Positions 1 to 34,082 of a stretch of DNA of 34,082 bases are shown one piece after another. Source of the DNA: Candidatus Poseidoniaceae archaeon. Its GTDB lineage: Archaea > Thermoplasmatota > Poseidoniia > Poseidoniales > Poseidoniaceae. Under the pieces are notes generated by a model. That model did not search any database. It was not told the origin of the DNA and saw only the letters and a list, made by a program, of their open reading frames with translations. The translations under genes and the position numbers were made by a program. Each line of letters begins with the position of its first letter. The first letter of the stretch is position 1. The DNA lies in the NCBI GenBank assembly GCA_028822955.1, contig JAPKCL010000002.1, positions 1 to 34,082 on the forward strand, given 5' to 3'.

Positions 1-97
1 AAACGGGCCATATCTGGCGATTGGCCCGTTTGTGATGAATACACGTGATGAAATCCAACAAGCATTACTCGATTACCAAAATGGTACTTTGGCCTAA
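1..97 (+). CDS. 3' end of a pirin-family protein gene (partial; start lies outside the window)
   Basis: Frame 2 reads NGPYLAIGPFVMNTRDEIQQALLDYQNGTLA and stops at TAA 95-97. The pattern GPFVMNT..EI.QA..DY..G is the typical pirin C-terminal signature. Only 31 codons are visible. Confidence 0.5.
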   Translation, partial: NGPYLAIGPFVMNTRDEIQQALLDYQNGTLA

Positions 98-121
98 AAG
101 CGAAAATCTCCGAAAAAGTTG

Positions 122-131
122 TATATAAATA
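122..131 (+). promoter_or_regulatory. TATA-box-like element (TATATAAATA) for the 154..939 gene; implies a leaderless or near-leaderless mRNA
   Basis: An AT-rich octamer-plus is centred about 27 nt upstream of ATG 154. No Shine-Dalgarno-like purine run lies between them. This geometry matches archaeal TATA-to-TSS spacing. Confidence 0.45.
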
Positions 132-153
132 CTGATGATGCATGGGTTGACTC

Positions 154-939
154 ATGCACACAGCGGTAAAGGTAATGCTTATTCTAGGAACTCTCACCAC
201 CGTAGGTGGAATTATCTTGATGGCAGTTGGTGCGAGTGCAATCGCTGACTATGACCCAATTGAAGATGCTGTATGGGAAGGTACCTCTGGAACTTTTGTT
301 GGAGATTCCAATGTCGACTATTGGGTTTACTCCAAAGTATCTTCATGCGATGAAATAACCTATACAATTAATCATGCGAATAATGGCGAATCTGCAATTG
401 ATCAGGAGTATGAATGTGATGACAGCACACAAGAAATGGATGGTTACATCTCCCTTGGATATCTTACCACTTCCTATTCAGAAGGTGACGGATCTTATAC
501 AGTTGATTCAACACATACGGTTTATCTTTCTGATACAATGTCTGAACTCGGAGATGTAGCTGTTGGATTTGGTGCAGTTATTGCTTCTTGGGGTACGATT
601 TGTTGCGGTGTATTCATGCTCATTCTTGGTGGTATTTTTGCACTTACGATTACTGAACCTAAAATGGTAGTTATCAATCAAGGCGGAATGCCGATGCAGC
701 AAGGTCAAATGATGGCTGCTCAATACCCACAGCCTGTTCAACAGCAATATGCACAACAACCAGTTCAACAACAATATGCACAACAACCAGTTCAACAACA
801 ATATACACAACAACCAGTTCAGCAACAACCGGTTCAACAACAACCGGTTCAGCAAAACCCATTTGGTCAGCCACCTGTTCAACAACAACCGGTTCAGGAA
901 AACCCATTTGATCAGCAACCACCTCAGGGTGGCTTCTGA
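154..939 (+). CDS. Two-TM membrane protein with a Cys-containing extracytoplasmic loop and a C-terminal Gln/Pro-rich repeat tail; function unknown
   Basis: A 261-aa ORF with hydrophobic helices VKVMLILGTLTTVGGIILMAVGASAIA and VAVGFGAVIASWGTICCGVFMLILGGIFALTI. The tail is made of PVQQQY[AT]QQ / PVQQQ units. I recognise no family. Confidence 0.75.
   Translation: MHTAVKVMLILGTLTTVGGIILMAVGASAIADYDPIEDAVWEGTSGTFVGDSNVDYWVYSKVSSCDEITYTINHANNGESAIDQEYECDDSTQEMDGYISLGYLTTSYSEGDGSYTVDSTHTVYLSDTMSELGDVAVGFGAVIASWGTICCGVFMLILGGIFALTITEPKMVVINQGGMPMQQGQMMAAQYPQPVQQQYAQQPVQQQYAQQPVQQQYTQQPVQQQPVQQQPVQQNPFGQPPVQQQPVQENPFDQQPPQGGF
733..918 (+). repeat. In-frame tandem repeats: a 27-nt unit x3, then 15-nt PVQQQ units and two PVQ[QE]NPF[GD]Q units
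   Basis: cct/cca gtt caa ca(g/a) caa tat (g/a)ca caa caa occurs at 733-759, 760-786 and 787-813. cca/ccg gtt ca(g/a) caa caa occurs at 814-828, 829-843 and 874-888. NPF-containing variants occur at 844-873 and 889-918. Confidence 0.9.
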
Positions 940-1156
940 AAACGTTGAGTCCCTCACATTGGTTTCTGTTCTGATTCAGGGCAGGTGAATCTACTCCGTT
1001 AGGGTTTTGTTCGTACCAGTGCTTGTACCGTGGTGTAAAGAACTGTATTTACCCTACATTCTTGGCTTTGAAAAGTTAAATTATTCTAACTCTCAAAAAC
1101 AAATATTGGTTTTTTGCACACACGTAACACATCCGTAGTGTACCTTTCTTGTAAAG

Positions 1157-1231
1157 TGCTCGTGCCGGGATTCGAACCCGGGTCGGCGGGATGAAAACCC
1201 ACTATGATGGACCTGGCTACACCACACGAGC
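1157..1231 (-). tRNA. tRNA-Glu (anticodon UUC)
   Basis: The reverse complement GCTCGTG..GTGGG-TTTTCAT-CCCGC..CCGGGTTCGAATCCCGG-CACGAGC-A folds as a cloverleaf. It has a 7-bp acceptor stem, a 5-bp anticodon stem, a TTCGAAT T-loop and a 7-nt loop with TTC at positions 34-36. No CCA is encoded. An oligo-T run lies downstream on the minus strand (about 1095-1105). Confidence 0.93.
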
Positions 1232-1297
1232 GACAAGCCGTTCCACCGACCACCCCTTGATAATGATTCGCTCTATGCAAGACGATAGAATGATGAC

Positions 1298-1921
1298 TCA
1301 TTTGTTCTCTTTCGGTTCGGGAGTGGGTGAATTAAGTTCAATATTCGACCACCATTTCCAACTGTACCAAAGTGGTATTGCTGCAAGGATCATGACGAGA
1401 GCAAGAATAATTTCATTGTCCAAAAACCAATTTAATGCGTCAATAGCAGCATTTCCATACACTCCAATCAATACAGCTTCTAATCCAAAGCGTAGACCTC
1501 TACCACACAGTCCAGCAAGTATGAATGGTTTCTTTTCCATTTCACCCATTCCTGCAACCCAGCCAAATACCTTGTAGGGGATTGGCGAGAATGCTGCGAT
1601 AAAAATCCCAAGTGTTCCGTATTTGAGTGTAAGTGCCTCAATTTTATCTAGATGGGATTGTTTTGAAAAGCGACTGAGAACACTTCTGCCCCACCGTTTC
1701 CCAATCCAATAACCAACCATGGAACCTGCTACAGATGAAAGTGTGACCGTTAACCATAGCCAAATCACCATCGGAACATCTCCAATGGTATCTGCGAGCA
1801 TAGGGATGTAGATCAAATCTGGAGGTATCGGTTGGATAATCGATTCAGTAAAGGAGACCATAGCAAGACTTGCGGGTCCAAATACGTCGAAAAAGTCGAC
1901 TATCGTTTCCTTCCACGACAT
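1298..1921 (-). CDS. DedA/YqaA-type (VTT/SNARE-associated domain) membrane protein
   Basis: MSWKETIVDFFDVFGPASLAMVSFTESIIQPIPPDLIYIPM... together with FSPIPYKVFGWVAGMGEM..FILAGLCGRGLRFGLEAV matches DedA/YqaA family patterns. I prefer ATG 1921 over the ORF-track start at 2026, which would overlap the divergent Nob1 gene. Confidence 0.8.
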   Translation of the reverse strand: MSWKETIVDFFDVFGPASLAMVSFTESIIQPIPPDLIYIPMLADTIGDVPMVIWLWLTVTLSSVAGSMVGYWIGKRWGRSVLSRFSKQSHLDKIEALTLKYGTLGIFIAAFSPIPYKVFGWVAGMGEMEKKPFILAGLCGRGLRFGLEAVLIGVYGNAAIDALNWFLDNEIILALVMILAAIPLWYSWKWWSNIELNSPTPEPKENK

Positions 1922-2001
1922 AAAGATGGCTTGGTCCACCCACCAATGAAGGTGTGGGTGTGCGGTGGCTTCAAGGAGGGCATTCTTCAGTGGGAGACTT
2001 G

Positions 2002-2493
2002 ATGCGAGTCCTCGATACCGCTGCATTGCTTCACTGGCCAGTGAGTGAACTTACGGGCAATGTTTGTGCTGTTCGTCAACAGGCAGAACTTGAGCGTGTC
2101 AGCCCCCAGCGTTGGATGTTGATTCAAGCATTGGATATTGATTGGCGCGATGTTTCTCCAAACTGGCTGAATGTTGCTAAAGAGTGTGCGGCTCAGAGTG
2201 GAGACCTTCCAAGACTTTCAGATGTAGACCTCGATGTCTTGGCTCTTGCCCTTGGCCTTGACCTTCCTTTGGTTACCGACGATTACCGCTTACAAAATAC
2301 AATGAAATCTGCAGGGAAACAATCAACCTCTGTGGGTACTACCGGTGCAAAAAAAGTATGGAAATGGGAGTTGCGTTGTACTGGATGCCGTGTTTCTACC
2401 GATGTTCCCGAAAATGTGTCTCGGTCAAAAAAAGGAGAAGTGGGTGATTGCGACCGATGCGGGTCACCATTGGTTTTGAAACGTAAGCGATGA
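2002..2493 (+). CDS. nob1: Nob1-like endonuclease (PIN domain + C-terminal Cys4 zinc ribbon), 16S rRNA 3'-end maturation
   Basis: MRVLDTAALL... is a PIN-type start. LSDVDLDVLALALGLDLPLVTDDYRLQN is the conserved PIN core. CTGC..(24)..CDRC forms a zinc ribbon. The start is taken at ATG 2002, whereas the ORF track starts at GTG 1954. Confidence 0.8.
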   Translation: MRVLDTAALLHWPVSELTGNVCAVRQQAELERVSPQRWMLIQALDIDWRDVSPNWLNVAKECAAQSGDLPRLSDVDLDVLALALGLDLPLVTDDYRLQNTMKSAGKQSTSVGTTGAKKVWKWELRCTGCRVSTDVPENVSRSKKGEVGDCDRCGSPLVLKRKR

Positions 2494-2494
2494 C

Positions 2495-2797
2495 TCATTC
2501 CTCTGCGGATGAATCCATTGATTCAAGGGCAGTTACCTTTCGTTCAAGTTCACTGACATCCATACCTGCAGGGTCAAGTCCAACCACTCGAGCACGTTGT
2601 GCAAGGAGTTGAGAAGGAGTCCGGCCATCTGCTTCCAAGTCAGTGATCGTTCGTGAGGTGTCGGCTAATCCCTTCTGGAATTGCCCCTTAGAACGGCCGA
2701 GTGCGTTTGCCATTTTCGGCAAGCGTTCTGCACCAAACAAGATAAAAAATAATCCGACTAGAATCGTGAGTTCGAGAGGTCCTAAACCGCCAATCAT
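2495..2797 (-). CDS. tatA: Sec-independent (twin-arginine) translocase subunit TatA/E
   Basis: MIGGLGPLELTILVGLFFILFGAERLPKMANALGRSKGQFQKGL is the canonical TatA TM helix plus amphipathic helix (FG..(K/R)LP motif). A GAGGAAG purine run lies just upstream of the ATG on the minus strand. Confidence 0.9.
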   Translation of the reverse strand: MIGGLGPLELTILVGLFFILFGAERLPKMANALGRSKGQFQKGLADTSRTITDLEADGRTPSQLLAQRARVVGLDPAGMDVSELERKVTALESMDSSAEE

Positions 2798-2870
2798 GTT
2801 TCTTCCTCAACCCTTGGAGTAGGGGTGTAGTGTTGAAGGCTTCGGCTAAACCAATTCTTTTTTTTGGTTT

Positions 2871-3104
2871 TCATCCACCGGATACAGGGGGGAGGAAGGC
2901 TAATTCATCGCCATCATTCAATACAGCAGACAATTCTTGCTGTAACCCATTAATAGCAAAAACAAGGCCTCGTTCACTCCATTCAACAATTGAAAGTATG
3001 TCGAGTACATCCGCAATCTTTGAAGGGGATTGAAGCGTCAATTGATGTCGTTTCCAACCAAGGCTTTCGGCGAGTGGACCAAACGCGAGTAGGGTGATGT
3101 TCAT
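2871..3104 (-). CDS. moaD: MoaD/ThiS-fold sulfur carrier or SAMP-like small modifier ending in Gly-Gly
   Basis: MNITLLAFGPLAESLG...LNDGDELAFLPPVSGG* shows the beta-grasp MoaD signature with the terminal PPVSGG. The start is taken at ATG 3104. In-frame alternatives exist at 3122 and 3170. Confidence 0.8.
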   Translation of the reverse strand: MNITLLAFGPLAESLGWKRHQLTLQSPSKIADVLDILSIVEWSERGLVFAINGLQQELSAVLNDGDELAFLPPVSGG

Positions 3105-3143
3105 GCCCTTCGCATCGTTCATGGTGATGCTTTGAAGCGGTAG

Positions 3144-3149
3144 TTTATC
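3144..3149 (+). promoter_or_regulatory. Possible TATA-like element (TTTATC) in the short divergent moaD/ABC intergenic region
   Basis: It lies 30 nt upstream of ATG 3174, consistent with a leaderless ABC ATPase transcript. The match is weak and only 6 nt long. Confidence 0.3.
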
Positions 3150-3173
3150 AACGCACTCGGTTGTCCACAATGC

Positions 3174-3872
3174 ATGGGACCGGTGATGAAAGCAACCCGT
3201 TTGTGGAAAATCTATCCATCCGGTGAATCTACAATTCAGGCGGTCAAAGGTGTCAATGTGACGATTGAAGCGGGTGAGATGGTCGCTATCATGGGTCCAT
3301 CAGGTTGCGGTAAAACCACTTTGCTCAACATACTCTCTGGAATTGATGAGCCGAATTCAGGGGATGTCACCGTCAAGAACCGCCCTCTCTTTGGCATCTC
3401 AGACGATGATAGGACACGAATGCGGGCTGAACACCTCGGTTTCATTTTTCAAGATTTTAATCTTCTACCTGTGCTTTCAGCTGTCGAAAATGTGGAGTTG
3501 CCGCTTTTGTTGCTTGGAAAGTCTGCTTCTGAAGCCCACAATGGAGCGCTTGCGGCGCTCAAATCAGTTGGCTTAGAAGACCGAGCAGATCATCGTCCAG
3601 CCGAGTTATCGGGTGGTCAACAACAGCGCGTTGCAGTCGCACGAGCATTAGTTCACAATCCAGCGATTATTCTTTGTGATGAACCGACAGGTAATCTTGA
3701 TTCAGCAACTTCTGCTGAAGTTCTCGAACTTCTCCTTCGATTGAATCATGAGCGTAACACGACTTTTCTTATCGTCACCCATGATTCAAAAATTGCTGAA
3801 CAATGTACGCGTACCCTACAGATGTCTGACGGCGTTTTCATCGAAGACCAAAGGAATACTGAGGAGGAGTGA
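3174..3872 (+). CDS. ABC transporter ATP-binding protein, MacB/LolD/FtsE-like subfamily
   Basis: It carries Walker A GPSGCGKTT, a Q-loop, the signature LSGGQQQRV, Walker B ILCDEPT and an H-loop VTHD. The FIFQDFNLLP motif is typical of the LolD/MacB clade. The stop codon TGA overlaps the GTG start of the permease. Confidence 0.95.
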   Translation: MGPVMKATRLWKIYPSGESTIQAVKGVNVTIEAGEMVAIMGPSGCGKTTLLNILSGIDEPNSGDVTVKNRPLFGISDDDRTRMRAEHLGFIFQDFNLLPVLSAVENVELPLLLLGKSASEAHNGALAALKSVGLEDRADHRPAELSGGQQQRVAVARALVHNPAIILCDEPTGNLDSATSAEVLELLLRLNHERNTTFLIVTHDSKIAEQCTRTLQMSDGVFIEDQRNTEEE

Positions 3873-6800
3873 AGCTGCTGATTCCTTTGGCCATCCTTTC
3901 CATTGTGGTTGCCCTTTTGAGCGCAGCATCCACCCGAGGAATAGGTCGCTGGAAACAACTTGGTGTTAGCAAAGTCTCCCTACTTATTATCGGTCCTGTC
4001 GCCGATGCTTTCCTCGGATATCTTTTGCTTGATTGGCTCTCTGTCTCAGGACTCACCTTGTGGGCTGGTGCCTTTGCTTTGGGAATGATTAGTCATGTCT
4101 TAATGCAACCTCTTCTTATTCCACAACGGCTTGTTGTTTGGCGGCTGGCAAAACAAAATATTCTCCGCCGTCAACGCCAAGCAGCACTCCTGATGGTTGG
4201 TTTGGTCATTGCCTCTGCCATCATCACTTCTTCCATGGTTGTTGGTGATTCACTGGACGCCACCGTTCGCTACGAGGTGGAAGGGGCATGGGGCGAGACG
4301 GACATTACCATATCAGGATTTGACCTTTCGATAGGTGAGCGAGTAACTCTTTCTGAATCGGTTGCGAATGCGATGTGGGATGGAATTCAAATAGACTCTT
4401 CATTCAATCGTGTCATTAAAGGTCAACAACAAGGTTTAGTTGCTTCAACCAGCGTTGCCTCGGGTGATGCATCACTTACCGGCGTTACATGGATGGCGAT
4501 GAACAGTACGATTGATAATCAAAAAGTCTGGCCCAAGATCGGCTCGCAATCTGAAGGAATACGGTATGCCGATTTGTATGATGCCAACTTCTTTTCTTCA
4601 CAAAAATACGTTGCCGTCAATGAAGTCTTGGCTGGTGAATTGGGTGTTTCCGTTGAAGACGAACTGAAGATTGGTTGGTATATTACTCAAGAAGGTAAAC
4701 GTATTCGAGTCGAATCGAACTTGACAATCCTCAGTATTGTTGCGAATGAGGGGCAGGGGGCATCTGCAGGTACGCAAGCTCCGGCCTTGTTCACAGATTT
4801 AGCCACGGCTCAATCACTTCAACGTCTCAATGGGAGTATCAATTCGTTATACTATGCAGTGGATGACGCTCACGACGATGCTGAACACATCGAACCTATC
4901 TTGGAGGATGTTGAACGACTCCTCGACCGACTAATACGCGCAACAGATGTCGGGTTAGACATTGATTTAGATGAAAATACGAAATCGATAACATTGACTT
5001 CGAGTCAAGGTTTAGGACGCCTTTCAGGAGATTTAGTGCGCGGTTTAAGGGGGAACTTGAGTCAGATCTCACCGGGCTCAAGTATGATGGAAATCTTACA
5101 AGTTCCGATGATTGAACTTGAAGAGAACAACCAACAGATTCTCACTCTTGCTGATTCGGATATATCGGAACTTCGTGCAGGCCAACGTGGCCTTTGGCAT
5201 TTCTCACCAAGTGGTGCAGGTTTCCAAATTGATGGTGCAGGTGATGCTTGGGTTTGGCGGGTTGCTGAAGGCGGCATTGCTCACGACTTCACGCTCGATT
5301 CTTCTAGAGAATATGGTTTGATTGCAACTGATGAAGGCCTTATTATCGGCTACGAAGGGGATGTTGAATCTGATGAATGGGCTTCCTTTGAAAGCGAGGG
5401 GGAAATGGTCTCTGTAACCTACGGGTCTCAACAATGGTGGGCACTTGAGGAAACTTCATCATCGTTCAAATTACATTCTTTCTCTCTTGACTTACAACAG
5501 CACTCTGTTACAAACCTCACACTTGACATGCCATCCACTGTGCTTTCTACACAGTTATACTTTGACCAGTACCTCTATTTGGAAATTGAAAGTCTTCTTT
5601 CCTCTTCTCGCTACCGATCTTCGACTTCGAATATTTCTTTTACTGCGTTGGAAGATACTTCACAATGGCCTTTGATGCCTTTATTTTCTGCAGAGGTACC
5701 TCTTCATTCATCTTGTGATGGCCAAGCATCTATCACTGAATCACAAAATGGGCATCATTGGTGCACAGTTCCGAACGGTCTTATTCGATGGGATTCTGTA
5801 AATGGACCGGTTGAAACACTTCGGATACCAATTGTATCAACTGCGGGTGGGCTCGGTGTTTTGCCGCAATTATTCTTAGCGTTTGGAGGCGAACAGTCGC
5901 CACTCGTTGTCGAAGAAGGTCAAGTGCTTTTCAGTCAACGCCTGAACGAACTCGATTTGACTGAACAAGAGAGCGAAGTATGGGTGAAAGGACTGATTCC
6001 CTATGCTTTTGGTGATAATGCCGCATACCGTTTGAACTACTCTGGTACCTATGGTGACCTTGAGGGAATGGAAAGTCTTTCAGAACTTGATGCTGTGATT
6101 CTCGGCCTTGTATCATTATCGGATGGAGAACAGTTGGCTTCTGCCGGTGAAGACGAGAGGTCAATGGTAATTCTTTCAGTTTCAGGCCAGTGGAATGATT
6201 CGGTCGCCTCTCCACTGATTTCCTGGCTCGACCTCGAATCAAATGCATCAGATGCAAATTTGAATGTTAGGGCAGTGAAGGTTGAGGCTGCGGCAATTGC
6301 TGAGGAATCCTCCGGTATTCTTGCAGCTATGTTCTTGGTTTTTGGAACATTTACGATTGCAGCGGGTATACTTCTTGTGCTCACGATTGTCATGATGTTG
6401 GCCGAAGCACGACGTTCAGAACTTGGTACAATGCGAGCCTTGGGAGTCACTCAGTCTGATGCTCGCGCTCTTGCAGTTCAGGAAGGAATTATTCTCTCAG
6501 CCATTGCAAGTCTCCTCGGAGCAATTGTTGGCTTAGTTCTCGCCTGGTTCATCAGTATTGGATTCGATAATATGTTTTCATCCGTAGGTTCGAATCAATT
6601 TACTTTTGCTTGGGAATGGACCTCTTTGTTTTCTGGAGCAGTTTGGGGCTTCCTTCTTGCTGTATTGACGCTCTGGGGTTCTGCTTTTTGGACTTCGAAA
6701 CTCAATATAATTCACGCACTGAAGGGTGGCCGCATCGCTCGTTCCGAAGGGATTCCTTGGTATCTTCTTCTCCTCCAGATTGTTGCACTTGGAGGTGGAT

Positions 6801-8482
6801 TACTTTCTCTATTGGTTTTGCTTGTTCTTGGCTTTGAATCGGGTGTTGCCTATTTCTTATGGATGGTCTCTGGTGTTTGTGCAATCATCACTCTTGTTCC
6901 GTTCTTTACTTGGGAGTTGCCGGTTTTCTTACGAACGAAGAATGATTTTTGGCAACGCCTTTGGCGGAATGCAAGCCGTAATACTTTGGCCATGATTGGA
7001 ACAATGTTGTTGATTTGGACGGTCGGTCTTTCTTCTCTTGACCCGATTCGAAAAGGAATGGAGCCAGATGAGCTTTCATTCATAGTACTCGGCTTAGTTG
7101 AAGTGTTTGCAGGTGTTCTTTTGTTAACCAGTGCTGCACCACTTCTTGTGAAGCGGTTAGGTAAATCGAAAATATTGACCCGACGTTGGGGCCCAGTGTT
7201 GCCAGTATCACTTGCTTATCCTCTTGCTACACCTGTTCGCACTGCTGTGGTAATGGGTATGTTTTCAATTACCGTATTTTCTGTGATTGTGTTGGGTGGT
7301 TATGCAGTCCAATTTGATAATTATACGAGTTCTTTTGTCGAGGACGCTGAAGGTGATTATGAATTATTATTGACAGGCTCACGTTCCAGTCCAATCGAGT
7401 TATCGGAAAACATATCCGAATGGAATCTTTCTTCAAGCCTTGAAAGCCAAATTGATTCAGTTGCACGCGTACATCGTGGCGAAGTATTCCTTGAGGATAG
7501 CGATGGTGAACGCATGCCCTATGTGATACGAGGTTTCGATGACGCTTTTGCCCAACACGGTGGTTTGCCTCTTTACACATGGGATTCCTCGCTGGGCGCT
7601 GATGAATTTGAAGTATGGAATGTCGTGTCATCACGTGACGATCTTGTGCTTCTCGATGCCTCATTTGGCCTTGAGTCAATTACCGATGGTAGCGGAATTT
7701 CAACATTGAGTTTTTCAATTGGAGAATCAATTTCGCTAATTGATATTTCTAACCCTGGTAATACGCGTTCTGTCAAGGTTGCAGGCTTTCTCGAACAATC
7801 TTCATATCTGTTTTCAGCAGGGGTTTGGATGAGTGATGATCTTGTTATCGAACAATTTGACGGGCGGCTTACTCGAATGTACGTGAGTGTCTCTGATGAT
7901 GCCCAACCTTCACCCACATACCAAGACAATACAGTGAGTGATTTCTCTCCAACCGGTAAGAGTAAGGATGTTCGAATGGCATCTGCAGAATTAGAATCTG
8001 AACTCTCACCATTACTGAACGGCAAAGGTGTGCAAGTCTCAATTATTTCAGATGAAGTCATGTTGCTTCAATCGTTAGTACTTGCATTGCTCGGGATTTT
8101 TGAGGGTTATCTTGCGTTAGGACTTATTGTGGGTATTGCTGGAATTGGGGTTGTAACAGTTCGTTCAGTTTCGGAACGAACCAAATCCATTGGTGTTCTA
8201 CGGGCACTAGGATACCGAAAGAAGATGGTACTCCTTTCATTTTGGATTGAGGTCTCCTGGGTAAGTGTCTTGGGTATGTTGAATGGGATTTTAGTCGCGG
8301 TAGGTTTTCATCGGGCTCTGTATATCGCCTTTTGGAAGGATCAGGGTGCGAGTTTTAGTCTTCCAATGGAATCCATATTTCTGGTGTTTTTCGGTGGGTG
8401 GCTGCTCGTGTTAATGGTCACCTTCGTCCCTATTCAAAAGGCTGCTAGGATTCCGGCTTCTGCCGCGTTGCGAGAATCATGA
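3869..8482 (+). CDS. Giant ABC permease with two FtsX (MacB-type) modules and large extracytoplasmic domains
   Basis: The GTG start sits in a GTGA overlap with the ATPase stop and is preceded by GAGGAGGAG (3861-3869). There are two copies of the MacB-like arrangement. Each has a basic segment plus TM (AKQNILRRQRQAALLMVGLVIA.. and WRNASRNTLAMIGTMLL..), an extracytoplasmic domain, and an FtsX core (AEARRSELGTMRALGVTQSDARAL.. and VSERTKSIGVLRALGYRKKMVLL..). The first extracytoplasmic domain spans about aa 125-812. Confidence 0.9.
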   Translation: MKLLIPLAILSIVVALLSAASTRGIGRWKQLGVSKVSLLIIGPVADAFLGYLLLDWLSVSGLTLWAGAFALGMISHVLMQPLLIPQRLVVWRLAKQNILRRQRQAALLMVGLVIASAIITSSMVVGDSLDATVRYEVEGAWGETDITISGFDLSIGERVTLSESVANAMWDGIQIDSSFNRVIKGQQQGLVASTSVASGDASLTGVTWMAMNSTIDNQKVWPKIGSQSEGIRYADLYDANFFSSQKYVAVNEVLAGELGVSVEDELKIGWYITQEGKRIRVESNLTILSIVANEGQGASAGTQAPALFTDLATAQSLQRLNGSINSLYYAVDDAHDDAEHIEPILEDVERLLDRLIRATDVGLDIDLDENTKSITLTSSQGLGRLSGDLVRGLRGNLSQISPGSSMMEILQVPMIELEENNQQILTLADSDISELRAGQRGLWHFSPSGAGFQIDGAGDAWVWRVAEGGIAHDFTLDSSREYGLIATDEGLIIGYEGDVESDEWASFESEGEMVSVTYGSQQWWALEETSSSFKLHSFSLDLQQHSVTNLTLDMPSTVLSTQLYFDQYLYLEIESLLSSSRYRSSTSNISFTALEDTSQWPLMPLFSAEVPLHSSCDGQASITESQNGHHWCTVPNGLIRWDSVNGPVETLRIPIVSTAGGLGVLPQLFLAFGGEQSPLVVEEGQVLFSQRLNELDLTEQESEVWVKGLIPYAFGDNAAYRLNYSGTYGDLEGMESLSELDAVILGLVSLSDGEQLASAGEDERSMVILSVSGQWNDSVASPLISWLDLESNASDANLNVRAVKVEAAAIAEESSGILAAMFLVFGTFTIAAGILLVLTIVMMLAEARRSELGTMRALGVTQSDARALAVQEGIILSAIASLLGAIVGLVLAWFISIGFDNMFSSVGSNQFTFAWEWTSLFSGAVWGFLLAVLTLWGSAFWTSKLNIIHALKGGRIARSEGIPWYLLLLQIVALGGGLLSLLVLLVLGFESGVAYFLWMVSGVCAIITLVPFFTWELPVFLRTKNDFWQRLWRNASRNTLAMIGTMLLIWTVGLSSLDPIRKGMEPDELSFIVLGLVEVFAGVLLLTSAAPLLVKRLGKSKILTRRWGPVLPVSLAYPLATPVRTAVVMGMFSITVFSVIVLGGYAVQFDNYTSSFVEDAEGDYELLLTGSRSSPIELSENISEWNLSSSLESQIDSVARVHRGEVFLEDSDGERMPYVIRGFDDAFAQHGGLPLYTWDSSLGADEFEVWNVVSSRDDLVLLDASFGLESITDGSGISTLSFSIGESISLIDISNPGNTRSVKVAGFLEQSSYLFSAGVWMSDDLVIEQFDGRLTRMYVSVSDDAQPSPTYQDNTVSDFSPTGKSKDVRMASAELESELSPLLNGKGVQVSIISDEVMLLQSLVLALLGIFEGYLALGLIVGIAGIGVVTVRSVSERTKSIGVLRALGYRKKMVLLSFWIEVSWVSVLGMLNGILVAVGFHRALYIAFWKDQGASFSLPMESIFLVFFGGWLLVLMVTFVPIQKAARIPASAALRES

Positions 8483-8491
8483 GTGATGTAA

Positions 8492-8525
8492 TTTTTACAA
8501 TCAAATCTTCTATTTTGGTATTTTT
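8492..8525 (+). terminator. Oligo-T tracts downstream of the permease (archaeal-type terminator candidates)
   Basis: T5 at 8492-8496, T4 at 8513-8516 and T5 at 8521-8525 lie within 45 nt after the stop at 8480-8482. Confidence 0.35.
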
Positions 8526-8672
8526 CCGGATATTGTGTTGTAATATACTGGTTTTGAAGCATATCTACAAACTTCCCGTACCACCAACTCTGTAATCACA
8601 GCACTGAGAAGGTTATTTACAGAATCTGTGCGTTATTTTACGCTCTAATAATCATTATTTGCACTCCTATAG

Positions 8673-8720
8673 TATAAATACGACGAATTTCGTGGAGGAA
8701 ATTACCGAACCATCGGAGGT
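8673..8720 (+). promoter_or_regulatory. TATA box (TATAAATA, 8673-8680) plus Shine-Dalgarno-like GGAGGT (8715-8720) for the 1012-aa protein gene
   Basis: The TATA element is 47 nt upstream of ATG 8727, and GGAGGT lies 6 nt upstream of the ATG. Confidence 0.45.
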
Positions 8721-8726
8721 ATAGAT

Positions 8727-11700
8727 ATGCGAAAAATAACCCCTATGATTCTCGTCACCTTGATGCTTGTGAGTGCGCTCTCAAGTTTCGATTTTGCCGA
8801 GCTAGAAGAAACTGAAGTAATTGAAGACGCAGGTGCCCGTGCGGGTGCTGATGCAGAAATGGTTGCTATCACAAACCCGAAAGAAACTGTTTGCCCATTA
8901 GGGGCTTCATGCCGTAACGTCATGAAAGTTGGAGATGTAACTGAATTCTCCGCATACATCCAAAACAGCGGTGATGCTGATATCACTGAAATGTCATACA
9001 GTGTTACTGTATACCTTTCAGATGCTGATGGCAACCCGAGTATGGTGGCTAAAGATTTATCTGGTGCTGATTTGACTTGGAGCAATAACGATGTCATTTG
9101 TGCATCTGCTTCAATTTGTGACTATCAGTCACTTGCTGCTGGCTCCGTCCTTGGTGGCGGCAAGCATACAATGTCCGTTTCAGGAAGCCCAATCTCTTGG
9201 ACTCCGATTAAAGGATTGTACGTCATTGAAATGGTTGTTTCAGCGAACCCTGATGTCGATGTTGGTAACGACGCTCAACAAGTCTTTGTGAGTGTTGAAG
9301 ACTGGTATGATATCGAACTTGATCTTGCTTGGAATTCCGGCAATGATATGGAGAGCGGTGCTGGGTCCAAAGATTGGACACTCACTGTTACTGCAAACGG
9401 TTCAGATACCTTTGACCCTCGTGAAGTACAAGTTCGACTACAAACTGTAGGCGATGTATCTGCTGCTCAAACAACTGATTCAGTTACTATTGACAGTTCT
9501 GGCACAAATATCTTTACTGCTGGAGTATCAACAACCGTTGATATTTTCGAAAATGTTTCAAATGATCCTCCAACCATTACGACCGGTCTACGAAATGTCC
9601 TCTCAACCTGGACACTTCAAGGCAGTCTTACTGTGGCAGTCGAAAACACTGATGATGCATCCTATGGAATGAAAGCATCTTTAGTCGATTATACACAATA
9701 CGGCCAATGGTCAAGTTGTGCTTACACTGAAGACAACGAAACTGTAGAGAACTTTTGTGAAGAATCAACTACGAAGGACGCATACCCTTCGACCGACTCT
9801 TCTACAATTGAAGGATTCGCAACAGTCTTTAACGACATCCGAATCTCTCAAATGTCTGTTGTCCAAGGCTTCGAAGCTGATGGAACTGGACAAGGGACTT
9901 CCGTAGTCTCTGATACAGATGATTCAGATCTCAACGTTGGAACATCATACTTGCATGTTGAAGTTGAACACCGTGGTAGCGAAATTACTTCTAACTACAA
10001 CTGGTCTGTTGACTTTACAGTCACTGACTCTGCCGGTGTTATGGTTCCTACAAACGATGTAACTACCTGTGACGCTGTCGAACCTTCTTACCCAATCTAT
10101 GGGCCTCTTGGAGTTGACCAAGGCGCAAGTCTTCAAGCCTATGCATGTGTTATGATTGAACTTAGCATGGATGGTGAATACACATTCACTGCTAACCTTG
10201 TTAATGATTCAAAGATGAACGACGCTAAGCCTTCTAACAATGACCGAAGCATGACCCTGAATGTGCGAAATAACGCACCAATCATTACTTCGCTCGATTT
10301 GATCAACGAAGACGAACTCTATTTCGGTCAAGATGACCTGCTTGCAATGTCAGTGCAAGTTTTCGATGTCGATGACCCATCTTCAACCAATCTTGAAATC
10401 GAATGGAGATCTGCTGGAGCAGCCCTCCCTGGTTGCGAACGTGCAAGCATGCAATTGACTTGTTCAGTCATCATCCTCGAGTCTTACGTCACCAACTTCC
10501 CAGTTTCTGTGGTTGTCTACGACGCTCATGGTGGAGAAACAAGCGAAGAACTCATGCTCCAAGTTTGGAATGATGGCAGCTATTCTGCTTCAACAGACAG
10601 TGGCTTGACTCTAAGTTACTCTATGCTCTACTGGGGCACCTCTCCGTTTACTCTAACAGCCACCGATGGTGCTGCAGTTTCTGGAGAATCTCTACCTGGA
10701 TACACTGGGACATATGACTCAGTTGGAGTGATTGATTACTCTCCTTCCACTACTTACTCTGCAAACGATGTATTGTCTCAATCTATGACAGTTCAATTCG
10801 ACAAGAGTACAGGGGCTACTTCCCTTTGGTATGTGAACGGAGCAATCTGGACATTGATTAGCGATGCATCAACAGATGTAGATGCAACAACAGGAATGTT
10901 CTCGTATACCTTCCCTGCTAACTCACCAGTTCTCTCTGCTGGAACCATGGTACTCATGGGCGGTTCTTTGGCTCAGGCTGAAGTCCCATCTGCTAGTATT
11001 ACCGGATTTAACGCAGCAGCTGGTAAAGCGGGCGCAATCCTACTTAACTGGAATGTTGAAGGAACCATGCTCAGTGGCGACAGTATTGACGTGACCATCT
11101 GTGAGGCAATCAACTGCACAACTGCATTTGAGACTGGCCTTGGAGTCGGAAACACATCATATACCTATTCAGGGCAAAACACTGTTCACGGCATGAACTA
11201 CACTGTACTTGTAGCAGTTTGTAACGAAGTCGGATGCAGTTCTCCAGTTGGAACTGGCTCTGTCATTGCAGACAGCGCAGTCGACGGTGATGTAGCAGCA
11301 ACTGGTTTGACCATCGCTGCTGAAGGAACTACCTGGACTGTTTCTTGGACCGCGTCAGGCGACCAAGGAGATGTTGCATCATGGAAGGTCTGCTATAACC
11401 GTGGAACTTTCACCGCAGCTCAAATTGATGAAGTTACATGTGTTGCTGCTACAGGAACCTCAGTTGATATTGATACATCAACTTGGTCTGCTGGAACATA
11501 CACCTACCACTTTACAGCCGTTCCAGTTGACGCTCTTGGTAACTCCGTTGCCGCAGGCGCAATGAACAGCATTGATTACCAACGAGACGCTGATAACAGC
11601 AACACCGATGACGGAACTGTTGTCGTCGGAGATGATGTCTCAAGTGGTGTTCCAACGTGGACATGGGGCGTCATTGGTGGCGTCGTAGTTGTAGCTTTCA

Positions 11701-11765
11701 TCGCCGGTGCTTTCATCCTCTCTCGTGGAGGATCAGGCGACGAAGGAAAAGATTGGGATTACTGA
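8727..11765 (+). CDS. Secreted, C-terminally membrane-anchored surface protein with CARDB-like and FN3/Ig-like repeats (S-layer or adhesin candidate)
   Basis: It has an N-terminal Sec-type signal (MRKITPMILVTLMLVSALSS). CARDB-like strands occur at GDADITEMSYSVTVYLSD and MVVSANPDVDVGNDAQQVFVSV. FN3-like segments occur at GAILLNWNVEG and TWTVSWTASGD..SWKVCY. The protein is acidic and Thr/Ser-rich with many N-x-S/T sequons. The C-terminus reads VPTWTWGVIGGVVVVAFIAGAFILSRGGSGDEGKDWDY. Confidence 0.88.
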   Translation: MRKITPMILVTLMLVSALSSFDFAELEETEVIEDAGARAGADAEMVAITNPKETVCPLGASCRNVMKVGDVTEFSAYIQNSGDADITEMSYSVTVYLSDADGNPSMVAKDLSGADLTWSNNDVICASASICDYQSLAAGSVLGGGKHTMSVSGSPISWTPIKGLYVIEMVVSANPDVDVGNDAQQVFVSVEDWYDIELDLAWNSGNDMESGAGSKDWTLTVTANGSDTFDPREVQVRLQTVGDVSAAQTTDSVTIDSSGTNIFTAGVSTTVDIFENVSNDPPTITTGLRNVLSTWTLQGSLTVAVENTDDASYGMKASLVDYTQYGQWSSCAYTEDNETVENFCEESTTKDAYPSTDSSTIEGFATVFNDIRISQMSVVQGFEADGTGQGTSVVSDTDDSDLNVGTSYLHVEVEHRGSEITSNYNWSVDFTVTDSAGVMVPTNDVTTCDAVEPSYPIYGPLGVDQGASLQAYACVMIELSMDGEYTFTANLVNDSKMNDAKPSNNDRSMTLNVRNNAPIITSLDLINEDELYFGQDDLLAMSVQVFDVDDPSSTNLEIEWRSAGAALPGCERASMQLTCSVIILESYVTNFPVSVVVYDAHGGETSEELMLQVWNDGSYSASTDSGLTLSYSMLYWGTSPFTLTATDGAAVSGESLPGYTGTYDSVGVIDYSPSTTYSANDVLSQSMTVQFDKSTGATSLWYVNGAIWTLISDASTDVDATTGMFSYTFPANSPVLSAGTMVLMGGSLAQAEVPSASITGFNAAAGKAGAILLNWNVEGTMLSGDSIDVTICEAINCTTAFETGLGVGNTSYTYSGQNTVHGMNYTVLVAVCNEVGCSSPVGTGSVIADSAVDGDVAATGLTIAAEGTTWTVSWTASGDQGDVASWKVCYNRGTFTAAQIDEVTCVAATGTSVDIDTSTWSAGTYTYHFTAVPVDALGNSVAAGAMNSIDYQRDADNSNTDDGTVVVGDDVSSGVPTWTWGVIGGVVVVAFIAGAFILSRGGSGDEGKDWDY

Positions 11766-11792
11766 TCTCAATACCTGACCCTAAGCAATCAT

Positions 11793-11875
11793 CCCTCGGT
11801 TCGAGGGAAGAGCCGCTGAGGGGGCTGTTTCGACGGCCCTCTCAGCCCCCCCTGCTTCTTCTTCTTTCTACTTTT
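11793..11875 (+). terminator. Two stem-loops followed by a C/T-rich tract downstream of the 1012-aa gene
   Basis: The first hairpin is CCCTCG-GTT-CGAGGG (11793-11807). The second is GCTGAGGGGGC-(10 nt)-GCCCTCTCAGC (11815-11846), with an 11-bp stem containing one G.U pair. It is followed by CCCCCCTGCTTCTTCTTCTTTCTACTTTT. Confidence 0.5.
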
Positions 11876-12128
11876 AATTCACAGAGATTTCTCTATGAAT
11901 TCAATCTTCTTAATTCAAGATGCCTTGACTTATGAGATTTATTTTGATATTTATTCCTTTTTGATAAAAACTATCACCGCTAATTTTGAATTATTCAATC
12001 ATTTTATTAGTCTGAAATCTATACTTTGTAACTTTTACAAATAGAATGTACCAGTTATCTCGGGTGATGTGGTTCAGCAAGTCGTTTACAATCATAAATC
12101 CAATCCCTGAAATCAAACATTTCGCACC

Positions 12129-12141
12129 CCAATCCCTATAA
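12129..12141 (+). promoter_or_regulatory. Possible TATA-like element (CTATAA) overlapped by the second copy of a CCAATCCCT direct repeat, upstream of the giant ORF
   Basis: CCAATCCCTATAA at 12129-12141 lies about 40 nt upstream of ATG 12179. An identical 9-mer occurs at 12100-12108. Confidence 0.3.
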
Positions 12142-12178
12142 GGGGAGCAAGGCGTGGGATGCTTTGCATACAATCCGT

Positions 12179-15100
12179 ATGAAGGTGAATGACATGTTGG
12201 GAATTACAAACAAAAAGAAAAAAACTGTCTTTAACGGAATTGGCGTAGCACTGTTGTTGTGCGCATTGATGGCCCTAATGCCTATGGCTGGGTTTGTCGA
12301 TAACAACGCAGGTGATGTGGAGTTTGTAAACACAAACGAAACAACGGAGAATGATTTCTTCGCTTTGCCAGACACGAAAGAAACAGTAGAATACGAAAAT
12401 GAACCATCCGAAGAATTAATCGGAATGAGAGACCAAACAACCAAAACGTTCGTCCAAGAAGATGGCGATTTCGTGCAACTAACGCACGATTCTCCAGTAC
12501 ACTTCATGGGTGACGATGGGGCCTGGACAGATATAGATCTGAACATCAAAGCCACAGCAAGCGGTTGGGAAGTAATGGATAACTCCTTTACAACTCAATT
12601 CGGTTCTGAGATGGCATACGGTGTCGCAGTTCAAGTCAACCAGTTCGTCGACCCAATCATCGTTGGAATTAATCCAACGCTGATGACTATCGACGAAACA
12701 GGAACAGCTCCTCAACCATTTGAAGCCGCTCCATCGAACGATGAAGTGACCGTAGGTGGAAACATGATTCGATATCCTGTCGCTGAAGGGTTCGCTATCG
12801 ACTATGCAGTCGAGAACACACAGCTCAAACAGAATCTCATCATCAGTGAGCGTCCGGTTCTTCAACCAAACGCAGCTTGGTTCGGTTTCTCTGAAATCAT
12901 GCAAATTCCATCTGGATACGCCCTTTTCCTTGGAGAAGACATGCTCGGTGAAGAAATTACTCAAACTCAAGATGCTCTCGACATTCGAAACATTGAGACC
13001 GGTGAATTGCTCGCTCAAATCCCGTCTCCAGTCGTTATCGAAGATGGCGCTGAAGAACCTTATCTTGCAACCTACTTTATCCAAGTCTCTGGTTCTCAAG
13101 TACTGATCTCAACAGTTGTTGAAACAGATTGGCTGTTGTCCGATGACCGCGTTTTCCCGCTCGCCATCGATCCAACAATCAAGGTATACAGCGCCGGTGG
13201 AGGTTATTGTTACAAGAACTACAACCGTTGCTACGTTGGTAACAACCGTTATTTGTACACCTATTACTCGCAACAGAGATATCAACCATACAGCCGTTAC
13301 ACGTTTAGCTCTTCAAGCAATTTACCAACCGGTGCAACAGTTGAATCTATCAAAGTCCATCAACGATGGAGTTACAAATCTGGTGCTTCGACAACTAACG
13401 GTGTGAAAATGTCCGTTCTTGAAGCCTGTGGCGCAGGAAGTTCTTCTTACGGATATACTATTCCAACTGGTACATGTTCTGGAGCACTTGCTACATCAGC
13501 ATACAGTTTTTCTAGTACTCAATACAACAGTGCTAACGCTCGTAAGCTCATTGTTTCCATCTTCAACAGCAACATTGTTGATTCCTTTACTCCTGGTTCT
13601 GGATGGAAGGTCGGAGAAGTCTGTACGACAGCAACTTCGTGTTCCTCCAGCACATCAGCAGGATACATTACCAGTGCACAAACTGCATCTTCTTCTGTTG
13701 GTATTGGATTGACTTTCCCTACGAGTGCTTACCTGTACTCGTATTCGGGTCACAGTGGATCTACAAACTCTTACATTGCAGTCACCTATTCTGGTGGTTC
13801 TGACACCGACGCTCCCGCTTCAGGTTTCACCGCATATACTGATGTCACCTCATACATTGAAGGTTCTCGAACTTTCTTTACGACTTTGACTGACCTCTCT
13901 GGAATCGATACCACCTCTGCCAACATGCCAACACTCAACTATGCTCTCGACAACGGTTCATACACCAGCGTCGCAGCAACAAGTATCGGTACATGTGCTG
14001 CCTCTTCATCATCATGTCAATTCAAGGCAACAATCCCTACAATCTCCGCAGGAGAATATGTTGAATACTATTGGAAGTTCCAAGACCTTAATTCTGGAAG
14101 CAATGGTGTAAACGTTGGATACGATCCAGTCCTAACAGGAACGCAATCAACACCAACACCATACTTCTTCGCAGTTGAAGATATTGAAGACGCAGGCGAC
14201 GACAAAATGTTGCGTGTTTTGACAACAGATGTTTCCGCAGGCGGCTACGCCCAAATGTCGAACACAAACATCGACCGCCAATTCACCCACTTTGACGGAA
14301 GCGACGAGTTCTACTTCGAATTCGATGTTTCTGACTGTGGAACTGGCTCCGCTGCATGCTGGTACACAGCTGGTGGAAACTATGCATACCAATATGATAA
14401 CTGGGCAGTACAACACACAACCATTGCTCCTGCAGGATCATATGGAATGTCGACATCTTCAACCCAACGCTCAAACATTGACTTGTTACACACCCGAGAT
14501 GACGGTTACCTCACAGTCGATGCTAAGAACGGTCCAGGAATGAATTTGCTTTACCACTTTAACAGCGGTGAAAACGCATTCGCAATGGTTGGTGTTGGAA
14601 GTTCACCATCCATCGACTCAAAGCTATCTGCCGGAACATCTGCAGATACCTCCAACGGATACGGCTACACAGACTCATTCATTATTAAACTTGAATCCGA
14701 CAGTGCAGCAACCGCAAATGGAGCAGAAACTTACGGTGGTAACATGGGTCTCTTTGCCTTCGGTAACGCCACTGGCGGTGCTGGAACTAACGCAAACCGA
14801 CTCTGTGTCACCTCAAACGGTTTCACATACATCATGCGCAGTCCCGCATCTTACCGTGACGCTTGCCGATCATACTACCTCTACGGTGGCTCATCATCTG
14901 GTGCTCCATCCTATGCATGGTCTGGCTGGGCTCTCGGAATGGGATACTACGGTTCAATGGCTGGTTCAGGAGACGTTACCTACAAGATTGGTGGCGTTAA
15001 ACCATTGCCTGATACCTTCGCACCTGTAGTAGACCACTCTGGACTCGCAGACTCGCACAGCACATCTCGAACAGTCGCTGCAATCATTTCCGATGCAGGA

Positions 15101-18100
15101 GACCCAGCGAGTGGACTCAATGTCAGCACAACAGCTGGTGTTGGACCAACAATGGTTTACCGCGTTACACCAGACGGTGGTACTACAGGATCTTGGATCT
15201 CTGAAGTTATGTCGCCTGGAACTGGAACCACACGCACTGAGTGTGTTCTCGCAGCATGTACTTGGTCTTCCGATATCGAAGACCTCGACCGTGGAGATTC
15301 TGTTGAATACTACATGACCTCTCAAGACGTTTCACCTGTTGCTGCTGGAATTAACACTGTAACAACTACAACTGAATCGTTCTCTGTTGGCGACCCGAAC
15401 AAGATGTTCATCGTCGAATGGAGAGACATGCAATACACCAACAATGCTCAACGATGTTCTTACCAAGCAGTATTCTATGACGTTACAAACGAAATCGAAT
15501 TCAAATACGATGATGCTTGTAAGAATTCATACGATGCAGCTACAGTTGGTTTCATGGATCAAACCCGTACTAAGGGTCAAACAATCCGACACTCCACAAG
15601 TACTGCTTACCTGAACGGGGCTAACGCTCACACCAACAACTACCGCATCTCAACAGACAGCGGTGATGGTTCTTGGGAAGCATTTGACCGTGGAATGACT
15701 GGACTAGTGAATGCAGAATCATCCGATATCATGGGTTCAACTGGTGGTACTCCGTCAGGTTACTACTGTGCATCCGGATATTACTGGAACACTTGGAGTA
15801 CCAAGTGTGCTGATAACATTGCAATGCCTGATGGTTTCAATTTCACTTACTTCGGAACTGACTACAACCATACCGATTCAAACGACCGTGTCCACCTTGG
15901 TCGTCACGGTAACATGAACTTCATCAGCAACGGAGCAACATCCGTCGTGCGTAGTATGACTACATGGTATGGAAACATGCCGCAGTTGCCATACTCATCG
16001 AGCAGTTACGCTCGTGCAGGACTAATTGCACCTTACTGGTCTTACTACGGAACTTACTACTGCTACCAAAACTCTGGTTCTGATTGCGGTGTATACTACC
16101 GAACCATGCCTTTCGAAGGCAAGGGTACTGACGTAACCTCTGACATCACTCAAGATACGACTTGGGATTTGCAAGACAGCCCAGTGCGCATCAATCCAAC
16201 CAGCGATTATCTTTCGATTTCCGCTAAATTGACGATTGAAGCAGGAACAGTCATTCAAATCGGTGCTAACAAGGGAATTTCCTTTGACGGTGCATGCGAT
16301 CAAATGACCATTAACGGTAACAGTTCTGCCCATGTTCTTTTCGAAGCACTTGACGCTGAGTGGCTTGGAATGGCATTCACTGACTCCTGTTCAACAGGAA
16401 CTGATGACCGCCACGTCTTCTCTTACGTTGATTTCAAGAACACCTCTGATGCCGCAATTGCAGCAGGTTCCCGCCACGGCGGTTCACCAAGCAGCAACGG
16501 CAACGTTGGTAACTTCACTATGGACCACGTAACCTTCACCGATGTCGGCTCTGCTTTCGCTCACGGAAGTGGACAAGGCACAGTTGTTTCGATGACCGAA
16601 TTTAGTGTTGATGGAGCAGATGACTCATGTTTCGACTTTGCCGAAAACTCCGTCGTTTCATTGACTGAAGGTGACTTGAAGAACTGTAACACAGACGGCG
16701 GCTCCGGTAACGGTGCAATCGTGAATGTTGCAGGCTCTACTACAGGTTCACTGTTCTTAGAAAACACAACCATTCAGAATTCGTATGTCAACTTGATTGC
16801 TGTCGACTTTGGTATGGTTACTGTTTCCAACGTTACTGCAACTGCAACTTCGGCACAAACCGGAGCTGCATTGGATTCCGCTGCTGGCGCAGGTGCAGAA
16901 GTTGTATTGTTCAACTTCGACGCCGATGACTACGCTTCGGTTTCAATTGATGCAATGAATACAGTAATGATGACGACCGTTGACTTTGGTTCAGCATCCA
17001 TGAACCTTTTCCCTGCTGGAGTTTCGACTTCCTCAGCGACTGGTGCATCCGGTGATAACGCAATCTTTGATGACGTAACTGCTGGAAACATGATGATGCG
17101 CAACCTTCAACCTGGAACATTCAAGGATATGTCCGTTGGAGATTTGACCATCACTGGTGACCCAGCAACTTCAGCAGTTGTGGATATGGAAAACCTTGAC
17201 GCAGGAGATGTAACCATCTCAGGCTGTGGTTGGAATGTCATTGCTTCGAGTATGACTGCAGAACGCCTTTCTTCGAATGGATGTTCCGCTGCCGCAAACA
17301 CACTCGTTGTGTCTGACTCGACTCTTACGCACACATCAACTACCGATTCTGTAATCTATGCACGATACTCTGACATCACACTTGGTGAAAGTGCAGTAAC
17401 ATCTACTACAGCAGGATTGAACAACATTTACCTCGCTCAAGCAGATACAAACTCGGATATCCGACTTGTGGCTGTTTCTCAAGGTGGTAGTGATTGTGCC
17501 GATGCTGCTGGTTCCACTGGAAACTGTGACGTCAATGTTGCTTCTACCTCCTCCGAAGTTTGGTTTGGCGGACTAGCAACAGTACGTACCTACCGAATGG
17601 CTTTGGTGAGCGGAGTTGCAACTCAAATCTTCAAGTCTGGACACACAGTCACCGCAGCGGTGATTGACAGTTCCAGTTCTGAATTGTTTGAAGTTGGAAG
17701 TCACATTACTGACACAGCAACAGCAACACTTGGTTCAACCAGTGTTTGGGTTATCACAGGCGATGAGTCTGGAAATACCTACGTTGATCACAATCTGCGT
17801 GCGTTTGGTCCGGCTGGACAAAACGAAACCATGTCGACTGACTCTTGGTACCCTAGCACCGGTGGATTCACCATTGGTAGCAGCATTGACCTCTTGCTCG
17901 AACCAGCCCCGGTTGATTTCGATCAAGCAGGAATGGACTGTGCTTGGATGGACGCTTATGTTGACCCAAGTAACGGTGCAGGTCTCCCTACGAACGGAAC
18001 CACAGCAAATGGCAACACAATCTTCGAATTCGATGGAACACCAATGACGCTCTCTGCTGATTTGACCCTCGATGGTTGCCAAATGATTTTGAAGGGTTCA

Positions 18101-21100
18101 GCTCTCAAGGTTAAGAGCACTGCAACAAGCAGCCCAGTTCTAACATTGACCAATGGCGGTATCTTGACTGTAACTGTTTCACCAGATACTGGTGCAATCG
18201 GCGCAGTACGTGCAATCTCCAGTTCATACGGTCTACATTTGGATATCGTGAGCGGTTCCCTCATCCTTGATGGTGGAATTCTTCGTGATGTTGCTCAAGA
18301 TTCAACCACTGGTGCCGCTCTTATGATCGGCGAAGGTGCAACCTTGGTCATGATGGACGGTGCAACAATCTACGGTTCATCTACAAGTAGCGATACCATG
18401 TCAACTGTCAAGGTTGATGGCGGTACTATCACTATCGCAGATTCCTCCATCATTAACAATGGACAAACAGGAACTGCACTTTGGGTAGAAGCAGCTGGTG
18501 GCACAATTGAGAATGTAATTGTCAAGAACGCAGCAGTTGGTATTCAAGCCTTCAACGGTGCTCCTCAAGTTGATGGATTCACTTCAACCGACAACGTTGT
18601 TGGTGTCGATGTCTACGGTGGTATGTCACTACCTACCATTTACCGAAGTACACTCTTGAGTGGTCAAAGTACAGGATGGACAACCTACAAGATTGACTTG
18701 TCAACTTACCTGGCTAACGATTACCTCCAAGTTGGATGGAACAGTATCTACGGTGGCGGAAACGCTCACCCAACCTACAACTATGCAACAAGTAAGTACT
18801 ACATGATTACTGACCGATACAACATTGAATTGGAAGATACCAATGGAAACGCCTGGAACATTACCAGTGCAGATCAGTTGGGATACTACCCATACAATGC
18901 TGAAGACCCAGCGTCTGGTGATGGTGCACACGCAACCTACACCGAAGGCGCTGCTGGTGGCGTTCCAAGTTGGGACTGTAACACCTATGGTTACAACTAT
19001 GGTCCAAACTATCCGTCTTCAAACACAGGATACTTCTACAGTATCTGGCAAGCATTGACTGGAACAAATCCTGGATATCCTGGCTACTATCAAGCACCGG
19101 ATCAATTCGGATTTGATTGGGAAAACATCGACGGTGTTAGTCCATCAGGTTCCTACGCTTACTATCCTTACCACTACTGGGGTTACTACTACACCTCTTA
19201 CCACGGTGGCGCAGCAGGTACTACCTTTGCACCTCCTGAAGGATACGCTGGTTCATACAACGTTTGTCTTGACTATGCATACTCATACTACATGAGTGCA
19301 GGTCAAGGTGCTCGTTTGACTATGCCTATGATTGATATCTCAGCAAGTAACCTTTCAAAGGCTTCCTTGTACATCGATGTCCTTCACAACCGTGCAGATA
19401 ACTTCCAAGACCGCTTGGAGTTCGTTGCTCGTGCAAGTAACAGTGTATCGACTCTTATCGACGGAACCTATGTCCGTGAATCTGGAACTCCGCTCTTCAA
19501 GGACGGAACCATCACTGGTGCTGACACTGGTGTCTCAGTTGGTGGCGGATTTGCTGCTGCTCACTTCCAAGACATCACCGTGACGAACCCGACTGATTCC
19601 GGTATGGATATCACTGGTCAAACCGCTTCCACACTCGATGGATTTGATGTGACTGGTGGAAACTACGGTGTCCTCATTGGTAACTCTGCATCCGGTTCAA
19701 TGGATCTTGAGAATATTTCACTTGATGGTCAAGCCACTGCAGGTGTCTACTATGCAAAGGATATCACAGGAACTCTCTCAGGTTCTGTGGTTAACAGCGC
19801 AGGTGCCGCATTCAAGTATGGCCCTAATACCGATAATGATGTTGATTTCAGTAGTATTTCGATTGCCTCGAATGCCGTTGGTATCGAAACATCAGGAACC
19901 GGCGATATCAGTATGACTGATGTCACAATGGCCAACACAAAGGATGTCGTCATCAAGAGTTCAGCCAATGTCGAATTTGTTGAAGGAACAGTTGATTCAA
20001 CTACCGTTGAAGTCACTGGTGCTGGAATGTTTACTCGTATGCGTCAACTCGATGTTACATTGACTGCTGATGCTGCAGGTATTCCTGGCGCATCAGTCAC
20101 TTTACTCGATGCCAATGGAGCTTCCTCCGGAAACGGTGTTACTGACTCAGTCGGTATTGCTCAAGACCTCAAGTACGTTACTGCTACAGTCGATTCTACT
20201 GGATTAACAACGCCTTCATTGGCTGGTTATCAAGTAATGAGTGTTGCCAAGGTTGAATATTACTACAACTCATCCTCGGACAACGTTGCTGATTTCCGCT
20301 ATGCAAAGCAATCAGTTTCAATCACTGACACATCCGGTAACGCAGTTACAGTTCCAATGACTACGAAAATCACTGAACGTGTTTGCTGGTACTCTACGAG
20401 TACTGCATACACAACGGTTGCACCTTGTGCTGCTTCGTTCTCCTCTGCTGGAACTCGAAGCCTCAGCGACGGTGACGGTGGTACAGTTACAGAGTATGGT
20501 TACAGCGGTGGGTTGACAGCAAGTCAATCCAACAAGGTCATCATGCTTGACGTACCTTACTTGTATCTGAAGAGTAACGTGGATTATAACTTCAATGGCT
20601 CGACTCTCTTGTCGACTGGAGCATATGATTTCTACAATACTCAACGCTGGTACAGTAGTTACCCATACGGATCCGGTGTCACTATGAACGACGCTGCTGT
20701 TTACGGTGTTGCATCAGATCCTTCTGATGGTTCAATGTATGGTATTGAGATTGGTTACTACGGTTCTCCAATTGTTAACTTCGAAGCAAACAATACTGTT
20801 TTCTCGAACATTGCAAAGATTGAGATGTCTCATGGATACAAATACTACACTAACTACATTTGGGAAATTGAAGAAGTATCAATTACGAACTCTACAATCT
20901 CTCACTTCCAAGGATATGAGCAACTTAACAATGCTATCCTCGTGTCTGATATTTGTATGATGCTTCGTGGTGGTGACGGTGCAATTGTTTCTGGTAATAC
21001 CTTCAACGATTGTGGTGTTGGTGTAATGCTTGATCGTTCACCATACTACCGCTACCACACTGCGGCAGATTATGGTGCAGACAACGCAACAATTTCGAAC

Positions 21101-24100
21101 AACGTCTTCAACGATGGTGGCGAAATTGCAGATATCTGGCTCTATACCAATGGATTCTCCGATAATGCAGTAATTTCTGACAACGTGATCAACAATGGTG
21201 ACGCTGCAGCAGCTGCAATCGCTGTTTACAATGGTGCGCACACAGGTACTACCATTTCTGGTAACACCATTAACGCTGCAACAGATGGAATCATGATGCT
21301 CTCTGGTGTGGATTACCACATCACTGACAACACCATCAACGGCGCTGGCGACTCTGCTTATGCTGGAATTACAACATCACTTGGATATGGTGACATCGAT
21401 AATAATACACTCGTCGACACAGATGGTGGATTGATTATCGCTGGTGCACAATCAATACCTGCTCCTACAACCTCACTTTGTTCGATTGCAGGTAACTCGT
21501 ATGGATCACTTTCGACCTGTACTGCTGTACTCGCAGCTGGTAAGACAATGTCTGTTAACATTGAAACTGATTCTTGGGGCTATGAAGCAAGTATCGACAT
21601 CGTCAAGCCTGATGGAACAACTGACAGTTGGTCTACCTATACTTTTGGTAGTAACACAGCCTACACGCCTCTGGTTAGCTATACCGCTGCTGGAAACTAT
21701 TCACTGACTCTCCGAGACAGTTATGGTGACGGTGGAACCACTGTCTACATGGTAGAAGGTGGCGCTGCAGGTGGATACTCTGGACCAACGATTGCAGACA
21801 ACAGCATTACGTCCTCCGTTGGACGAACTGCTCCTGGTGCCGTCGGTCTCGTGTTAGAAGACTGTTCAAGTGTTACAATCAACTCTGCTCGAAACGCAAT
21901 AACATTGTCTGACAATGCTATGGTGATTAGTGACTGTGATGTTATTGATTTGGCCTCTGTTCTTACCGGACAAGGCGACTCAATGACTGTTGGTATTGAT
22001 GCAGATGACGTGAATTCCGATTCACTGACTCTCTCCGGAACTATCATTGATGGATTCGCTACTGGTGTTGAAAAGACCAGTGGAGATCTAGTTTTGACCG
22101 GTGATGCAGTACTTTCAGGTGATGATTACGGTGTCTATGTTGATGATGCCTCAGTTATTGCTATCAATGCTGCAGTCAATGGTGGAAACCTAGGAACTGG
22201 TCTTCACGTCGTTGACAGTGATGATGTTTGGGTTTACCCAATGAACGCTTCAGGTTTCGTTGGTATGTACGTCGAAAACTCACCATTCCGTTGGGATGGT
22301 GGCACATCGACTGCTACTACAACTCTCCAAGTTGTTGAATCTCAAGGGTCAGTCGAAAACATGACTTGGTCCACTTCAACAACTCAGATTGATGCTGGCA
22401 GTAACGCATACGTGACTTCGATTGGTAACACAATCGACGCTGCTAAGTTGGTCGTTGCAACCTCTGCAACCATCGATGAAGCAAACTTGTTCACCATGGA
22501 CTCGACTCACTTGACTGCAGCGATTAACCCTGCTACCGATAACGAAGTCTCAATGTTGATTCAATCGACAGACGGAACTCGTGCTTCATATGTCTCAACT
22601 GGTTTCCAACCGGAAGTCATGGCTGTTGATGGTGATGACTCTGACTGGAACGGTGGTAACGCCCTCAACCCATCCGGCTATGCAATGCCTGGTGTTATGA
22701 GTGGAGACGGAACCAACGACATGATGGTAACATACATCGAAGGTGACGACCTCTACATCGGTTTGACCGGTGAAGATCTCTCAACAAGTGATGCACTCAT
22801 CTACCTCAGCGTCGATGGCAGTGGAAGCAGCACCGGATACAACCTCGGTGGCGCACACACATTGCCATTCCAAGCAAACTACGTGCTTTGGGCTGACAGC
22901 GATGCATCAACTGGATATGCCTTGTACAGTTACGGTTTCCTCGGATGGAGTCCAACATCACTCAGCTCTGCTAGTGTTGATGTGTCTTCCTCGAGCACCT
23001 TGACTGAAATTTCCATCCCATTCTCACGAATTGGTGGAACTCCAAGTCAGATTGACATTGTTGCAATCGTTCAGGGAGAGACAACTGCTGATGTCAGCAC
23101 TGTCCACCCAACGCAAGCAATGAATGCATCGAACACTCTACAATCGTTCACTGAATACATGACTGTCGAGCTTACGCACGACGATCTTGCTGATGGTTCA
23201 ATTGATGACGAAGTTCTTGTCTACCGCTCTTACAAGGGCTCAAACACTCCAAGTGTTGCAAAGAACTACGATGTTATGGTCAAGACATCAGCAGACTGTG
23301 CCTATGATTGGGCCGTCGCTACTGACTTGTCACTTGCTACCAACATTGCAATCAGCCTTGACATGGCTCGTGCTTGCCCTGAAATCCAGGCAACACTCGC
23401 TGACATCACTGTTACAGAAGACTCGTCTGCTTACACTTTCAGTCTCACGAACCTTGTTGACGATGTACAAGACCTTGAAGCAGATCTCTCATGGACTTCT
23501 GCAGATGGTAACCTCGTTGCATTCGACAATGTTCTTGTTGACTGGAACCAAAACGGCCACACAGTGACCATCACTCCTTTGACGGACCAATTCGGTACCC
23601 TCGAATATGAGTTTGAAGTCACTGACAGCCACGGTTTGACCGACTCGAAGAACATCTCTTTCGAAGTAACGAACGTGAACGATGCACCTACTATCTGTAA
23701 CGTCGAAGAGAATGATTGTATGCCAATCTTCTCCGTCGACGATATCTTCAACAACATCTTGGCTGAAGGGTTCGGAACACATACCAAGTCTCTTGGTAAT
23801 GTTTCAAACGCTTCCAAGTCCTATGTTCGAGACATGGCAAACGAGCAATCACCTGACCGTCAAGTCTACGATTGGAGCGCATCTGTTGATTCAACATGTG
23901 TCGCATTTGCTGTGGAAGTTGATGCAATGAACTCTCTTGTAATTACCGAGAACAGCTCAAATGAAAAGGGCGGTACCTGTACTGTCACTATGCAATTGAC
24001 TGACAACGGTAACGAGAACACTGCTGCAATACCATTCGATGTCGACTTCTCAGTCGCACCGGTGAATGATGCTCCAGTGATTACTTTGCAAGACGTCGAT

Positions 24101-25867
24101 AGTCAGAACTTGTTCGCCAATGGTGCTGGAGACCGTGCTACTGGTGAAGGAGAATACATTACCATGACTGAAGATGATACCACAGCTGATAACCTCACTT
24201 GGGATCTTCTACCTTTGATGAATGATATTGACCATGATGTACCAGCAGACCTTACTTGGACTGTTGAACCAACCAGTCAGTGTACGTACACCAACTACTT
24301 TACAACAGCAATCATTGGCACAGACCTCGTGTTCTCATTGATTCCAGACGCAACCACAAACGGTTACGATTGGGAAGTTGATTACATGAACGACAACGGT
24401 GTTCACCAATTGCGACCAAGTGGCCAGACTTTCTGTGCCATCAACTTGGTTCTCAAGGATACTGCAACTGCACCATCTCATACACCTAACTATGATACAA
24501 CGCTTATGCCAATCGCTGATTACCAGCAAGGCCAAGATGATGTAGTAATGTACGTCACTGTTGAACGTGTCTCAGAAAATGTCGCTGACTACTCTCTCGA
24601 CACTGTTTCTGGCATTGACTTCAATGAGATCACCAACGTCATGACTGGCACCTTTGTTCCTGTAACAGCGAACATTGACGCTGGTGGCGATGAAGGTCCT
24701 TACAACTACGACCACATGCTTGCAGTGACTTTCCACACGGACGGACACGGTGAAGAAGAGTTTACTCGCTACTACAACGTTCCAGCATACGGAACCAGTA
24801 TCGATGTGAATGAAAATGTGTACATCACTAAGGATACAACCAAGATCGAAGTGTCGATGGATGTTCTGACCTGTTTGAACGACCCATGTGACCTCACAGC
24901 ACCTGCTAGTGAGCGTTTCCAAGTCGATGACCCACAGTCTCACCGCTCTAACAACGGTGGTTCTCAAGGATCTGACTGGTCGAACCCAGGTCAATATGGA
25001 CAGAATGCATCTCAGACCTCTGAACGCCGACCTATGCTTGAAGACAAGTTCTGGTGTAACAACCGTCTTACAACACTCGATCTTGATACTGCTGAAGCAA
25101 ACTCCAACTGGGGCAAGTGTAACGAATACGCTGCAGGCTCAGGCTCATTCGGTGCAACCGGACAAGCTCTACCTAACGTAGTTCGTACCATCGGTGCAAG
25201 TTCAGTGCCTTCGTTTGCTCCAAGTATTGTAGTGGTCAGTCTAACTGGTCTCTTTGTGAGCGCTCTAGCCTTCTCCAGCCGTCGTGCAGACGATGAAGAA
25301 GAAGTTACAGTGAGTCTCGAAGACAATGATATGGCAGTGAGCCCAGTTATTGCAACTATCTTGATGGTTGCAATCACCGTGGTTCTTTCTGGTGTAATCT
25401 ATGTTTGGGCAAGTAGCCTGGCAGATACTGATGTCAAGGGTGTTCCTCGGGTCACTTTTGATATTGAAGATATTGACAGCTTCGATGTTAACAACGGACA
25501 CTGGCGAATCAACGTCCAGTCCGCTGAGACTGACTTAGCAACACAAGCAGTTGAAGTCCGTGTATTCTACGTGGACGGCAACGGTGATGCTCAGACGAAG
25601 ACCTGGAATATGGCAGACACCAACGGCGTGTATGGCTTCAACCCAGCAAACAGTGACTCAATGGTTACATTTGTTGACCAAGTCAACTCCGATGGCGACA
25701 ATAAGGTTTCAACCTTCAATACCGGTGATACCATCTTCGTGCGAACACACGACACAGATGGAACACCTCTTGAAGATGTGACAATTACTCTATCCTACGC
25801 TCCTAATGTAGGTCAAGGTGCGCTTCTGCGCTCTTGGAGTGGTTTGTCATACGACCTTAGTGCTTGA
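12179..25867 (+). CDS. Giant (about 4560 aa) secreted or anchored surface protein: multiple right-handed beta-helix (PbH1/CASH-like) blocks, cadherin-like modules, Tyr-rich segments, a C-terminal TM anchor and a fused pilin-like module
   Basis: This is a single open frame of 13.7 kb. The start is taken at ATG 12179 (MKVNDMLGITNKKKKTVFNGIGVALLLCALMALMPMAG, a signal/anchor); the ORF track uses TTG 12164. PbH1-type repeats include SGNTFNDCGVGV, ISNNVFNDGGEI, ISDNVINNGD, ISGNTINAATDG, ITDNTINGAGD and IDNNTLVDTDGG (about 20990-21450). Other beta-helix-like blocks lie at about 16180-17400, 18050-18625 and 19500-20010. Cadherin-like module ends VNDAP occur at 23675-23689 and 24062-24076. The TM anchor is at 25223-25276. 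Confidence 0.9.
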   Translation: MKVNDMLGITNKKKKTVFNGIGVALLLCALMALMPMAGFVDNNAGDVEFVNTNETTENDFFALPDTKETVEYENEPSEELIGMRDQTTKTFVQEDGDFVQLTHDSPVHFMGDDGAWTDIDLNIKATASGWEVMDNSFTTQFGSEMAYGVAVQVNQFVDPIIVGINPTLMTIDETGTAPQPFEAAPSNDEVTVGGNMIRYPVAEGFAIDYAVENTQLKQNLIISERPVLQPNAAWFGFSEIMQIPSGYALFLGEDMLGEEITQTQDALDIRNIETGELLAQIPSPVVIEDGAEEPYLATYFIQVSGSQVLISTVVETDWLLSDDRVFPLAIDPTIKVYSAGGGYCYKNYNRCYVGNNRYLYTYYSQQRYQPYSRYTFSSSSNLPTGATVESIKVHQRWSYKSGASTTNGVKMSVLEACGAGSSSYGYTIPTGTCSGALATSAYSFSSTQYNSANARKLIVSIFNSNIVDSFTPGSGWKVGEVCTTATSCSSSTSAGYITSAQTASSSVGIGLTFPTSAYLYSYSGHSGSTNSYIAVTYSGGSDTDAPASGFTAYTDVTSYIEGSRTFFTTLTDLSGIDTTSANMPTLNYALDNGSYTSVAATSIGTCAASSSSCQFKATIPTISAGEYVEYYWKFQDLNSGSNGVNVGYDPVLTGTQSTPTPYFFAVEDIEDAGDDKMLRVLTTDVSAGGYAQMSNTNIDRQFTHFDGSDEFYFEFDVSDCGTGSAACWYTAGGNYAYQYDNWAVQHTTIAPAGSYGMSTSSTQRSNIDLLHTRDDGYLTVDAKNGPGMNLLYHFNSGENAFAMVGVGSSPSIDSKLSAGTSADTSNGYGYTDSFIIKLESDSAATANGAETYGGNMGLFAFGNATGGAGTNANRLCVTSNGFTYIMRSPASYRDACRSYYLYGGSSSGAPSYAWSGWALGMGYYGSMAGSGDVTYKIGGVKPLPDTFAPVVDHSGLADSHSTSRTVAAIISDAGDPASGLNVSTTAGVGPTMVYRVTPDGGTTGSWISEVMSPGTGTTRTECVLAACTWSSDIEDLDRGDSVEYYMTSQDVSPVAAGINTVTTTTESFSVGDPNKMFIVEWRDMQYTNNAQRCSYQAVFYDVTNEIEFKYDDACKNSYDAATVGFMDQTRTKGQTIRHSTSTAYLNGANAHTNNYRISTDSGDGSWEAFDRGMTGLVNAESSDIMGSTGGTPSGYYCASGYYWNTWSTKCADNIAMPDGFNFTYFGTDYNHTDSNDRVHLGRHGNMNFISNGATSVVRSMTTWYGNMPQLPYSSSSYARAGLIAPYWSYYGTYYCYQNSGSDCGVYYRTMPFEGKGTDVTSDITQDTTWDLQDSPVRINPTSDYLSISAKLTIEAGTVIQIGANKGISFDGACDQMTINGNSSAHVLFEALDAEWLGMAFTDSCSTGTDDRHVFSYVDFKNTSDAAIAAGSRHGGSPSSNGNVGNFTMDHVTFTDVGSAFAHGSGQGTVVSMTEFSVDGADDSCFDFAENSVVSLTEGDLKNCNTDGGSGNGAIVNVAGSTTGSLFLENTTIQNSYVNLIAVDFGMVTVSNVTATATSAQTGAALDSAAGAGAEVVLFNFDADDYASVSIDAMNTVMMTTVDFGSASMNLFPAGVSTSSATGASGDNAIFDDVTAGNMMMRNLQPGTFKDMSVGDLTITGDPATSAVVDMENLDAGDVTISGCGWNVIASSMTAERLSSNGCSAAANTLVVSDSTLTHTSTTDSVIYARYSDITLGESAVTSTTAGLNNIYLAQADTNSDIRLVAVSQGGSDCADAAGSTGNCDVNVASTSSEVWFGGLATVRTYRMALVSGVATQIFKSGHTVTAAVIDSSSSELFEVGSHITDTATATLGSTSVWVITGDESGNTYVDHNLRAFGPAGQNETMSTDSWYPSTGGFTIGSSIDLLLEPAPVDFDQAGMDCAWMDAYVDPSNGAGLPTNGTTANGNTIFEFDGTPMTLSADLTLDGCQMILKGSALKVKSTATSSPVLTLTNGGILTVTVSPDTGAIGAVRAISSSYGLHLDIVSGSLILDGGILRDVAQDSTTGAALMIGEGATLVMMDGATIYGSSTSSDTMSTVKVDGGTITIADSSIINNGQTGTALWVEAAGGTIENVIVKNAAVGIQAFNGAPQVDGFTSTDNVVGVDVYGGMSLPTIYRSTLLSGQSTGWTTYKIDLSTYLANDYLQVGWNSIYGGGNAHPTYNYATSKYYMITDRYNIELEDTNGNAWNITSADQLGYYPYNAEDPASGDGAHATYTEGAAGGVPSWDCNTYGYNYGPNYPSSNTGYFYSIWQALTGTNPGYPGYYQAPDQFGFDWENIDGVSPSGSYAYYPYHYWGYYYTSYHGGAAGTTFAPPEGYAGSYNVCLDYAYSYYMSAGQGARLTMPMIDISASNLSKASLYIDVLHNRADNFQDRLEFVARASNSVSTLIDGTYVRESGTPLFKDGTITGADTGVSVGGGFAAAHFQDITVTNPTDSGMDITGQTASTLDGFDVTGGNYGVLIGNSASGSMDLENISLDGQATAGVYYAKDITGTLSGSVVNSAGAAFKYGPNTDNDVDFSSISIASNAVGIETSGTGDISMTDVTMANTKDVVIKSSANVEFVEGTVDSTTVEVTGAGMFTRMRQLDVTLTADAAGIPGASVTLLDANGASSGNGVTDSVGIAQDLKYVTATVDSTGLTTPSLAGYQVMSVAKVEYYYNSSSDNVADFRYAKQSVSITDTSGNAVTVPMTTKITERVCWYSTSTAYTTVAPCAASFSSAGTRSLSDGDGGTVTEYGYSGGLTASQSNKVIMLDVPYLYLKSNVDYNFNGSTLLSTGAYDFYNTQRWYSSYPYGSGVTMNDAAVYGVASDPSDGSMYGIEIGYYGSPIVNFEANNTVFSNIAKIEMSHGYKYYTNYIWEIEEVSITNSTISHFQGYEQLNNAILVSDICMMLRGGDGAIVSGNTFNDCGVGVMLDRSPYYRYHTAADYGADNATISNNVFNDGGEIADIWLYTNGFSDNAVISDNVINNGDAAAAAIAVYNGAHTGTTISGNTINAATDGIMMLSGVDYHITDNTINGAGDSAYAGITTSLGYGDIDNNTLVDTDGGLIIAGAQSIPAPTTSLCSIAGNSYGSLSTCTAVLAAGKTMSVNIETDSWGYEASIDIVKPDGTTDSWSTYTFGSNTAYTPLVSYTAAGNYSLTLRDSYGDGGTTVYMVEGGAAGGYSGPTIADNSITSSVGRTAPGAVGLVLEDCSSVTINSARNAITLSDNAMVISDCDVIDLASVLTGQGDSMTVGIDADDVNSDSLTLSGTIIDGFATGVEKTSGDLVLTGDAVLSGDDYGVYVDDASVIAINAAVNGGNLGTGLHVVDSDDVWVYPMNASGFVGMYVENSPFRWDGGTSTATTTLQVVESQGSVENMTWSTSTTQIDAGSNAYVTSIGNTIDAAKLVVATSATIDEANLFTMDSTHLTAAINPATDNEVSMLIQSTDGTRASYVSTGFQPEVMAVDGDDSDWNGGNALNPSGYAMPGVMSGDGTNDMMVTYIEGDDLYIGLTGEDLSTSDALIYLSVDGSGSSTGYNLGGAHTLPFQANYVLWADSDASTGYALYSYGFLGWSPTSLSSASVDVSSSSTLTEISIPFSRIGGTPSQIDIVAIVQGETTADVSTVHPTQAMNASNTLQSFTEYMTVELTHDDLADGSIDDEVLVYRSYKGSNTPSVAKNYDVMVKTSADCAYDWAVATDLSLATNIAISLDMARACPEIQATLADITVTEDSSAYTFSLTNLVDDVQDLEADLSWTSADGNLVAFDNVLVDWNQNGHTVTITPLTDQFGTLEYEFEVTDSHGLTDSKNISFEVTNVNDAPTICNVEENDCMPIFSVDDIFNNILAEGFGTHTKSLGNVSNASKSYVRDMANEQSPDRQVYDWSASVDSTCVAFAVEVDAMNSLVITENSSNEKGGTCTVTMQLTDNGNENTAAIPFDVDFSVAPVNDAPVITLQDVDSQNLFANGAGDRATGEGEYITMTEDDTTADNLTWDLLPLMNDIDHDVPADLTWTVEPTSQCTYTNYFTTAIIGTDLVFSLIPDATTNGYDWEVDYMNDNGVHQLRPSGQTFCAINLVLKDTATAPSHTPNYDTTLMPIADYQQGQDDVVMYVTVERVSENVADYSLDTVSGIDFNEITNVMTGTFVPVTANIDAGGDEGPYNYDHMLAVTFHTDGHGEEEFTRYYNVPAYGTSIDVNENVYITKDTTKIEVSMDVLTCLNDPCDLTAPASERFQVDDPQSHRSNNGGSQGSDWSNPGQYGQNASQTSERRPMLEDKFWCNNRLTTLDLDTAEANSNWGKCNEYAAGSGSFGATGQALPNVVRTIGASSVPSFAPSIVVVSLTGLFVSALAFSSRRADDEEEVTVSLEDNDMAVSPVIATILMVAITVVLSGVIYVWASSLADTDVKGVPRVTFDIEDIDSFDVNNGHWRINVQSAETDLATQAVEVRVFYVDGNGDAQTKTWNMADTNGVYGFNPANSDSMVTFVDQVNSDGDNKVSTFNTGDTIFVRTHDTDGTPLEDVTITLSYAPNVGQGALLRSWSGLSYDLSA
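25205..25303 (+). other. C-terminal-anchor-like tripartite element inside the giant ORF: VPSFAP + about 18 hydrophobic residues + SRRADDEEE
   Basis: VPSFAP (25205-25222), SIVVVSLTGLFVSALAFS (25223-25276) and SRRADDEEE (25277-25303). The architecture parallels the true C-terminus of the 8727..11765 protein. Confidence 0.6.
25331..25867 (+). other. In-frame archaeal type IV pilin-like module (class III signal-peptide-like helix + small beta-rich domain; DUF1628/Pilin_N-like), 178 codons from ATG 25331
   Basis: MA-VSPVIATILMVAITVVLSGVIYVWASS matches the archaeal prepilin/archaellin N-terminal consensus (..SPVI..IL(M/L)VAITV.L...). It is followed by PRVTFDIED...WRINVQ...VEVRVFYVDG, typical of small archaeal pilin-like proteins. 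No stop codon separates it from the upstream giant ORF. Confidence 0.65.
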
Positions 25868-25898
25868 GCTAAACGTATCTGATAAAACCGGATACATC

Positions 25899-25929
25899 GG
25901 GGAGGGGCAAACGCCCCTCCCCTTTGTCT
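25899..25929 (+). terminator. Perfect 10-bp GC-rich hairpin followed by a T-containing tract, downstream of the giant ORF
   Basis: GGGGAGGGGC-AAAC-GCCCCTCCCC (25899-25922) is followed by TTTGTCT. A second hairpin CTACCTC-CTTC-GAGGTAG lies at 25953-25970. Confidence 0.6.
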
Positions 25930-25984
25930 CCCGCATCTCAGCGATGGGATGACTACCTCCTTCGAGGTAGAGGACCACACGATC

Positions 25985-26049
25985 GCAGGGGGTTTCCGTA
26001 AATGGGGCCTCCTGCCTTCGTCCTTTTTTCTTTCTATTCTTCTACTTTC
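25985..26049 (+). terminator. Hairpin + C/T-rich tract resembling the element at 11815-11875
   Basis: GCAGGGGG-(15 nt)-CCTCCTGC (25985-26015) has an 8-bp stem with one G.U pair. It is followed by CTTCGTCCTTTTTTCTTTCTATTCTTCTACTTTC, which includes T6 at 26024-26029. Confidence 0.4.
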
Positions 26050-26088
26050 AATGAGCGAAGCCTTTCAAGGAGGGTGCTGTTCATAGGT

Positions 26089-26781
26089 ATGAGCGACATG
26101 GAAACAAATACCTCTCAAATTCCAAAAACAACCTGTGTCGTATTTGATTGCGATGGCGTATTGGTTAATGCAGTGAGTTCTTGGAGAACTCTTCACGACC
26201 ACTTCGGTACTGATAATGCACTCAATCTTCAACGTTTTATTCGTGGTGAGATCACTGACGATGAATTCATGCGTTCAGATATTCGAATGTGGAAAGATAT
26301 TCAAGATCCGATTACCCGTGATGAATTGTTTCGCGCTTATTCTGGTGTGAAGTTGATGGAAGGTACAAGGGAAGTTGTTGAAAAACTTCAGGCAAACGGT
26401 GTCTTTGTTGCGATTGTAAGTGCAGGTGTAGACTTATTCGTTGCTTCAATCGCTTCCATGCTCAAAGTCGATGATTGGATTGCAAATGGTTTCGTGTTTA
26501 ATGATGATGACACACTTTCAGATGAAGGAGTCTGTCGTCTCCATGCAATTGGTAAGGGCGAGGTCATACTTCGCTTGTTGGACATGAACGGTCTTGATGC
26601 AAAGAACTGTGTATCTGTGGGGGATTCAGAAATGGATTTATCCATGCATATTGATGGAAGCCGGTTTATTGGTTTCAACCCTACCCGTGAATCTTCAATT
26701 CATGCATTTGAATCTGCTGACATTGATGTGGTACACGGTAAAGATTTACGTGCAATTCTTCCCTACTTGAACATTGAATGA
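26089..26781 (+). CDS. HAD-superfamily hydrolase, subfamily IB (phosphoserine-phosphatase-like)
   Basis: Motif I is VVFDCDGVLV, motif II is VAIVSAG, and the K..GDSEMDLSM motifs III/IV are present. The start is taken at ATG 26089, preceded by AAGGAGGGTG (26067-26076). The ORF-track start at 26002 would translate the pyrimidine-rich terminator-like tract. Confidence 0.82.
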   Translation: MSDMETNTSQIPKTTCVVFDCDGVLVNAVSSWRTLHDHFGTDNALNLQRFIRGEITDDEFMRSDIRMWKDIQDPITRDELFRAYSGVKLMEGTREVVEKLQANGVFVAIVSAGVDLFVASIASMLKVDDWIANGFVFNDDDTLSDEGVCRLHAIGKGEVILRLLDMNGLDAKNCVSVGDSEMDLSMHIDGSRFIGFNPTRESSIHAFESADIDVVHGKDLRAILPYLNIE

Positions 26782-28386
26782 TCAGGCAAACGGAATTGCG
26801 GTTGTGGCATGACTCTTGAGATTTACAATGGTGAGCATACATGGTTTTGGTTGGAACCCGAGCATCCGCTGGTACGATGTTTGATCTTGCCAAGTGCTTG
26901 AACAAATCAATGTCGTTCCTTTGAAATCGACACACGCATGTCCGTGTACGTGACCTGTAACAAAAATATCAGGTACTTCCCGTATTACCAGTCCATCTTC
27001 AGGCTCTGGTGAAAGTGGAGTTTTCCCACCCCATTGAGGGGCTAAGTGCCGACGTCTGAGCATTTGTCGCATTGCTTCGACTGGGTCGGCGTATGTTACG
27101 TTTCGAAGACCTGCTACGAAGTCGTCGATTGATTTACCATGGTAGGCGAGGAGGCGTACACCATGTAACGAGAAATCACACGGGTTTCCAACAAAGGTTG
27201 TTGTATTGTAGTCTTGTTGAATGTCTTTGTCGAATGTCGGTTGTGGTTCTGCTGGGCGAACAGCGTCGTGATTGCCAGGCAACATGACACATTCTACCCA
27301 GTCGGGTAGTAATTCTAAGAGTCGGGCAAATTCTGCATATTGGCCAAAGAGATCTGGAATTGAAAGTTCACTGTCTTGTCCAGGATAAATTCCAACACCG
27401 TCAACACAGTCACCTGATAGTATGAGATATTTGATTGTCTTTGCAAGTGGGTCTGAGTGGAACCAACGAACCATTTTGTGCCATTGTGCTTCTAAAAATG
27501 TCTTCGAACCGACGTGAATATCTGACAGGAATGCAACGCTGATGCCGTGTTCTGCTGATGCTTTTTTGTGACCTGCCTCCATTGGGAAATGAAGGTCATC
27601 AACATAGAACAAATCTCCAGTTTGACTGAATGTCCCTGATACACCTAGTACATCATCAGGCATAAGGCCAGCTTCCAATATTTGTTCTTGGGCTCTGTCT
27701 CGGTCGTCACCTTTGCGTTTGGTAAGTAAACAGGTTAGTTCACCAGTTTCATCTTCTAATCGCCACATGAGGTGGCCATTTTTGGTATAGCGAGGTTCAT
27801 TGACTAATCCAATTGCAACCGCTTTATTTTCATAACCTTGGTAACGACTACTTTCAGCATGAAGCCTTGATATTTCAGTTGGAGTTCGAGGTAGACGCGA
27901 ATTTTGGATAATCATTTTCCGAATACTTTGCAAACGGTCGTTGAAGCATGCTGTGATGTCAGACATTTTCCCTTCGGTTATACTGTTTCCAGTGATGTCA
28001 TAGTGAACCAAAATATCGCTTGGTGCATCCGATGCATTTTCACTAAAATCTGCTGTATTCCAATCTGGTAAATTATTTCGGAATTTCAAGTCGAGTGGTT
28101 CTGGTGTCGCTATTGGCGCAATTGTTCTTCCTAACACAGGTGCTGCTTGTTTGACGGGAGCCACCACTGGTTGTTTGGAACTCATTGCATTACGCTGATT
28201 CCAAATTACCAGCATTGAATCAAGAATGTCAGTAGTAAGAAATCCCTTGTGAAAGCCAACTTCAGAAGCACAATTCAGGACCCCTTCGAGGTTATCCAGT
28301 TCCAACAGTTGAGCACGGATTGCCGAAGTAGGGAGAAATCCGCGTTGCCGTAAGAGTGCAGTCATCTCCTCCTCTGACGCACCCAT
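26782..28386 (-). CDS. DNA polymerase II (PolD) small subunit DP1 (calcineurin-like phosphoesterase / 3'-5' exonuclease)
   Basis: An OB-fold region is followed by the metallophosphoesterase motifs FLSDIHVGS, LILSGDCVDGVGIYPGQ, LPGNHDA and FVTGHVHG, the typical archaeal DP1 layout. The start is taken at ATG 28386, with an alternative at GTG 28419. Confidence 0.92.
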   Translation of the reverse strand: MGASEEEMTALLRQRGFLPTSAIRAQLLELDNLEGVLNCASEVGFHKGFLTTDILDSMLVIWNQRNAMSSKQPVVAPVKQAAPVLGRTIAPIATPEPLDLKFRNNLPDWNTADFSENASDAPSDILVHYDITGNSITEGKMSDITACFNDRLQSIRKMIIQNSRLPRTPTEISRLHAESSRYQGYENKAVAIGLVNEPRYTKNGHLMWRLEDETGELTCLLTKRKGDDRDRAQEQILEAGLMPDDVLGVSGTFSQTGDLFYVDDLHFPMEAGHKKASAEHGISVAFLSDIHVGSKTFLEAQWHKMVRWFHSDPLAKTIKYLILSGDCVDGVGIYPGQDSELSIPDLFGQYAEFARLLELLPDWVECVMLPGNHDAVRPAEPQPTFDKDIQQDYNTTTFVGNPCDFSLHGVRLLAYHGKSIDDFVAGLRNVTYADPVEAMRQMLRRRHLAPQWGGKTPLSPEPEDGLVIREVPDIFVTGHVHGHACVDFKGTTLICSSTWQDQTSYQRMLGFQPKPCMLTIVNLKSHATTAIPFA

Positions 28387-28451
28387 GCATTGGAGGTGAG
28401 GCCTACGCTCCAAAAGCACACCGGTTTGAACGGTTCACTTTTTTCGGCTGT

Positions 28452-29186
28452 TCAATCCCACTGTACTTCGTCATCAAGTGAGGTATCTCGAGTAGGAGGA
28501 GCCCCTTCGCCATCCCAAGCATCGTCTTGCCAAGGTGCTGACTGGCTTGCAGCAGCTTCTCTTTCAGCACGTTCCAATTCAAATTGAATCTTCTCGGATT
28601 CCAGTTCAGCTTTTTGACGTACCATTTCTTTCCGATGCTCTTCAGCCTGAACCATGGCTTCATCCCATCGTTTGATGGTGGATAATAATGCAAAATGAAC
28701 GAATCCGATTTTGTTTTCCGCACGGTTACCACCAATTTGAGTTGATTCTGCATTTGCCCAATTGTTGGATGCAATTCCGACGTATACAAGTCCGACTTTC
28801 TTGTTGGTTCCATCATTTTTTGGTCCTGCAATTCCGGTGATTGAAATCGCAATATCTGCGTTTGCATTCTTTAAGGCACCTTGTGCCATTTGAATCGCTA
28901 CTTCTGCTGAAACAGCCCCTTTCTTTTCAATCGATTCTGATCGAACATCCAATTCCTTAATTTTAGCATCATTCGAATAGGTAATCCATCCCTGATTAAA
29001 CCAAGCAGATGCACCGGCAATGTCGGTGAAAGCACTCGCAAGTAGTCCTCCAGTGCACGATTCAGCAACAGTGATGGTGTGGCCACCTTCTTTGATGCGG
29101 CGTACGAGTCGAGCCGCAGCGGCTTGCACATCTTCATCCATTGGTCCAATGGCATTGTTCTTCAGTTTTGATGTTAACCCAAGCAT
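28452..29186 (-). CDS. pncC: CinA C-terminal domain / PncC-type nicotinamide-nucleotide amidohydrolase with a charged C-terminal extension
   Basis: TITVAESCTGGLLASAFTDIAGAS, ITYSN..K, GAVSAEVA..MA.GA, ISITGIAGP and G.VY(V)GIA are PncC hallmarks. The start is ATG 29186 or, more typically for the family, ATG 29141 (MDEDVQ..). The last about 70 aa form a non-family extension. Confidence 0.82.
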   Translation of the reverse strand: MLGLTSKLKNNAIGPMDEDVQAAAARLVRRIKEGGHTITVAESCTGGLLASAFTDIAGASAWFNQGWITYSNDAKIKELDVRSESIEKKGAVSAEVAIQMAQGALKNANADIAISITGIAGPKNDGTNKKVGLVYVGIASNNWANAESTQIGGNRAENKIGFVHFALLSTIKRWDEAMVQAEEHRKEMVRQKAELESEKIQFELERAEREAAASQSAPWQDDAWDGEGAPPTRDTSLDDEVQWD

Positions 29187-29222
29187 CAATGCCTTCAATA
29201 ACACCTTCTCACAGGGTTGGTT

Positions 29223-29295
29223 GGGTCTGTGGTCTAGTGGTTATGACACCGCCCTTACACGGCGTTGATCGAGGGTTCAAATCCCTCCAGACCCA
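29223..29295 (+). tRNA. tRNA-Val (anticodon UAC)
   Basis: GGGTCTG-TG-GTCT-AGTGGTTA-TGAC-A-CCGCC-CTTACAC-GGCGT-TGATC-GAGGG-TTCAAAT-CCCTC-CAGACCC-A forms a full cloverleaf with a 7-bp acceptor stem and a 5-bp T-stem. The anticodon TAC is flanked by T33 and A37. There is one C.U mismatch at 27:43, and no CCA is encoded. Confidence 0.93.
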
Positions 29296-29604
29296 CTACC
29301 AAAGAAATGAACGTATGTCTTCATTTGTTTCGGCTATGACTTTCGTGATTCCGGAACGACGACGAAACGTTTCAGCCTCAGTTTGAGTTCCATCGATGAC
29401 GATGAGGTGAACTGCTCGTTGCCATAGTCCATCTGAGGGTACTGCGCCCCGATGGTCAACTGCAACAAGAATGTCATCCAATTCTGTAAACATCAACAAT
29501 GATGTTGAGCGCTCAAGTTCACTTGCGGTTAGGAGTAGCCATCGAGCACCATGCATATCGGCCCGTTTGTCTTCCTTCAAATCAGCAAGTGTTACGATTC
29601 TCAT
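29296..29604 (-). CDS. Hypothetical 102-aa protein, apparently co-transcribed with and closely coupled to pelota
   Basis: ATG 29604 lies 11 nt after the pelota stop (29616-29618), with GAGAGGCGAG between them. It is an alpha/beta-looking soluble protein (MRIVTLADL...LVAVDHRG...LIVIDG...). I recognise no family. Confidence 0.55.
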   Translation of the reverse strand: MRIVTLADLKEDKRADMHGARWLLLTASELERSTSLLMFTELDDILVAVDHRGAVPSDGLWQRAVHLIVIDGTQTEAETFRRRSGITKVIAETNEDIRSFLW

Positions 29605-29615
29605 AGTCTCGCCTC

Positions 29616-30680
29616 TCACATTGCATATCTGAGTAATGCAACCACTCCGCCAAGTCCCAAAAGTTGTTGGCCAGCGTCGTGGTCAGTTGAACATTGAACC
29701 AGTTCGGCTCCAATGTCAGATAGTCCATTGGCCCATTCCATCCATGTTTGTTTACCAATTCCTTCATTCTCTGCTCGCAAAAGGTCTGCAGAGATGAGCA
29801 CTGTTTCAATTGCACCTTCATCCATTGCTTTCATCAAGGCCTCGGTACCATAGGCTACTGCGCCATTTGTCGACAACCGTTCCCAAGCCTTTTCGATGAG
29901 AGAAACTTCTCGGGTAATTGCATGTTCACTAAGAAGTTCACCTGCCAATCCTTCACGAAGAATTTCATTGGCTCCTGCCCGCCCTGCCATTGATGTGGCA
30001 ATCGATTTCATCATTCGAGTTTCACCAGCAGTTTTCAAATCACTGAGTAAAGCATCTCGTGCATGCCCAGGCCCACATATGACCAGTGGTGTATTTTCGC
30101 CTAAAGTATCGACAAGAGCAGTGATTACCTTTGAACGAAAGGTTGCAGCGATCCCAGATGAATGACGGAGTTCACCTCTTTTCCCTCCACCTCGCATGGT
30201 CCAAGTGGCGCCTTCTCGCAATCCTCTGGCAGTGACATGGAACAGTACAACTTCATCGGTTTCTACAACAGCGAGAACTACATTTGTTTGACCCGATGCT
30301 TTTTCCGATTGCCGAAGTAAGTCTTTGTCAGAGGATGAAAAGAAATGCAGTGACGTCAGTTCGACATCATCTCGAATTTCTACAATATGGGTGTGATGCA
30401 TTCCAATATCGAAATGTGCTTCTTCAATTGTCCCATGAACGCGAAGATTTTCGTTGAAGGTTTGATATTCAGTAGATTCAATTCGTAATCGAATCCACAT
30501 TTTTTTCCTTTCCGCAGATTTGGCTCTTCCACCTTCTTCACCACCGGTTGTTTGGTCACGTCGTTCCCCAAGCATACCAATATACATGCCTTTTCGAGCG
30601 AGTCGAGCGAGCGTCCACAAATCATCTTCAGTCTCAATTCGGAGACGCCAAAGTTGCGGTTCACGCTTGAGGACTTTCAT
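29616..30680 (-). CDS. pelA: Archaeal Pelota (Dom34 homologue), ribosome rescue / no-go decay factor
   Basis: The 354-aa length and the N-terminal Sm-like domain (LRIETEDDLWTLARLARKG) fit the family. Central and C-terminal eRF1-like domains are present (VVLAVVE.DE, PGHARD, TREVSLIEKAWERL, AYG...V..A...GAIETVLI). Confidence 0.92.
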   Translation of the reverse strand: MKVLKREPQLWRLRIETEDDLWTLARLARKGMYIGMLGERRDQTTGGEEGGRAKSAERKKMWIRLRIESTEYQTFNENLRVHGTIEEAHFDIGMHHTHIVEIRDDVELTSLHFFSSSDKDLLRQSEKASGQTNVVLAVVETDEVVLFHVTARGLREGATWTMRGGGKRGELRHSSGIAATFRSKVITALVDTLGENTPLVICGPGHARDALLSDLKTAGETRMMKSIATSMAGRAGANEILREGLAGELLSEHAITREVSLIEKAWERLSTNGAVAYGTEALMKAMDEGAIETVLISADLLRAENEGIGKQTWMEWANGLSDIGAELVQCSTDHDAGQQLLGLGGVVALLRYAM

Positions 30681-30685
30681 TCAGT

Positions 30686-32407
30686 TCACCCAAAGACACC
30701 AGTGAGACGTCCTTCCTCGTCCATGTCCATATCGAGTGCAGCAGGCCGCTTTGGCAATCCTGGCATGGTCATCATGTTCCCGAGTATAGCTACAATAAAT
30801 CCTGCACCAGCATTGAGTCTAAATTCACGAACTGGGATTGTAAATCCAACTGGTGCTCCCAACTTCCCAGGGTCATGTGAAAAGGAGTATTGAGTTTTAG
30901 CCATACATACTGGGAGATGGCCGTATCCCCATGACTGTAATTTCGAGAGTTGCTTCATAGCAGAAGTACTGATTTCAACACCTTCTGCTTTGTAGATACG
31001 GGTTGCAATTGAATTCATCTTCTCAAGTACCGGAGTTTCAGAAGTAAACAACGGTGTGAAAGGCCGACCTTTTGCCACATGGTCATGAACCGCAGCAACT
31101 ACTGCCTTGGCTAAATCCTCTCCACCTTTTCCACCATTCGCATGTACCTCTGTCAAAGCCACATATGAGGCACCACTCTTTTGAGCAGCCATCTTGAGAG
31201 CATCCAGTTCTGCATCAGTATCGGAATAGAATCGATTGATAGATACAATGACTGGCATTCCAAATCCAGCCATGTTTTTGATATGACGGTCCAAGTTTCC
31301 TTGTGCACCACGAACAACAGCATCAATGTCTTCCTTTTCCAATTCCTCTTTTGATGGTCGGTAGCCGCCGCGACTTCCAAATGCCCCACCGTGAAGTTTC
31401 ATCGATCGGATGGTCACATTCATCACAACACAATCAGGAGCTTTACCAGAGTTTGCTGCTTTGATATGCATGAATTTTTCAGCACCCATGTCTGAACCAA
31501 AACCTGCCTCAGTGACGACAATATCTGCTGCTCCAAGGGCTAAGCGGTCGGCGATAATACTTGAATTCCCATGCGCAATATTGGCAAAGGGGCCACCGTG
31601 AATAAACGCAGGATTTCCTTCGAGAGTTTGAACCAAATTTGGTAGGAATGCATTTCGCAGAAGTAAGGTCATTGAACCAGCAGCACCGATCTCTTCAGCC
31701 TTTACGGGGTTGCCATCTGTTGATTCTCCGATGACAATTTCTCCGATTCGCTTTCGCAGGTCGGCATAATCTTGTGCTAAAACCAGAATGGCCATGACTT
31801 CACTTGCAGCAGTAATGTCAAATCTGTCTTGCCGTGTATTTCCATTTGCTGAACCACCCAATCCAATGATGACATCACGTAGAGAACGGTCATTCATGTC
31901 GATAACTCGCGGCCAAAATACTTTGGTTGGCTCTAGTTTTGATTCATTTCCTTGCTTGATATGATTATCAATTAAGGCAGAGAGAAGATTGTGTGCAGAA
32001 GTGACTGCATGTAAATCACCTGTGAAATGGAGGTTAATATCTTCCATTGGAATCACTTGTGAATGTCCTCCGCCAGCAGCGCCTCCTTTAATTCCAAACA
32101 CCGGACCCATCGAAGGTTCACGAATGACACATGTAGCGCTTTGACCGATGGCACAGAGTGCCTGAGTAAGTCCGATTGTGGTGACGGTTTTTCCTTCACC
32201 AAAAGGTGTTGGATTAACTGAGGTCACTAAGACGAGACTACCCTGGGGCTTGGAAAAACGCTGACTGAGTGCCTCCCAAGTGATTTTTGCCATGCCTCTT
32301 CCCATTGGTACTAATTCGTGGGATGAGATACCTAATTTCCAGGCAATGGCCTCTATTGGTTCCAATGTAGCTGCTCGTGCGATATCCAAATCACTTACCA
32401 TGAGCAT
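30686..32407 (-). CDS. fhs: Formate--tetrahydrofolate ligase (formyl-THF synthetase)
   Basis: The 573-aa length fits. The motifs PTPFGEGKTVTTIGLTQAL, EPSMGPVFGIKGGAAGGG, ITEAGFGSDMGAEKF and MPGLPKRPAA are canonical FTHFS signatures. The stop lies 5 nt before the pelota ATG. Confidence 0.95.
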   Translation of the reverse strand: MLMVSDLDIARAATLEPIEAIAWKLGISSHELVPMGRGMAKITWEALSQRFSKPQGSLVLVTSVNPTPFGEGKTVTTIGLTQALCAIGQSATCVIREPSMGPVFGIKGGAAGGGHSQVIPMEDINLHFTGDLHAVTSAHNLLSALIDNHIKQGNESKLEPTKVFWPRVIDMNDRSLRDVIIGLGGSANGNTRQDRFDITAASEVMAILVLAQDYADLRKRIGEIVIGESTDGNPVKAEEIGAAGSMTLLLRNAFLPNLVQTLEGNPAFIHGGPFANIAHGNSSIIADRLALGAADIVVTEAGFGSDMGAEKFMHIKAANSGKAPDCVVMNVTIRSMKLHGGAFGSRGGYRPSKEELEKEDIDAVVRGAQGNLDRHIKNMAGFGMPVIVSINRFYSDTDAELDALKMAAQKSGASYVALTEVHANGGKGGEDLAKAVVAAVHDHVAKGRPFTPLFTSETPVLEKMNSIATRIYKAEGVEISTSAMKQLSKLQSWGYGHLPVCMAKTQYSFSHDPGKLGAPVGFTIPVREFRLNAGAGFIVAILGNMMTMPGLPKRPAALDMDMDEEGRLTGVFG

Positions 32408-32497
32408 CCTTGCGGCTCGATTTGGCTTTGAACCCCTCGGCTCAGTTAGGGCGGATAAGACGATTTCAGCACCTGTGAAGGTTCACCGTAGTGTCGT

Positions 32498-33964
32498 TCA
32501 GTCGTCTTTCATTGCGCCAAGATATTCAGGCAATTCAATTCCGGCCATCTTAGCCACATCGTGGACAGGAGGTAGGCTTTGCATCAAAGAGGAGATGAAG
32601 TTCGAGGTTGAACCACCTTCACCATTTTTGCCACCGTTACCAGAATCCCAGACTGTAATCTTGTCAATCTTGAGGTTCGCTATTGCTTCGGTTTGGCGCG
32701 CTACTAATCCTTCGACCTTCTCGACCATCAGAAGTGTTGCAACGGCTTTAGGATCTCCACCAGCACTTGCAACAAGTGATTTGTAACCTGCCGCTTTCGC
32801 TTCAAGAACCGCTTGTTGTCCTTCTGCTTCTGCTTTGTACTTTGCAAGTATAGCATCTGCTTGACCTTGAGCGATACGGCGTTGGCGCCCTGCTTCAGCA
32901 TCAGCAGCAATTTCGATTTGCTCTTTAGCAACCTTCTCACGTGCAATGTCAGCAGCACGAAGACGTTCGCTTTCGAGTGAATATTGTGCTTTTTCAATTT
33001 GTTCTTGAGCATGGCGCATGGCAACTTCAGAACGTTGACGTGCTTCAGCTTCTCTTTCCGCAAGGACTGCATTTGAGAGAGCAATGTCTGCAAGACTCAA
33101 GTTCACACCTTCGATAGCATTTTTCTGTTGTTCTTGAACAGATATTTCCTCAAGACTTACAGCAGCAGCAATTCCCATTTTGGATTCTGATTCCGCTTCT
33201 TGAACTGCAATTCGTTCAAGTTTCTTCGCTTCTGCCTTTCCAGCAATAGCAGCCGATTCTTGATTTTGAACCTCAATTTCACGGTTTGAATCCGCAGTAG
33301 CAACTTGAATCTGTCCCATTTGAAGCGCTTTAGCACGGTCTCCAGTTGCAGAAGCAATTGCTTCAGCAGCTGCCTTAGCACCAATCGAAACGATATATTC
33401 TGCTTCGTCAGTGATGTCAGTGATGTTAACGTTGATGAGATACAATCCAATCTTGTGCAATTCAGAGTCAACGTTACTGGAAACTTGCTTCAAGAAGACT
33501 TCACGGTCTTGATTGATTTGTTCAATGGTAAGAGTTGCAATTGTCAAACGAAGTTGACCAAAGATAATCTCGCTTGCCATGTCCTCTTGCTGTTGCTGGG
33601 AAAGTCCGAGAAGACGTTCTGCAGCGTTTTGCATGATTGAAGGGTCTGTCGAAATACCAATCGTAAAGGTTGATGGAACGTTAATACGAATGTTTTGCTG
33701 TGACAAAGCATGTTGTAGATCAATTCGAATTGTCATTGGTTTGAGGTCGAGATAAGCATAGTGTTGAATCAAGGGCCAGACAATTTTACCACCACCGTGG
33801 TAACATGCGGCTGCACCGGAGTCTTTGACATTACCATATACGACTAGAATTTTGTCTGAAGGTGCCAATTTGTAACGGCTTGTTGCAATGTAAATTGTTC
33901 CAAAAACTGCCATTGTGAATAAGAATAAACCAATAACTGCTATCGATGTGCCAATGTCTGCCAT
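32498..33964 (-). CDS. Flotillin-like SPFH/band-7 protein (FloT/YuaG type)
   Basis: An N-terminal TM helix (IAVIGLFLFTMAVFGTIYIA) is followed by an SPFH domain (LKPMTIRIDL...TFTIGIS...) and a long Ala/Glu-rich coiled-coil flotillin region. The start is taken at ATG 33964, whereas the ORF track starts 12 codons upstream at 34000. Confidence 0.88.
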   Translation of the reverse strand: MADIGTSIAVIGLFLFTMAVFGTIYIATSRYKLAPSDKILVVYGNVKDSGAAACYHGGGKIVWPLIQHYAYLDLKPMTIRIDLQHALSQQNIRINVPSTFTIGISTDPSIMQNAAERLLGLSQQQQEDMASEIIFGQLRLTIATLTIEQINQDREVFLKQVSSNVDSELHKIGLYLINVNITDITDEAEYIVSIGAKAAAEAIASATGDRAKALQMGQIQVATADSNREIEVQNQESAAIAGKAEAKKLERIAVQEAESESKMGIAAAVSLEEISVQEQQKNAIEGVNLSLADIALSNAVLAEREAEARQRSEVAMRHAQEQIEKAQYSLESERLRAADIAREKVAKEQIEIAADAEAGRQRRIAQGQADAILAKYKAEAEGQQAVLEAKAAGYKSLVASAGGDPKAVATLLMVEKVEGLVARQTEAIANLKIDKITVWDSGNGGKNGEGGSTSNFISSLMQSLPPVHDVAKMAGIELPEYLGAMKDD

Positions 33965-34033
33965 GATGTCACATACATGGTGTCCTTTAAGAGTCTTCAC
34001 CCGTCGTTTAACGGTTGAAAATTGAGTAGAAAA

Positions 34034-34082
34034 TCATTCTTCTTCAATCACGGATGCTACCGAGAGCGGCTTTACAATCAGT
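34034..34082 (-). CDS. Possible 3' end of an upstream gene (NfeD-like?), partial
   Basis: The minus strand reads ...LIVKPLSVASVIEEE* with a stop at 34034-34036. NfeD genes commonly precede flotillin genes, but only 15 codons are visible, so this is a guess. Confidence 0.2.
   Translation of the reverse strand, partial: LIVKPLSVASVIEEE

What the first reader, a model, noticed from the sequence alone, without database searches (positions are those of the whole stretch)
3174..25867. Co-directional MacB-type ABC motor plus two anchored surface proteins: candidate undescribed archaeal cell-surface system
Four consecutive + strand genes occupy 22.7 kb. They are an ABC ATPase, a 1537-aa double-FtsX permease (coupled to the ATPase by a GTGA overlap), a 1012-aa anchored protein and the giant protein with its pilin-like tail. 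MacB/LolCDE/FtsEX-type ABC systems are established mechanotransducers. They use cytoplasmic ATP hydrolysis to act on extracytoplasmic substrates through their periplasmic domains rather than transporting across the bilayer. No membrane-fusion or outer-membrane partner is present here, consistent with a single-membrane archaeon, yet the permease carries unusually large extracytoplasmic domains. One hypothesis is that the ABC engine extracts, positions, releases or remodels the neighbouring anchored giants or the pilin-like module. The genes are separated by 244-nt and 413-nt spacers that each contain terminator-like and TATA-like elements. Co-transcription is therefore not implied, and the linkage is an inference from adjacency only.
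Basis: inference. Interest (0 to 1): 0.7.

Follow-up and report, generated by a model that had tools for sequence, protein, structure and literature searches.

The report
ABC motor beside archaeal surface giants
In Marine Group II archaea, an ATP-driven MacB/Lol-type membrane machine with an oversized outer domain always sits beside two anchored surface proteins, one a 4,557-residue giant with a pilin-like tail; the neighbourhood is conserved across the order, but whether the machine serves those proteins is unproven.

Summary
An ABC ATPase (3174-3872), a 1537-aa double-FtsX permease (3869-8482, GTGA overlap), a 1012-aa anchored protein "p3" (8727-11765) and a giant protein with a pilin-like tail (ORF 12164-25867, likely start 12194) are real. 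The organism is a Poseidoniaceae (MGIIa) archaeon.

The order ABC-permease-p3-giant held in every evaluable locus among 161 Poseidoniales loci (MGIIa and MGIIb), and in one more distant lineage. But a Nob1-like PIN gene, TatA, ThiS and a DedA/VTT gene are conserved in place just as strictly, so synteny alone is not specific.

p3 and the giant co-diverge strongly (partial r 0.79). The permease ectodomains do not follow them. p3 and the giant each have their own invariant promoter and leader, and a strong hairpin terminator follows p3.

Permease ectodomain 1 is a LolC/E/MacB-like Porter-Sabre fold with an inserted beta-propeller. The giant's tail is a conserved hairpin anchor plus an archaellin/FlaF-like module with a non-canonical junction (D[DE]xA|VSPVIATIL). 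p3 ends in an invariant ...[WF]DY.

Verdict: this is an undescribed, order-wide envelope gene block. I put a functional ABC-to-surface-protein link at about 0.4.

The parts
1298..2026 (-). DedA/VTT-domain membrane protein. It marks the left edge of the conserved block.
   Evidence: PF09335 at 2.8e-15. Present at this position in 101/101 evaluable loci. Replaced at the same position by a DUF368/VCA0040-like gene in L162.
1954..2493 (+). PIN_6 ribonuclease with a C-terminal CxxC...CxxC zinc ribbon (Nob1-like housekeeping gene).
   Evidence: PF17146 at 1.1e-8; sequence. Present in 122/122 evaluable loci. It shows that the block's synteny includes a gene with no expected envelope role.
2495..2797 (-). 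TatA/E-like small membrane protein (100 aa).
   Evidence: ORF. The homologue in L083 and L162 is called PF02416 TatA_B_E. Present in 122/122 loci.
2871..3170 (-). ThiS/MoaD-like ubiquitin-fold protein ending in ...PPVSGG. Its likely start is the internal Met near 3122.
   Evidence: PF02597 at 6.4e-11. Present in 118/122 loci.
3174..3872 (+). ABC ATPase of the MacB/LolD/FtsE/YbbA type, with intact Walker A, signature, Walker B and H-loop motifs.
   Evidence: PF00005 at 1.3e-36. LolD TIGR02211 scores 251 bits, below its 307.75 cut-off; YbbA, MacB and FtsE follow. Motifs read from the sequence. Present in 138/138 loci.
3869..8482 (+). Fused double-FtsX permease, 1537 aa and about 15 predicted TM segments. 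Layout: 3 N-terminal TMs; module 1 (TM, ectodomain 1, 3 TMs); 4 linker TMs; module 2 (TM, ectodomain 2, 3 TMs).
   Evidence: Two FtsX hits plus MacB_PCD. Hydropathy. GTGA overlap with the ATPase stop. More than 200 homologues of about 1500-1560 aa. The most conserved stretches are TM1 and TM2 of both modules.
4244..6334 (+). Permease ectodomain 1 (residues 126-822, about 700 aa): a Porter/Sabre-like fold carrying a large insertion.
   Evidence: AlphaFold2 model of residues 100-960, mean pLDDT 77.9. Foldseek hits to LolE, LolC and MacB periplasmic domains at E 3e-8 to 1e-6.
5081..5830 (+). Beta-propeller insertion within ectodomain 1 (about residues 405-654).
   Evidence: About 28 consecutive beta-strands, mostly pLDDT 80-93. 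Foldseek hits to WD40 propellers (WDR5, Cdc20, DDB1, LRP6) at E about 2e-5 to 7e-5.
7301..8068 (+). Permease ectodomain 2 (residues 1145-1400), of ordinary MacB-type size.
   Evidence: Hydropathy. Highly conserved in alignment A1. No Pfam hit when scanned alone.
8664..8729 (+). Invariant p3 promoter and leader: CTCCTATAGTATAAATACGAC (8664-8684), about 18 variable nt, then TACCGAACCATCGGAGGTATAGAT-ATG.
   Evidence: Alignment of 12 lineages, with permease identity down to 58%, in an otherwise unconserved spacer.
8727..11765 (+). p3: a 1012-aa acidic, Ser/Thr-rich surface protein with a signal peptide, conserved Cys pairs and a membrane-proximal FN3-like region.
   Evidence: No Pfam or NCBIfam family. 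A profile of 26 homologues weakly matches FN3 domains (contactin, E 8e-4). Present in 118/118 loci.
11634..11765 (+). p3 anchor: VP.W.W motif, TM ending GAFIL[ST]RG, a short Gly/acidic tail and an invariant C-terminal [WF]DY.
   Evidence: Identical pattern in all ~95 p3 homologues listed, including the most distant one, L162.
11783..11880 (+). Terminator-like element after p3: two GC-rich hairpins followed by a U-rich tract.
   Evidence: MFE -41.5 kcal/mol; z = -4.15; 0 of 200 shuffles fold as well.
12100..12193 (+). Invariant upstream element of the giant gene (AAATCAAACATTTCGCACCCCAA..CCTATAAGGGGA.CAAGGCGTGGGATGCTTTGCATACAATCCGTATG.AGGTGAATGAC), containing a TATA-like box and an SD-like AGGTGA.
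   Evidence: Alignment of 11 lineages. A 1-nt indel inside it shows that it is non-coding.
12194..25867 (+). Giant surface protein (4557 aa from ATG 12194; the frame is open from 12164). It is non-repetitive, acidic and Ser/Thr-rich, with beta-helix and cadherin/Big_9-like regions.
   Evidence: Beta_helix 2.3e-9, Big_9 1e-4, Cadherin_5 1.3e-4. The homologue in L083 is one 4558-aa ORF with Pilin_N. Present in 79/79 loci.
25217..25333 (+). First anchor of the giant: SVPSFAPS, a TM (residues 4352-4370 in ORF numbering) and SRR, then a cytoplasmic acidic loop of about 20 aa.
   Evidence: Conserved in 14 to 76 homologues. The loop averages 9.8 acidic and 2.2 basic residues.
25334..25867 (+). Pilin/archaellin/FlaF-like module: invariant A|VSPVIATILMVAITVVLSGV.YVWA helix followed by a beta-sandwich of about 150 aa.
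   Evidence: Pilin_N 7.2e-9. TIGR02537 9.6e-9 and UpsA 6.5e-6. Conserved fusion. Model pLDDT 70.9. Foldseek hits: archaellins at 9.5e-4, Cuniculiplasma filament at 1.2e-3, FlaF at 9e-3.
26002..26781 (+). HAD-family hydrolase, co-directional. It marks the right edge of the conserved block.
   Evidence: PF12710 and PF00702. It follows the giant in L081, L082, L165 and L166. Synteny differs after it in L166.

Best explanation
**What it is.** The four genes are the core of a gene block conserved across the whole order Poseidoniales. They form at least three transcription units.

1. *A type VII (MacB/LolCDE/FtsEX/YbbAP-like) ABC mechanotransducer.* Two copies of the LolD-like ATPase would bind one fused permease. 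The permease's two unequal FtsX modules form the central four-helix bundle. Module 1 carries a Porter/Sabre ectodomain with an inserted beta-propeller.
2. *p3*, made from its own very conserved promoter.
3. *The giant*, also made from its own conserved promoter.

p3 and the giant are a co-evolving pair of acidic proteins exported by Sec and anchored at the C-terminus. They most likely form or decorate the cell coat. The giant is held by a hairpin: TM, acidic cytoplasmic loop, then a pilin-type helix. The hairpin puts an archaellin/FlaF-like beta-sandwich back on the outside.

**How it most likely works (inference).** ATP binding and hydrolysis in the cytoplasm drive a scissor-like movement of the stalk helices and ectodomains at the outer face of the single membrane. 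No substrate crosses the bilayer.

The target would be the invariant, membrane-proximal parts of p3 and the giant, not their fast-evolving ectodomains. Those parts are the VP.W.W / VPSFAPS motifs, the conserved TM helices and the pilin-type helix. The machine would position them, insert or extract them, or quality-control them. This parallels LolCDE, which grips the lipid anchor rather than the protein of its substrates.

**Shown:** gene identities, folds, architecture, order-wide conservation, p3-giant covariation, separate promoters.

**Inferred:** any physical or functional coupling of the ABC machine to p3 or the giant.
For: **Identity and fold**
- Pfam and NCBIfam assignments.
- Model of residues 100-960 at pLDDT 77.9, with LolE, LolC and MacB hits at E 3e-8 to 1e-6 and WD40 propeller hits at about 2e-5.
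- The most conserved permease stretches are TM1 and TM2 of both modules and the TM1-stalk motif ITSSLVVGDSLD.

**Conservation**
- ABC in 138/138, p3 in 118/118 and giant in 79/79 evaluable loci, from 80 GTDB species representatives and 78 metagenome loci with permease identity of 32-40%.
- Those distant clusters are named Thalassarchaeaceae.
- The deeper lineage L162 (permease 28-30% identical, 1218 aa) keeps a p3-like gene ending ...DWDY and a giant homologue.

**Block boundaries**
- Genes left of DedA/VTT vary between lineages.
- After HAD, L166 has a solute-binding-protein gene instead of PolD.

**Independent recurrence**
- In L172/L173 (GC 31%) a related 1230-aa permease is followed, with short gaps and on the same strand, by three non-homologous proteins made of PQQ-type propellers and Big_5 domains. 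Each has a C-terminal TM anchor.

**Surface pair**
- Partial r between p3 and the giant is 0.79, Mantel p = 0.001.
- Both drop together in lineage A: p3 from 57% to 37%, the giant from 68% to 39%.

**Conserved anchors despite fast ectodomains**
- p3 tail.
- Giant hairpin.

**Precedent**
- The type VII transporter YbbAP works with a partner encoded next to it (PMC12646458).
Against: - The housekeeping or unrelated neighbours are conserved in position exactly as strictly: PIN/Nob1-like 122/122, TatA 122/122, ThiS 118/122 and VTT 101/101. Within MGIIa the whole window down to the flotillin gene is collinear. Adjacency may simply be inherited.
- Permease-to-surface-protein residual covariation is weak (0.18-0.37). 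It is no higher for the ectodomains than for the TM part.
- Lineages A and B differ about 20-30 identity points in p3 and the giant, but only 0-5 points in the permease ectodomains.
- p3 and the giant have their own invariant promoters, and a strong terminator follows p3. Co-transcription with the ABC pair is therefore unlikely.
- Related permeases in three other archaeal-type contexts (L167, L170/171, L174) and two bacterial ones (L164, L168/169) have no adjacent surface proteins.
- No expression, interaction or genetic data exist. The organisms are uncultured.
Confidence: 0.4

Rival explanations
1. **Independent neighbours.** The ABC pair is a self-contained type VII machine. It would extract or expel hydrophobic or amphipathic compounds from the outer leaflet, such as lipids, xenobiotics or antimicrobial peptides, as YbbAP, HrtBA, MacB or BceAB do. 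The propeller would bind a ligand or a partner that is not p3 or the giant. On this reading the adjacency to the surface genes is inherited gene order in a slowly rearranging region.
For: - Unrelated genes (Nob1-like PIN, TatA, ThiS) are just as syntenic.
- The whole window is collinear in MGIIa.
- There are separate promoters and a terminator.
- The permease ectodomains do not track p3/giant divergence.
- Most related permeases outside Poseidoniales stand alone with their ATPase.
Against: - The block survives to 28% permease identity while both flanks are rearranged.
- There is an independent association with non-homologous anchored surface proteins in L172.
- The 700-aa propeller-bearing ectodomain is confined to the lineages that have p3 and the giant.
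Confidence: 0.38
2. **Lipid-carrier or glycosylation module.** The ABC pair would work with the neighbouring DedA/VTT (or DUF368) protein on polyprenyl-phosphate-linked intermediates at the outer leaflet. It could release or protect dolichol-(pyro)phosphate carriers, as BceAB does for undecaprenyl pyrophosphate. It would then serve the glycosylation of the two Ser/Thr- and Asn-rich surface proteins indirectly.
For: - DedA/VTT is present at the left edge in 101/101 loci.
- In L162 that position holds a DUF368/VCA0040-like 'undecaprenyl phosphate translocase-like' gene instead.
- DedA and DUF368 are the two families shown to be C55-P translocases (PMC9876793).
- BceAB-type type VII transporters act on the lipid II cycle (PMC5985334).
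- p3 has 8 and the giant 32 N-x-S/T sequons.
Against: - The displacement is seen in one lineage only.
- Not all DedA proteins are carrier flippases (PMC10127716).
- The DedA gene is on the opposite strand, with the PIN, TatA and ThiS genes in between.
- No glycosyltransferase or oligosaccharyltransferase gene is in the window.
Confidence: 0.12
3. **Pilin-handling machine.** The giant would be a precursor whose C-terminal pilin module is cut at the cytoplasmic A|VSP junction by the class III signal peptidase. The ABC machine, rather than a PilB/PilC-type motor, would then extract or assemble the released pilin or the anchored giant.
For: - A at -1 is invariant, and the mature-type helix VSPVIATILMVAITVVLSGV is identical to that of the stand-alone pilin paralogue P0205, which has a canonical MRQAKRINYEKA|VSP leader.
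- The topology places the junction on the cytoplasmic side, where the peptidase acts.
- The tail has an archaellin-like fold.
Against: - K/R at -2 is present in only 3 of 76 tails. Positions -3 and -4 are invariably acidic, unlike known class III signals.
- FlaF/FlaG-type proteins keep such a helix uncleaved, and FlaF is among the fold hits.
- No type IV pilus ATPase, platform or peptidase gene is in the window.
- No type VII ABC transporter is known to assemble pilins (own knowledge).
Confidence: 0.06

Closest known systems
[quoted passage not shown]
   Same: A separate ATPase gene sits directly upstream of one polypeptide that carries two FtsX modules and two ectodomains. A candidate partner is encoded next to it. 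YbbP appears among the fold hits, and the YbbA model is the third-best ATPase match.
   Different: - YbbP is 804 aa with two linking TM helices (PMC5985334). The permease here is 1537 aa with 3 extra N-terminal TMs and 4 linker TMs.
- Ectodomain 1 here is about 700 aa and carries a beta-propeller.
- The organism is a single-membrane archaeon, and no TesA-like hydrolase is present.
LolCDE lipoprotein extractor
   Same: The best structural matches of ectodomain 1 are LolE and LolC (E 3e-8), and the best ATPase model is LolD. It is a heterodimer-like pair of unequal FtsX modules with one ATPase gene. It acts on a membrane anchor rather than on the protein body, which is the mechanism proposed here.
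   Different: - Scores fall far below the NCBIfam equivalog cut-offs: LolD 251 against 307.75, lolCE 23 against 362.
- There is no LolA/LolB and no outer membrane.
- The candidate substrates here are TM-anchored, not lipidated.
FtsEX with EnvC, PcsB or CwlO
   Same: A type VII ABC system that transports nothing. It transmits ATP-driven movement to an extracytoplasmic partner protein that binds its ectodomain (PMC7668044).
   Different: - FtsX is a small homodimeric 4-TM protein.
- The FtsE model scores below its cut-off (198.7 against 264.85).
- Archaea of this group have no peptidoglycan.
- The permease ectodomains here do not covary with the candidate partners.
Archaeal type IV pilins, archaellins and FlaF/FlaG (Pilin_N / DUF1628 class)
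   Same: The tail matches Pilin_N, TIGR02537 and UpsA. Its helix is identical to that of the stand-alone pilin paralogue P0205, which has a canonical leader. Its modelled fold matches archaellins, a Thermoplasmatota filament subunit and FlaF.
   Different: - The module lies at residue about 4390 of a 4567-codon ORF, after another TM and an acidic loop.
- Position -2 is almost never K/R, and -3 and -4 are acidic.
- No assembly ATPase or platform gene is nearby.
C-terminal sorting signals (PGF-CTERM/archaeosortase, PEP-CTERM/exosortase)
   Same: p3 and the giant's first anchor both have a short signature motif (VP.W.W / VPSFAPS), then a TM helix, then Arg.
   Different: - No sorting-domain model matches.
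- The tail after the TM is long, acidic and ends in an invariant [WF]DY instead of a basic cluster.
- No sortase gene is in the window.

Membership tests
Type VII (MacB/FtsX-fold) ABC transporters | FtsX-type membrane domain: four TM helices with a large extracytoplasmic domain between TM1 and TM2. | tested here: met
   Two PF02687 hits (3.1e-27). Hydropathy gives TM, ectodomain and 3 TMs twice. The model shows long TM1 and TM2 stalk helices.
Type VII (MacB/FtsX-fold) ABC transporters | Porter/Sabre-type periplasmic core fold. | tested here: met
   MacB_PCD scores 29.4 bits against a cut-off of 27. Foldseek hits to LolE, LolC and MacB periplasmic domains at E 3e-8 to 3e-6, with target TM-scores of 0.57-0.65 for the isolated domains. 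Ectodomain 2 was not modelled.
Type VII (MacB/FtsX-fold) ABC transporters | Cognate MacB/LolD/FtsE-class ATPase with intact catalytic motifs, encoded with the permease. | tested here: met
   The best ATPase models are LolD, YbbA, MacB, DevA and FtsE. Walker A, LSGGQ, Walker B and H-loop are present (sequence). There is a 4-nt overlap with the permease gene.
Type VII (MacB/FtsX-fold) ABC transporters | Mechanotransmission: ATP-driven ectodomain movement without passage of a substrate across the membrane. | not testable with these tools
   This needs structures in several nucleotide states, or biochemistry.
LolCDE (lipoprotein release) | Orthology to LolC/E and LolD (NCBIfam equivalog cut-offs). 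| tested here: not met
   TIGR02211 scores 251.2 against 307.75. TIGR02212 lolCE scores 23.3 against 362.45.
MacAB-TolC tripartite pumps | Adjacent membrane-fusion (MacA/HlyD) adaptor and an outer-membrane exit duct. | tested here: not met
   No such family appears among the window's ORFs or in related loci with called genes. The MacB model NF007826 scores 223 against 966.
YbbP-type fused double permeases / ADOP family | Two FtsX modules and two ectodomains in one chain, a separate ATPase and two linking TM helices. For ADOP, also the TIGR03434 cut-off. | tested here: not met
   The fusion and the separate ATPase are present. However, four linker TMs and three extra N-terminal TMs are predicted. 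TIGR03434 scores 40.4 against 622.3. YbbP fold hits are weak (E 4e-5, TM-score about 0.2).
Archaeal type IV pilins / class III signal-peptide proteins | Pilin_N-type hydrophobic helix. | tested here: met
   PF07790 scores 32.5-36.8 bits against a cut-off of 25.2. TIGR02537 scores 34.6 against 20.
Archaeal type IV pilins / class III signal-peptide proteins | Short, positively charged N-terminal leader with K/R at -2 and G/A/S at -1, at the protein's N-terminus. | tested here: not met
   The site is internal (ORF residue about 4391). Position -1 is A in 76/76 tails, -2 is K/R in 3/76, -3 is D/E in 76/76 and -4 is D in 72/76. The stand-alone paralogue P0205 does have ...YEKA|VSPVIATIL.
Archaeal type IV pilins / class III signal-peptide proteins | N-terminal helix plus a beta-sandwich globular domain. 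| tested here: inconclusive
   Model pLDDT is 70.9. The best Foldseek hits are archaellins (9.5e-4), the Cuniculiplasma filament (1.2e-3) and FlaF (9e-3). E-values are marginal and generic Ig-like hits lie close behind.
Archaeal type IV pilins / class III signal-peptide proteins | Processing by PibD/FlaK and assembly by a PilB/PilC-type motor encoded nearby. | not testable with these tools
   No such genes are in the window. Cleavage and assembly need experiments.
Archaeosortase/exosortase C-terminal sorting domains | A match to a curated CTERM sorting-domain model and a basic cluster after the TM. | tested here: not met
   No NCBIfam or Pfam hit for p3. The tail after the TM is acidic and ends in [WF]DY.

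The most novel reading that the evidence does not exclude
Poseidoniales would use a type VII ABC mechanotransducer as a dedicated machine for membrane-anchored surface proteins. That would be an archaeal, TM-anchor counterpart of LolCDE.

The machine would recognise the invariant anchors of p3 (VP.W.W, TM, ...[WF]DY) and of the giant (hairpin with an internal pilin-type helix). It would insert, extract or hand over these anchors.

The giant's D[DE]xA|VSPVIATIL junction would be an internal, non-canonical class III processing site. Cleavage there would release a pilin-like subunit from a 4,400-residue 'leader'.
Probability: 0.08. Interest if true: 0.9.

Novelty: new variant of a known kind. Interest (0 to 1): 0.6.

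Why it matters
Marine Group II archaea are among the most abundant archaea in surface oceans. They are uncultured, and their cell envelope is essentially unknown.

This block is present in every genome examined and takes up about 1% of a roughly 2-Mb genome. It gives three concrete handles:

1. **A first candidate role for a type VII ABC transporter in Archaea.** Its architecture (15 TMs, a propeller-bearing 700-aa ectodomain) was not found among the described members I consulted.
2. **A likely cell-coat pair.** p3 and the giant co-diverge fast, as expected for virus- or grazer-exposed surfaces, yet keep invariant anchors.
3. **An unusual anchoring solution.** It combines a hairpin with a pilin-type helix and an externally displayed archaellin/FlaF-like domain.

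If the link is real, it would extend the 'extract or position membrane-anchored cargo' logic of LolCDE to single-membrane archaea and to protein TM anchors. If it is not, the block still defines marker genes and promoters for studying the MGII envelope.

Tried and rejected
1. **Is the pilin tail a separate gene hidden by a missed stop or an internal start?** Rejected.
   - The fusion is continuous in all homologues that cover the junction.
   - The Met before AVSP is not conserved (5/76).
   - L083 has a single 4558-aa ORF.
   - The short 'pilin' genes on long contigs L081 and L082 come from frameshifted long-read assemblies. PolD and Pelota are also split there.
2. **Synteny as proof of function.** Rejected as sufficient evidence, because PIN, TatA, ThiS and VTT are equally syntenic.
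3. **Are p3 and the giant paralogues or internally repetitive?** No BLAST similarity between them or within them.
4. **Tat export of p3 or the giant, suggested by the adjacent TatA.** Neither signal peptide has a twin-arginine motif.
5. **Mirror-tree test for permease-to-surface-protein coevolution.** The signal is weak and not specific to any domain.
6. **Structure prediction of p3 from an alignment built on the fetched loci.** Only a weak FN3 profile match was obtained.
7. **A shared palindrome, TGTAAYTTTTACAA, in both spacers.** It is conserved only in close relatives, and mostly on the giant's side. It was therefore not used as evidence of co-regulation.
8. **Literature.** No description of this block was found in the MGII genomics papers checked or in a 2026 survey of archaeal type IV filament systems. 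PMC4478702 is not held.
9. **Rfam.** Only two tRNAs were found in the window.
Full report
**1. The observation**

The window comes from a Poseidoniaceae (Marine Group II a) archaeon. The flanks encode the PolD small subunit, Pelota, FTHFS and flotillin. The closest permease homologues are named Poseidoniaceae or Poseidoniales.

All four + strand ORFs are present at the stated coordinates.

- The 232-aa ATPase is a MacB/LolD/FtsE/YbbA-class ABC protein with intact motifs.
- Its TGA overlaps the GTG of the 1537-aa permease and follows a GGAGGAGGAG run.
- The permease has two FtsX domains and a MacB_PCD match. It has about 15 predicted TM segments, in this order:
  - three N-terminal TMs;
  - TM, ectodomain 1 (residues 126-822), three TMs;
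  - four linker TMs;
  - TM, ectodomain 2 (residues 1145-1400), three TMs.
- p3 has a signal peptide and a C-terminal TM.
- The giant has an N-terminal hydrophobic segment, a TM at 4352-4370 and a Pilin_N match at 4391-4437.

Two details need correcting.

- Comparison with relatives shows a 1-nt indel upstream of ATG 12194 and invariance from there on. The giant most likely starts at 12194. That gives 4557 aa, against 4558 aa for the L083 homologue.
- Two small - strand genes lie between the PIN gene and the ATPase: TatA at 2495-2797 and a ThiS/MoaD-like gene at 2871-3170.

**2. Transcription units**

- T-tracts follow the permease stop.
- Upstream of p3, an otherwise unconserved spacer contains an invariant CTCCTATAGTATAAATACGAC box and an invariant leader, TACCGAACCATCGGAGGTATAGAT-ATG. 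Both hold in lineages down to 58% permease identity.
- After p3 come two GC-rich hairpins and a U-tract, z = -4.15.
- The giant is preceded by about 100 invariant bases with a TATA-like box and an SD-like AGGTGA.

There are thus at least three units: the translationally coupled ABC-permease pair, p3 and the giant. Such a strictly conserved promoter and leader is what one expects of a heavily expressed envelope gene. That last point is inference.

**3. The permease**

An AlphaFold2 model of residues 100-960, built from 15 sequences, has mean pLDDT 77.9.

- It shows a long TM1-stalk helix and a mixed alpha/beta region. The best PDB matches for that region are the periplasmic domains of LolE, LolC and MacB (E 3e-8 to 1e-6).
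- It then shows about 28 consecutive strands that match WD40-type propellers (WDR5, Cdc20, DDB1; E about 2e-5).
- A less confident segment leads back to the TM2 helix.

Ectodomain 1 is therefore a Porter/Sabre core with a propeller insertion. Ectodomain 2 is of ordinary size. The most conserved stretches of the whole protein are TM1 and TM2 of both modules and the TM1-stalk motif ITSSLVVGDSLD. In solved type VII transporters these helices line the central cavity (established knowledge; PMC5985334, PMC8333309).

The protein is a type VII ABC permease by every feature I could test. It fails the ortholog cut-offs of LolCE, MacB, FtsX and ADOP. It also differs from YbbP in size and in the number of linker helices.

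**4. The surface proteins**

Both are acidic (D+E of about 12-13%, K+R of about 3-4%), Ser/Thr-rich and carry conserved cysteines. Neither shows detectable internal repeats or similarity to the other.

- The giant has beta-helix and cadherin/Big_9-like regions.
- p3 has a weak membrane-proximal FN3-like signal.

The p3 C-terminus is invariant in all ~95 p3 homologues listed. Its pattern is [VI]P.W.W, a TM ending GAFIL[ST]RG, a short Gly/acidic tail and a terminal [WF]DY. The most distant homologue is only 22-28% identical elsewhere.

The giant's first anchor is similar in kind: SVPSFAPS, a TM, then SRR. No curated sorting-signal model matches either anchor.

**5. The tail of the giant**

A search with the last 667 residues found 85 homologues. 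Nearly all cover both the pre-anchor region and the Pilin_N module. Across sequences 42-91% identical the layout is fixed:

- SFAPS, a TM and SRR;
- an acidic loop of about 20 aa;
- AVSPVIATILMVAITVVLSGV.YVWA;
- a globular domain of about 150 aa.

In 76 tails, position -1 is always Ala, -3 is always Asp/Glu and -4 is Asp in 72. Position -2 is Lys/Arg in only 3. The stand-alone paralogue P0205 has the same helix behind a canonical leader, MRQAKRINYEKA|VSPVIATIL.

The modelled tail (pLDDT 70.9) has two helices and a beta-sandwich. Its best matches are archaellins, a Cuniculiplasma filament subunit and FlaF, at marginal E-values of 1e-3 to 1e-2.

The topology is self-consistent: giant ectodomain outside, TM1, acidic loop inside, pilin-type helix, beta-sandwich outside. 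The sequence cannot tell whether the junction is cut. The non-canonical -2 to -4 positions and the FlaF precedent favour an uncleaved hairpin anchor. The invariant Ala at -1 keeps cleavage open.

**6. The synteny test**

I fetched 80 loci from GTDB species representatives. I also fetched 78 metagenome loci, seeded with distant permeases. Source names place these distant clusters in Thalassarchaeaceae, that is MGIIb.

Every evaluable locus among the 161 scanned has each gene in place:

| Gene | Loci with the gene / evaluable loci |
|---|---|
| ATPase | 138/138 |
| p3 | 118/118 |
| giant | 79/79 |
| PIN | 122/122 |
| TatA | 122/122 |
| DedA/VTT | 101/101 |
| ThiS | 118/122 |

- The unrelated genes in the lower half of the table are as strictly syntenic as the four genes of the finding.
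- In MGIIa the right flank (HAD, PolD, CinA, Pelota, FTHFS, flotillin) is also collinear.
- The block does have edges. Genes left of DedA/VTT differ between lineages. In a lineage whose tail is 35% identical, HAD is followed by a solute-binding-protein gene instead of PolD.
- The deeper lineage L162 (GC 51%, permease 1218 aa, 28-30% identical) keeps PIN, TatA, ThiS, ABC, permease, a 1334-aa p3-like protein ending DDDEDWDY, and a giant homologue.

The refutation condition, no conserved synteny, is clearly not met. Because a Nob1-like housekeeping gene is just as fixed in place, conservation of order cannot by itself prove a functional link.

**7. Tests beyond synteny**

(a) *Covariation.* I used 40 loci with all genes complete and controlled for PIN and ATPase distances. 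The p3-giant partial correlation is 0.79. Permease TM, ectodomain 1 and ectodomain 2 against p3 give 0.32, 0.37 and 0.32. Against the giant they give 0.32, 0.18 and 0.24.

(b) *A natural experiment.* Two sublineages are equally distant from the window in PIN, ATPase and permease:

| Region (identity to the window) | Lineage A | Lineage B |
|---|---|---|
| Permease TM | 67% | 68% |
| Ectodomain 1 | 48% | 50% |
| Ectodomain 2 | 63% | 68% |
| p3 | 37% | 57% |
| Giant | 39% | 68% |

If the permease touches these proteins, it must do so through their conserved parts, the anchors, and not through their variable ectodomains.

(c) *Contexts outside the order.*

- L172/L173 (GC 31%): a related 1230-aa permease is followed on the same strand, with short gaps, by three non-homologous proteins made of PQQ-type propellers and Big_5 domains. 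Each has a C-terminal TM anchor.
- L167, L170/171 and L174: the ABC pair stands alone.
- The bacterial L164 and L168/169: the ABC pair also stands alone.

**8. Interpretation**

The descriptive part is solid.

- This is an order-wide envelope block, not described in the papers I checked.
- It contains a new architectural variant of type VII ABC transporters.
- It contains a co-evolving pair of anchored surface proteins.
- One of these proteins has a hairpin, pilin-type anchor, which I found described nowhere in that literature.

The mechanistic link is an inference, which I rate at about 0.4. The most coherent version has the machine acting at the outer leaflet on the invariant anchors, as LolCDE does on lipid anchors. 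This version fits three results:

- the conserved central helices;
- the conserved anchors;
- the lack of ectodomain covariation.

The main rival, at about 0.38, is an independent extractor or efflux machine whose position is inherited. A third reading, at about 0.12, ties the block to carrier-lipid recycling. In L162 the DedA/VTT gene is replaced at the same position by a DUF368 gene. These are the two known families of C55-P translocases (PMC9876793). A pilin-processing reading is possible but unlikely, at about 0.06.

**9. Known or new**

I found no description of this block in the following sources:

- MGII genomics papers;
- a Red Sea metatranscriptome paper that reports a highly expressed DUF1628 gene in MGII;
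- a review of the MacB family, in which the word 'archaea' does not occur;
- a 2026 survey of archaeal type IV filament systems.

The closest characterised system is E. coli YbbAP-TesA (PMC12646458).

I class the finding as a new variant of a known kind. Interest is moderate to high because of the abundance of the organisms and the unusual anatomy. It is limited by the lack of any direct evidence for coupling.

Noticed in passing
window 1298-2026 (-); L162:5015-5968 (-): The DedA/VTT gene at the left edge of the block is replaced, at the same position and orientation, by a DUF368/VCA0040-like 'undecaprenyl phosphate translocase-like' gene in the distant lineage L162. DedA and DUF368 are the two known polyprenyl-phosphate translocase families. 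This looks like a non-orthologous displacement, but it is seen in one lineage only.
   Followed up: partly
window 11634-11765 (p3 C-terminus): The cytoplasmic tail of p3 ends in an invariant [KDE][DE][WF]DY-COOH in all ~95 p3 homologues listed, including ones only 22-28% identical elsewhere. This suggests that an unknown cytoplasmic factor recognises it.
   Followed up: partly
window 2871-3170 (-) and 2495-2797 (-): A ThiS/MoaD-like ubiquitin-fold gene ending in GG and a TatA gene lie divergently just upstream of the ABC ATPase. They are as strictly conserved in position as the four genes of the finding (ThiS 118/122, TatA 122/122 loci). No reason for this is known.
   Followed up: partly
window 8487-8500 and 12027-12040: The palindrome-like 14-mer TGTAAYTTTTACAA occurs exactly twice in the 34-kb window, once in each spacer. 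The copy upstream of the giant, at about -155, is conserved in close relatives only. The copy after the permease stop is sporadic.
   Followed up: yes
L018, L022, L024, L026, L128, L133 (lineage A) versus L020, L025, L028, L036 and others: One MGIIa sublineage has p3 and the giant diverged to 37-39% identity. Its sister lineage keeps 57-68%, at equal distance in all neighbouring genes. This is a coupled acceleration or replacement of the two surface proteins, as expected under diversifying selection on exposed proteins.
   Followed up: partly
L172:1644-15128 (also L173): In a GC 31% lineage, a related 1230-aa double-FtsX permease has no ATPase gene visible upstream. On the same strand it is followed by a 171-aa membrane protein and three large proteins made of PQQ-type propellers and Big_5 domains, each with a C-terminal TM anchor.
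   Followed up: partly
L081 and L082 (ENA long-read, pilon-polished contigs): The giant gene is split into 6-9 called genes, and PolD and Pelota are also split in L082. These are frameshift artefacts. They explain why databases hold many short 'flagellin-like' or 'type IV pilin' proteins that are really the giant's C-terminus.
   Followed up: yes
P0205 (459 aa) and P0204, found: Stand-alone pilin-like proteins carry a canonical class III leader (MRQAKRINYEKA|VSPVIATIL...). Their helix is identical to that of the giant's tail, and they have Gly/Ser/Asp-rich repeats downstream. They may be the ancestor or a partner of the tail module.
   Followed up: no
window 154-939 (+): A 261-aa ORF with a Pro-rich, extensin-like C-terminal region. 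It has homologues only in the closest relatives (48-60% identity in L009, L014 and L016) and lies outside the conserved block.
   Followed up: no
window 1157-1231 (-) and 29223-29295 (+): Two tRNA genes. They are the only Rfam matches in the window.
   Followed up: no

Follow-up and report, generated by a model that had tools for sequence, protein, structure and literature searches.

The locus and its giant gene

A single gene of 4,562 codons and a stop (12179..25867, plus strand) fills 40% of the window, by which we mean the whole 34,082-nt stretch of Poseidoniaceae DNA analyzed here. In the ORF listing of the window its frame spans 12164..25867 and comprises 4,567 codons when counted from a TTG at 12164; the first ATG, at 12179, yields a protein of 4,562 aa, and the second, at 12194, lines up with Met1 of an orthologue (P0057). 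As the preliminary description of this DNA had stated, one frame stays open for 13.7 kb and the others hold only short ORFs, the longest within 12179-25867 being 206 aa. At a stop-codon frequency of ~5% per codon, 4,567 open codons cannot have arisen by chance.

The window neighbors of the giant gene include the PolD small subunit and pelota, and the locus has a surface-protein gene on one side and HAD/PolD on the other. The giant gene was at the identical syntenic site in all 80 of the best Poseidoniales species loci, upstream of HAD in every one of them and with the PolD small subunit also there in 61. No peptidase, assembly ATPase, or platform genes were present in the window or within 10 kb across the 80 loci.

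The 13.7-kb ORF is a real single gene. Searches for tandem DNA repeats in the gene and for internal repeats in the protein returned none, leaving nothing repetitive to collapse at either level. Two relatives were colinear with the ORF, at 91% nucleotide identity across 14 kb (L005) and 87% across 19 kb (L006), and independent assemblies supplied full-length, uninterrupted orthologues (P0057, 4,595 aa; P0212, 4,578 aa; P0064, 4,572 aa; P0070, 4,539 aa; P0073, 4,640 aa; P0078, 4,372 aa; P0062, 5,559 aa), so that the proposed comparison with related giant ORFs gave intact proteins of 4,372-5,559 aa. Because repeats were absent, relatives colinear, and orthologues intact in independent assemblies, an assembly artefact was rejected. 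Moreover, dN/dS (omega) against L006, over 3,563 codons, was 0.108 overall and 0.09-0.18 in each 400-codon block, that is, purifying selection was uniform along the gene.

Split orthologues, which the preliminary description had named as a result that would speak against one product, were encountered in part: the orthologue was broken across several frames in two long-read assemblies (L001 and L003), and a stop preceded the C-terminal module described below in 12 of the 80 loci. However, FTHFS and pelota are likewise broken in L003, which is therefore error-prone, and every frame switch in L001 is covered by the intact 3,639-aa ORF of an 88-90% identical relative. Of the GTDB species loci, 45 had a complete 10-kb flank; these held nine of the 12 stops, and in 36 of them all 3,333 upstream codons were open. 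We therefore regard a chimeric or collapsed assembly, or a pseudogene broken in relatives, as extremely improbable; the many independent intact orthologues, the absence of repeats, and the uniform selection essentially refute it.

Features of the ectodomain

The protein (all features are given on the plus strand) carries near its N terminus a hydrophobic segment, either a signal peptide or a signal anchor (KKKK followed by GIGVALLLCALMALMPMAGF, aa 15-41; 12221..12301), whose hydropathy peaks at 2.29 and which is kept in the orthologue consensus. The protein is rich in Thr, Ser, Gly, and Asn and carries a net charge of -364; the N-terminal signal, the acidic composition, and the PolD small subunit and pelota neighbors agree with the earlier reading of an archaeal surface giant. 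The many N-x-S/T sequons that had been claimed were not there; the sequons are depleted, with 32 against 58.2 ± 6.3 expected (1,000 shuffles; shuffle minimum 39).

The landmarks named in the preliminary description were recovered in place, namely an IDPT motif followed by a Tyr/Arg/Cys-rich patch (aa 330-392; 13166..13354), identified from the sequence and without a Pfam or NCBIfam match, the stretch VTLTADAAGIPGASVTLLDANG, the PbH1-type repeats, the SYGDGG motif, and two VNDAP motifs. A carboxypeptidase-regulatory-like domain, which had been placed at 20040-20200, gave no match to CarboxypepD_reg-type models at E <= 5 in the sequence chunks covering aa 2191-3248; the assignment is not supported at the sequence level, though a resemblance in fold alone may exist. 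Additionally, a NIDO-like stretch (aa 1032-1101; 15272..15481) fell below threshold (Pfam NIDO E = 0.014, 15.8 bits vs a cutoff of 25) and sits in a strongly conserved block, with many invariant columns at 1080-1111. Two 30-aa segments within aa 2146-2213 (...GWTTYKIDLS...QVGWNSIYGGGN...; 18614..18817) rank second and third in conservation along the protein, at 0.81-0.82 versus a mean of 0.593.

The right-handed beta-helix blocks proposed earlier are candidates, with sub-cutoff similarities and one profile match. Specifically, block A (aa 2060-2157; 18356..18649) and block B (aa 2431-2579; 19469..19915) scored 22.2 and 21.6 bits, respectively, against the Pfam Beta_helix model (PF13229), below its cutoff of 25.9, and the very weak block C (aa 3202-3352; 21782..22234) had E = 0.73 with the same model. 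The PbH1-type repeats (aa 2938-3091; 20990..21451) had no Pfam match, and a 10-orthologue profile covering aa ~2981-3088 aligned to the beta-helix of the poly-beta-D-mannuronate lyase PDB 7o79 at E = 1.3e-3. The next domain, recognized in the orthologue alignment and marked by SYGDGG (aa 3088-3203; 21440..21787), is lineage-specific; it was missing in five of nine orthologues, which carry a cupredoxin domain ~100 aa downstream instead.

The cadherin-like modules were upheld. They form an array of cadherin/Ig-like beta-sandwiches with VNDAP linkers (aa 3697-4240; 23267..24898), modeled by AF2 with pLDDT ~80-90, and Foldseek searches with this model retrieved protocadherin EC1-4 and an RTX-adhesin tetra-repeat (E = 7.6e-12 to 5e-11). 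Within the array, aa 3737-3831 (23387-23671) matched Big_9 at 24.5 bits in the chunk scan, above the cutoff of 23.6, and Cadherin_5 at 23.1 bits, below the cutoff of 26.5; the array also matched the tandem-95 repeat model (1.8e-10). It is followed by a membrane-proximal, Cys-containing stalk (aa 4241-4339; 24899..25195) with a conserved RRPxLEDxxWCNN element; R, P, and N columns are invariant, and AF2 confidence across the stalk is low.

Altogether, ~90% of the giant protein lies outside Pfam and NCBIfam families, as had been anticipated. The term mosaic, in the sense of shuffled modules, does not fit, since the protein aligns with its orthologues in the same order along its entire length, at 30-53% identity, and a domain has been swapped locally at one place only. 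This non-repetitive, presumably Sec-exported ectodomain of ~4,300 aa looks like an adhesin, and weak or generic domain similarities suggest that it could act in surface adhesion.

A pilin-like cassette at the C terminus

At the outer edge of the first C-terminal transmembrane helix (TM1) lies a V-P-S-F-A-P motif (P-x-F-x-P; 25205..25222), of which F4346 and P4348 are invariant across both clades of homologues. TM1 itself (aa 4345-4367, followed by RR; 25211..25279), a predicted stop-transfer helix running from outside to inside, has a hydropathy of 2.03, is helical in both AF2 models, and is present in 140 of 144 fused homologues. Next comes a 19-aa loop (RRADDEEEVTVSLEDNDMA, aa 4368-4386; 25280..25336) that resembles a class III leader and ends in Ala, with the predicted cleavage site between A4386 and V4387 (nt 25336/25337), where the junction reads EDNDMAVSPVIATILM. 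From a Sec signal followed by the stop-transfer topology of TM1 we infer that the loop is cytoplasmic, and thus that the cleavage-type site faces the cytoplasm.

Of the 144 fused homologues, 142 have A or G at position -1; residues -3/-4 are acidic, while loop charge varies from -10 to +7. The loop (RR...DDxA) has an ending shared with the leaders of stand-alone Poseidoniaceae pilins and with pilin precursors in the PDB, which end ...DDSA/VSPVIG and ...EERA/VSPVIG at the cleavage context. In 103 of 137 sequences, 39-41 aa separate the F of P-x-F-x-P from the predicted site, and the RRPxLEDxxWCNN element of the stalk is missing in the second clade. NCBIfam sorting-signal models gave no match to the P-x-F-x-P region at E <= 10, and the giant protein extends 195 aa beyond the RR, unlike C-terminal sorting signals; on these grounds a PGF-CTERM, VPXXXP-CTERM, or other archaeosortase signal was rejected.

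The preliminary description had the protein end in a stalk and a TM anchor. TM1 is indeed present, but the second hydrophobic segment is the helix of a type IV pilin and is followed by a beta-sandwich. The module after the loop begins with VSPVIATILMVAITVVL, and its alpha-1 helix (VSPVIATILMVAITVVLSGVIYVWASSLA, aa 4387-4415; 25337..25423) belongs to Pilin_N: both Pilin_N (PF07790; 32.5 bits, and 37.7 in the chunk scan, vs a cutoff of 25.2) and TIGR02537 (34.6-39 bits vs a cutoff of 20) exceeded their cutoffs, all 10 full-length orthologues matched the pilin model, and profiles matched the PDB pilins 8fj5, 8gi2, and 9myg (E = 9e-9 to 2e-6). The helix is the most conserved 30-aa window in the 4,562 aa (0.957) and has dN = 0. 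The globular beta-sandwich (aa 4416-4562; 25424..25864), which lacks Cys, has omega = 0.014, and omega of the cassette is ~0-0.014.

An AF2 model of the module (overall pLDDT 78.7; ~85-94 in the sandwich) comprised the helix and the beta-sandwich. Its top Foldseek matches, modest in E-value, were archaellins and archaeal filament subunits (5z1l, 8rh5, 8rey, 7ofq, and 9eq7; E = 2e-4 to 1e-3, probability 0.99-1.00), and FlaF (4p94) was also among the matches (E = 2.2e-3). The module lies ~160-195 aa from the C terminus in all 144 fused homologues. Archaeal type IV pilins have their signal at the N terminus and here the predicted site is at residue 4386 of 4,562; the protein is a variant of the archaeal type IV pilin-like proteins, not a canonical member.

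Stand-alone pilins and portability of the cassette

Stand-alone pilins of Poseidoniaceae, found in at least 120 marine loci, have the leader M[KNQR]NENRNEEA/VSPVIATILMVAITVVLAGVLYVWASSLA (e.g., P0151, NCBI MDP6869831.1), and their helix is nearly identical to the alpha-1 helix of the giant. The fused helix tracks that of the stand-alone pilins within each lineage: in the second clade, VSPVIAIILMVAITIVLAGVLWLWVSGL occurs in fused and free pilins alike, and P0334 is one of the free pilins whose likeness to the fused modules extends from end to end. The cassette, consisting of P-x-F-x-P, a stop-transfer TM helix, a leader-like loop of ~20 aa, and a pilin, also terminates unrelated ectodomains of 0.8-2.8 kaa, including proteins of 0.8-2.4 kaa in a second archaeal lineage, and the complete cassette proteins examined carry N-terminal signals as well. 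The cassette is portable.

In the window a Met (Met4385) directly precedes A/VSPVI, and short 'pilin' proteins are a frequent output of gene callers on fragments, both of which would suit a pilin gene translated separately from an internal in-frame start, the long ORF then having two products. We consider this very improbable. The residue before the Ala is Met in only 20 of the 144 homologues (A, S, Q, E, D, or T in the others), which led us to reject a separate in-frame gene; further, no stop ever separates the two parts in intact orthologues. The short 'pilins' with a giant-type body were edge fragments or occurred only on contigs of <= 1.6 kb, crossing over inside the shared helix-coding DNA, and where the leader was canonical (80 loci), the pilin body was never of the giant type.

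Proposed processing at the internal site

The arrangement suggests that the giant adhesin is cut or docked by the pilus machinery of the cell. In the mechanism that we propose, Sec would export the ectodomain of ~4,300 aa and TM1 would stop transfer, leaving the [DE][DE]xA/VSPVI site on the cytoplasmic side of the membrane, which is where class III signal peptidases work. Such a peptidase could then cut between A4386 and V4387 to release two products: a giant adhesin that TM1 keeps in the membrane and that ends in a short acidic tail, and a mature pilin of 176 aa that may join a filament or its machinery as a minor or priming pilin. Since the fused helix nearly matches that of the stand-alone pilin, the filament or machinery entered would be the same. 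Synthesis as one polypeptide would couple production of the adhesin, and probably its placement too, to the pilus. We give about even weight to a cut at this site, with a giant adhesin anchored in the membrane and a minor pilin as its products; cleavage, co-assembly, and adhesion are all predicted from the protein sequence.

The FlaFind-type consensus expects K, R, D, or E at position -2. Against cleavage, this residue is mostly uncharged in the homologues, and the Poseidoniales loop is acidic rather than basic. Moreover, FlaF, an uncleaved archaellum protein, matches the module, at modest Foldseek E-values. The absence of peptidase, assembly ATPase, and platform genes from the window and from 10 kb around the 80 loci also counts against it; for these genomes such genes are known from the literature. 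Because the products would be unlinked after the cut and the pilin body is without Cys, the selective reason for the fusion is also left unexplained.

These points bear on a second reading, in which TM1 would pair with the pilin helix as a hairpin that stays uncut, and the pilin-like part would dock the adhesin laterally to the base of a pilus or archaellum, to the associated machinery, or to the S-layer. Such use of an archaellin-like helix in unprocessed form is known from ArlF/ArlG (FlaF/FlaG). The FlaF soluble domain among the Foldseek matches (4p94), the JGI family name, and the unusual -2 residue are all in keeping with such an anchor, and, as an N-terminal fusion fits no known type IV filament, a role outside the filament would avoid the topology problem. 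Yet a plain anchor needs no cleavage-type site, whereas the small -1 and acidic -3/-4 residues are kept in two clades despite differing loop charge and match those of the stand-alone pilin leaders; in addition, the ArlF/ArlG models miss the module and the locus is outside the archaellum operon. An uncleaved anchor is thus a serious though rather unlikely alternative.

That adhesin and pilin are made as one chain would be accounted for if P-x-F-x-P were a second, sortase-like site, with the TM1-loop spacer excised by two cuts and the ectodomain, folded as one chain with its own pilin, staying on it non-covalently to be carried out on the filament. PGF-CTERM and PEP-CTERM are tripartite signals of a motif, a TM helix, and basic residues, a layout that the motif, TM1, and RR mimic; the F and P are invariant in both clades at a fixed spacing to the peptidase site, and the conserved juxtamembrane RRPxLEDxxWCNN is present. 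The sorting-signal models, however, did not match the region, an archaeosortase-like gene was not seen near the locus, and the second clade lacks the juxtamembrane element. Double processing is improbable and wholly a matter of speculation.

Returning to the internal cut by a prepilin peptidase, we tentatively propose, at slightly less than even confidence, that the cassette constitutes an undescribed archaeal surface-protein module in which this peptidase cuts internally, possibly with a second cut at P-x-F-x-P, so that the ectodomain would be either separated or mounted on the filament. Large Sec-exported ectodomains would on this view be synthesized as polyproteins that include a pilin of their own.

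Implications for Poseidoniales

No other archaea are as abundant in the surface ocean as Poseidoniales (Marine Group II), which are uncultured. To our knowledge, prepilin peptidases act on N-terminal leaders only. If the proposed processing is correct, the cassette would be the first internal site in a prepilin peptidase substrate, extending the substrate rule, as well as a new way to couple adhesins to filaments and a new portable sorting and anchoring system, present in the planktonic archaea of greatest abundance and in at least one further lineage of archaea.

The JGI family name is 'FlaG/FlaF family flagellin'. The public names 'type IV pilin', 'FlaG/FlaF family flagellin', and 'archaellin/type IV pilin N-terminal domain-containing protein' cover 4% of the protein and mislabel the remainder.

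As candidates for attachment to particles and algae, published genomics could offer only flotillin, thrombospondin-like genes, and an archaellum-like operon devoid of chemotaxis genes (PMC6461757, PMC6336850). All Poseidoniaceae (MGIIa) genera have an archaellum-type FlaHIJ locus without chemotaxis genes, for which a role in adhesion was proposed (PMC6461757, PMC6336850), and in an MGII-dominated sample a pilin gene with the same N-terminal domain as here (DUF1628) was one of the euryarchaeal genes with the highest transcription (PMC5069720). Here, a giant adhesin-like ectodomain is physically joined to a pilin whose core helix is also that of the lineage's stand-alone pilin, and this offers a concrete attachment hypothesis for Poseidoniales. 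The presence of a pilin part behind the TM helix also changes the likely function of the protein from that of a plain TM-anchored surface giant.

Comparison with known systems

Our literature search found no description of an architecture of giant ectodomain, TM helix, and pilin. We know of no pilin cassette in halomucin or the SPEARE proteins. Halomucin of Haloquadratum and the SPEARE proteins of Nanohaloarchaeota (PMC6642349) are, like the giant, multi-kiloresidue, acidic, and exported, and come from archaea that are uncultured or difficult to grow; unlike them, the giant lacks detectable internal repeats, is conserved over its whole length, and occupies the same site in 80/80 species loci.

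As in PGF-CTERM/archaeosortase A, PEP-CTERM/exosortase, and LPXTG/sortase systems, the cassette has a motif at the outer edge of a TM helix, basic residues, and portability. In contrast to those C-terminal signals, the chain goes on into a prepilin, with no model match and a sortase-like partner not identified. ArlF/ArlG (FlaF/FlaG) share with the module an archaellin-like hydrophobic helix followed by a beta-sandwich, the Foldseek match to 4p94 being the only link. Scans of the module with the ArlF/ArlG family models gave no match, and the module differs in its Pilin_N-type helix, conserved cleavage-type site, and location outside the archaellum operon; membership was rejected on the missing model match, the non-archaellum locus, and the cleavage-type site.

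With the Pilin_N/DUF1628 archaeal pilins, such as PilA1-6 of Haloferax volcanii and the PilA2 filament of Natrinema (8gi2; also 8fj5), the module shares the alpha-1 signature VSPVI[AG]xILMVAITV, acidic residues and then Ala before the helix, and a helix followed by a beta-sandwich. The described members are proteins of ~130-200 aa with an N-terminal class III signal, whereas in the giant the class III-like signal does not start until residue 4368 of 4,562, after a Sec signal, an ectodomain of 4,300 aa, and a TM helix. Covalent joining of a pilin to an adhesive module is also seen in bacterial modular pilins, for example PilB and PilC of Streptococcus sanguinis (PMC8179133), where it links filament and adhesin; their module is C-terminal and outside the filament, unlike the giant part here, which is N-terminal and would need a cut for incorporation. 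Finally, the bacterial PilY1/PilC proteins and the large adhesin-like proteins of archaeal type IV pilus loci (Makarova 2016, PMC4858521; bioRxiv 10.64898/2026.04.22.720090), non-pilin adhesins that work with minor pilins, likewise tie a very large adhesin-like protein functionally to a type IV filament system. Those, however, are separate genes inside pilus loci, whereas the giant combines adhesin and pilin in one ORF, at a housekeeping locus far from the assembly genes.

Integrity and distribution of the giant gene

A single frame was open on the forward strand from 12164 to 25867 of the window, encoding 4,562 aa when counted from the first ATG (12179), and a second ATG at 12194 matched Met1 of the closest full-length orthologue in alignment. 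The longest ORF in any other frame across this span was 206 aa, confirming the uninterrupted giant ORF and the short competing frames of the preliminary description. Neither tandem DNA repeats within the ORF nor internal protein repeats (self-BLAST, E ≤ 1e-3) were found, rendering a collapsed-repeat artefact implausible.

Intact, colinear orthologues were recovered when giant ORFs of related archaea were compared, as had been recommended. Specifically, an exhaustive search of representatives gave proteins of 4,595, 4,572, 4,539, 4,640, 4,372, and 5,559 aa, several of which were present in multiple independent assemblies and one of which (MEC8576648.1) is named 'archaellin/type IV pilin N-terminal domain-containing protein' at NCBI. 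Full-length orthologues were colinear with the giant from end to end at 53%, 44%, 44%, 35%, and 30% identity (BLASTP), and at the nucleotide level the related loci L005 and L006 were colinear with the window over 14 kb (91% identity) and 19 kb (87%), respectively. Of the 45 species loci with a full 10-kb flank, 36 kept an open frame through all 3,333 codons preceding the C-terminal module. Moreover, dN/dS against L006 was 0.108 over 3,563 codons and 0.09-0.18 in each 400-codon block. From one database, a homology search with the last 866 aa had returned only proteins shorter than 1,500 aa, but the possibility that orthologues are short or split was ruled out by the intact 4.4-5.6-kaa proteins and by tblastn colinearity. 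The gene was broken across several frames in two long-read assemblies; in one of these the formate-tetrahydrofolate ligase (FTHFS) and pelota genes were broken too, and in the other an intact 3,639-aa ORF of an 88-90% identical relative spanned every frame switch. We consider an assembly artefact essentially excluded as the source of the giant ORF.

Shorter versions of the giant were noted at two loci, one of 1,125 aa at the syntenic site on a TARA scaffold (L004) and one of 1,416 aa in a different upstream context on a 617-kb ENA contig (contig_14579_pilon, L002). The latter locus shows a direct duplication, with the FTHFS-flotillin block at both ends about 20 kb apart, which may be genuine or may have arisen during assembly. 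Additionally, mononucleotide runs of at least 4 nt were strongly depleted in the giant ORF (38, versus 72.9 ± 6.8 in codon shuffles), at 2.8 per kb as compared with 10-12.6 per kb in neighbouring genes, and the L001 orthologue (619-14254) was likewise depleted (1.4 versus 8.9 per kb). In an ORF of this length, slippage and frameshifts may have been selected against.

Archaeal housekeeping genes surround the giant gene. Directly upstream are genes for an ABC ATPase (3174-3872), an FtsX/MacB-type permease of 1,537 aa whose extracytoplasmic parts are very large (3869-8482), and a surface protein of 1,012 aa that has a signal peptide and, at its C-terminus, a TM helix (8727-11765). In L001, the giant orthologue is preceded by the end of a 1,006-aa product. 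Downstream are a HAD hydrolase, the PolD small subunit, CinA, a pelota/eRF1-like protein, formate-tetrahydrofolate ligase, and flotillin. No assembly or peptidase genes were seen near the giant gene. The only Rfam matches in the window were a tRNA-Glu(TTC) at 1156-1231 (reverse strand) and a tRNA-Val(TAC) at 29223-29296 (forward strand), and no sigma-70 promoter or terminator was detected ahead of the giant gene with a scan that is not made for archaea.

In a scan of one genome per GTDB species, from which the best 80 loci were taken, 79 were labelled Poseidoniales, Poseidoniaceae, Poseidonia, or generic Euryarchaeota, Methanobacteriota, or Thermoplasmatota MAGs. The remaining one (L038, NZEQ01000026.1), in which the cassette is at the contig edge, was binned in a 'Verrucomicrobiales bacterium' MAG and is probably a mis-binned Poseidoniales contig. 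The HAD gene was downstream in all 80 of these best loci and the PolD small subunit gene in 61, while the ectodomain region corresponding to aa 3300-4300 was upstream of the module in 79. The giant is a syntenic orthologue of Marine Group IIa.

An adhesin-like ectodomain

The giant protein is richest in Thr, Ser, Gly, Ala, and Asp, matching the composition first described, and 530 acidic residues are set against 166 basic ones. The 53 cysteines often occur as closely spaced pairs. The preliminary description had also pointed to many N-x-S/T sequons, yet these numbered 32 against 58.2 ± 6.3 in 1,000 shuffles (minimum 39), a depletion that is the opposite of the pattern for a heavily N-glycosylated surface protein.

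Most of the protein had been said to belong to no nameable family, and Pfam and NCBIfam indeed recognised very little in whole-protein or chunk-wise scans. With the whole protein, Pfam returned only Pilin_N and a sub-threshold Cadherin_5; in ten overlapping chunks, it returned Big_9 just over the cutoff, with three Beta_helix stretches and one NIDO-like stretch below threshold. The only NCBIfam match on the ectodomain was sub-threshold, to a tandem-95 repeat model. When PDB sequences were searched with a profile built from ten orthologues, the only matches were pilins and one beta-helix, that of a mannuronate lyase, which aligned with the PbH1 block of the preliminary description (aa ~2981-3088, E = 1.3e-3). 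Structure prediction covered the C-terminal 866 aa, for which the AF2 model (pLDDT 77.9) was a chain of beta-sandwiches with protocadherin EC1-4 and an RTX-adhesin tetra-repeat as best Foldseek matches (E about 1e-11); together with Big_9, these bear out the cadherin-like modules. A carboxypeptidase-regulatory-like domain, by contrast, went undetected in the chunk-wise Pfam scan. Because of these profile and structural matches, it is reasonable to describe the ectodomain as adhesin-like, with beta-helix blocks and a cadherin/Ig array, although for most of its length this is an extrapolation.

The term mosaic, applied to the whole protein at the outset, fits one place clearly, the remainder being colinear end to end. 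A 'SYGDGG' domain (aa 3088-3203) is present in the window's lineage and absent from five of nine aligned orthologues. In its place, these five (P0064, P0231, P0070, P0073, and P0078) have a cupredoxin domain of roughly 100 aa, inserted a little further downstream near window aa 3269-3329 (nt ~21983-22165) and absent from the window's lineage. Three of the inserts retain intact type-1 copper ligands (C-x2-H-x4-M), and in P0064 and P0231 these are degenerate.

At the other end of the protein, full-length orthologues share a conserved Gly just before the N-terminal hydrophobic segment (window 12221-12250), as in KTVFNG/IGVALLL in the window and FGG/IGV in the orthologue P0057. This context faintly recalls an archaellin-type site; neither Pilin_N nor TIGR02537 matched the giant's N-terminus.

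A type IV pilin cassette at the C-terminus

Hydropathy revealed three hydrophobic segments (aa 15-41, 4345-4367, and 4384-4415) rather than two. The TM anchor of the preliminary description is present as a hydrophobic helix, but the second C-terminal segment, overlooked there, is an archaeal type IV pilin helix, leaving the earlier picture of a surface giant supported in part and incomplete. Specifically, aa 4384-4415 scored 32.5 bits with Pilin_N (cutoff 25.2) and 34.6 with TIGR02537 (cutoff 20), both scoring higher in chunk scans, and the orthologue profile matched the PDB pilins 8fj5, 8gi2 (Natrinema PilA2), and 9myg (E = 9e-9 to 2e-6). The cassette comprises VPSFAPS followed by TM1 (IVVVSLTGLFVSALAFSS), a loop of RR, ADDEEEVTVSLEDNDM, and A leading to the predicted cut, the pilin helix (VSPVIATILMVAITVVLSGVIYVWASSLA), and a domain of 147 aa. 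Its AF2 model (pLDDT 78.7, about 90 in the sandwich) showed TM1, a disordered loop, a 28-residue helix, and a beta-sandwich, and the top Foldseek matches were archaellins of M. maripaludis, Oxiplasma, M. villosus, and H. salinarum, along with a Cuniculiplasma filament subunit. With export started by an N-terminal Sec signal and halted at TM1, a stop-transfer helix, the loop would be cytoplasmic and the pilin helix would re-cross the membrane from inside to outside, which is the prepilin topology.

Position -1 was A or G in 142 of 144 fused homologues, with acidic residues at -3/-4, so that the site looks like a peptidase site. A separate in-frame pilin gene was ruled out: the residue before the Ala was Met in just 20 of the 144, and since this Met is unconserved, the cassette is truly fused and an internal gene essentially excluded. 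The cassette is the most constrained part of the giant protein; the pilin helix was its most conserved 30-aa window (0.957, versus a mean of 0.593), and against L006 dN was 0 for TM1, loop, and helix, and omega 0.014 for the sandwich. The loop's net charge varies from -10 to +7. We also noted that synonymous divergence from L006 was lower in the cassette (25211-25864; dS 0.22-0.37) than the ORF mean (0.53), which may point to gene conversion involving the stand-alone pilin gene or to nucleotide-level constraint.

The geometry of the cassette, unlike its loop charge, is conserved: the invariant F of P-x-F-x-P was 39-41 residues ahead of the site in 103 of 137 sequences. The motif could in principle be a second processing site, with the ectodomain carried on its own pilin; neither PGF-CTERM nor VPXXXP models matched the cassette, and we regard this more speculative reading as improbable.

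The cassette is portable, ending unrelated proteins of 0.8-2.8 kaa in a second archaeal lineage and in P0077, and N-terminal signals were also present in the complete proteins of this kind that were examined. The giant has the helix and fold of type IV pilin-like proteins, but its class III-type signal is not N-terminal, as would define that family, and it is therefore classed as a variant rather than a member.

Fused and stand-alone pilins

The stand-alone Poseidoniaceae pilins are 163-182 aa long (60 complete genes among 80 loci read, L091-L170) and have the leader M[KNQR]NENRNEEA ahead of the cut and VSPVIATILMVAITVVLAGVLYVWASSLA behind it, the same ending as in the cassette loop and in PDB pilin precursors. 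This family was present at ≥120 marine metagenome loci, and one member (P0151) is named 'type IV pilin [Candidatus Poseidoniaceae archaeon]' at NCBI. The pilin body contained Cys in inspected members. In five long loci inspected, the gene (e.g., L121 4267-4782) was downstream of Sua5/YrdC-like and methionine-aminopeptidase-like genes and followed by a glycosyltransferase and epimerase cluster, with no assembly ATPase next to it.

In the second archaeal lineage, the cassette has a basic loop, for example one ending KKRKKGYRRDREA before the cut and continuing as VSPVIAIILMVAITIVLAGVLWLWVSGL. Its free pilins have the same helix as its fused modules and resemble them over the whole length; one (P0334) was confirmed as a stand-alone gene on 14 contigs, and three tandem pilin genes were present in L086-L088. 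The fused helix thus tracks the free pilin helix of its own lineage.

A set of proteins (P0286, P0312, and P0363-P0372) placed the giant's pilin body behind a canonical leader, solely on contigs of ≤1.6 kb. Short contigs (e.g., L089, 1,370 bp) joined the stand-alone pilin promoter and leader to the giant's pilin body and 3′ flank, with the crossover within shared helix-coding DNA. Among the 80 loci in which a canonical leader was read, a giant-type body never followed it. For these reasons, we rejected them as a natural experiment; the joins are probably assembly chimeras, brought about by some 90 nt of near-identical sequence, or rare recombinants or gene conversions.

Proposed processing and comparison with known systems

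Prepilins are processed by class III signal peptidases, which act on the cytoplasmic side of the membrane and cleave behind a small residue. In all known type IV filaments, the core encloses the N-terminus of the pilin, and therefore an N-terminally tethered pilin could not polymerise uncut. Because the helix agrees with that of the free pilin in a lineage-specific manner, and because the cleavage-type site is conserved, we argue that the pilin module shares its peptidase and filament with the free pilin, and on that basis we favour cleavage between A4386 and V4387, at about even confidence. Under this scheme, a class III peptidase would cut the cassette there, releasing a giant adhesin anchored by TM1 and a minor or priming pilin made in a 1:1 ratio with the adhesin and at the same place.

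The scheme gives no reason for keeping the fusion once the products have parted. The main alternative, to which we assign a lesser probability, is an uncleaved two-helix anchor like FlaF/FlaG, through which the adhesin would dock at the base of the filament, on the machinery, or on the S-layer; FlaF was the ninth Foldseek match of the cassette model, and ArlF/ArlG models did not match the cassette.

A FlaHIJ-type locus without chemotaxis genes is present in all MGIIa genera and has been proposed for adhesion (PMC6461757, PMC6336850), and in a sample dominated by MGII, a DUF1628 pilin gene was one of the most highly transcribed genes of Euryarchaeota (PMC5069720). Public databases already carry giant-family proteins, named as pilin or flagellin, and thus the sequences themselves are not new. 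In the limited collection of literature searched (MGII pilin, prepilin peptidase, DUF1628), no class III signal was described at a C-terminus or inside a protein, and the giant-pilin architecture was absent from the censuses of archaeal type IV filament systems of 2016 and 2026 (PMC4858521, bioRxiv 10.64898/2026.04.22.720090) and from MGII genomics papers.

The mechanism is testable and would potentially extend the substrate rule of prepilin peptidases. Among known systems, bacterial modular pilins and PilY1-type adhesins likewise link adhesin and filament; in the giant, the parts come in the opposite order. The cassette also recalls PGF-CTERM-type signals in form and portability; unlike these, it matches no such model, and its chain continues past the basic residues.

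What the first reader, a model, noticed from the sequence alone, without database searches (positions are those of the whole stretch)
25205..25867. A complete archaeal type IV pilin-like module is fused in frame behind the membrane anchor of the giant ORF
From 25205 the giant ORF reads VPSFAP + about 18 hydrophobic residues + SRRADDEEE. This is the same motif-TM-basic layout that ends the neighbouring 1012-aa protein at its true C-terminus. Here the frame stays open. After an acidic linker of about 17 residues (ADDEEEVTVSLEDNDMA, following the RR) it reads VSPVIATILMVAITVVLSGVIYVWASS, a close match to the class III (prepilin/archaellin-type) signal-peptide helix of archaeal pilins. A beta-rich domain of about 145 aa typical of small DUF1628-type pilins follows (PRVTFDIED.., WRINVQ, VEVRVFYVDG). 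Such helices normally sit at the extreme N-terminus of small proteins behind a short basic leader. Here the helix sits at about residue 4390 behind an acidic linker (-1 Ala, -2 Met, -3 Asp). The predicted topology is TM1 out-to-in, RR cytoplasmic, then helix 2 in-to-out. That would place the A/VSPVI junction at the cytoplasmic face, where prepilin peptidases (PibD/FlaK/EppA class) cut. Four readings are possible. (a) It is a polyprotein whose pilin is released by a prepilin peptidase. (b) It is a two-helix hairpin anchor derived from a pilin gene. (c) It is a separate in-frame cistron starting at ATG 25331, although I see no TATA box or strong SD in 25260-25330. (d) A stop codon was lost, or the sequence contains an assembly error. 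I do not know of a described example of readings (a) or (b).
Basis: partly seen in the sequence, partly recalled or inferred. Interest (0 to 1): 0.9.

Follow-up and report, generated by a model that had tools for sequence, protein, structure and literature searches.

The report
Type IV pilin fused behind giant protein
In the abundant ocean archaea of Marine Group II, a giant cell-surface protein always ends in a membrane anchor followed in frame by a complete type IV pilin, an arrangement I found in no paper searched and whose processing is still unknown.

Summary
The 4562-aa ORF (12179-25867) has only three hydrophobic segments: an N-terminal signal, an SFAP-motif anchor helix, and a Pilin_N helix at residue ~4386. 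The helix scores above the curated cut-offs of Pfam and NCBIfam. A beta-sandwich head follows, and its model matches archaellins and archaeal pilus subunits.

It is not an assembly error. All 80 best species-representative Poseidoniales loci keep anchor, linker and pilin in one frame, and complete proteins of 3639-5559 aa exist. It is not a conserved separate cistron either: 14 of 81 linkers have no start codon.

The helix (Ala-1 to Val+20) is invariant in 79 species although synonymous codons vary. It is 28/30 identical to the helix of a widespread free-standing Poseidoniales pilin. Similar cassettes end unrelated giant proteins in other archaea.

Whether the pilin is cut off is unresolved. 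Ala-1 is invariant and the topology is right. However, the -2 residue is uncharged in 79/80 species, and paralogues without the two helices keep the head as an ordinary ectodomain.

My estimates: processed minor pilin 0.42, uncleaved hairpin 0.36. Three apparent free-standing copies of the fused module are probably chimeric contigs.

The parts
12179..25867 (+). Giant surface-protein gene. It encodes 4562 aa from ATG 12179; the ORF is open from TTG 12164.
   Evidence: Complete orthologues of 4539-4640 aa and 5559 aa exist. PGAP names one 4578-aa member 'archaellin/type IV pilin N-terminal domain-containing protein'.
12221..12304 (+). N-terminal Sec-type signal or anchor: KKKK followed by a hydrophobic stretch, residues 15-42.
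   Evidence: Sequence; hydropathy peak of 2.29.
24545..25204 (+). Membrane-proximal pre-anchor beta-rich domains. Paralogues that lack the two helices also carry them.
   Evidence: AlphaFold2 model of 440 aa, pLDDT 83, pTM 0.73. Alignment with the paralogues.
25205..25225 (+). VPSFAPS motif at the outer edge of TM1. It resembles a sorting signal of the PGF-CTERM kind.
   Evidence: S, F and P are invariant in 79 species. The same motif with a TM and RRRR ends a 1127-aa protein at its true C-terminus in L086. Only sub-threshold hits to PGF_CTERM and Heimdall-CTERM were found.
25226..25285 (+). TM1 (IVVVSLTGLFVSALAFSS) plus an invariant RR. Predicted orientation is outside to cytoplasm.
   Evidence: TM1 is variable at most positions; only G and RR are invariant.
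25286..25336 (+). Acidic cytoplasmic linker ADDEEEVTVSLEDNDMA. It ends in Ala(-1) of the putative class III cleavage site at 25336|25337.
   Evidence: In 80 species the linker is 18-22 aa with net charge -5 to -9. Ala(-1) is 80/80, -3 is D/E in 78/80, -4 is D in 75/80, -7 is hydrophobic in 80/80, and -2 is charged in only 1/80.
25337..25423 (+). Pilin H-domain helix VSPVIATILMVAITVVLSGVIYVWASSLA (TM2, cytoplasm to outside).
   Evidence: Pilin_N and TIGR02537 hits. 21 consecutive residues are invariant in 79 species, each encoded by 2-5 synonymous codons except the single-codon Met. The helix is 28/30 identical to that of the free-standing Poseidoniales pilin.
25424..25867 (+). Pilin head domain (beta-sandwich, about 147 aa) and stop codon.
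   Evidence: AlphaFold2 and Foldseek matches to archaellins and pilins. It aligns over its full length with a free-standing pilin that has a canonical KR-A leader (L086 gene B, E = 6e-14).
25899..25929 (+). Terminator-like hairpin (10 pairs, 9 of them G-C) followed by TTTGTCT, after the stop codon.
   Evidence: No comparable hairpin lies between the anchor and the pilin.

Best explanation
The C-terminal 178 aa are a real type IV pilin that became fused, probably by loss of a stop codon, behind the C-terminal sorting-signal-like anchor of a giant surface protein.

Proposed steps:
1. Sec exports the roughly 4340-aa ectodomain.
2. TM1 stops transfer, leaving RR and the acidic linker in the cytoplasm.
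3. The pilin helix re-inserts with its N-terminus inside and its C-terminus outside, and the head domain is exported.
4. This reproduces the topology of a normal prepilin, so the class III signal peptidase can cut between Ala(-1) and Val(+1), at 25336|25337.
5. The released pilin has the same H-domain as the lineage's free-standing pilin. It would therefore join the same filament as a low-copy minor pilin.
6. The giant protein stays at the surface, held by TM1 or after sortase-like processing at SFAP.

Shown: the pilin identity, the conserved fusion, the hydrophobic segments on which the topology prediction rests, purifying selection on the helix, and the shared H-domain. Inferred: the cleavage, the co-assembly and the role of the SFAP motif.
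For: - Pilin_N and TIGR02537 score above their curated cut-offs. The fold matches archaellins and archaeal pilus subunits.
- The fusion is open in frame in 80 of 80 species loci, in both Poseidoniales families, and in complete giant proteins.
- Ala(-1) to Val(+20) are invariant at the amino-acid level while synonymous codons vary freely. TM1 is variable by comparison. This pattern fits a helix that must be recognised and packed in a filament core, not a passive anchor.
- The helix is 28/30 identical to that of a free-standing pilin found on at least 120 metagenome contigs. That pilin's leader ends NEE-A. H. volcanii PilA1-6 likewise share one H-domain, and that H-domain is needed for assembly (PMC4371748).
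- The fused head is homologous over its full length to a free-standing pilin with a canonical KR-A leader.
- Similar cassettes end unrelated giant proteins. One lies 14 nt upstream of its closest free-standing pilin relative, and its linker resembles that pilin's leader.
- An internal PGF-type signal created by gene fusion is processed in H. volcanii (PMC6098224).
Against: - A charged -2 residue is reported as critical for archaeal prepilin peptidases (PMC4371748). It is Met in the window and is charged in only 1 of 80 related species, even though -3 to -5 are almost always D/E. The free-standing pilin has Glu at -2 in 120 of 120 copies.
- Paralogues that lack both helices keep the pre-anchor domain and the head domain contiguous. 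The head can therefore work without any filament.
- One 4400-aa protein per pilin is too costly for a major subunit.
- No prepilin peptidase, assembly ATPase or platform gene was seen in the window. Presence of the giant gene and the free-standing pilin in the same genome was not shown.
Confidence: 0.42

Rival explanations
1. Uncleaved two-helix hairpin. The pilin module has been co-opted as a permanent membrane anchor with an extra ectodomain. Its invariant helix stays in the membrane and docks the giant protein to pilins or to the pilus or archaellum platform. The head packs against the giant's membrane-proximal domain. This would resemble ArlF/ArlG, which are archaellin-like, lack a class III signal and link the archaellum to the S-layer.
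For: - The -2 residue is uncharged in 79 of 80 species despite an acidic context, whereas the free-standing pilin always has Glu at -2. This looks like loss of the cleavage determinant.
- Paralogues without the helices join the same pre-anchor and head domains directly.
- The linker length is tightly constrained to 18-22 aa.
- ArlF/ArlG are a precedent (PMC10117864). Membrane-resident pilin H-domains have a regulatory role in H. volcanii (PMC4371748).
Against: - Ala(-1) is invariant in 80 of 80 species and uses four codons, and -3 and -4 are conserved. An unused site would not be expected to stay so constant.
- Twenty-one invariant helix residues are far more than a simple anchor needs; TM1 in the same proteins varies freely.
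- Other members of the family, including MGIIb, P0140, P0217 and P0236, do have a charged -2.
Confidence: 0.36
2. Double processing. A sortase-like enzyme cuts at the invariant SFAP motif and lipid-anchors or releases the giant protein. The remnant (TM1, linker and pilin) is then trimmed by the prepilin peptidase. The gene would thus be a true polyprotein handled by two membrane proteases. This is a special case of the best explanation and is counted separately.
For: - S, F and P of the motif, one Gly in TM1 and RR are invariant.
- PGFAPS-TM-RRRR ends another large protein at its true C-terminus in a locus that also carries a fused cassette.
- ArtA processes an internal PGF signal in a natural gene fusion (PMC6098224).
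Against: - The anchor does not reach the cut-off of any curated sorting-signal model.
- No other SFAP-ended protein occurs in the roughly 1.4 Mb of loci held, though these loci are only the neighbourhoods of the gene.
Confidence: 0.12
3. A separate in-frame cistron. The pilin is translated on its own from an internal start, ATG 25331 in the window.
For: 61 of 81 linkers contain an ATG. The window has one at -2.
Against: - 14 of 81 linkers have no ATG, GTG or TTG, and the Met position varies (-2, -7, -9, -11).
- There is no GGAGG upstream, although the free-standing pilin of the same lineage has a conserved GGAGG.
- No TATA-like box is present in 25260-25330.
- The frame has been kept open across species for no apparent reason if the pilin were translated separately.
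Confidence: 0.05
4. Assembly or sequencing artefact, or a recent loss of a stop codon in this genome only.
For: Some public contigs carrying this region are frameshifted or chimeric.
Against: The same junction is open in 80 independent species representatives and in many metagenome fragments. Complete giant proteins come from several sources.
Confidence: 0.01

Closest known systems
Archaeal type IV pilins of the Pilin_N / DUF1628 family (for example Haloferax volcanii PilA1-6)
   Same: The helix AVSPVIA..ILMVAITVVL is the Pilin_N consensus and is followed by a small beta-sandwich head. As in PilA1-6, several pilins of one lineage share a nearly identical H-domain but have different heads (PMC4371748).
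   Different: The class III-type signal lies about 4385 residues from the N-terminus, behind another transmembrane helix, instead of behind a leader of 6-20 aa. The -2 residue is uncharged in the window's clade.
HVO_0405-type fusion in H. volcanii: an ArtA substrate with an internal PGF tripartite signal (Abdul Halim et al. 2017, as summarised in PMC6098224)
   Same: A gene fusion places a C-terminal sorting-signal-like anchor (motif, TM, basic residues) in the interior of the protein, ahead of a second module. In H. volcanii both fragments are produced.
   Different: That fusion is specific to one strain and joins a NifU-domain protein. Here the fusion is conserved across an order, the second module is a pilin with its own processing site, and the anchor does not pass the PGF-CTERM model.
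ArlF/ArlG (FlaF/FlaG) archaellum stator proteins
   Same: They combine an N-terminal membrane helix with an archaellin-like beta-sandwich, are not processed by the class III peptidase, and contact the cell envelope (PMC10117864). They are the model for the uncleaved reading.
   Different: They are small free-standing proteins encoded in the arl operon. The helix here matches Pilin_N and retains Ala(-1). The IMG label 'FlaG/FlaF family' on orthologues was not tested here as a family assignment.
Modular or large type IV pilin-like proteins (the Sulfolobus bindosome sugar-binding proteins; bacterial modular pilins)
   Same: A large functional protein is combined with a class III signal and a pilin helix (PMC4371748 for the bindosome; bacterial modular pilins from my own knowledge).
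   Different: In those proteins the extra module lies C-terminal to the helix, so the signal remains N-terminal. Here the extra 4.3 kaa lie N-terminal to it.

Membership tests
Archaeal type IV pilin (Pilin_N, PF07790 / TIGR02537) | N-terminal-domain profile match above the curated cut-off | tested here: met
   PF07790 scores 39.7 bits against 25.2. TIGR02537 scores 36-39 bits against 20. The hit is still found when the whole 4562-aa protein is scanned (32.5 bits).
Archaeal type IV pilin (Pilin_N, PF07790 / TIGR02537) | Long hydrophobic alpha-helix followed by a beta-sandwich head, as in solved archaeal type IV filament subunits | tested here: met
   AlphaFold2 model with pLDDT 79.7. Top Foldseek matches are 5z1l, 8rh5, 8rey, 9eq7 and 7ofq, with E from 1e-4 to 1e-3. 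TM-scores are low (0.25-0.43), partly because the model includes the extra helix.
Archaeal type IV pilin (Pilin_N, PF07790 / TIGR02537) | Class III signal at the extreme N-terminus behind a short charged leader | tested here: not met
   The helix starts at residue ~4386 of 4562, behind TM1 and a 17-aa acidic linker.
Archaeal type IV pilin (Pilin_N, PF07790 / TIGR02537) | FlaFind-type cleavage motif: G/A/S at -1 and a charged residue at -2 (PMC4371748) | tested here: inconclusive
   Position -1 is Ala in 80 of 80 species. Position -2 is Met in the window and is charged in 1 of 80 species; it is E or R in MGIIb and in the distant cassettes.
Archaeal type IV pilin (Pilin_N, PF07790 / TIGR02537) | Cleavage by a class III signal peptidase and assembly into a filament | not testable with these tools
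   This needs biochemistry or proteomics.
PGF-CTERM / archaeosortase sorting signal | Profile match (TIGR04126) above the cut-off | tested here: not met
   The window anchor gives no hit at E <= 10. The related PGFAPS tail in L086 scores 13.1 bits against 24.5, and the P0140 anchor scores 15.2 bits to Heimdall-CTERM against 24.
PGF-CTERM / archaeosortase sorting signal | Tripartite layout (short motif, TM helix, basic cluster) with a conserved motif | tested here: met
   The SFAP motif, an 18-aa TM and RR are present. S, F, P and RR are invariant in 79 species. The same layout occurs as a true C-terminus in L086.
PGF-CTERM / archaeosortase sorting signal | A cognate archaeosortase encoded in the genome | not tested
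No literature was found on archaeosortases in MGII.
ArlF/ArlG stator proteins | Encoded in the arl operon as small proteins that lack a class III site | tested here: not met
   The module is part of a giant ORF outside any arl cluster. It keeps the AVSP site and matches Pilin_N rather than an ArlF/G model.

The most novel reading that the evidence does not exclude
The gene is a two-protease polyprotein that mounts a giant adhesin on a pilus. A sortase-like enzyme cuts at SFAP and the class III peptidase cuts at A|VSPV. The released minor pilin stays bound through its head to the giant's membrane-proximal domain; these are the same two domains that are contiguous in the paralogues lacking the helices. 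Because the pilin shares the H-domain of the free-standing pilin, it carries the 4.3-kaa protein into or onto the filament. Similar cassettes in other archaea would make this a general way to couple surface proteins to type IV filaments.
Probability: 0.1. Interest if true: 0.92.

Novelty: new variant of a known kind. Interest (0 to 1): 0.78.

Why it matters
Class III (prepilin) signals are defined, and searched for by tools such as FlaFind, as N-terminal features of small proteins. Here a complete pilin lies about 4400 residues into a protein, in all 80 species loci examined and in both families of Poseidoniales, the most abundant archaea of the surface ocean. These organisms are uncultured, and their attachment biology has been inferred only from gene content (PMC6461757).

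If the pilin is cleaved, prepilin peptidases can act on internal sites, and pilin inventories based on N-terminal motifs miss a class of substrates. If it is not cleaved, a pilin helix has been reused as a highly constrained membrane tether that links an envelope giant to filament machinery.

Either outcome bears on how these cells attach to particles. It can be tested directly by expressing the C-terminal ~360 aa in a model archaeon. Automatic annotation already labels these proteins 'pilin N-terminal domain-containing', but I found no paper that discusses the architecture.

Tried and rejected
1. Free-standing copies of the fused module. P0105 and P0053 come from frameshifted contigs that are syntenic with the window. 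P0089 is cut by a contig end.

2. Concerted evolution between a free-standing pilin and the fused module. An NJ tree and identity matrices showed three 'free-standing' genes (L003, L088, L089) that are each 92-93% identical to a different species' fused module. I reject this as real biology.
- Their 5' parts belong to the true free-standing locus.
- L088 runs on into the HAD gene that follows the giant gene.
- Two of the three contigs (L003, L088) have about 1.5x coverage, and L088 ends in adapter-derived sequence.
- The two helix-coding regions share exact words of up to 44 nt.
- None of 120 genuine free-standing genes has the fused-type helix or head.
They are most likely assembly chimeras. 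Real recombinants cannot be fully excluded.

3. Sorting-signal profiles. Searches with the anchor gave only sub-threshold hits.

4. Presence of the giant gene and the free-standing pilin in one MAG. Four look-ups did not land on the same assembly.

5. Literature. Searches for MGII pilins, prepilin peptidase or archaeosortase found nothing relevant.

6. Other SFAP-ended proteins. A scan of about 1.4 Mb of held loci found none in MGII.

7. Foldseek on the 440-aa model added nothing beyond Ig-like folds.

Full report
**What is there.** The window comes from a Poseidoniales (Marine Group II) MAG. Locus L005, from FRAM18_bin097, is 100% identical over the query. The flanking genes are archaeal: PolD small subunit, Pelota, FTHFS and flotillin.

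The ORF 12164-25867 encodes 4562 aa from ATG 12179. A hydropathy scan finds only three hydrophobic segments:
- an N-terminal signal at residues 15-42, preceded by KKKK;
- residues 4342-4368;
- residues 4383-4415.

- VPSFAPS, 25205-25225
- TM1, 25226-25279
- RR, 25280-25285
- acidic linker ADDEEEVTVSLEDNDM, 25286-25333
- Ala, 25334-25336
- VSPVIATILMVAITVVLSGVIYVWASSLA, 25337-25423
- a head of about 147 aa, up to the stop codon at 25865-25867

A strong terminator-like hairpin follows at 25899-25922.

**Is it a pilin?** Pfam Pilin_N scores 39.7 bits against a cut-off of 25.2, and TIGR02537 scores 36-39 bits against 20. The hit survives a scan of the whole protein. The only other Pfam hit in the giant is a weak cadherin-like match.

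AlphaFold2 models the last 254 aa as two long helices followed by a beta-sandwich, with pLDDT 79.7. The best PDB matches are the archaellins of M. maripaludis, Oxiplasma, Halobacterium and M. villosus, and the Cuniculiplasma filament subunit, with E from 1e-4 to 1e-3.

The head aligns over its full length with a free-standing 182-aa pilin from another lineage (E = 6e-14). That pilin has a textbook leader, MKRFMSREKR-AVSPVIA. The module is therefore a pilin by sequence and by fold. The one defining feature it lacks is the N-terminal position.

**Is the fusion real?**
- Among the 120 best database hits, nearly all span the junction ..SVPSFAPS-TM-SRR-acidic-DDEx-AVSPVIATIL.. in one frame, down to 35-45% identity.
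- A scan of one genome per GTDB species found 538 relatives. In all 80 best loci the anchor, linker and pilin are in frame, and in most of them the ORF stays open upstream to the end of the 10-kb flank, which is at least 3400 aa.
- A search of 1.84 billion representative proteins found complete giants with the pilin at the very end: 4595, 3639, 5559, 4572, 4539, 4640 and 4372 aa. Below E of about 1e-9 the list is dominated by ordinary small pilins with the helix at about residues 10-20, with two distant fused giants (P0217, P0236) among them.
- A Thalassarchaeaceae (MGIIb) member has the same layout.

An assembly error or a private stop-codon loss is excluded.

**Separate cistron?** 14 of 81 linkers contain no ATG, GTG or TTG, and 20 contain no ATG. 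Where Met occurs, its position varies (-2, -7, -9, -11). The window has no GGAGG or TATA-like element upstream of ATG 25331. The lineage's free-standing pilin, by contrast, has a conserved GGAGG. Internal initiation is not a conserved mechanism.

**Selection on the parts.** In 79 species the residues from Ala(-1) to Val(+20) are 100% invariant. Each is encoded by 2-5 synonymous codons, except the Met, which has only one codon. This is purifying selection on the protein, not DNA-level homogenisation.

TM1 varies at most positions. It keeps only S-F-x-P at its outer edge, one Gly, and RR.

The linker is 18-22 aa long with net charge -5 to -9. Position -1 is Ala in 80/80, -3 is D/E in 78/80, -4 is D in 75/80, and -7 is M/I/L/F in 80/80. 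Position -2 is M, A, T, Q, S and the like, and is charged in only 1 of 80.

**A free-standing pilin with nearly the same helix.** They encode pilins of 163-175 aa with:
- the leader M[KNQ]NENRNEE-A;
- the helix AVSPVIATILMVAITVVLAGVLYVWAS[SQ]LA, which is 28/30 identical to the fused helix;
- an unrelated Cys-containing head.

The gene lies between Sua5 and Met aminopeptidase on one side and a glycosyltransferase/epimerase cluster on the other. Sources name it as a Poseidonia or Poseidoniales type IV pilin. Its -2 residue is Glu in 120 of 120 copies. I could not show that this gene and the giant gene occur in one MAG. Both occur in MAGs labelled Poseidonia sp..

**Similar cassettes elsewhere, and the anchor alone.** Three giant proteins with unrelated ectodomains end in the same cassette: P0217 (1167 aa), P0236 (2360 aa) and P0140 (2785 aa). 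The cassette reads [PG][SG]F[AV]P, then a TM, a basic cluster, a linker, E-A and VSPV[IV]A...

In locus L086 the P0217 gene is followed 14 nt later by a free-standing pilin, which is the closest relative of P0217's fused module in the tree. P0217's linker (..HRFSRRLREEKE-A) resembles that pilin's leader (MKRFMSREKR-A). The next gene in the locus ends ..RVPGFAPS-TM-RRRRSGQ*.

The SFAP-TM-basic element is therefore a C-terminal anchor in its own right. The fusion looks like read-through from such an anchor into a downstream pilin gene, and it seems to have happened more than once. The anchor does not pass any curated sorting-signal model. The best scores are 13 bits to PGF_CTERM and 15 bits to Heimdall-CTERM.

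**Paralogues without the two helices.** P0128, P0139, P0146, P0149 and related proteins align with the giant on both sides of the helix pair. On the upstream side they share the pre-anchor domain up to ..LPNVV... On the downstream side they share the head from G-x-PR-x-TF onward, at 50-56% identity. In place of TM1, the linker and the pilin helix they have a short hydrophilic segment, and they end in a different TM anchor.

This confirms that both domains lie on the same, outer side of the membrane, as the topology prediction requires. It also shows that the head can function without a pilin helix.

**Mechanism.** TM1 followed by RR, then a helix that re-enters with its N-terminus inside, reproduces the topology of a normal prepilin. 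The Ala|Val bond lies at the cytoplasmic face, where class III signal peptidases cut (PMC4371748).

For cleavage:
- invariant Ala(-1) and acidic -3/-4;
- an H-domain conserved as strictly as in assembling pilins, and shared with the free-standing pilin, as in H. volcanii PilA1-6, whose common H-domain is required for assembly (PMC4371748);
- recurrence of the fusion;
- the precedent that an internal PGF-type signal created by gene fusion is processed by ArtA (PMC6098224).

Against cleavage:
- a charged -2 is described as critical in archaea (PMC4371748), yet it is absent in 79 of 80 species of the window's clade although the flanking residues are acidic;
- the head also works as a plain ectodomain in the paralogues;
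- ArlF/ArlG show that archaellin-like proteins without a class III signal can serve as envelope connectors (PMC10117864).

Because one giant protein per pilin is costly, the module cannot be a major subunit. I rate a processed minor pilin at 0.42, an uncleaved hairpin at 0.36, double processing that includes a cut at SFAP at 0.12, an internal start at 0.05 and an artefact at 0.01.

**A false lead.** Three contigs (L003, L088, L089) seemed to show free-standing copies of the fused module that co-evolve with the giant of each species. They are most likely chimeras that join the two loci across the shared helix-coding DNA:
- L088 continues into the HAD gene downstream of the giant gene;
- L003 and L088 have about 1.5x coverage, and L088 carries adapter-derived sequence;
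- shared exact words reach 44 nt;
- none of 120 genuine free-standing genes has the fused-type sequence.

**Novelty.** PGAP and IMG already attach pilin or flagellin labels to these giant proteins. However, the reviews and surveys I read do not mention C-terminal or internal pilin modules. These were the archaeal type IV pilus census (PMC4858521), the Poseidoniales comparative genomics paper (PMC6461757), a 2026 preprint on archaeal type IV filament systems (10.64898/2026.04.22.720090), and the Thermococcales paper on proteins with immunoglobulin-like domains (PMC8416519). Targeted searches also found nothing. I classify it as a new variant of a known kind: known parts in an arrangement that breaks the rule that class III signals are N-terminal.

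Noticed in passing
window 3174-8482 (+); L085 137-2065 (-): An ABC ATPase gene and an unusually large (1537 aa) FtsX/MacB-type permease gene overlap by 4 nt. They lie directly upstream, on the same strand, of the 1012-aa surface protein and the giant gene. The unrelated fused-pilin giant P0236 also has an ABC_tran plus MacB_PCD/FtsX pair within 9 kb. A possible functional link to these surface proteins is untested.
   Followed up: no
P0128, P0139, P0146, P0149, P0359, P0369, P0375-P0379 (no window coordinates): A family of 400-700-aa Poseidoniales surface proteins carries the giant's pre-anchor domain and the pilin head domain contiguously. They lack both helices. Some have Asp-rich thrombospondin-type-3-like repeats and a different C-terminal anchor (GLPSIG-TM-RR).
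   Followed up: partly
L090-L169, L210-L220 (e.g. L210 6001-6504): A widespread free-standing Poseidoniales pilin has the leader M[KNQ]NENRNEE-A. Upstream it has a conserved CCCCC..GGGG hairpin and a GGAGG Shine-Dalgarno sequence. It sits at a fixed position between Sua5/Met aminopeptidase and a glycosyltransferase/epimerase cluster.
   Followed up: partly
L003, L088, L089; P0114: Low-coverage public metagenome contigs join the free-standing pilin's 5' end to the giant's 3' module. Some ORFs start or end in adapter-derived peptides (MYKRQ.., ..LSLIH, VSYTHLRAHET). These are a source of false free-standing or recombinant pilin calls in protein databases.
   Followed up: yes
L086 7539-15003: In a lineage I could not identify, three genes lie in a row: a 1167-aa protein with a fused pilin cassette, a canonical 182-aa pilin 14 nt downstream, and a 1127-aa protein ending in PGFAPS-TM-RRRR. 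This looks like a snapshot of how such fusions arise.
   Followed up: partly
window 25313-25315 and orthologous positions (-7 relative to the cleavage site): Position -7 of the linker is always M, I, L or F (80/80), and Met occurs in 61 of 81 linkers. This may be a relic of the start codon of the ancestral pilin gene, or part of a short amphipathic element.
   Followed up: no
window 8727-11765 (+): The 1012-aa neighbouring protein has no Pfam or NCBIfam hit. It ends in GVPTWTW-TM-SRGGSGDEGKDWDY, a different anchor from SFAP, so the two adjacent surface proteins do not share a sorting motif.
   Followed up: partly
window 25899-25929 (+): A 10-bp G+C-rich hairpin followed by TTTGTCT lies immediately after the giant gene's stop codon. 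The anchor and the pilin module thus appear to share one transcript end.
   Followed up: partly
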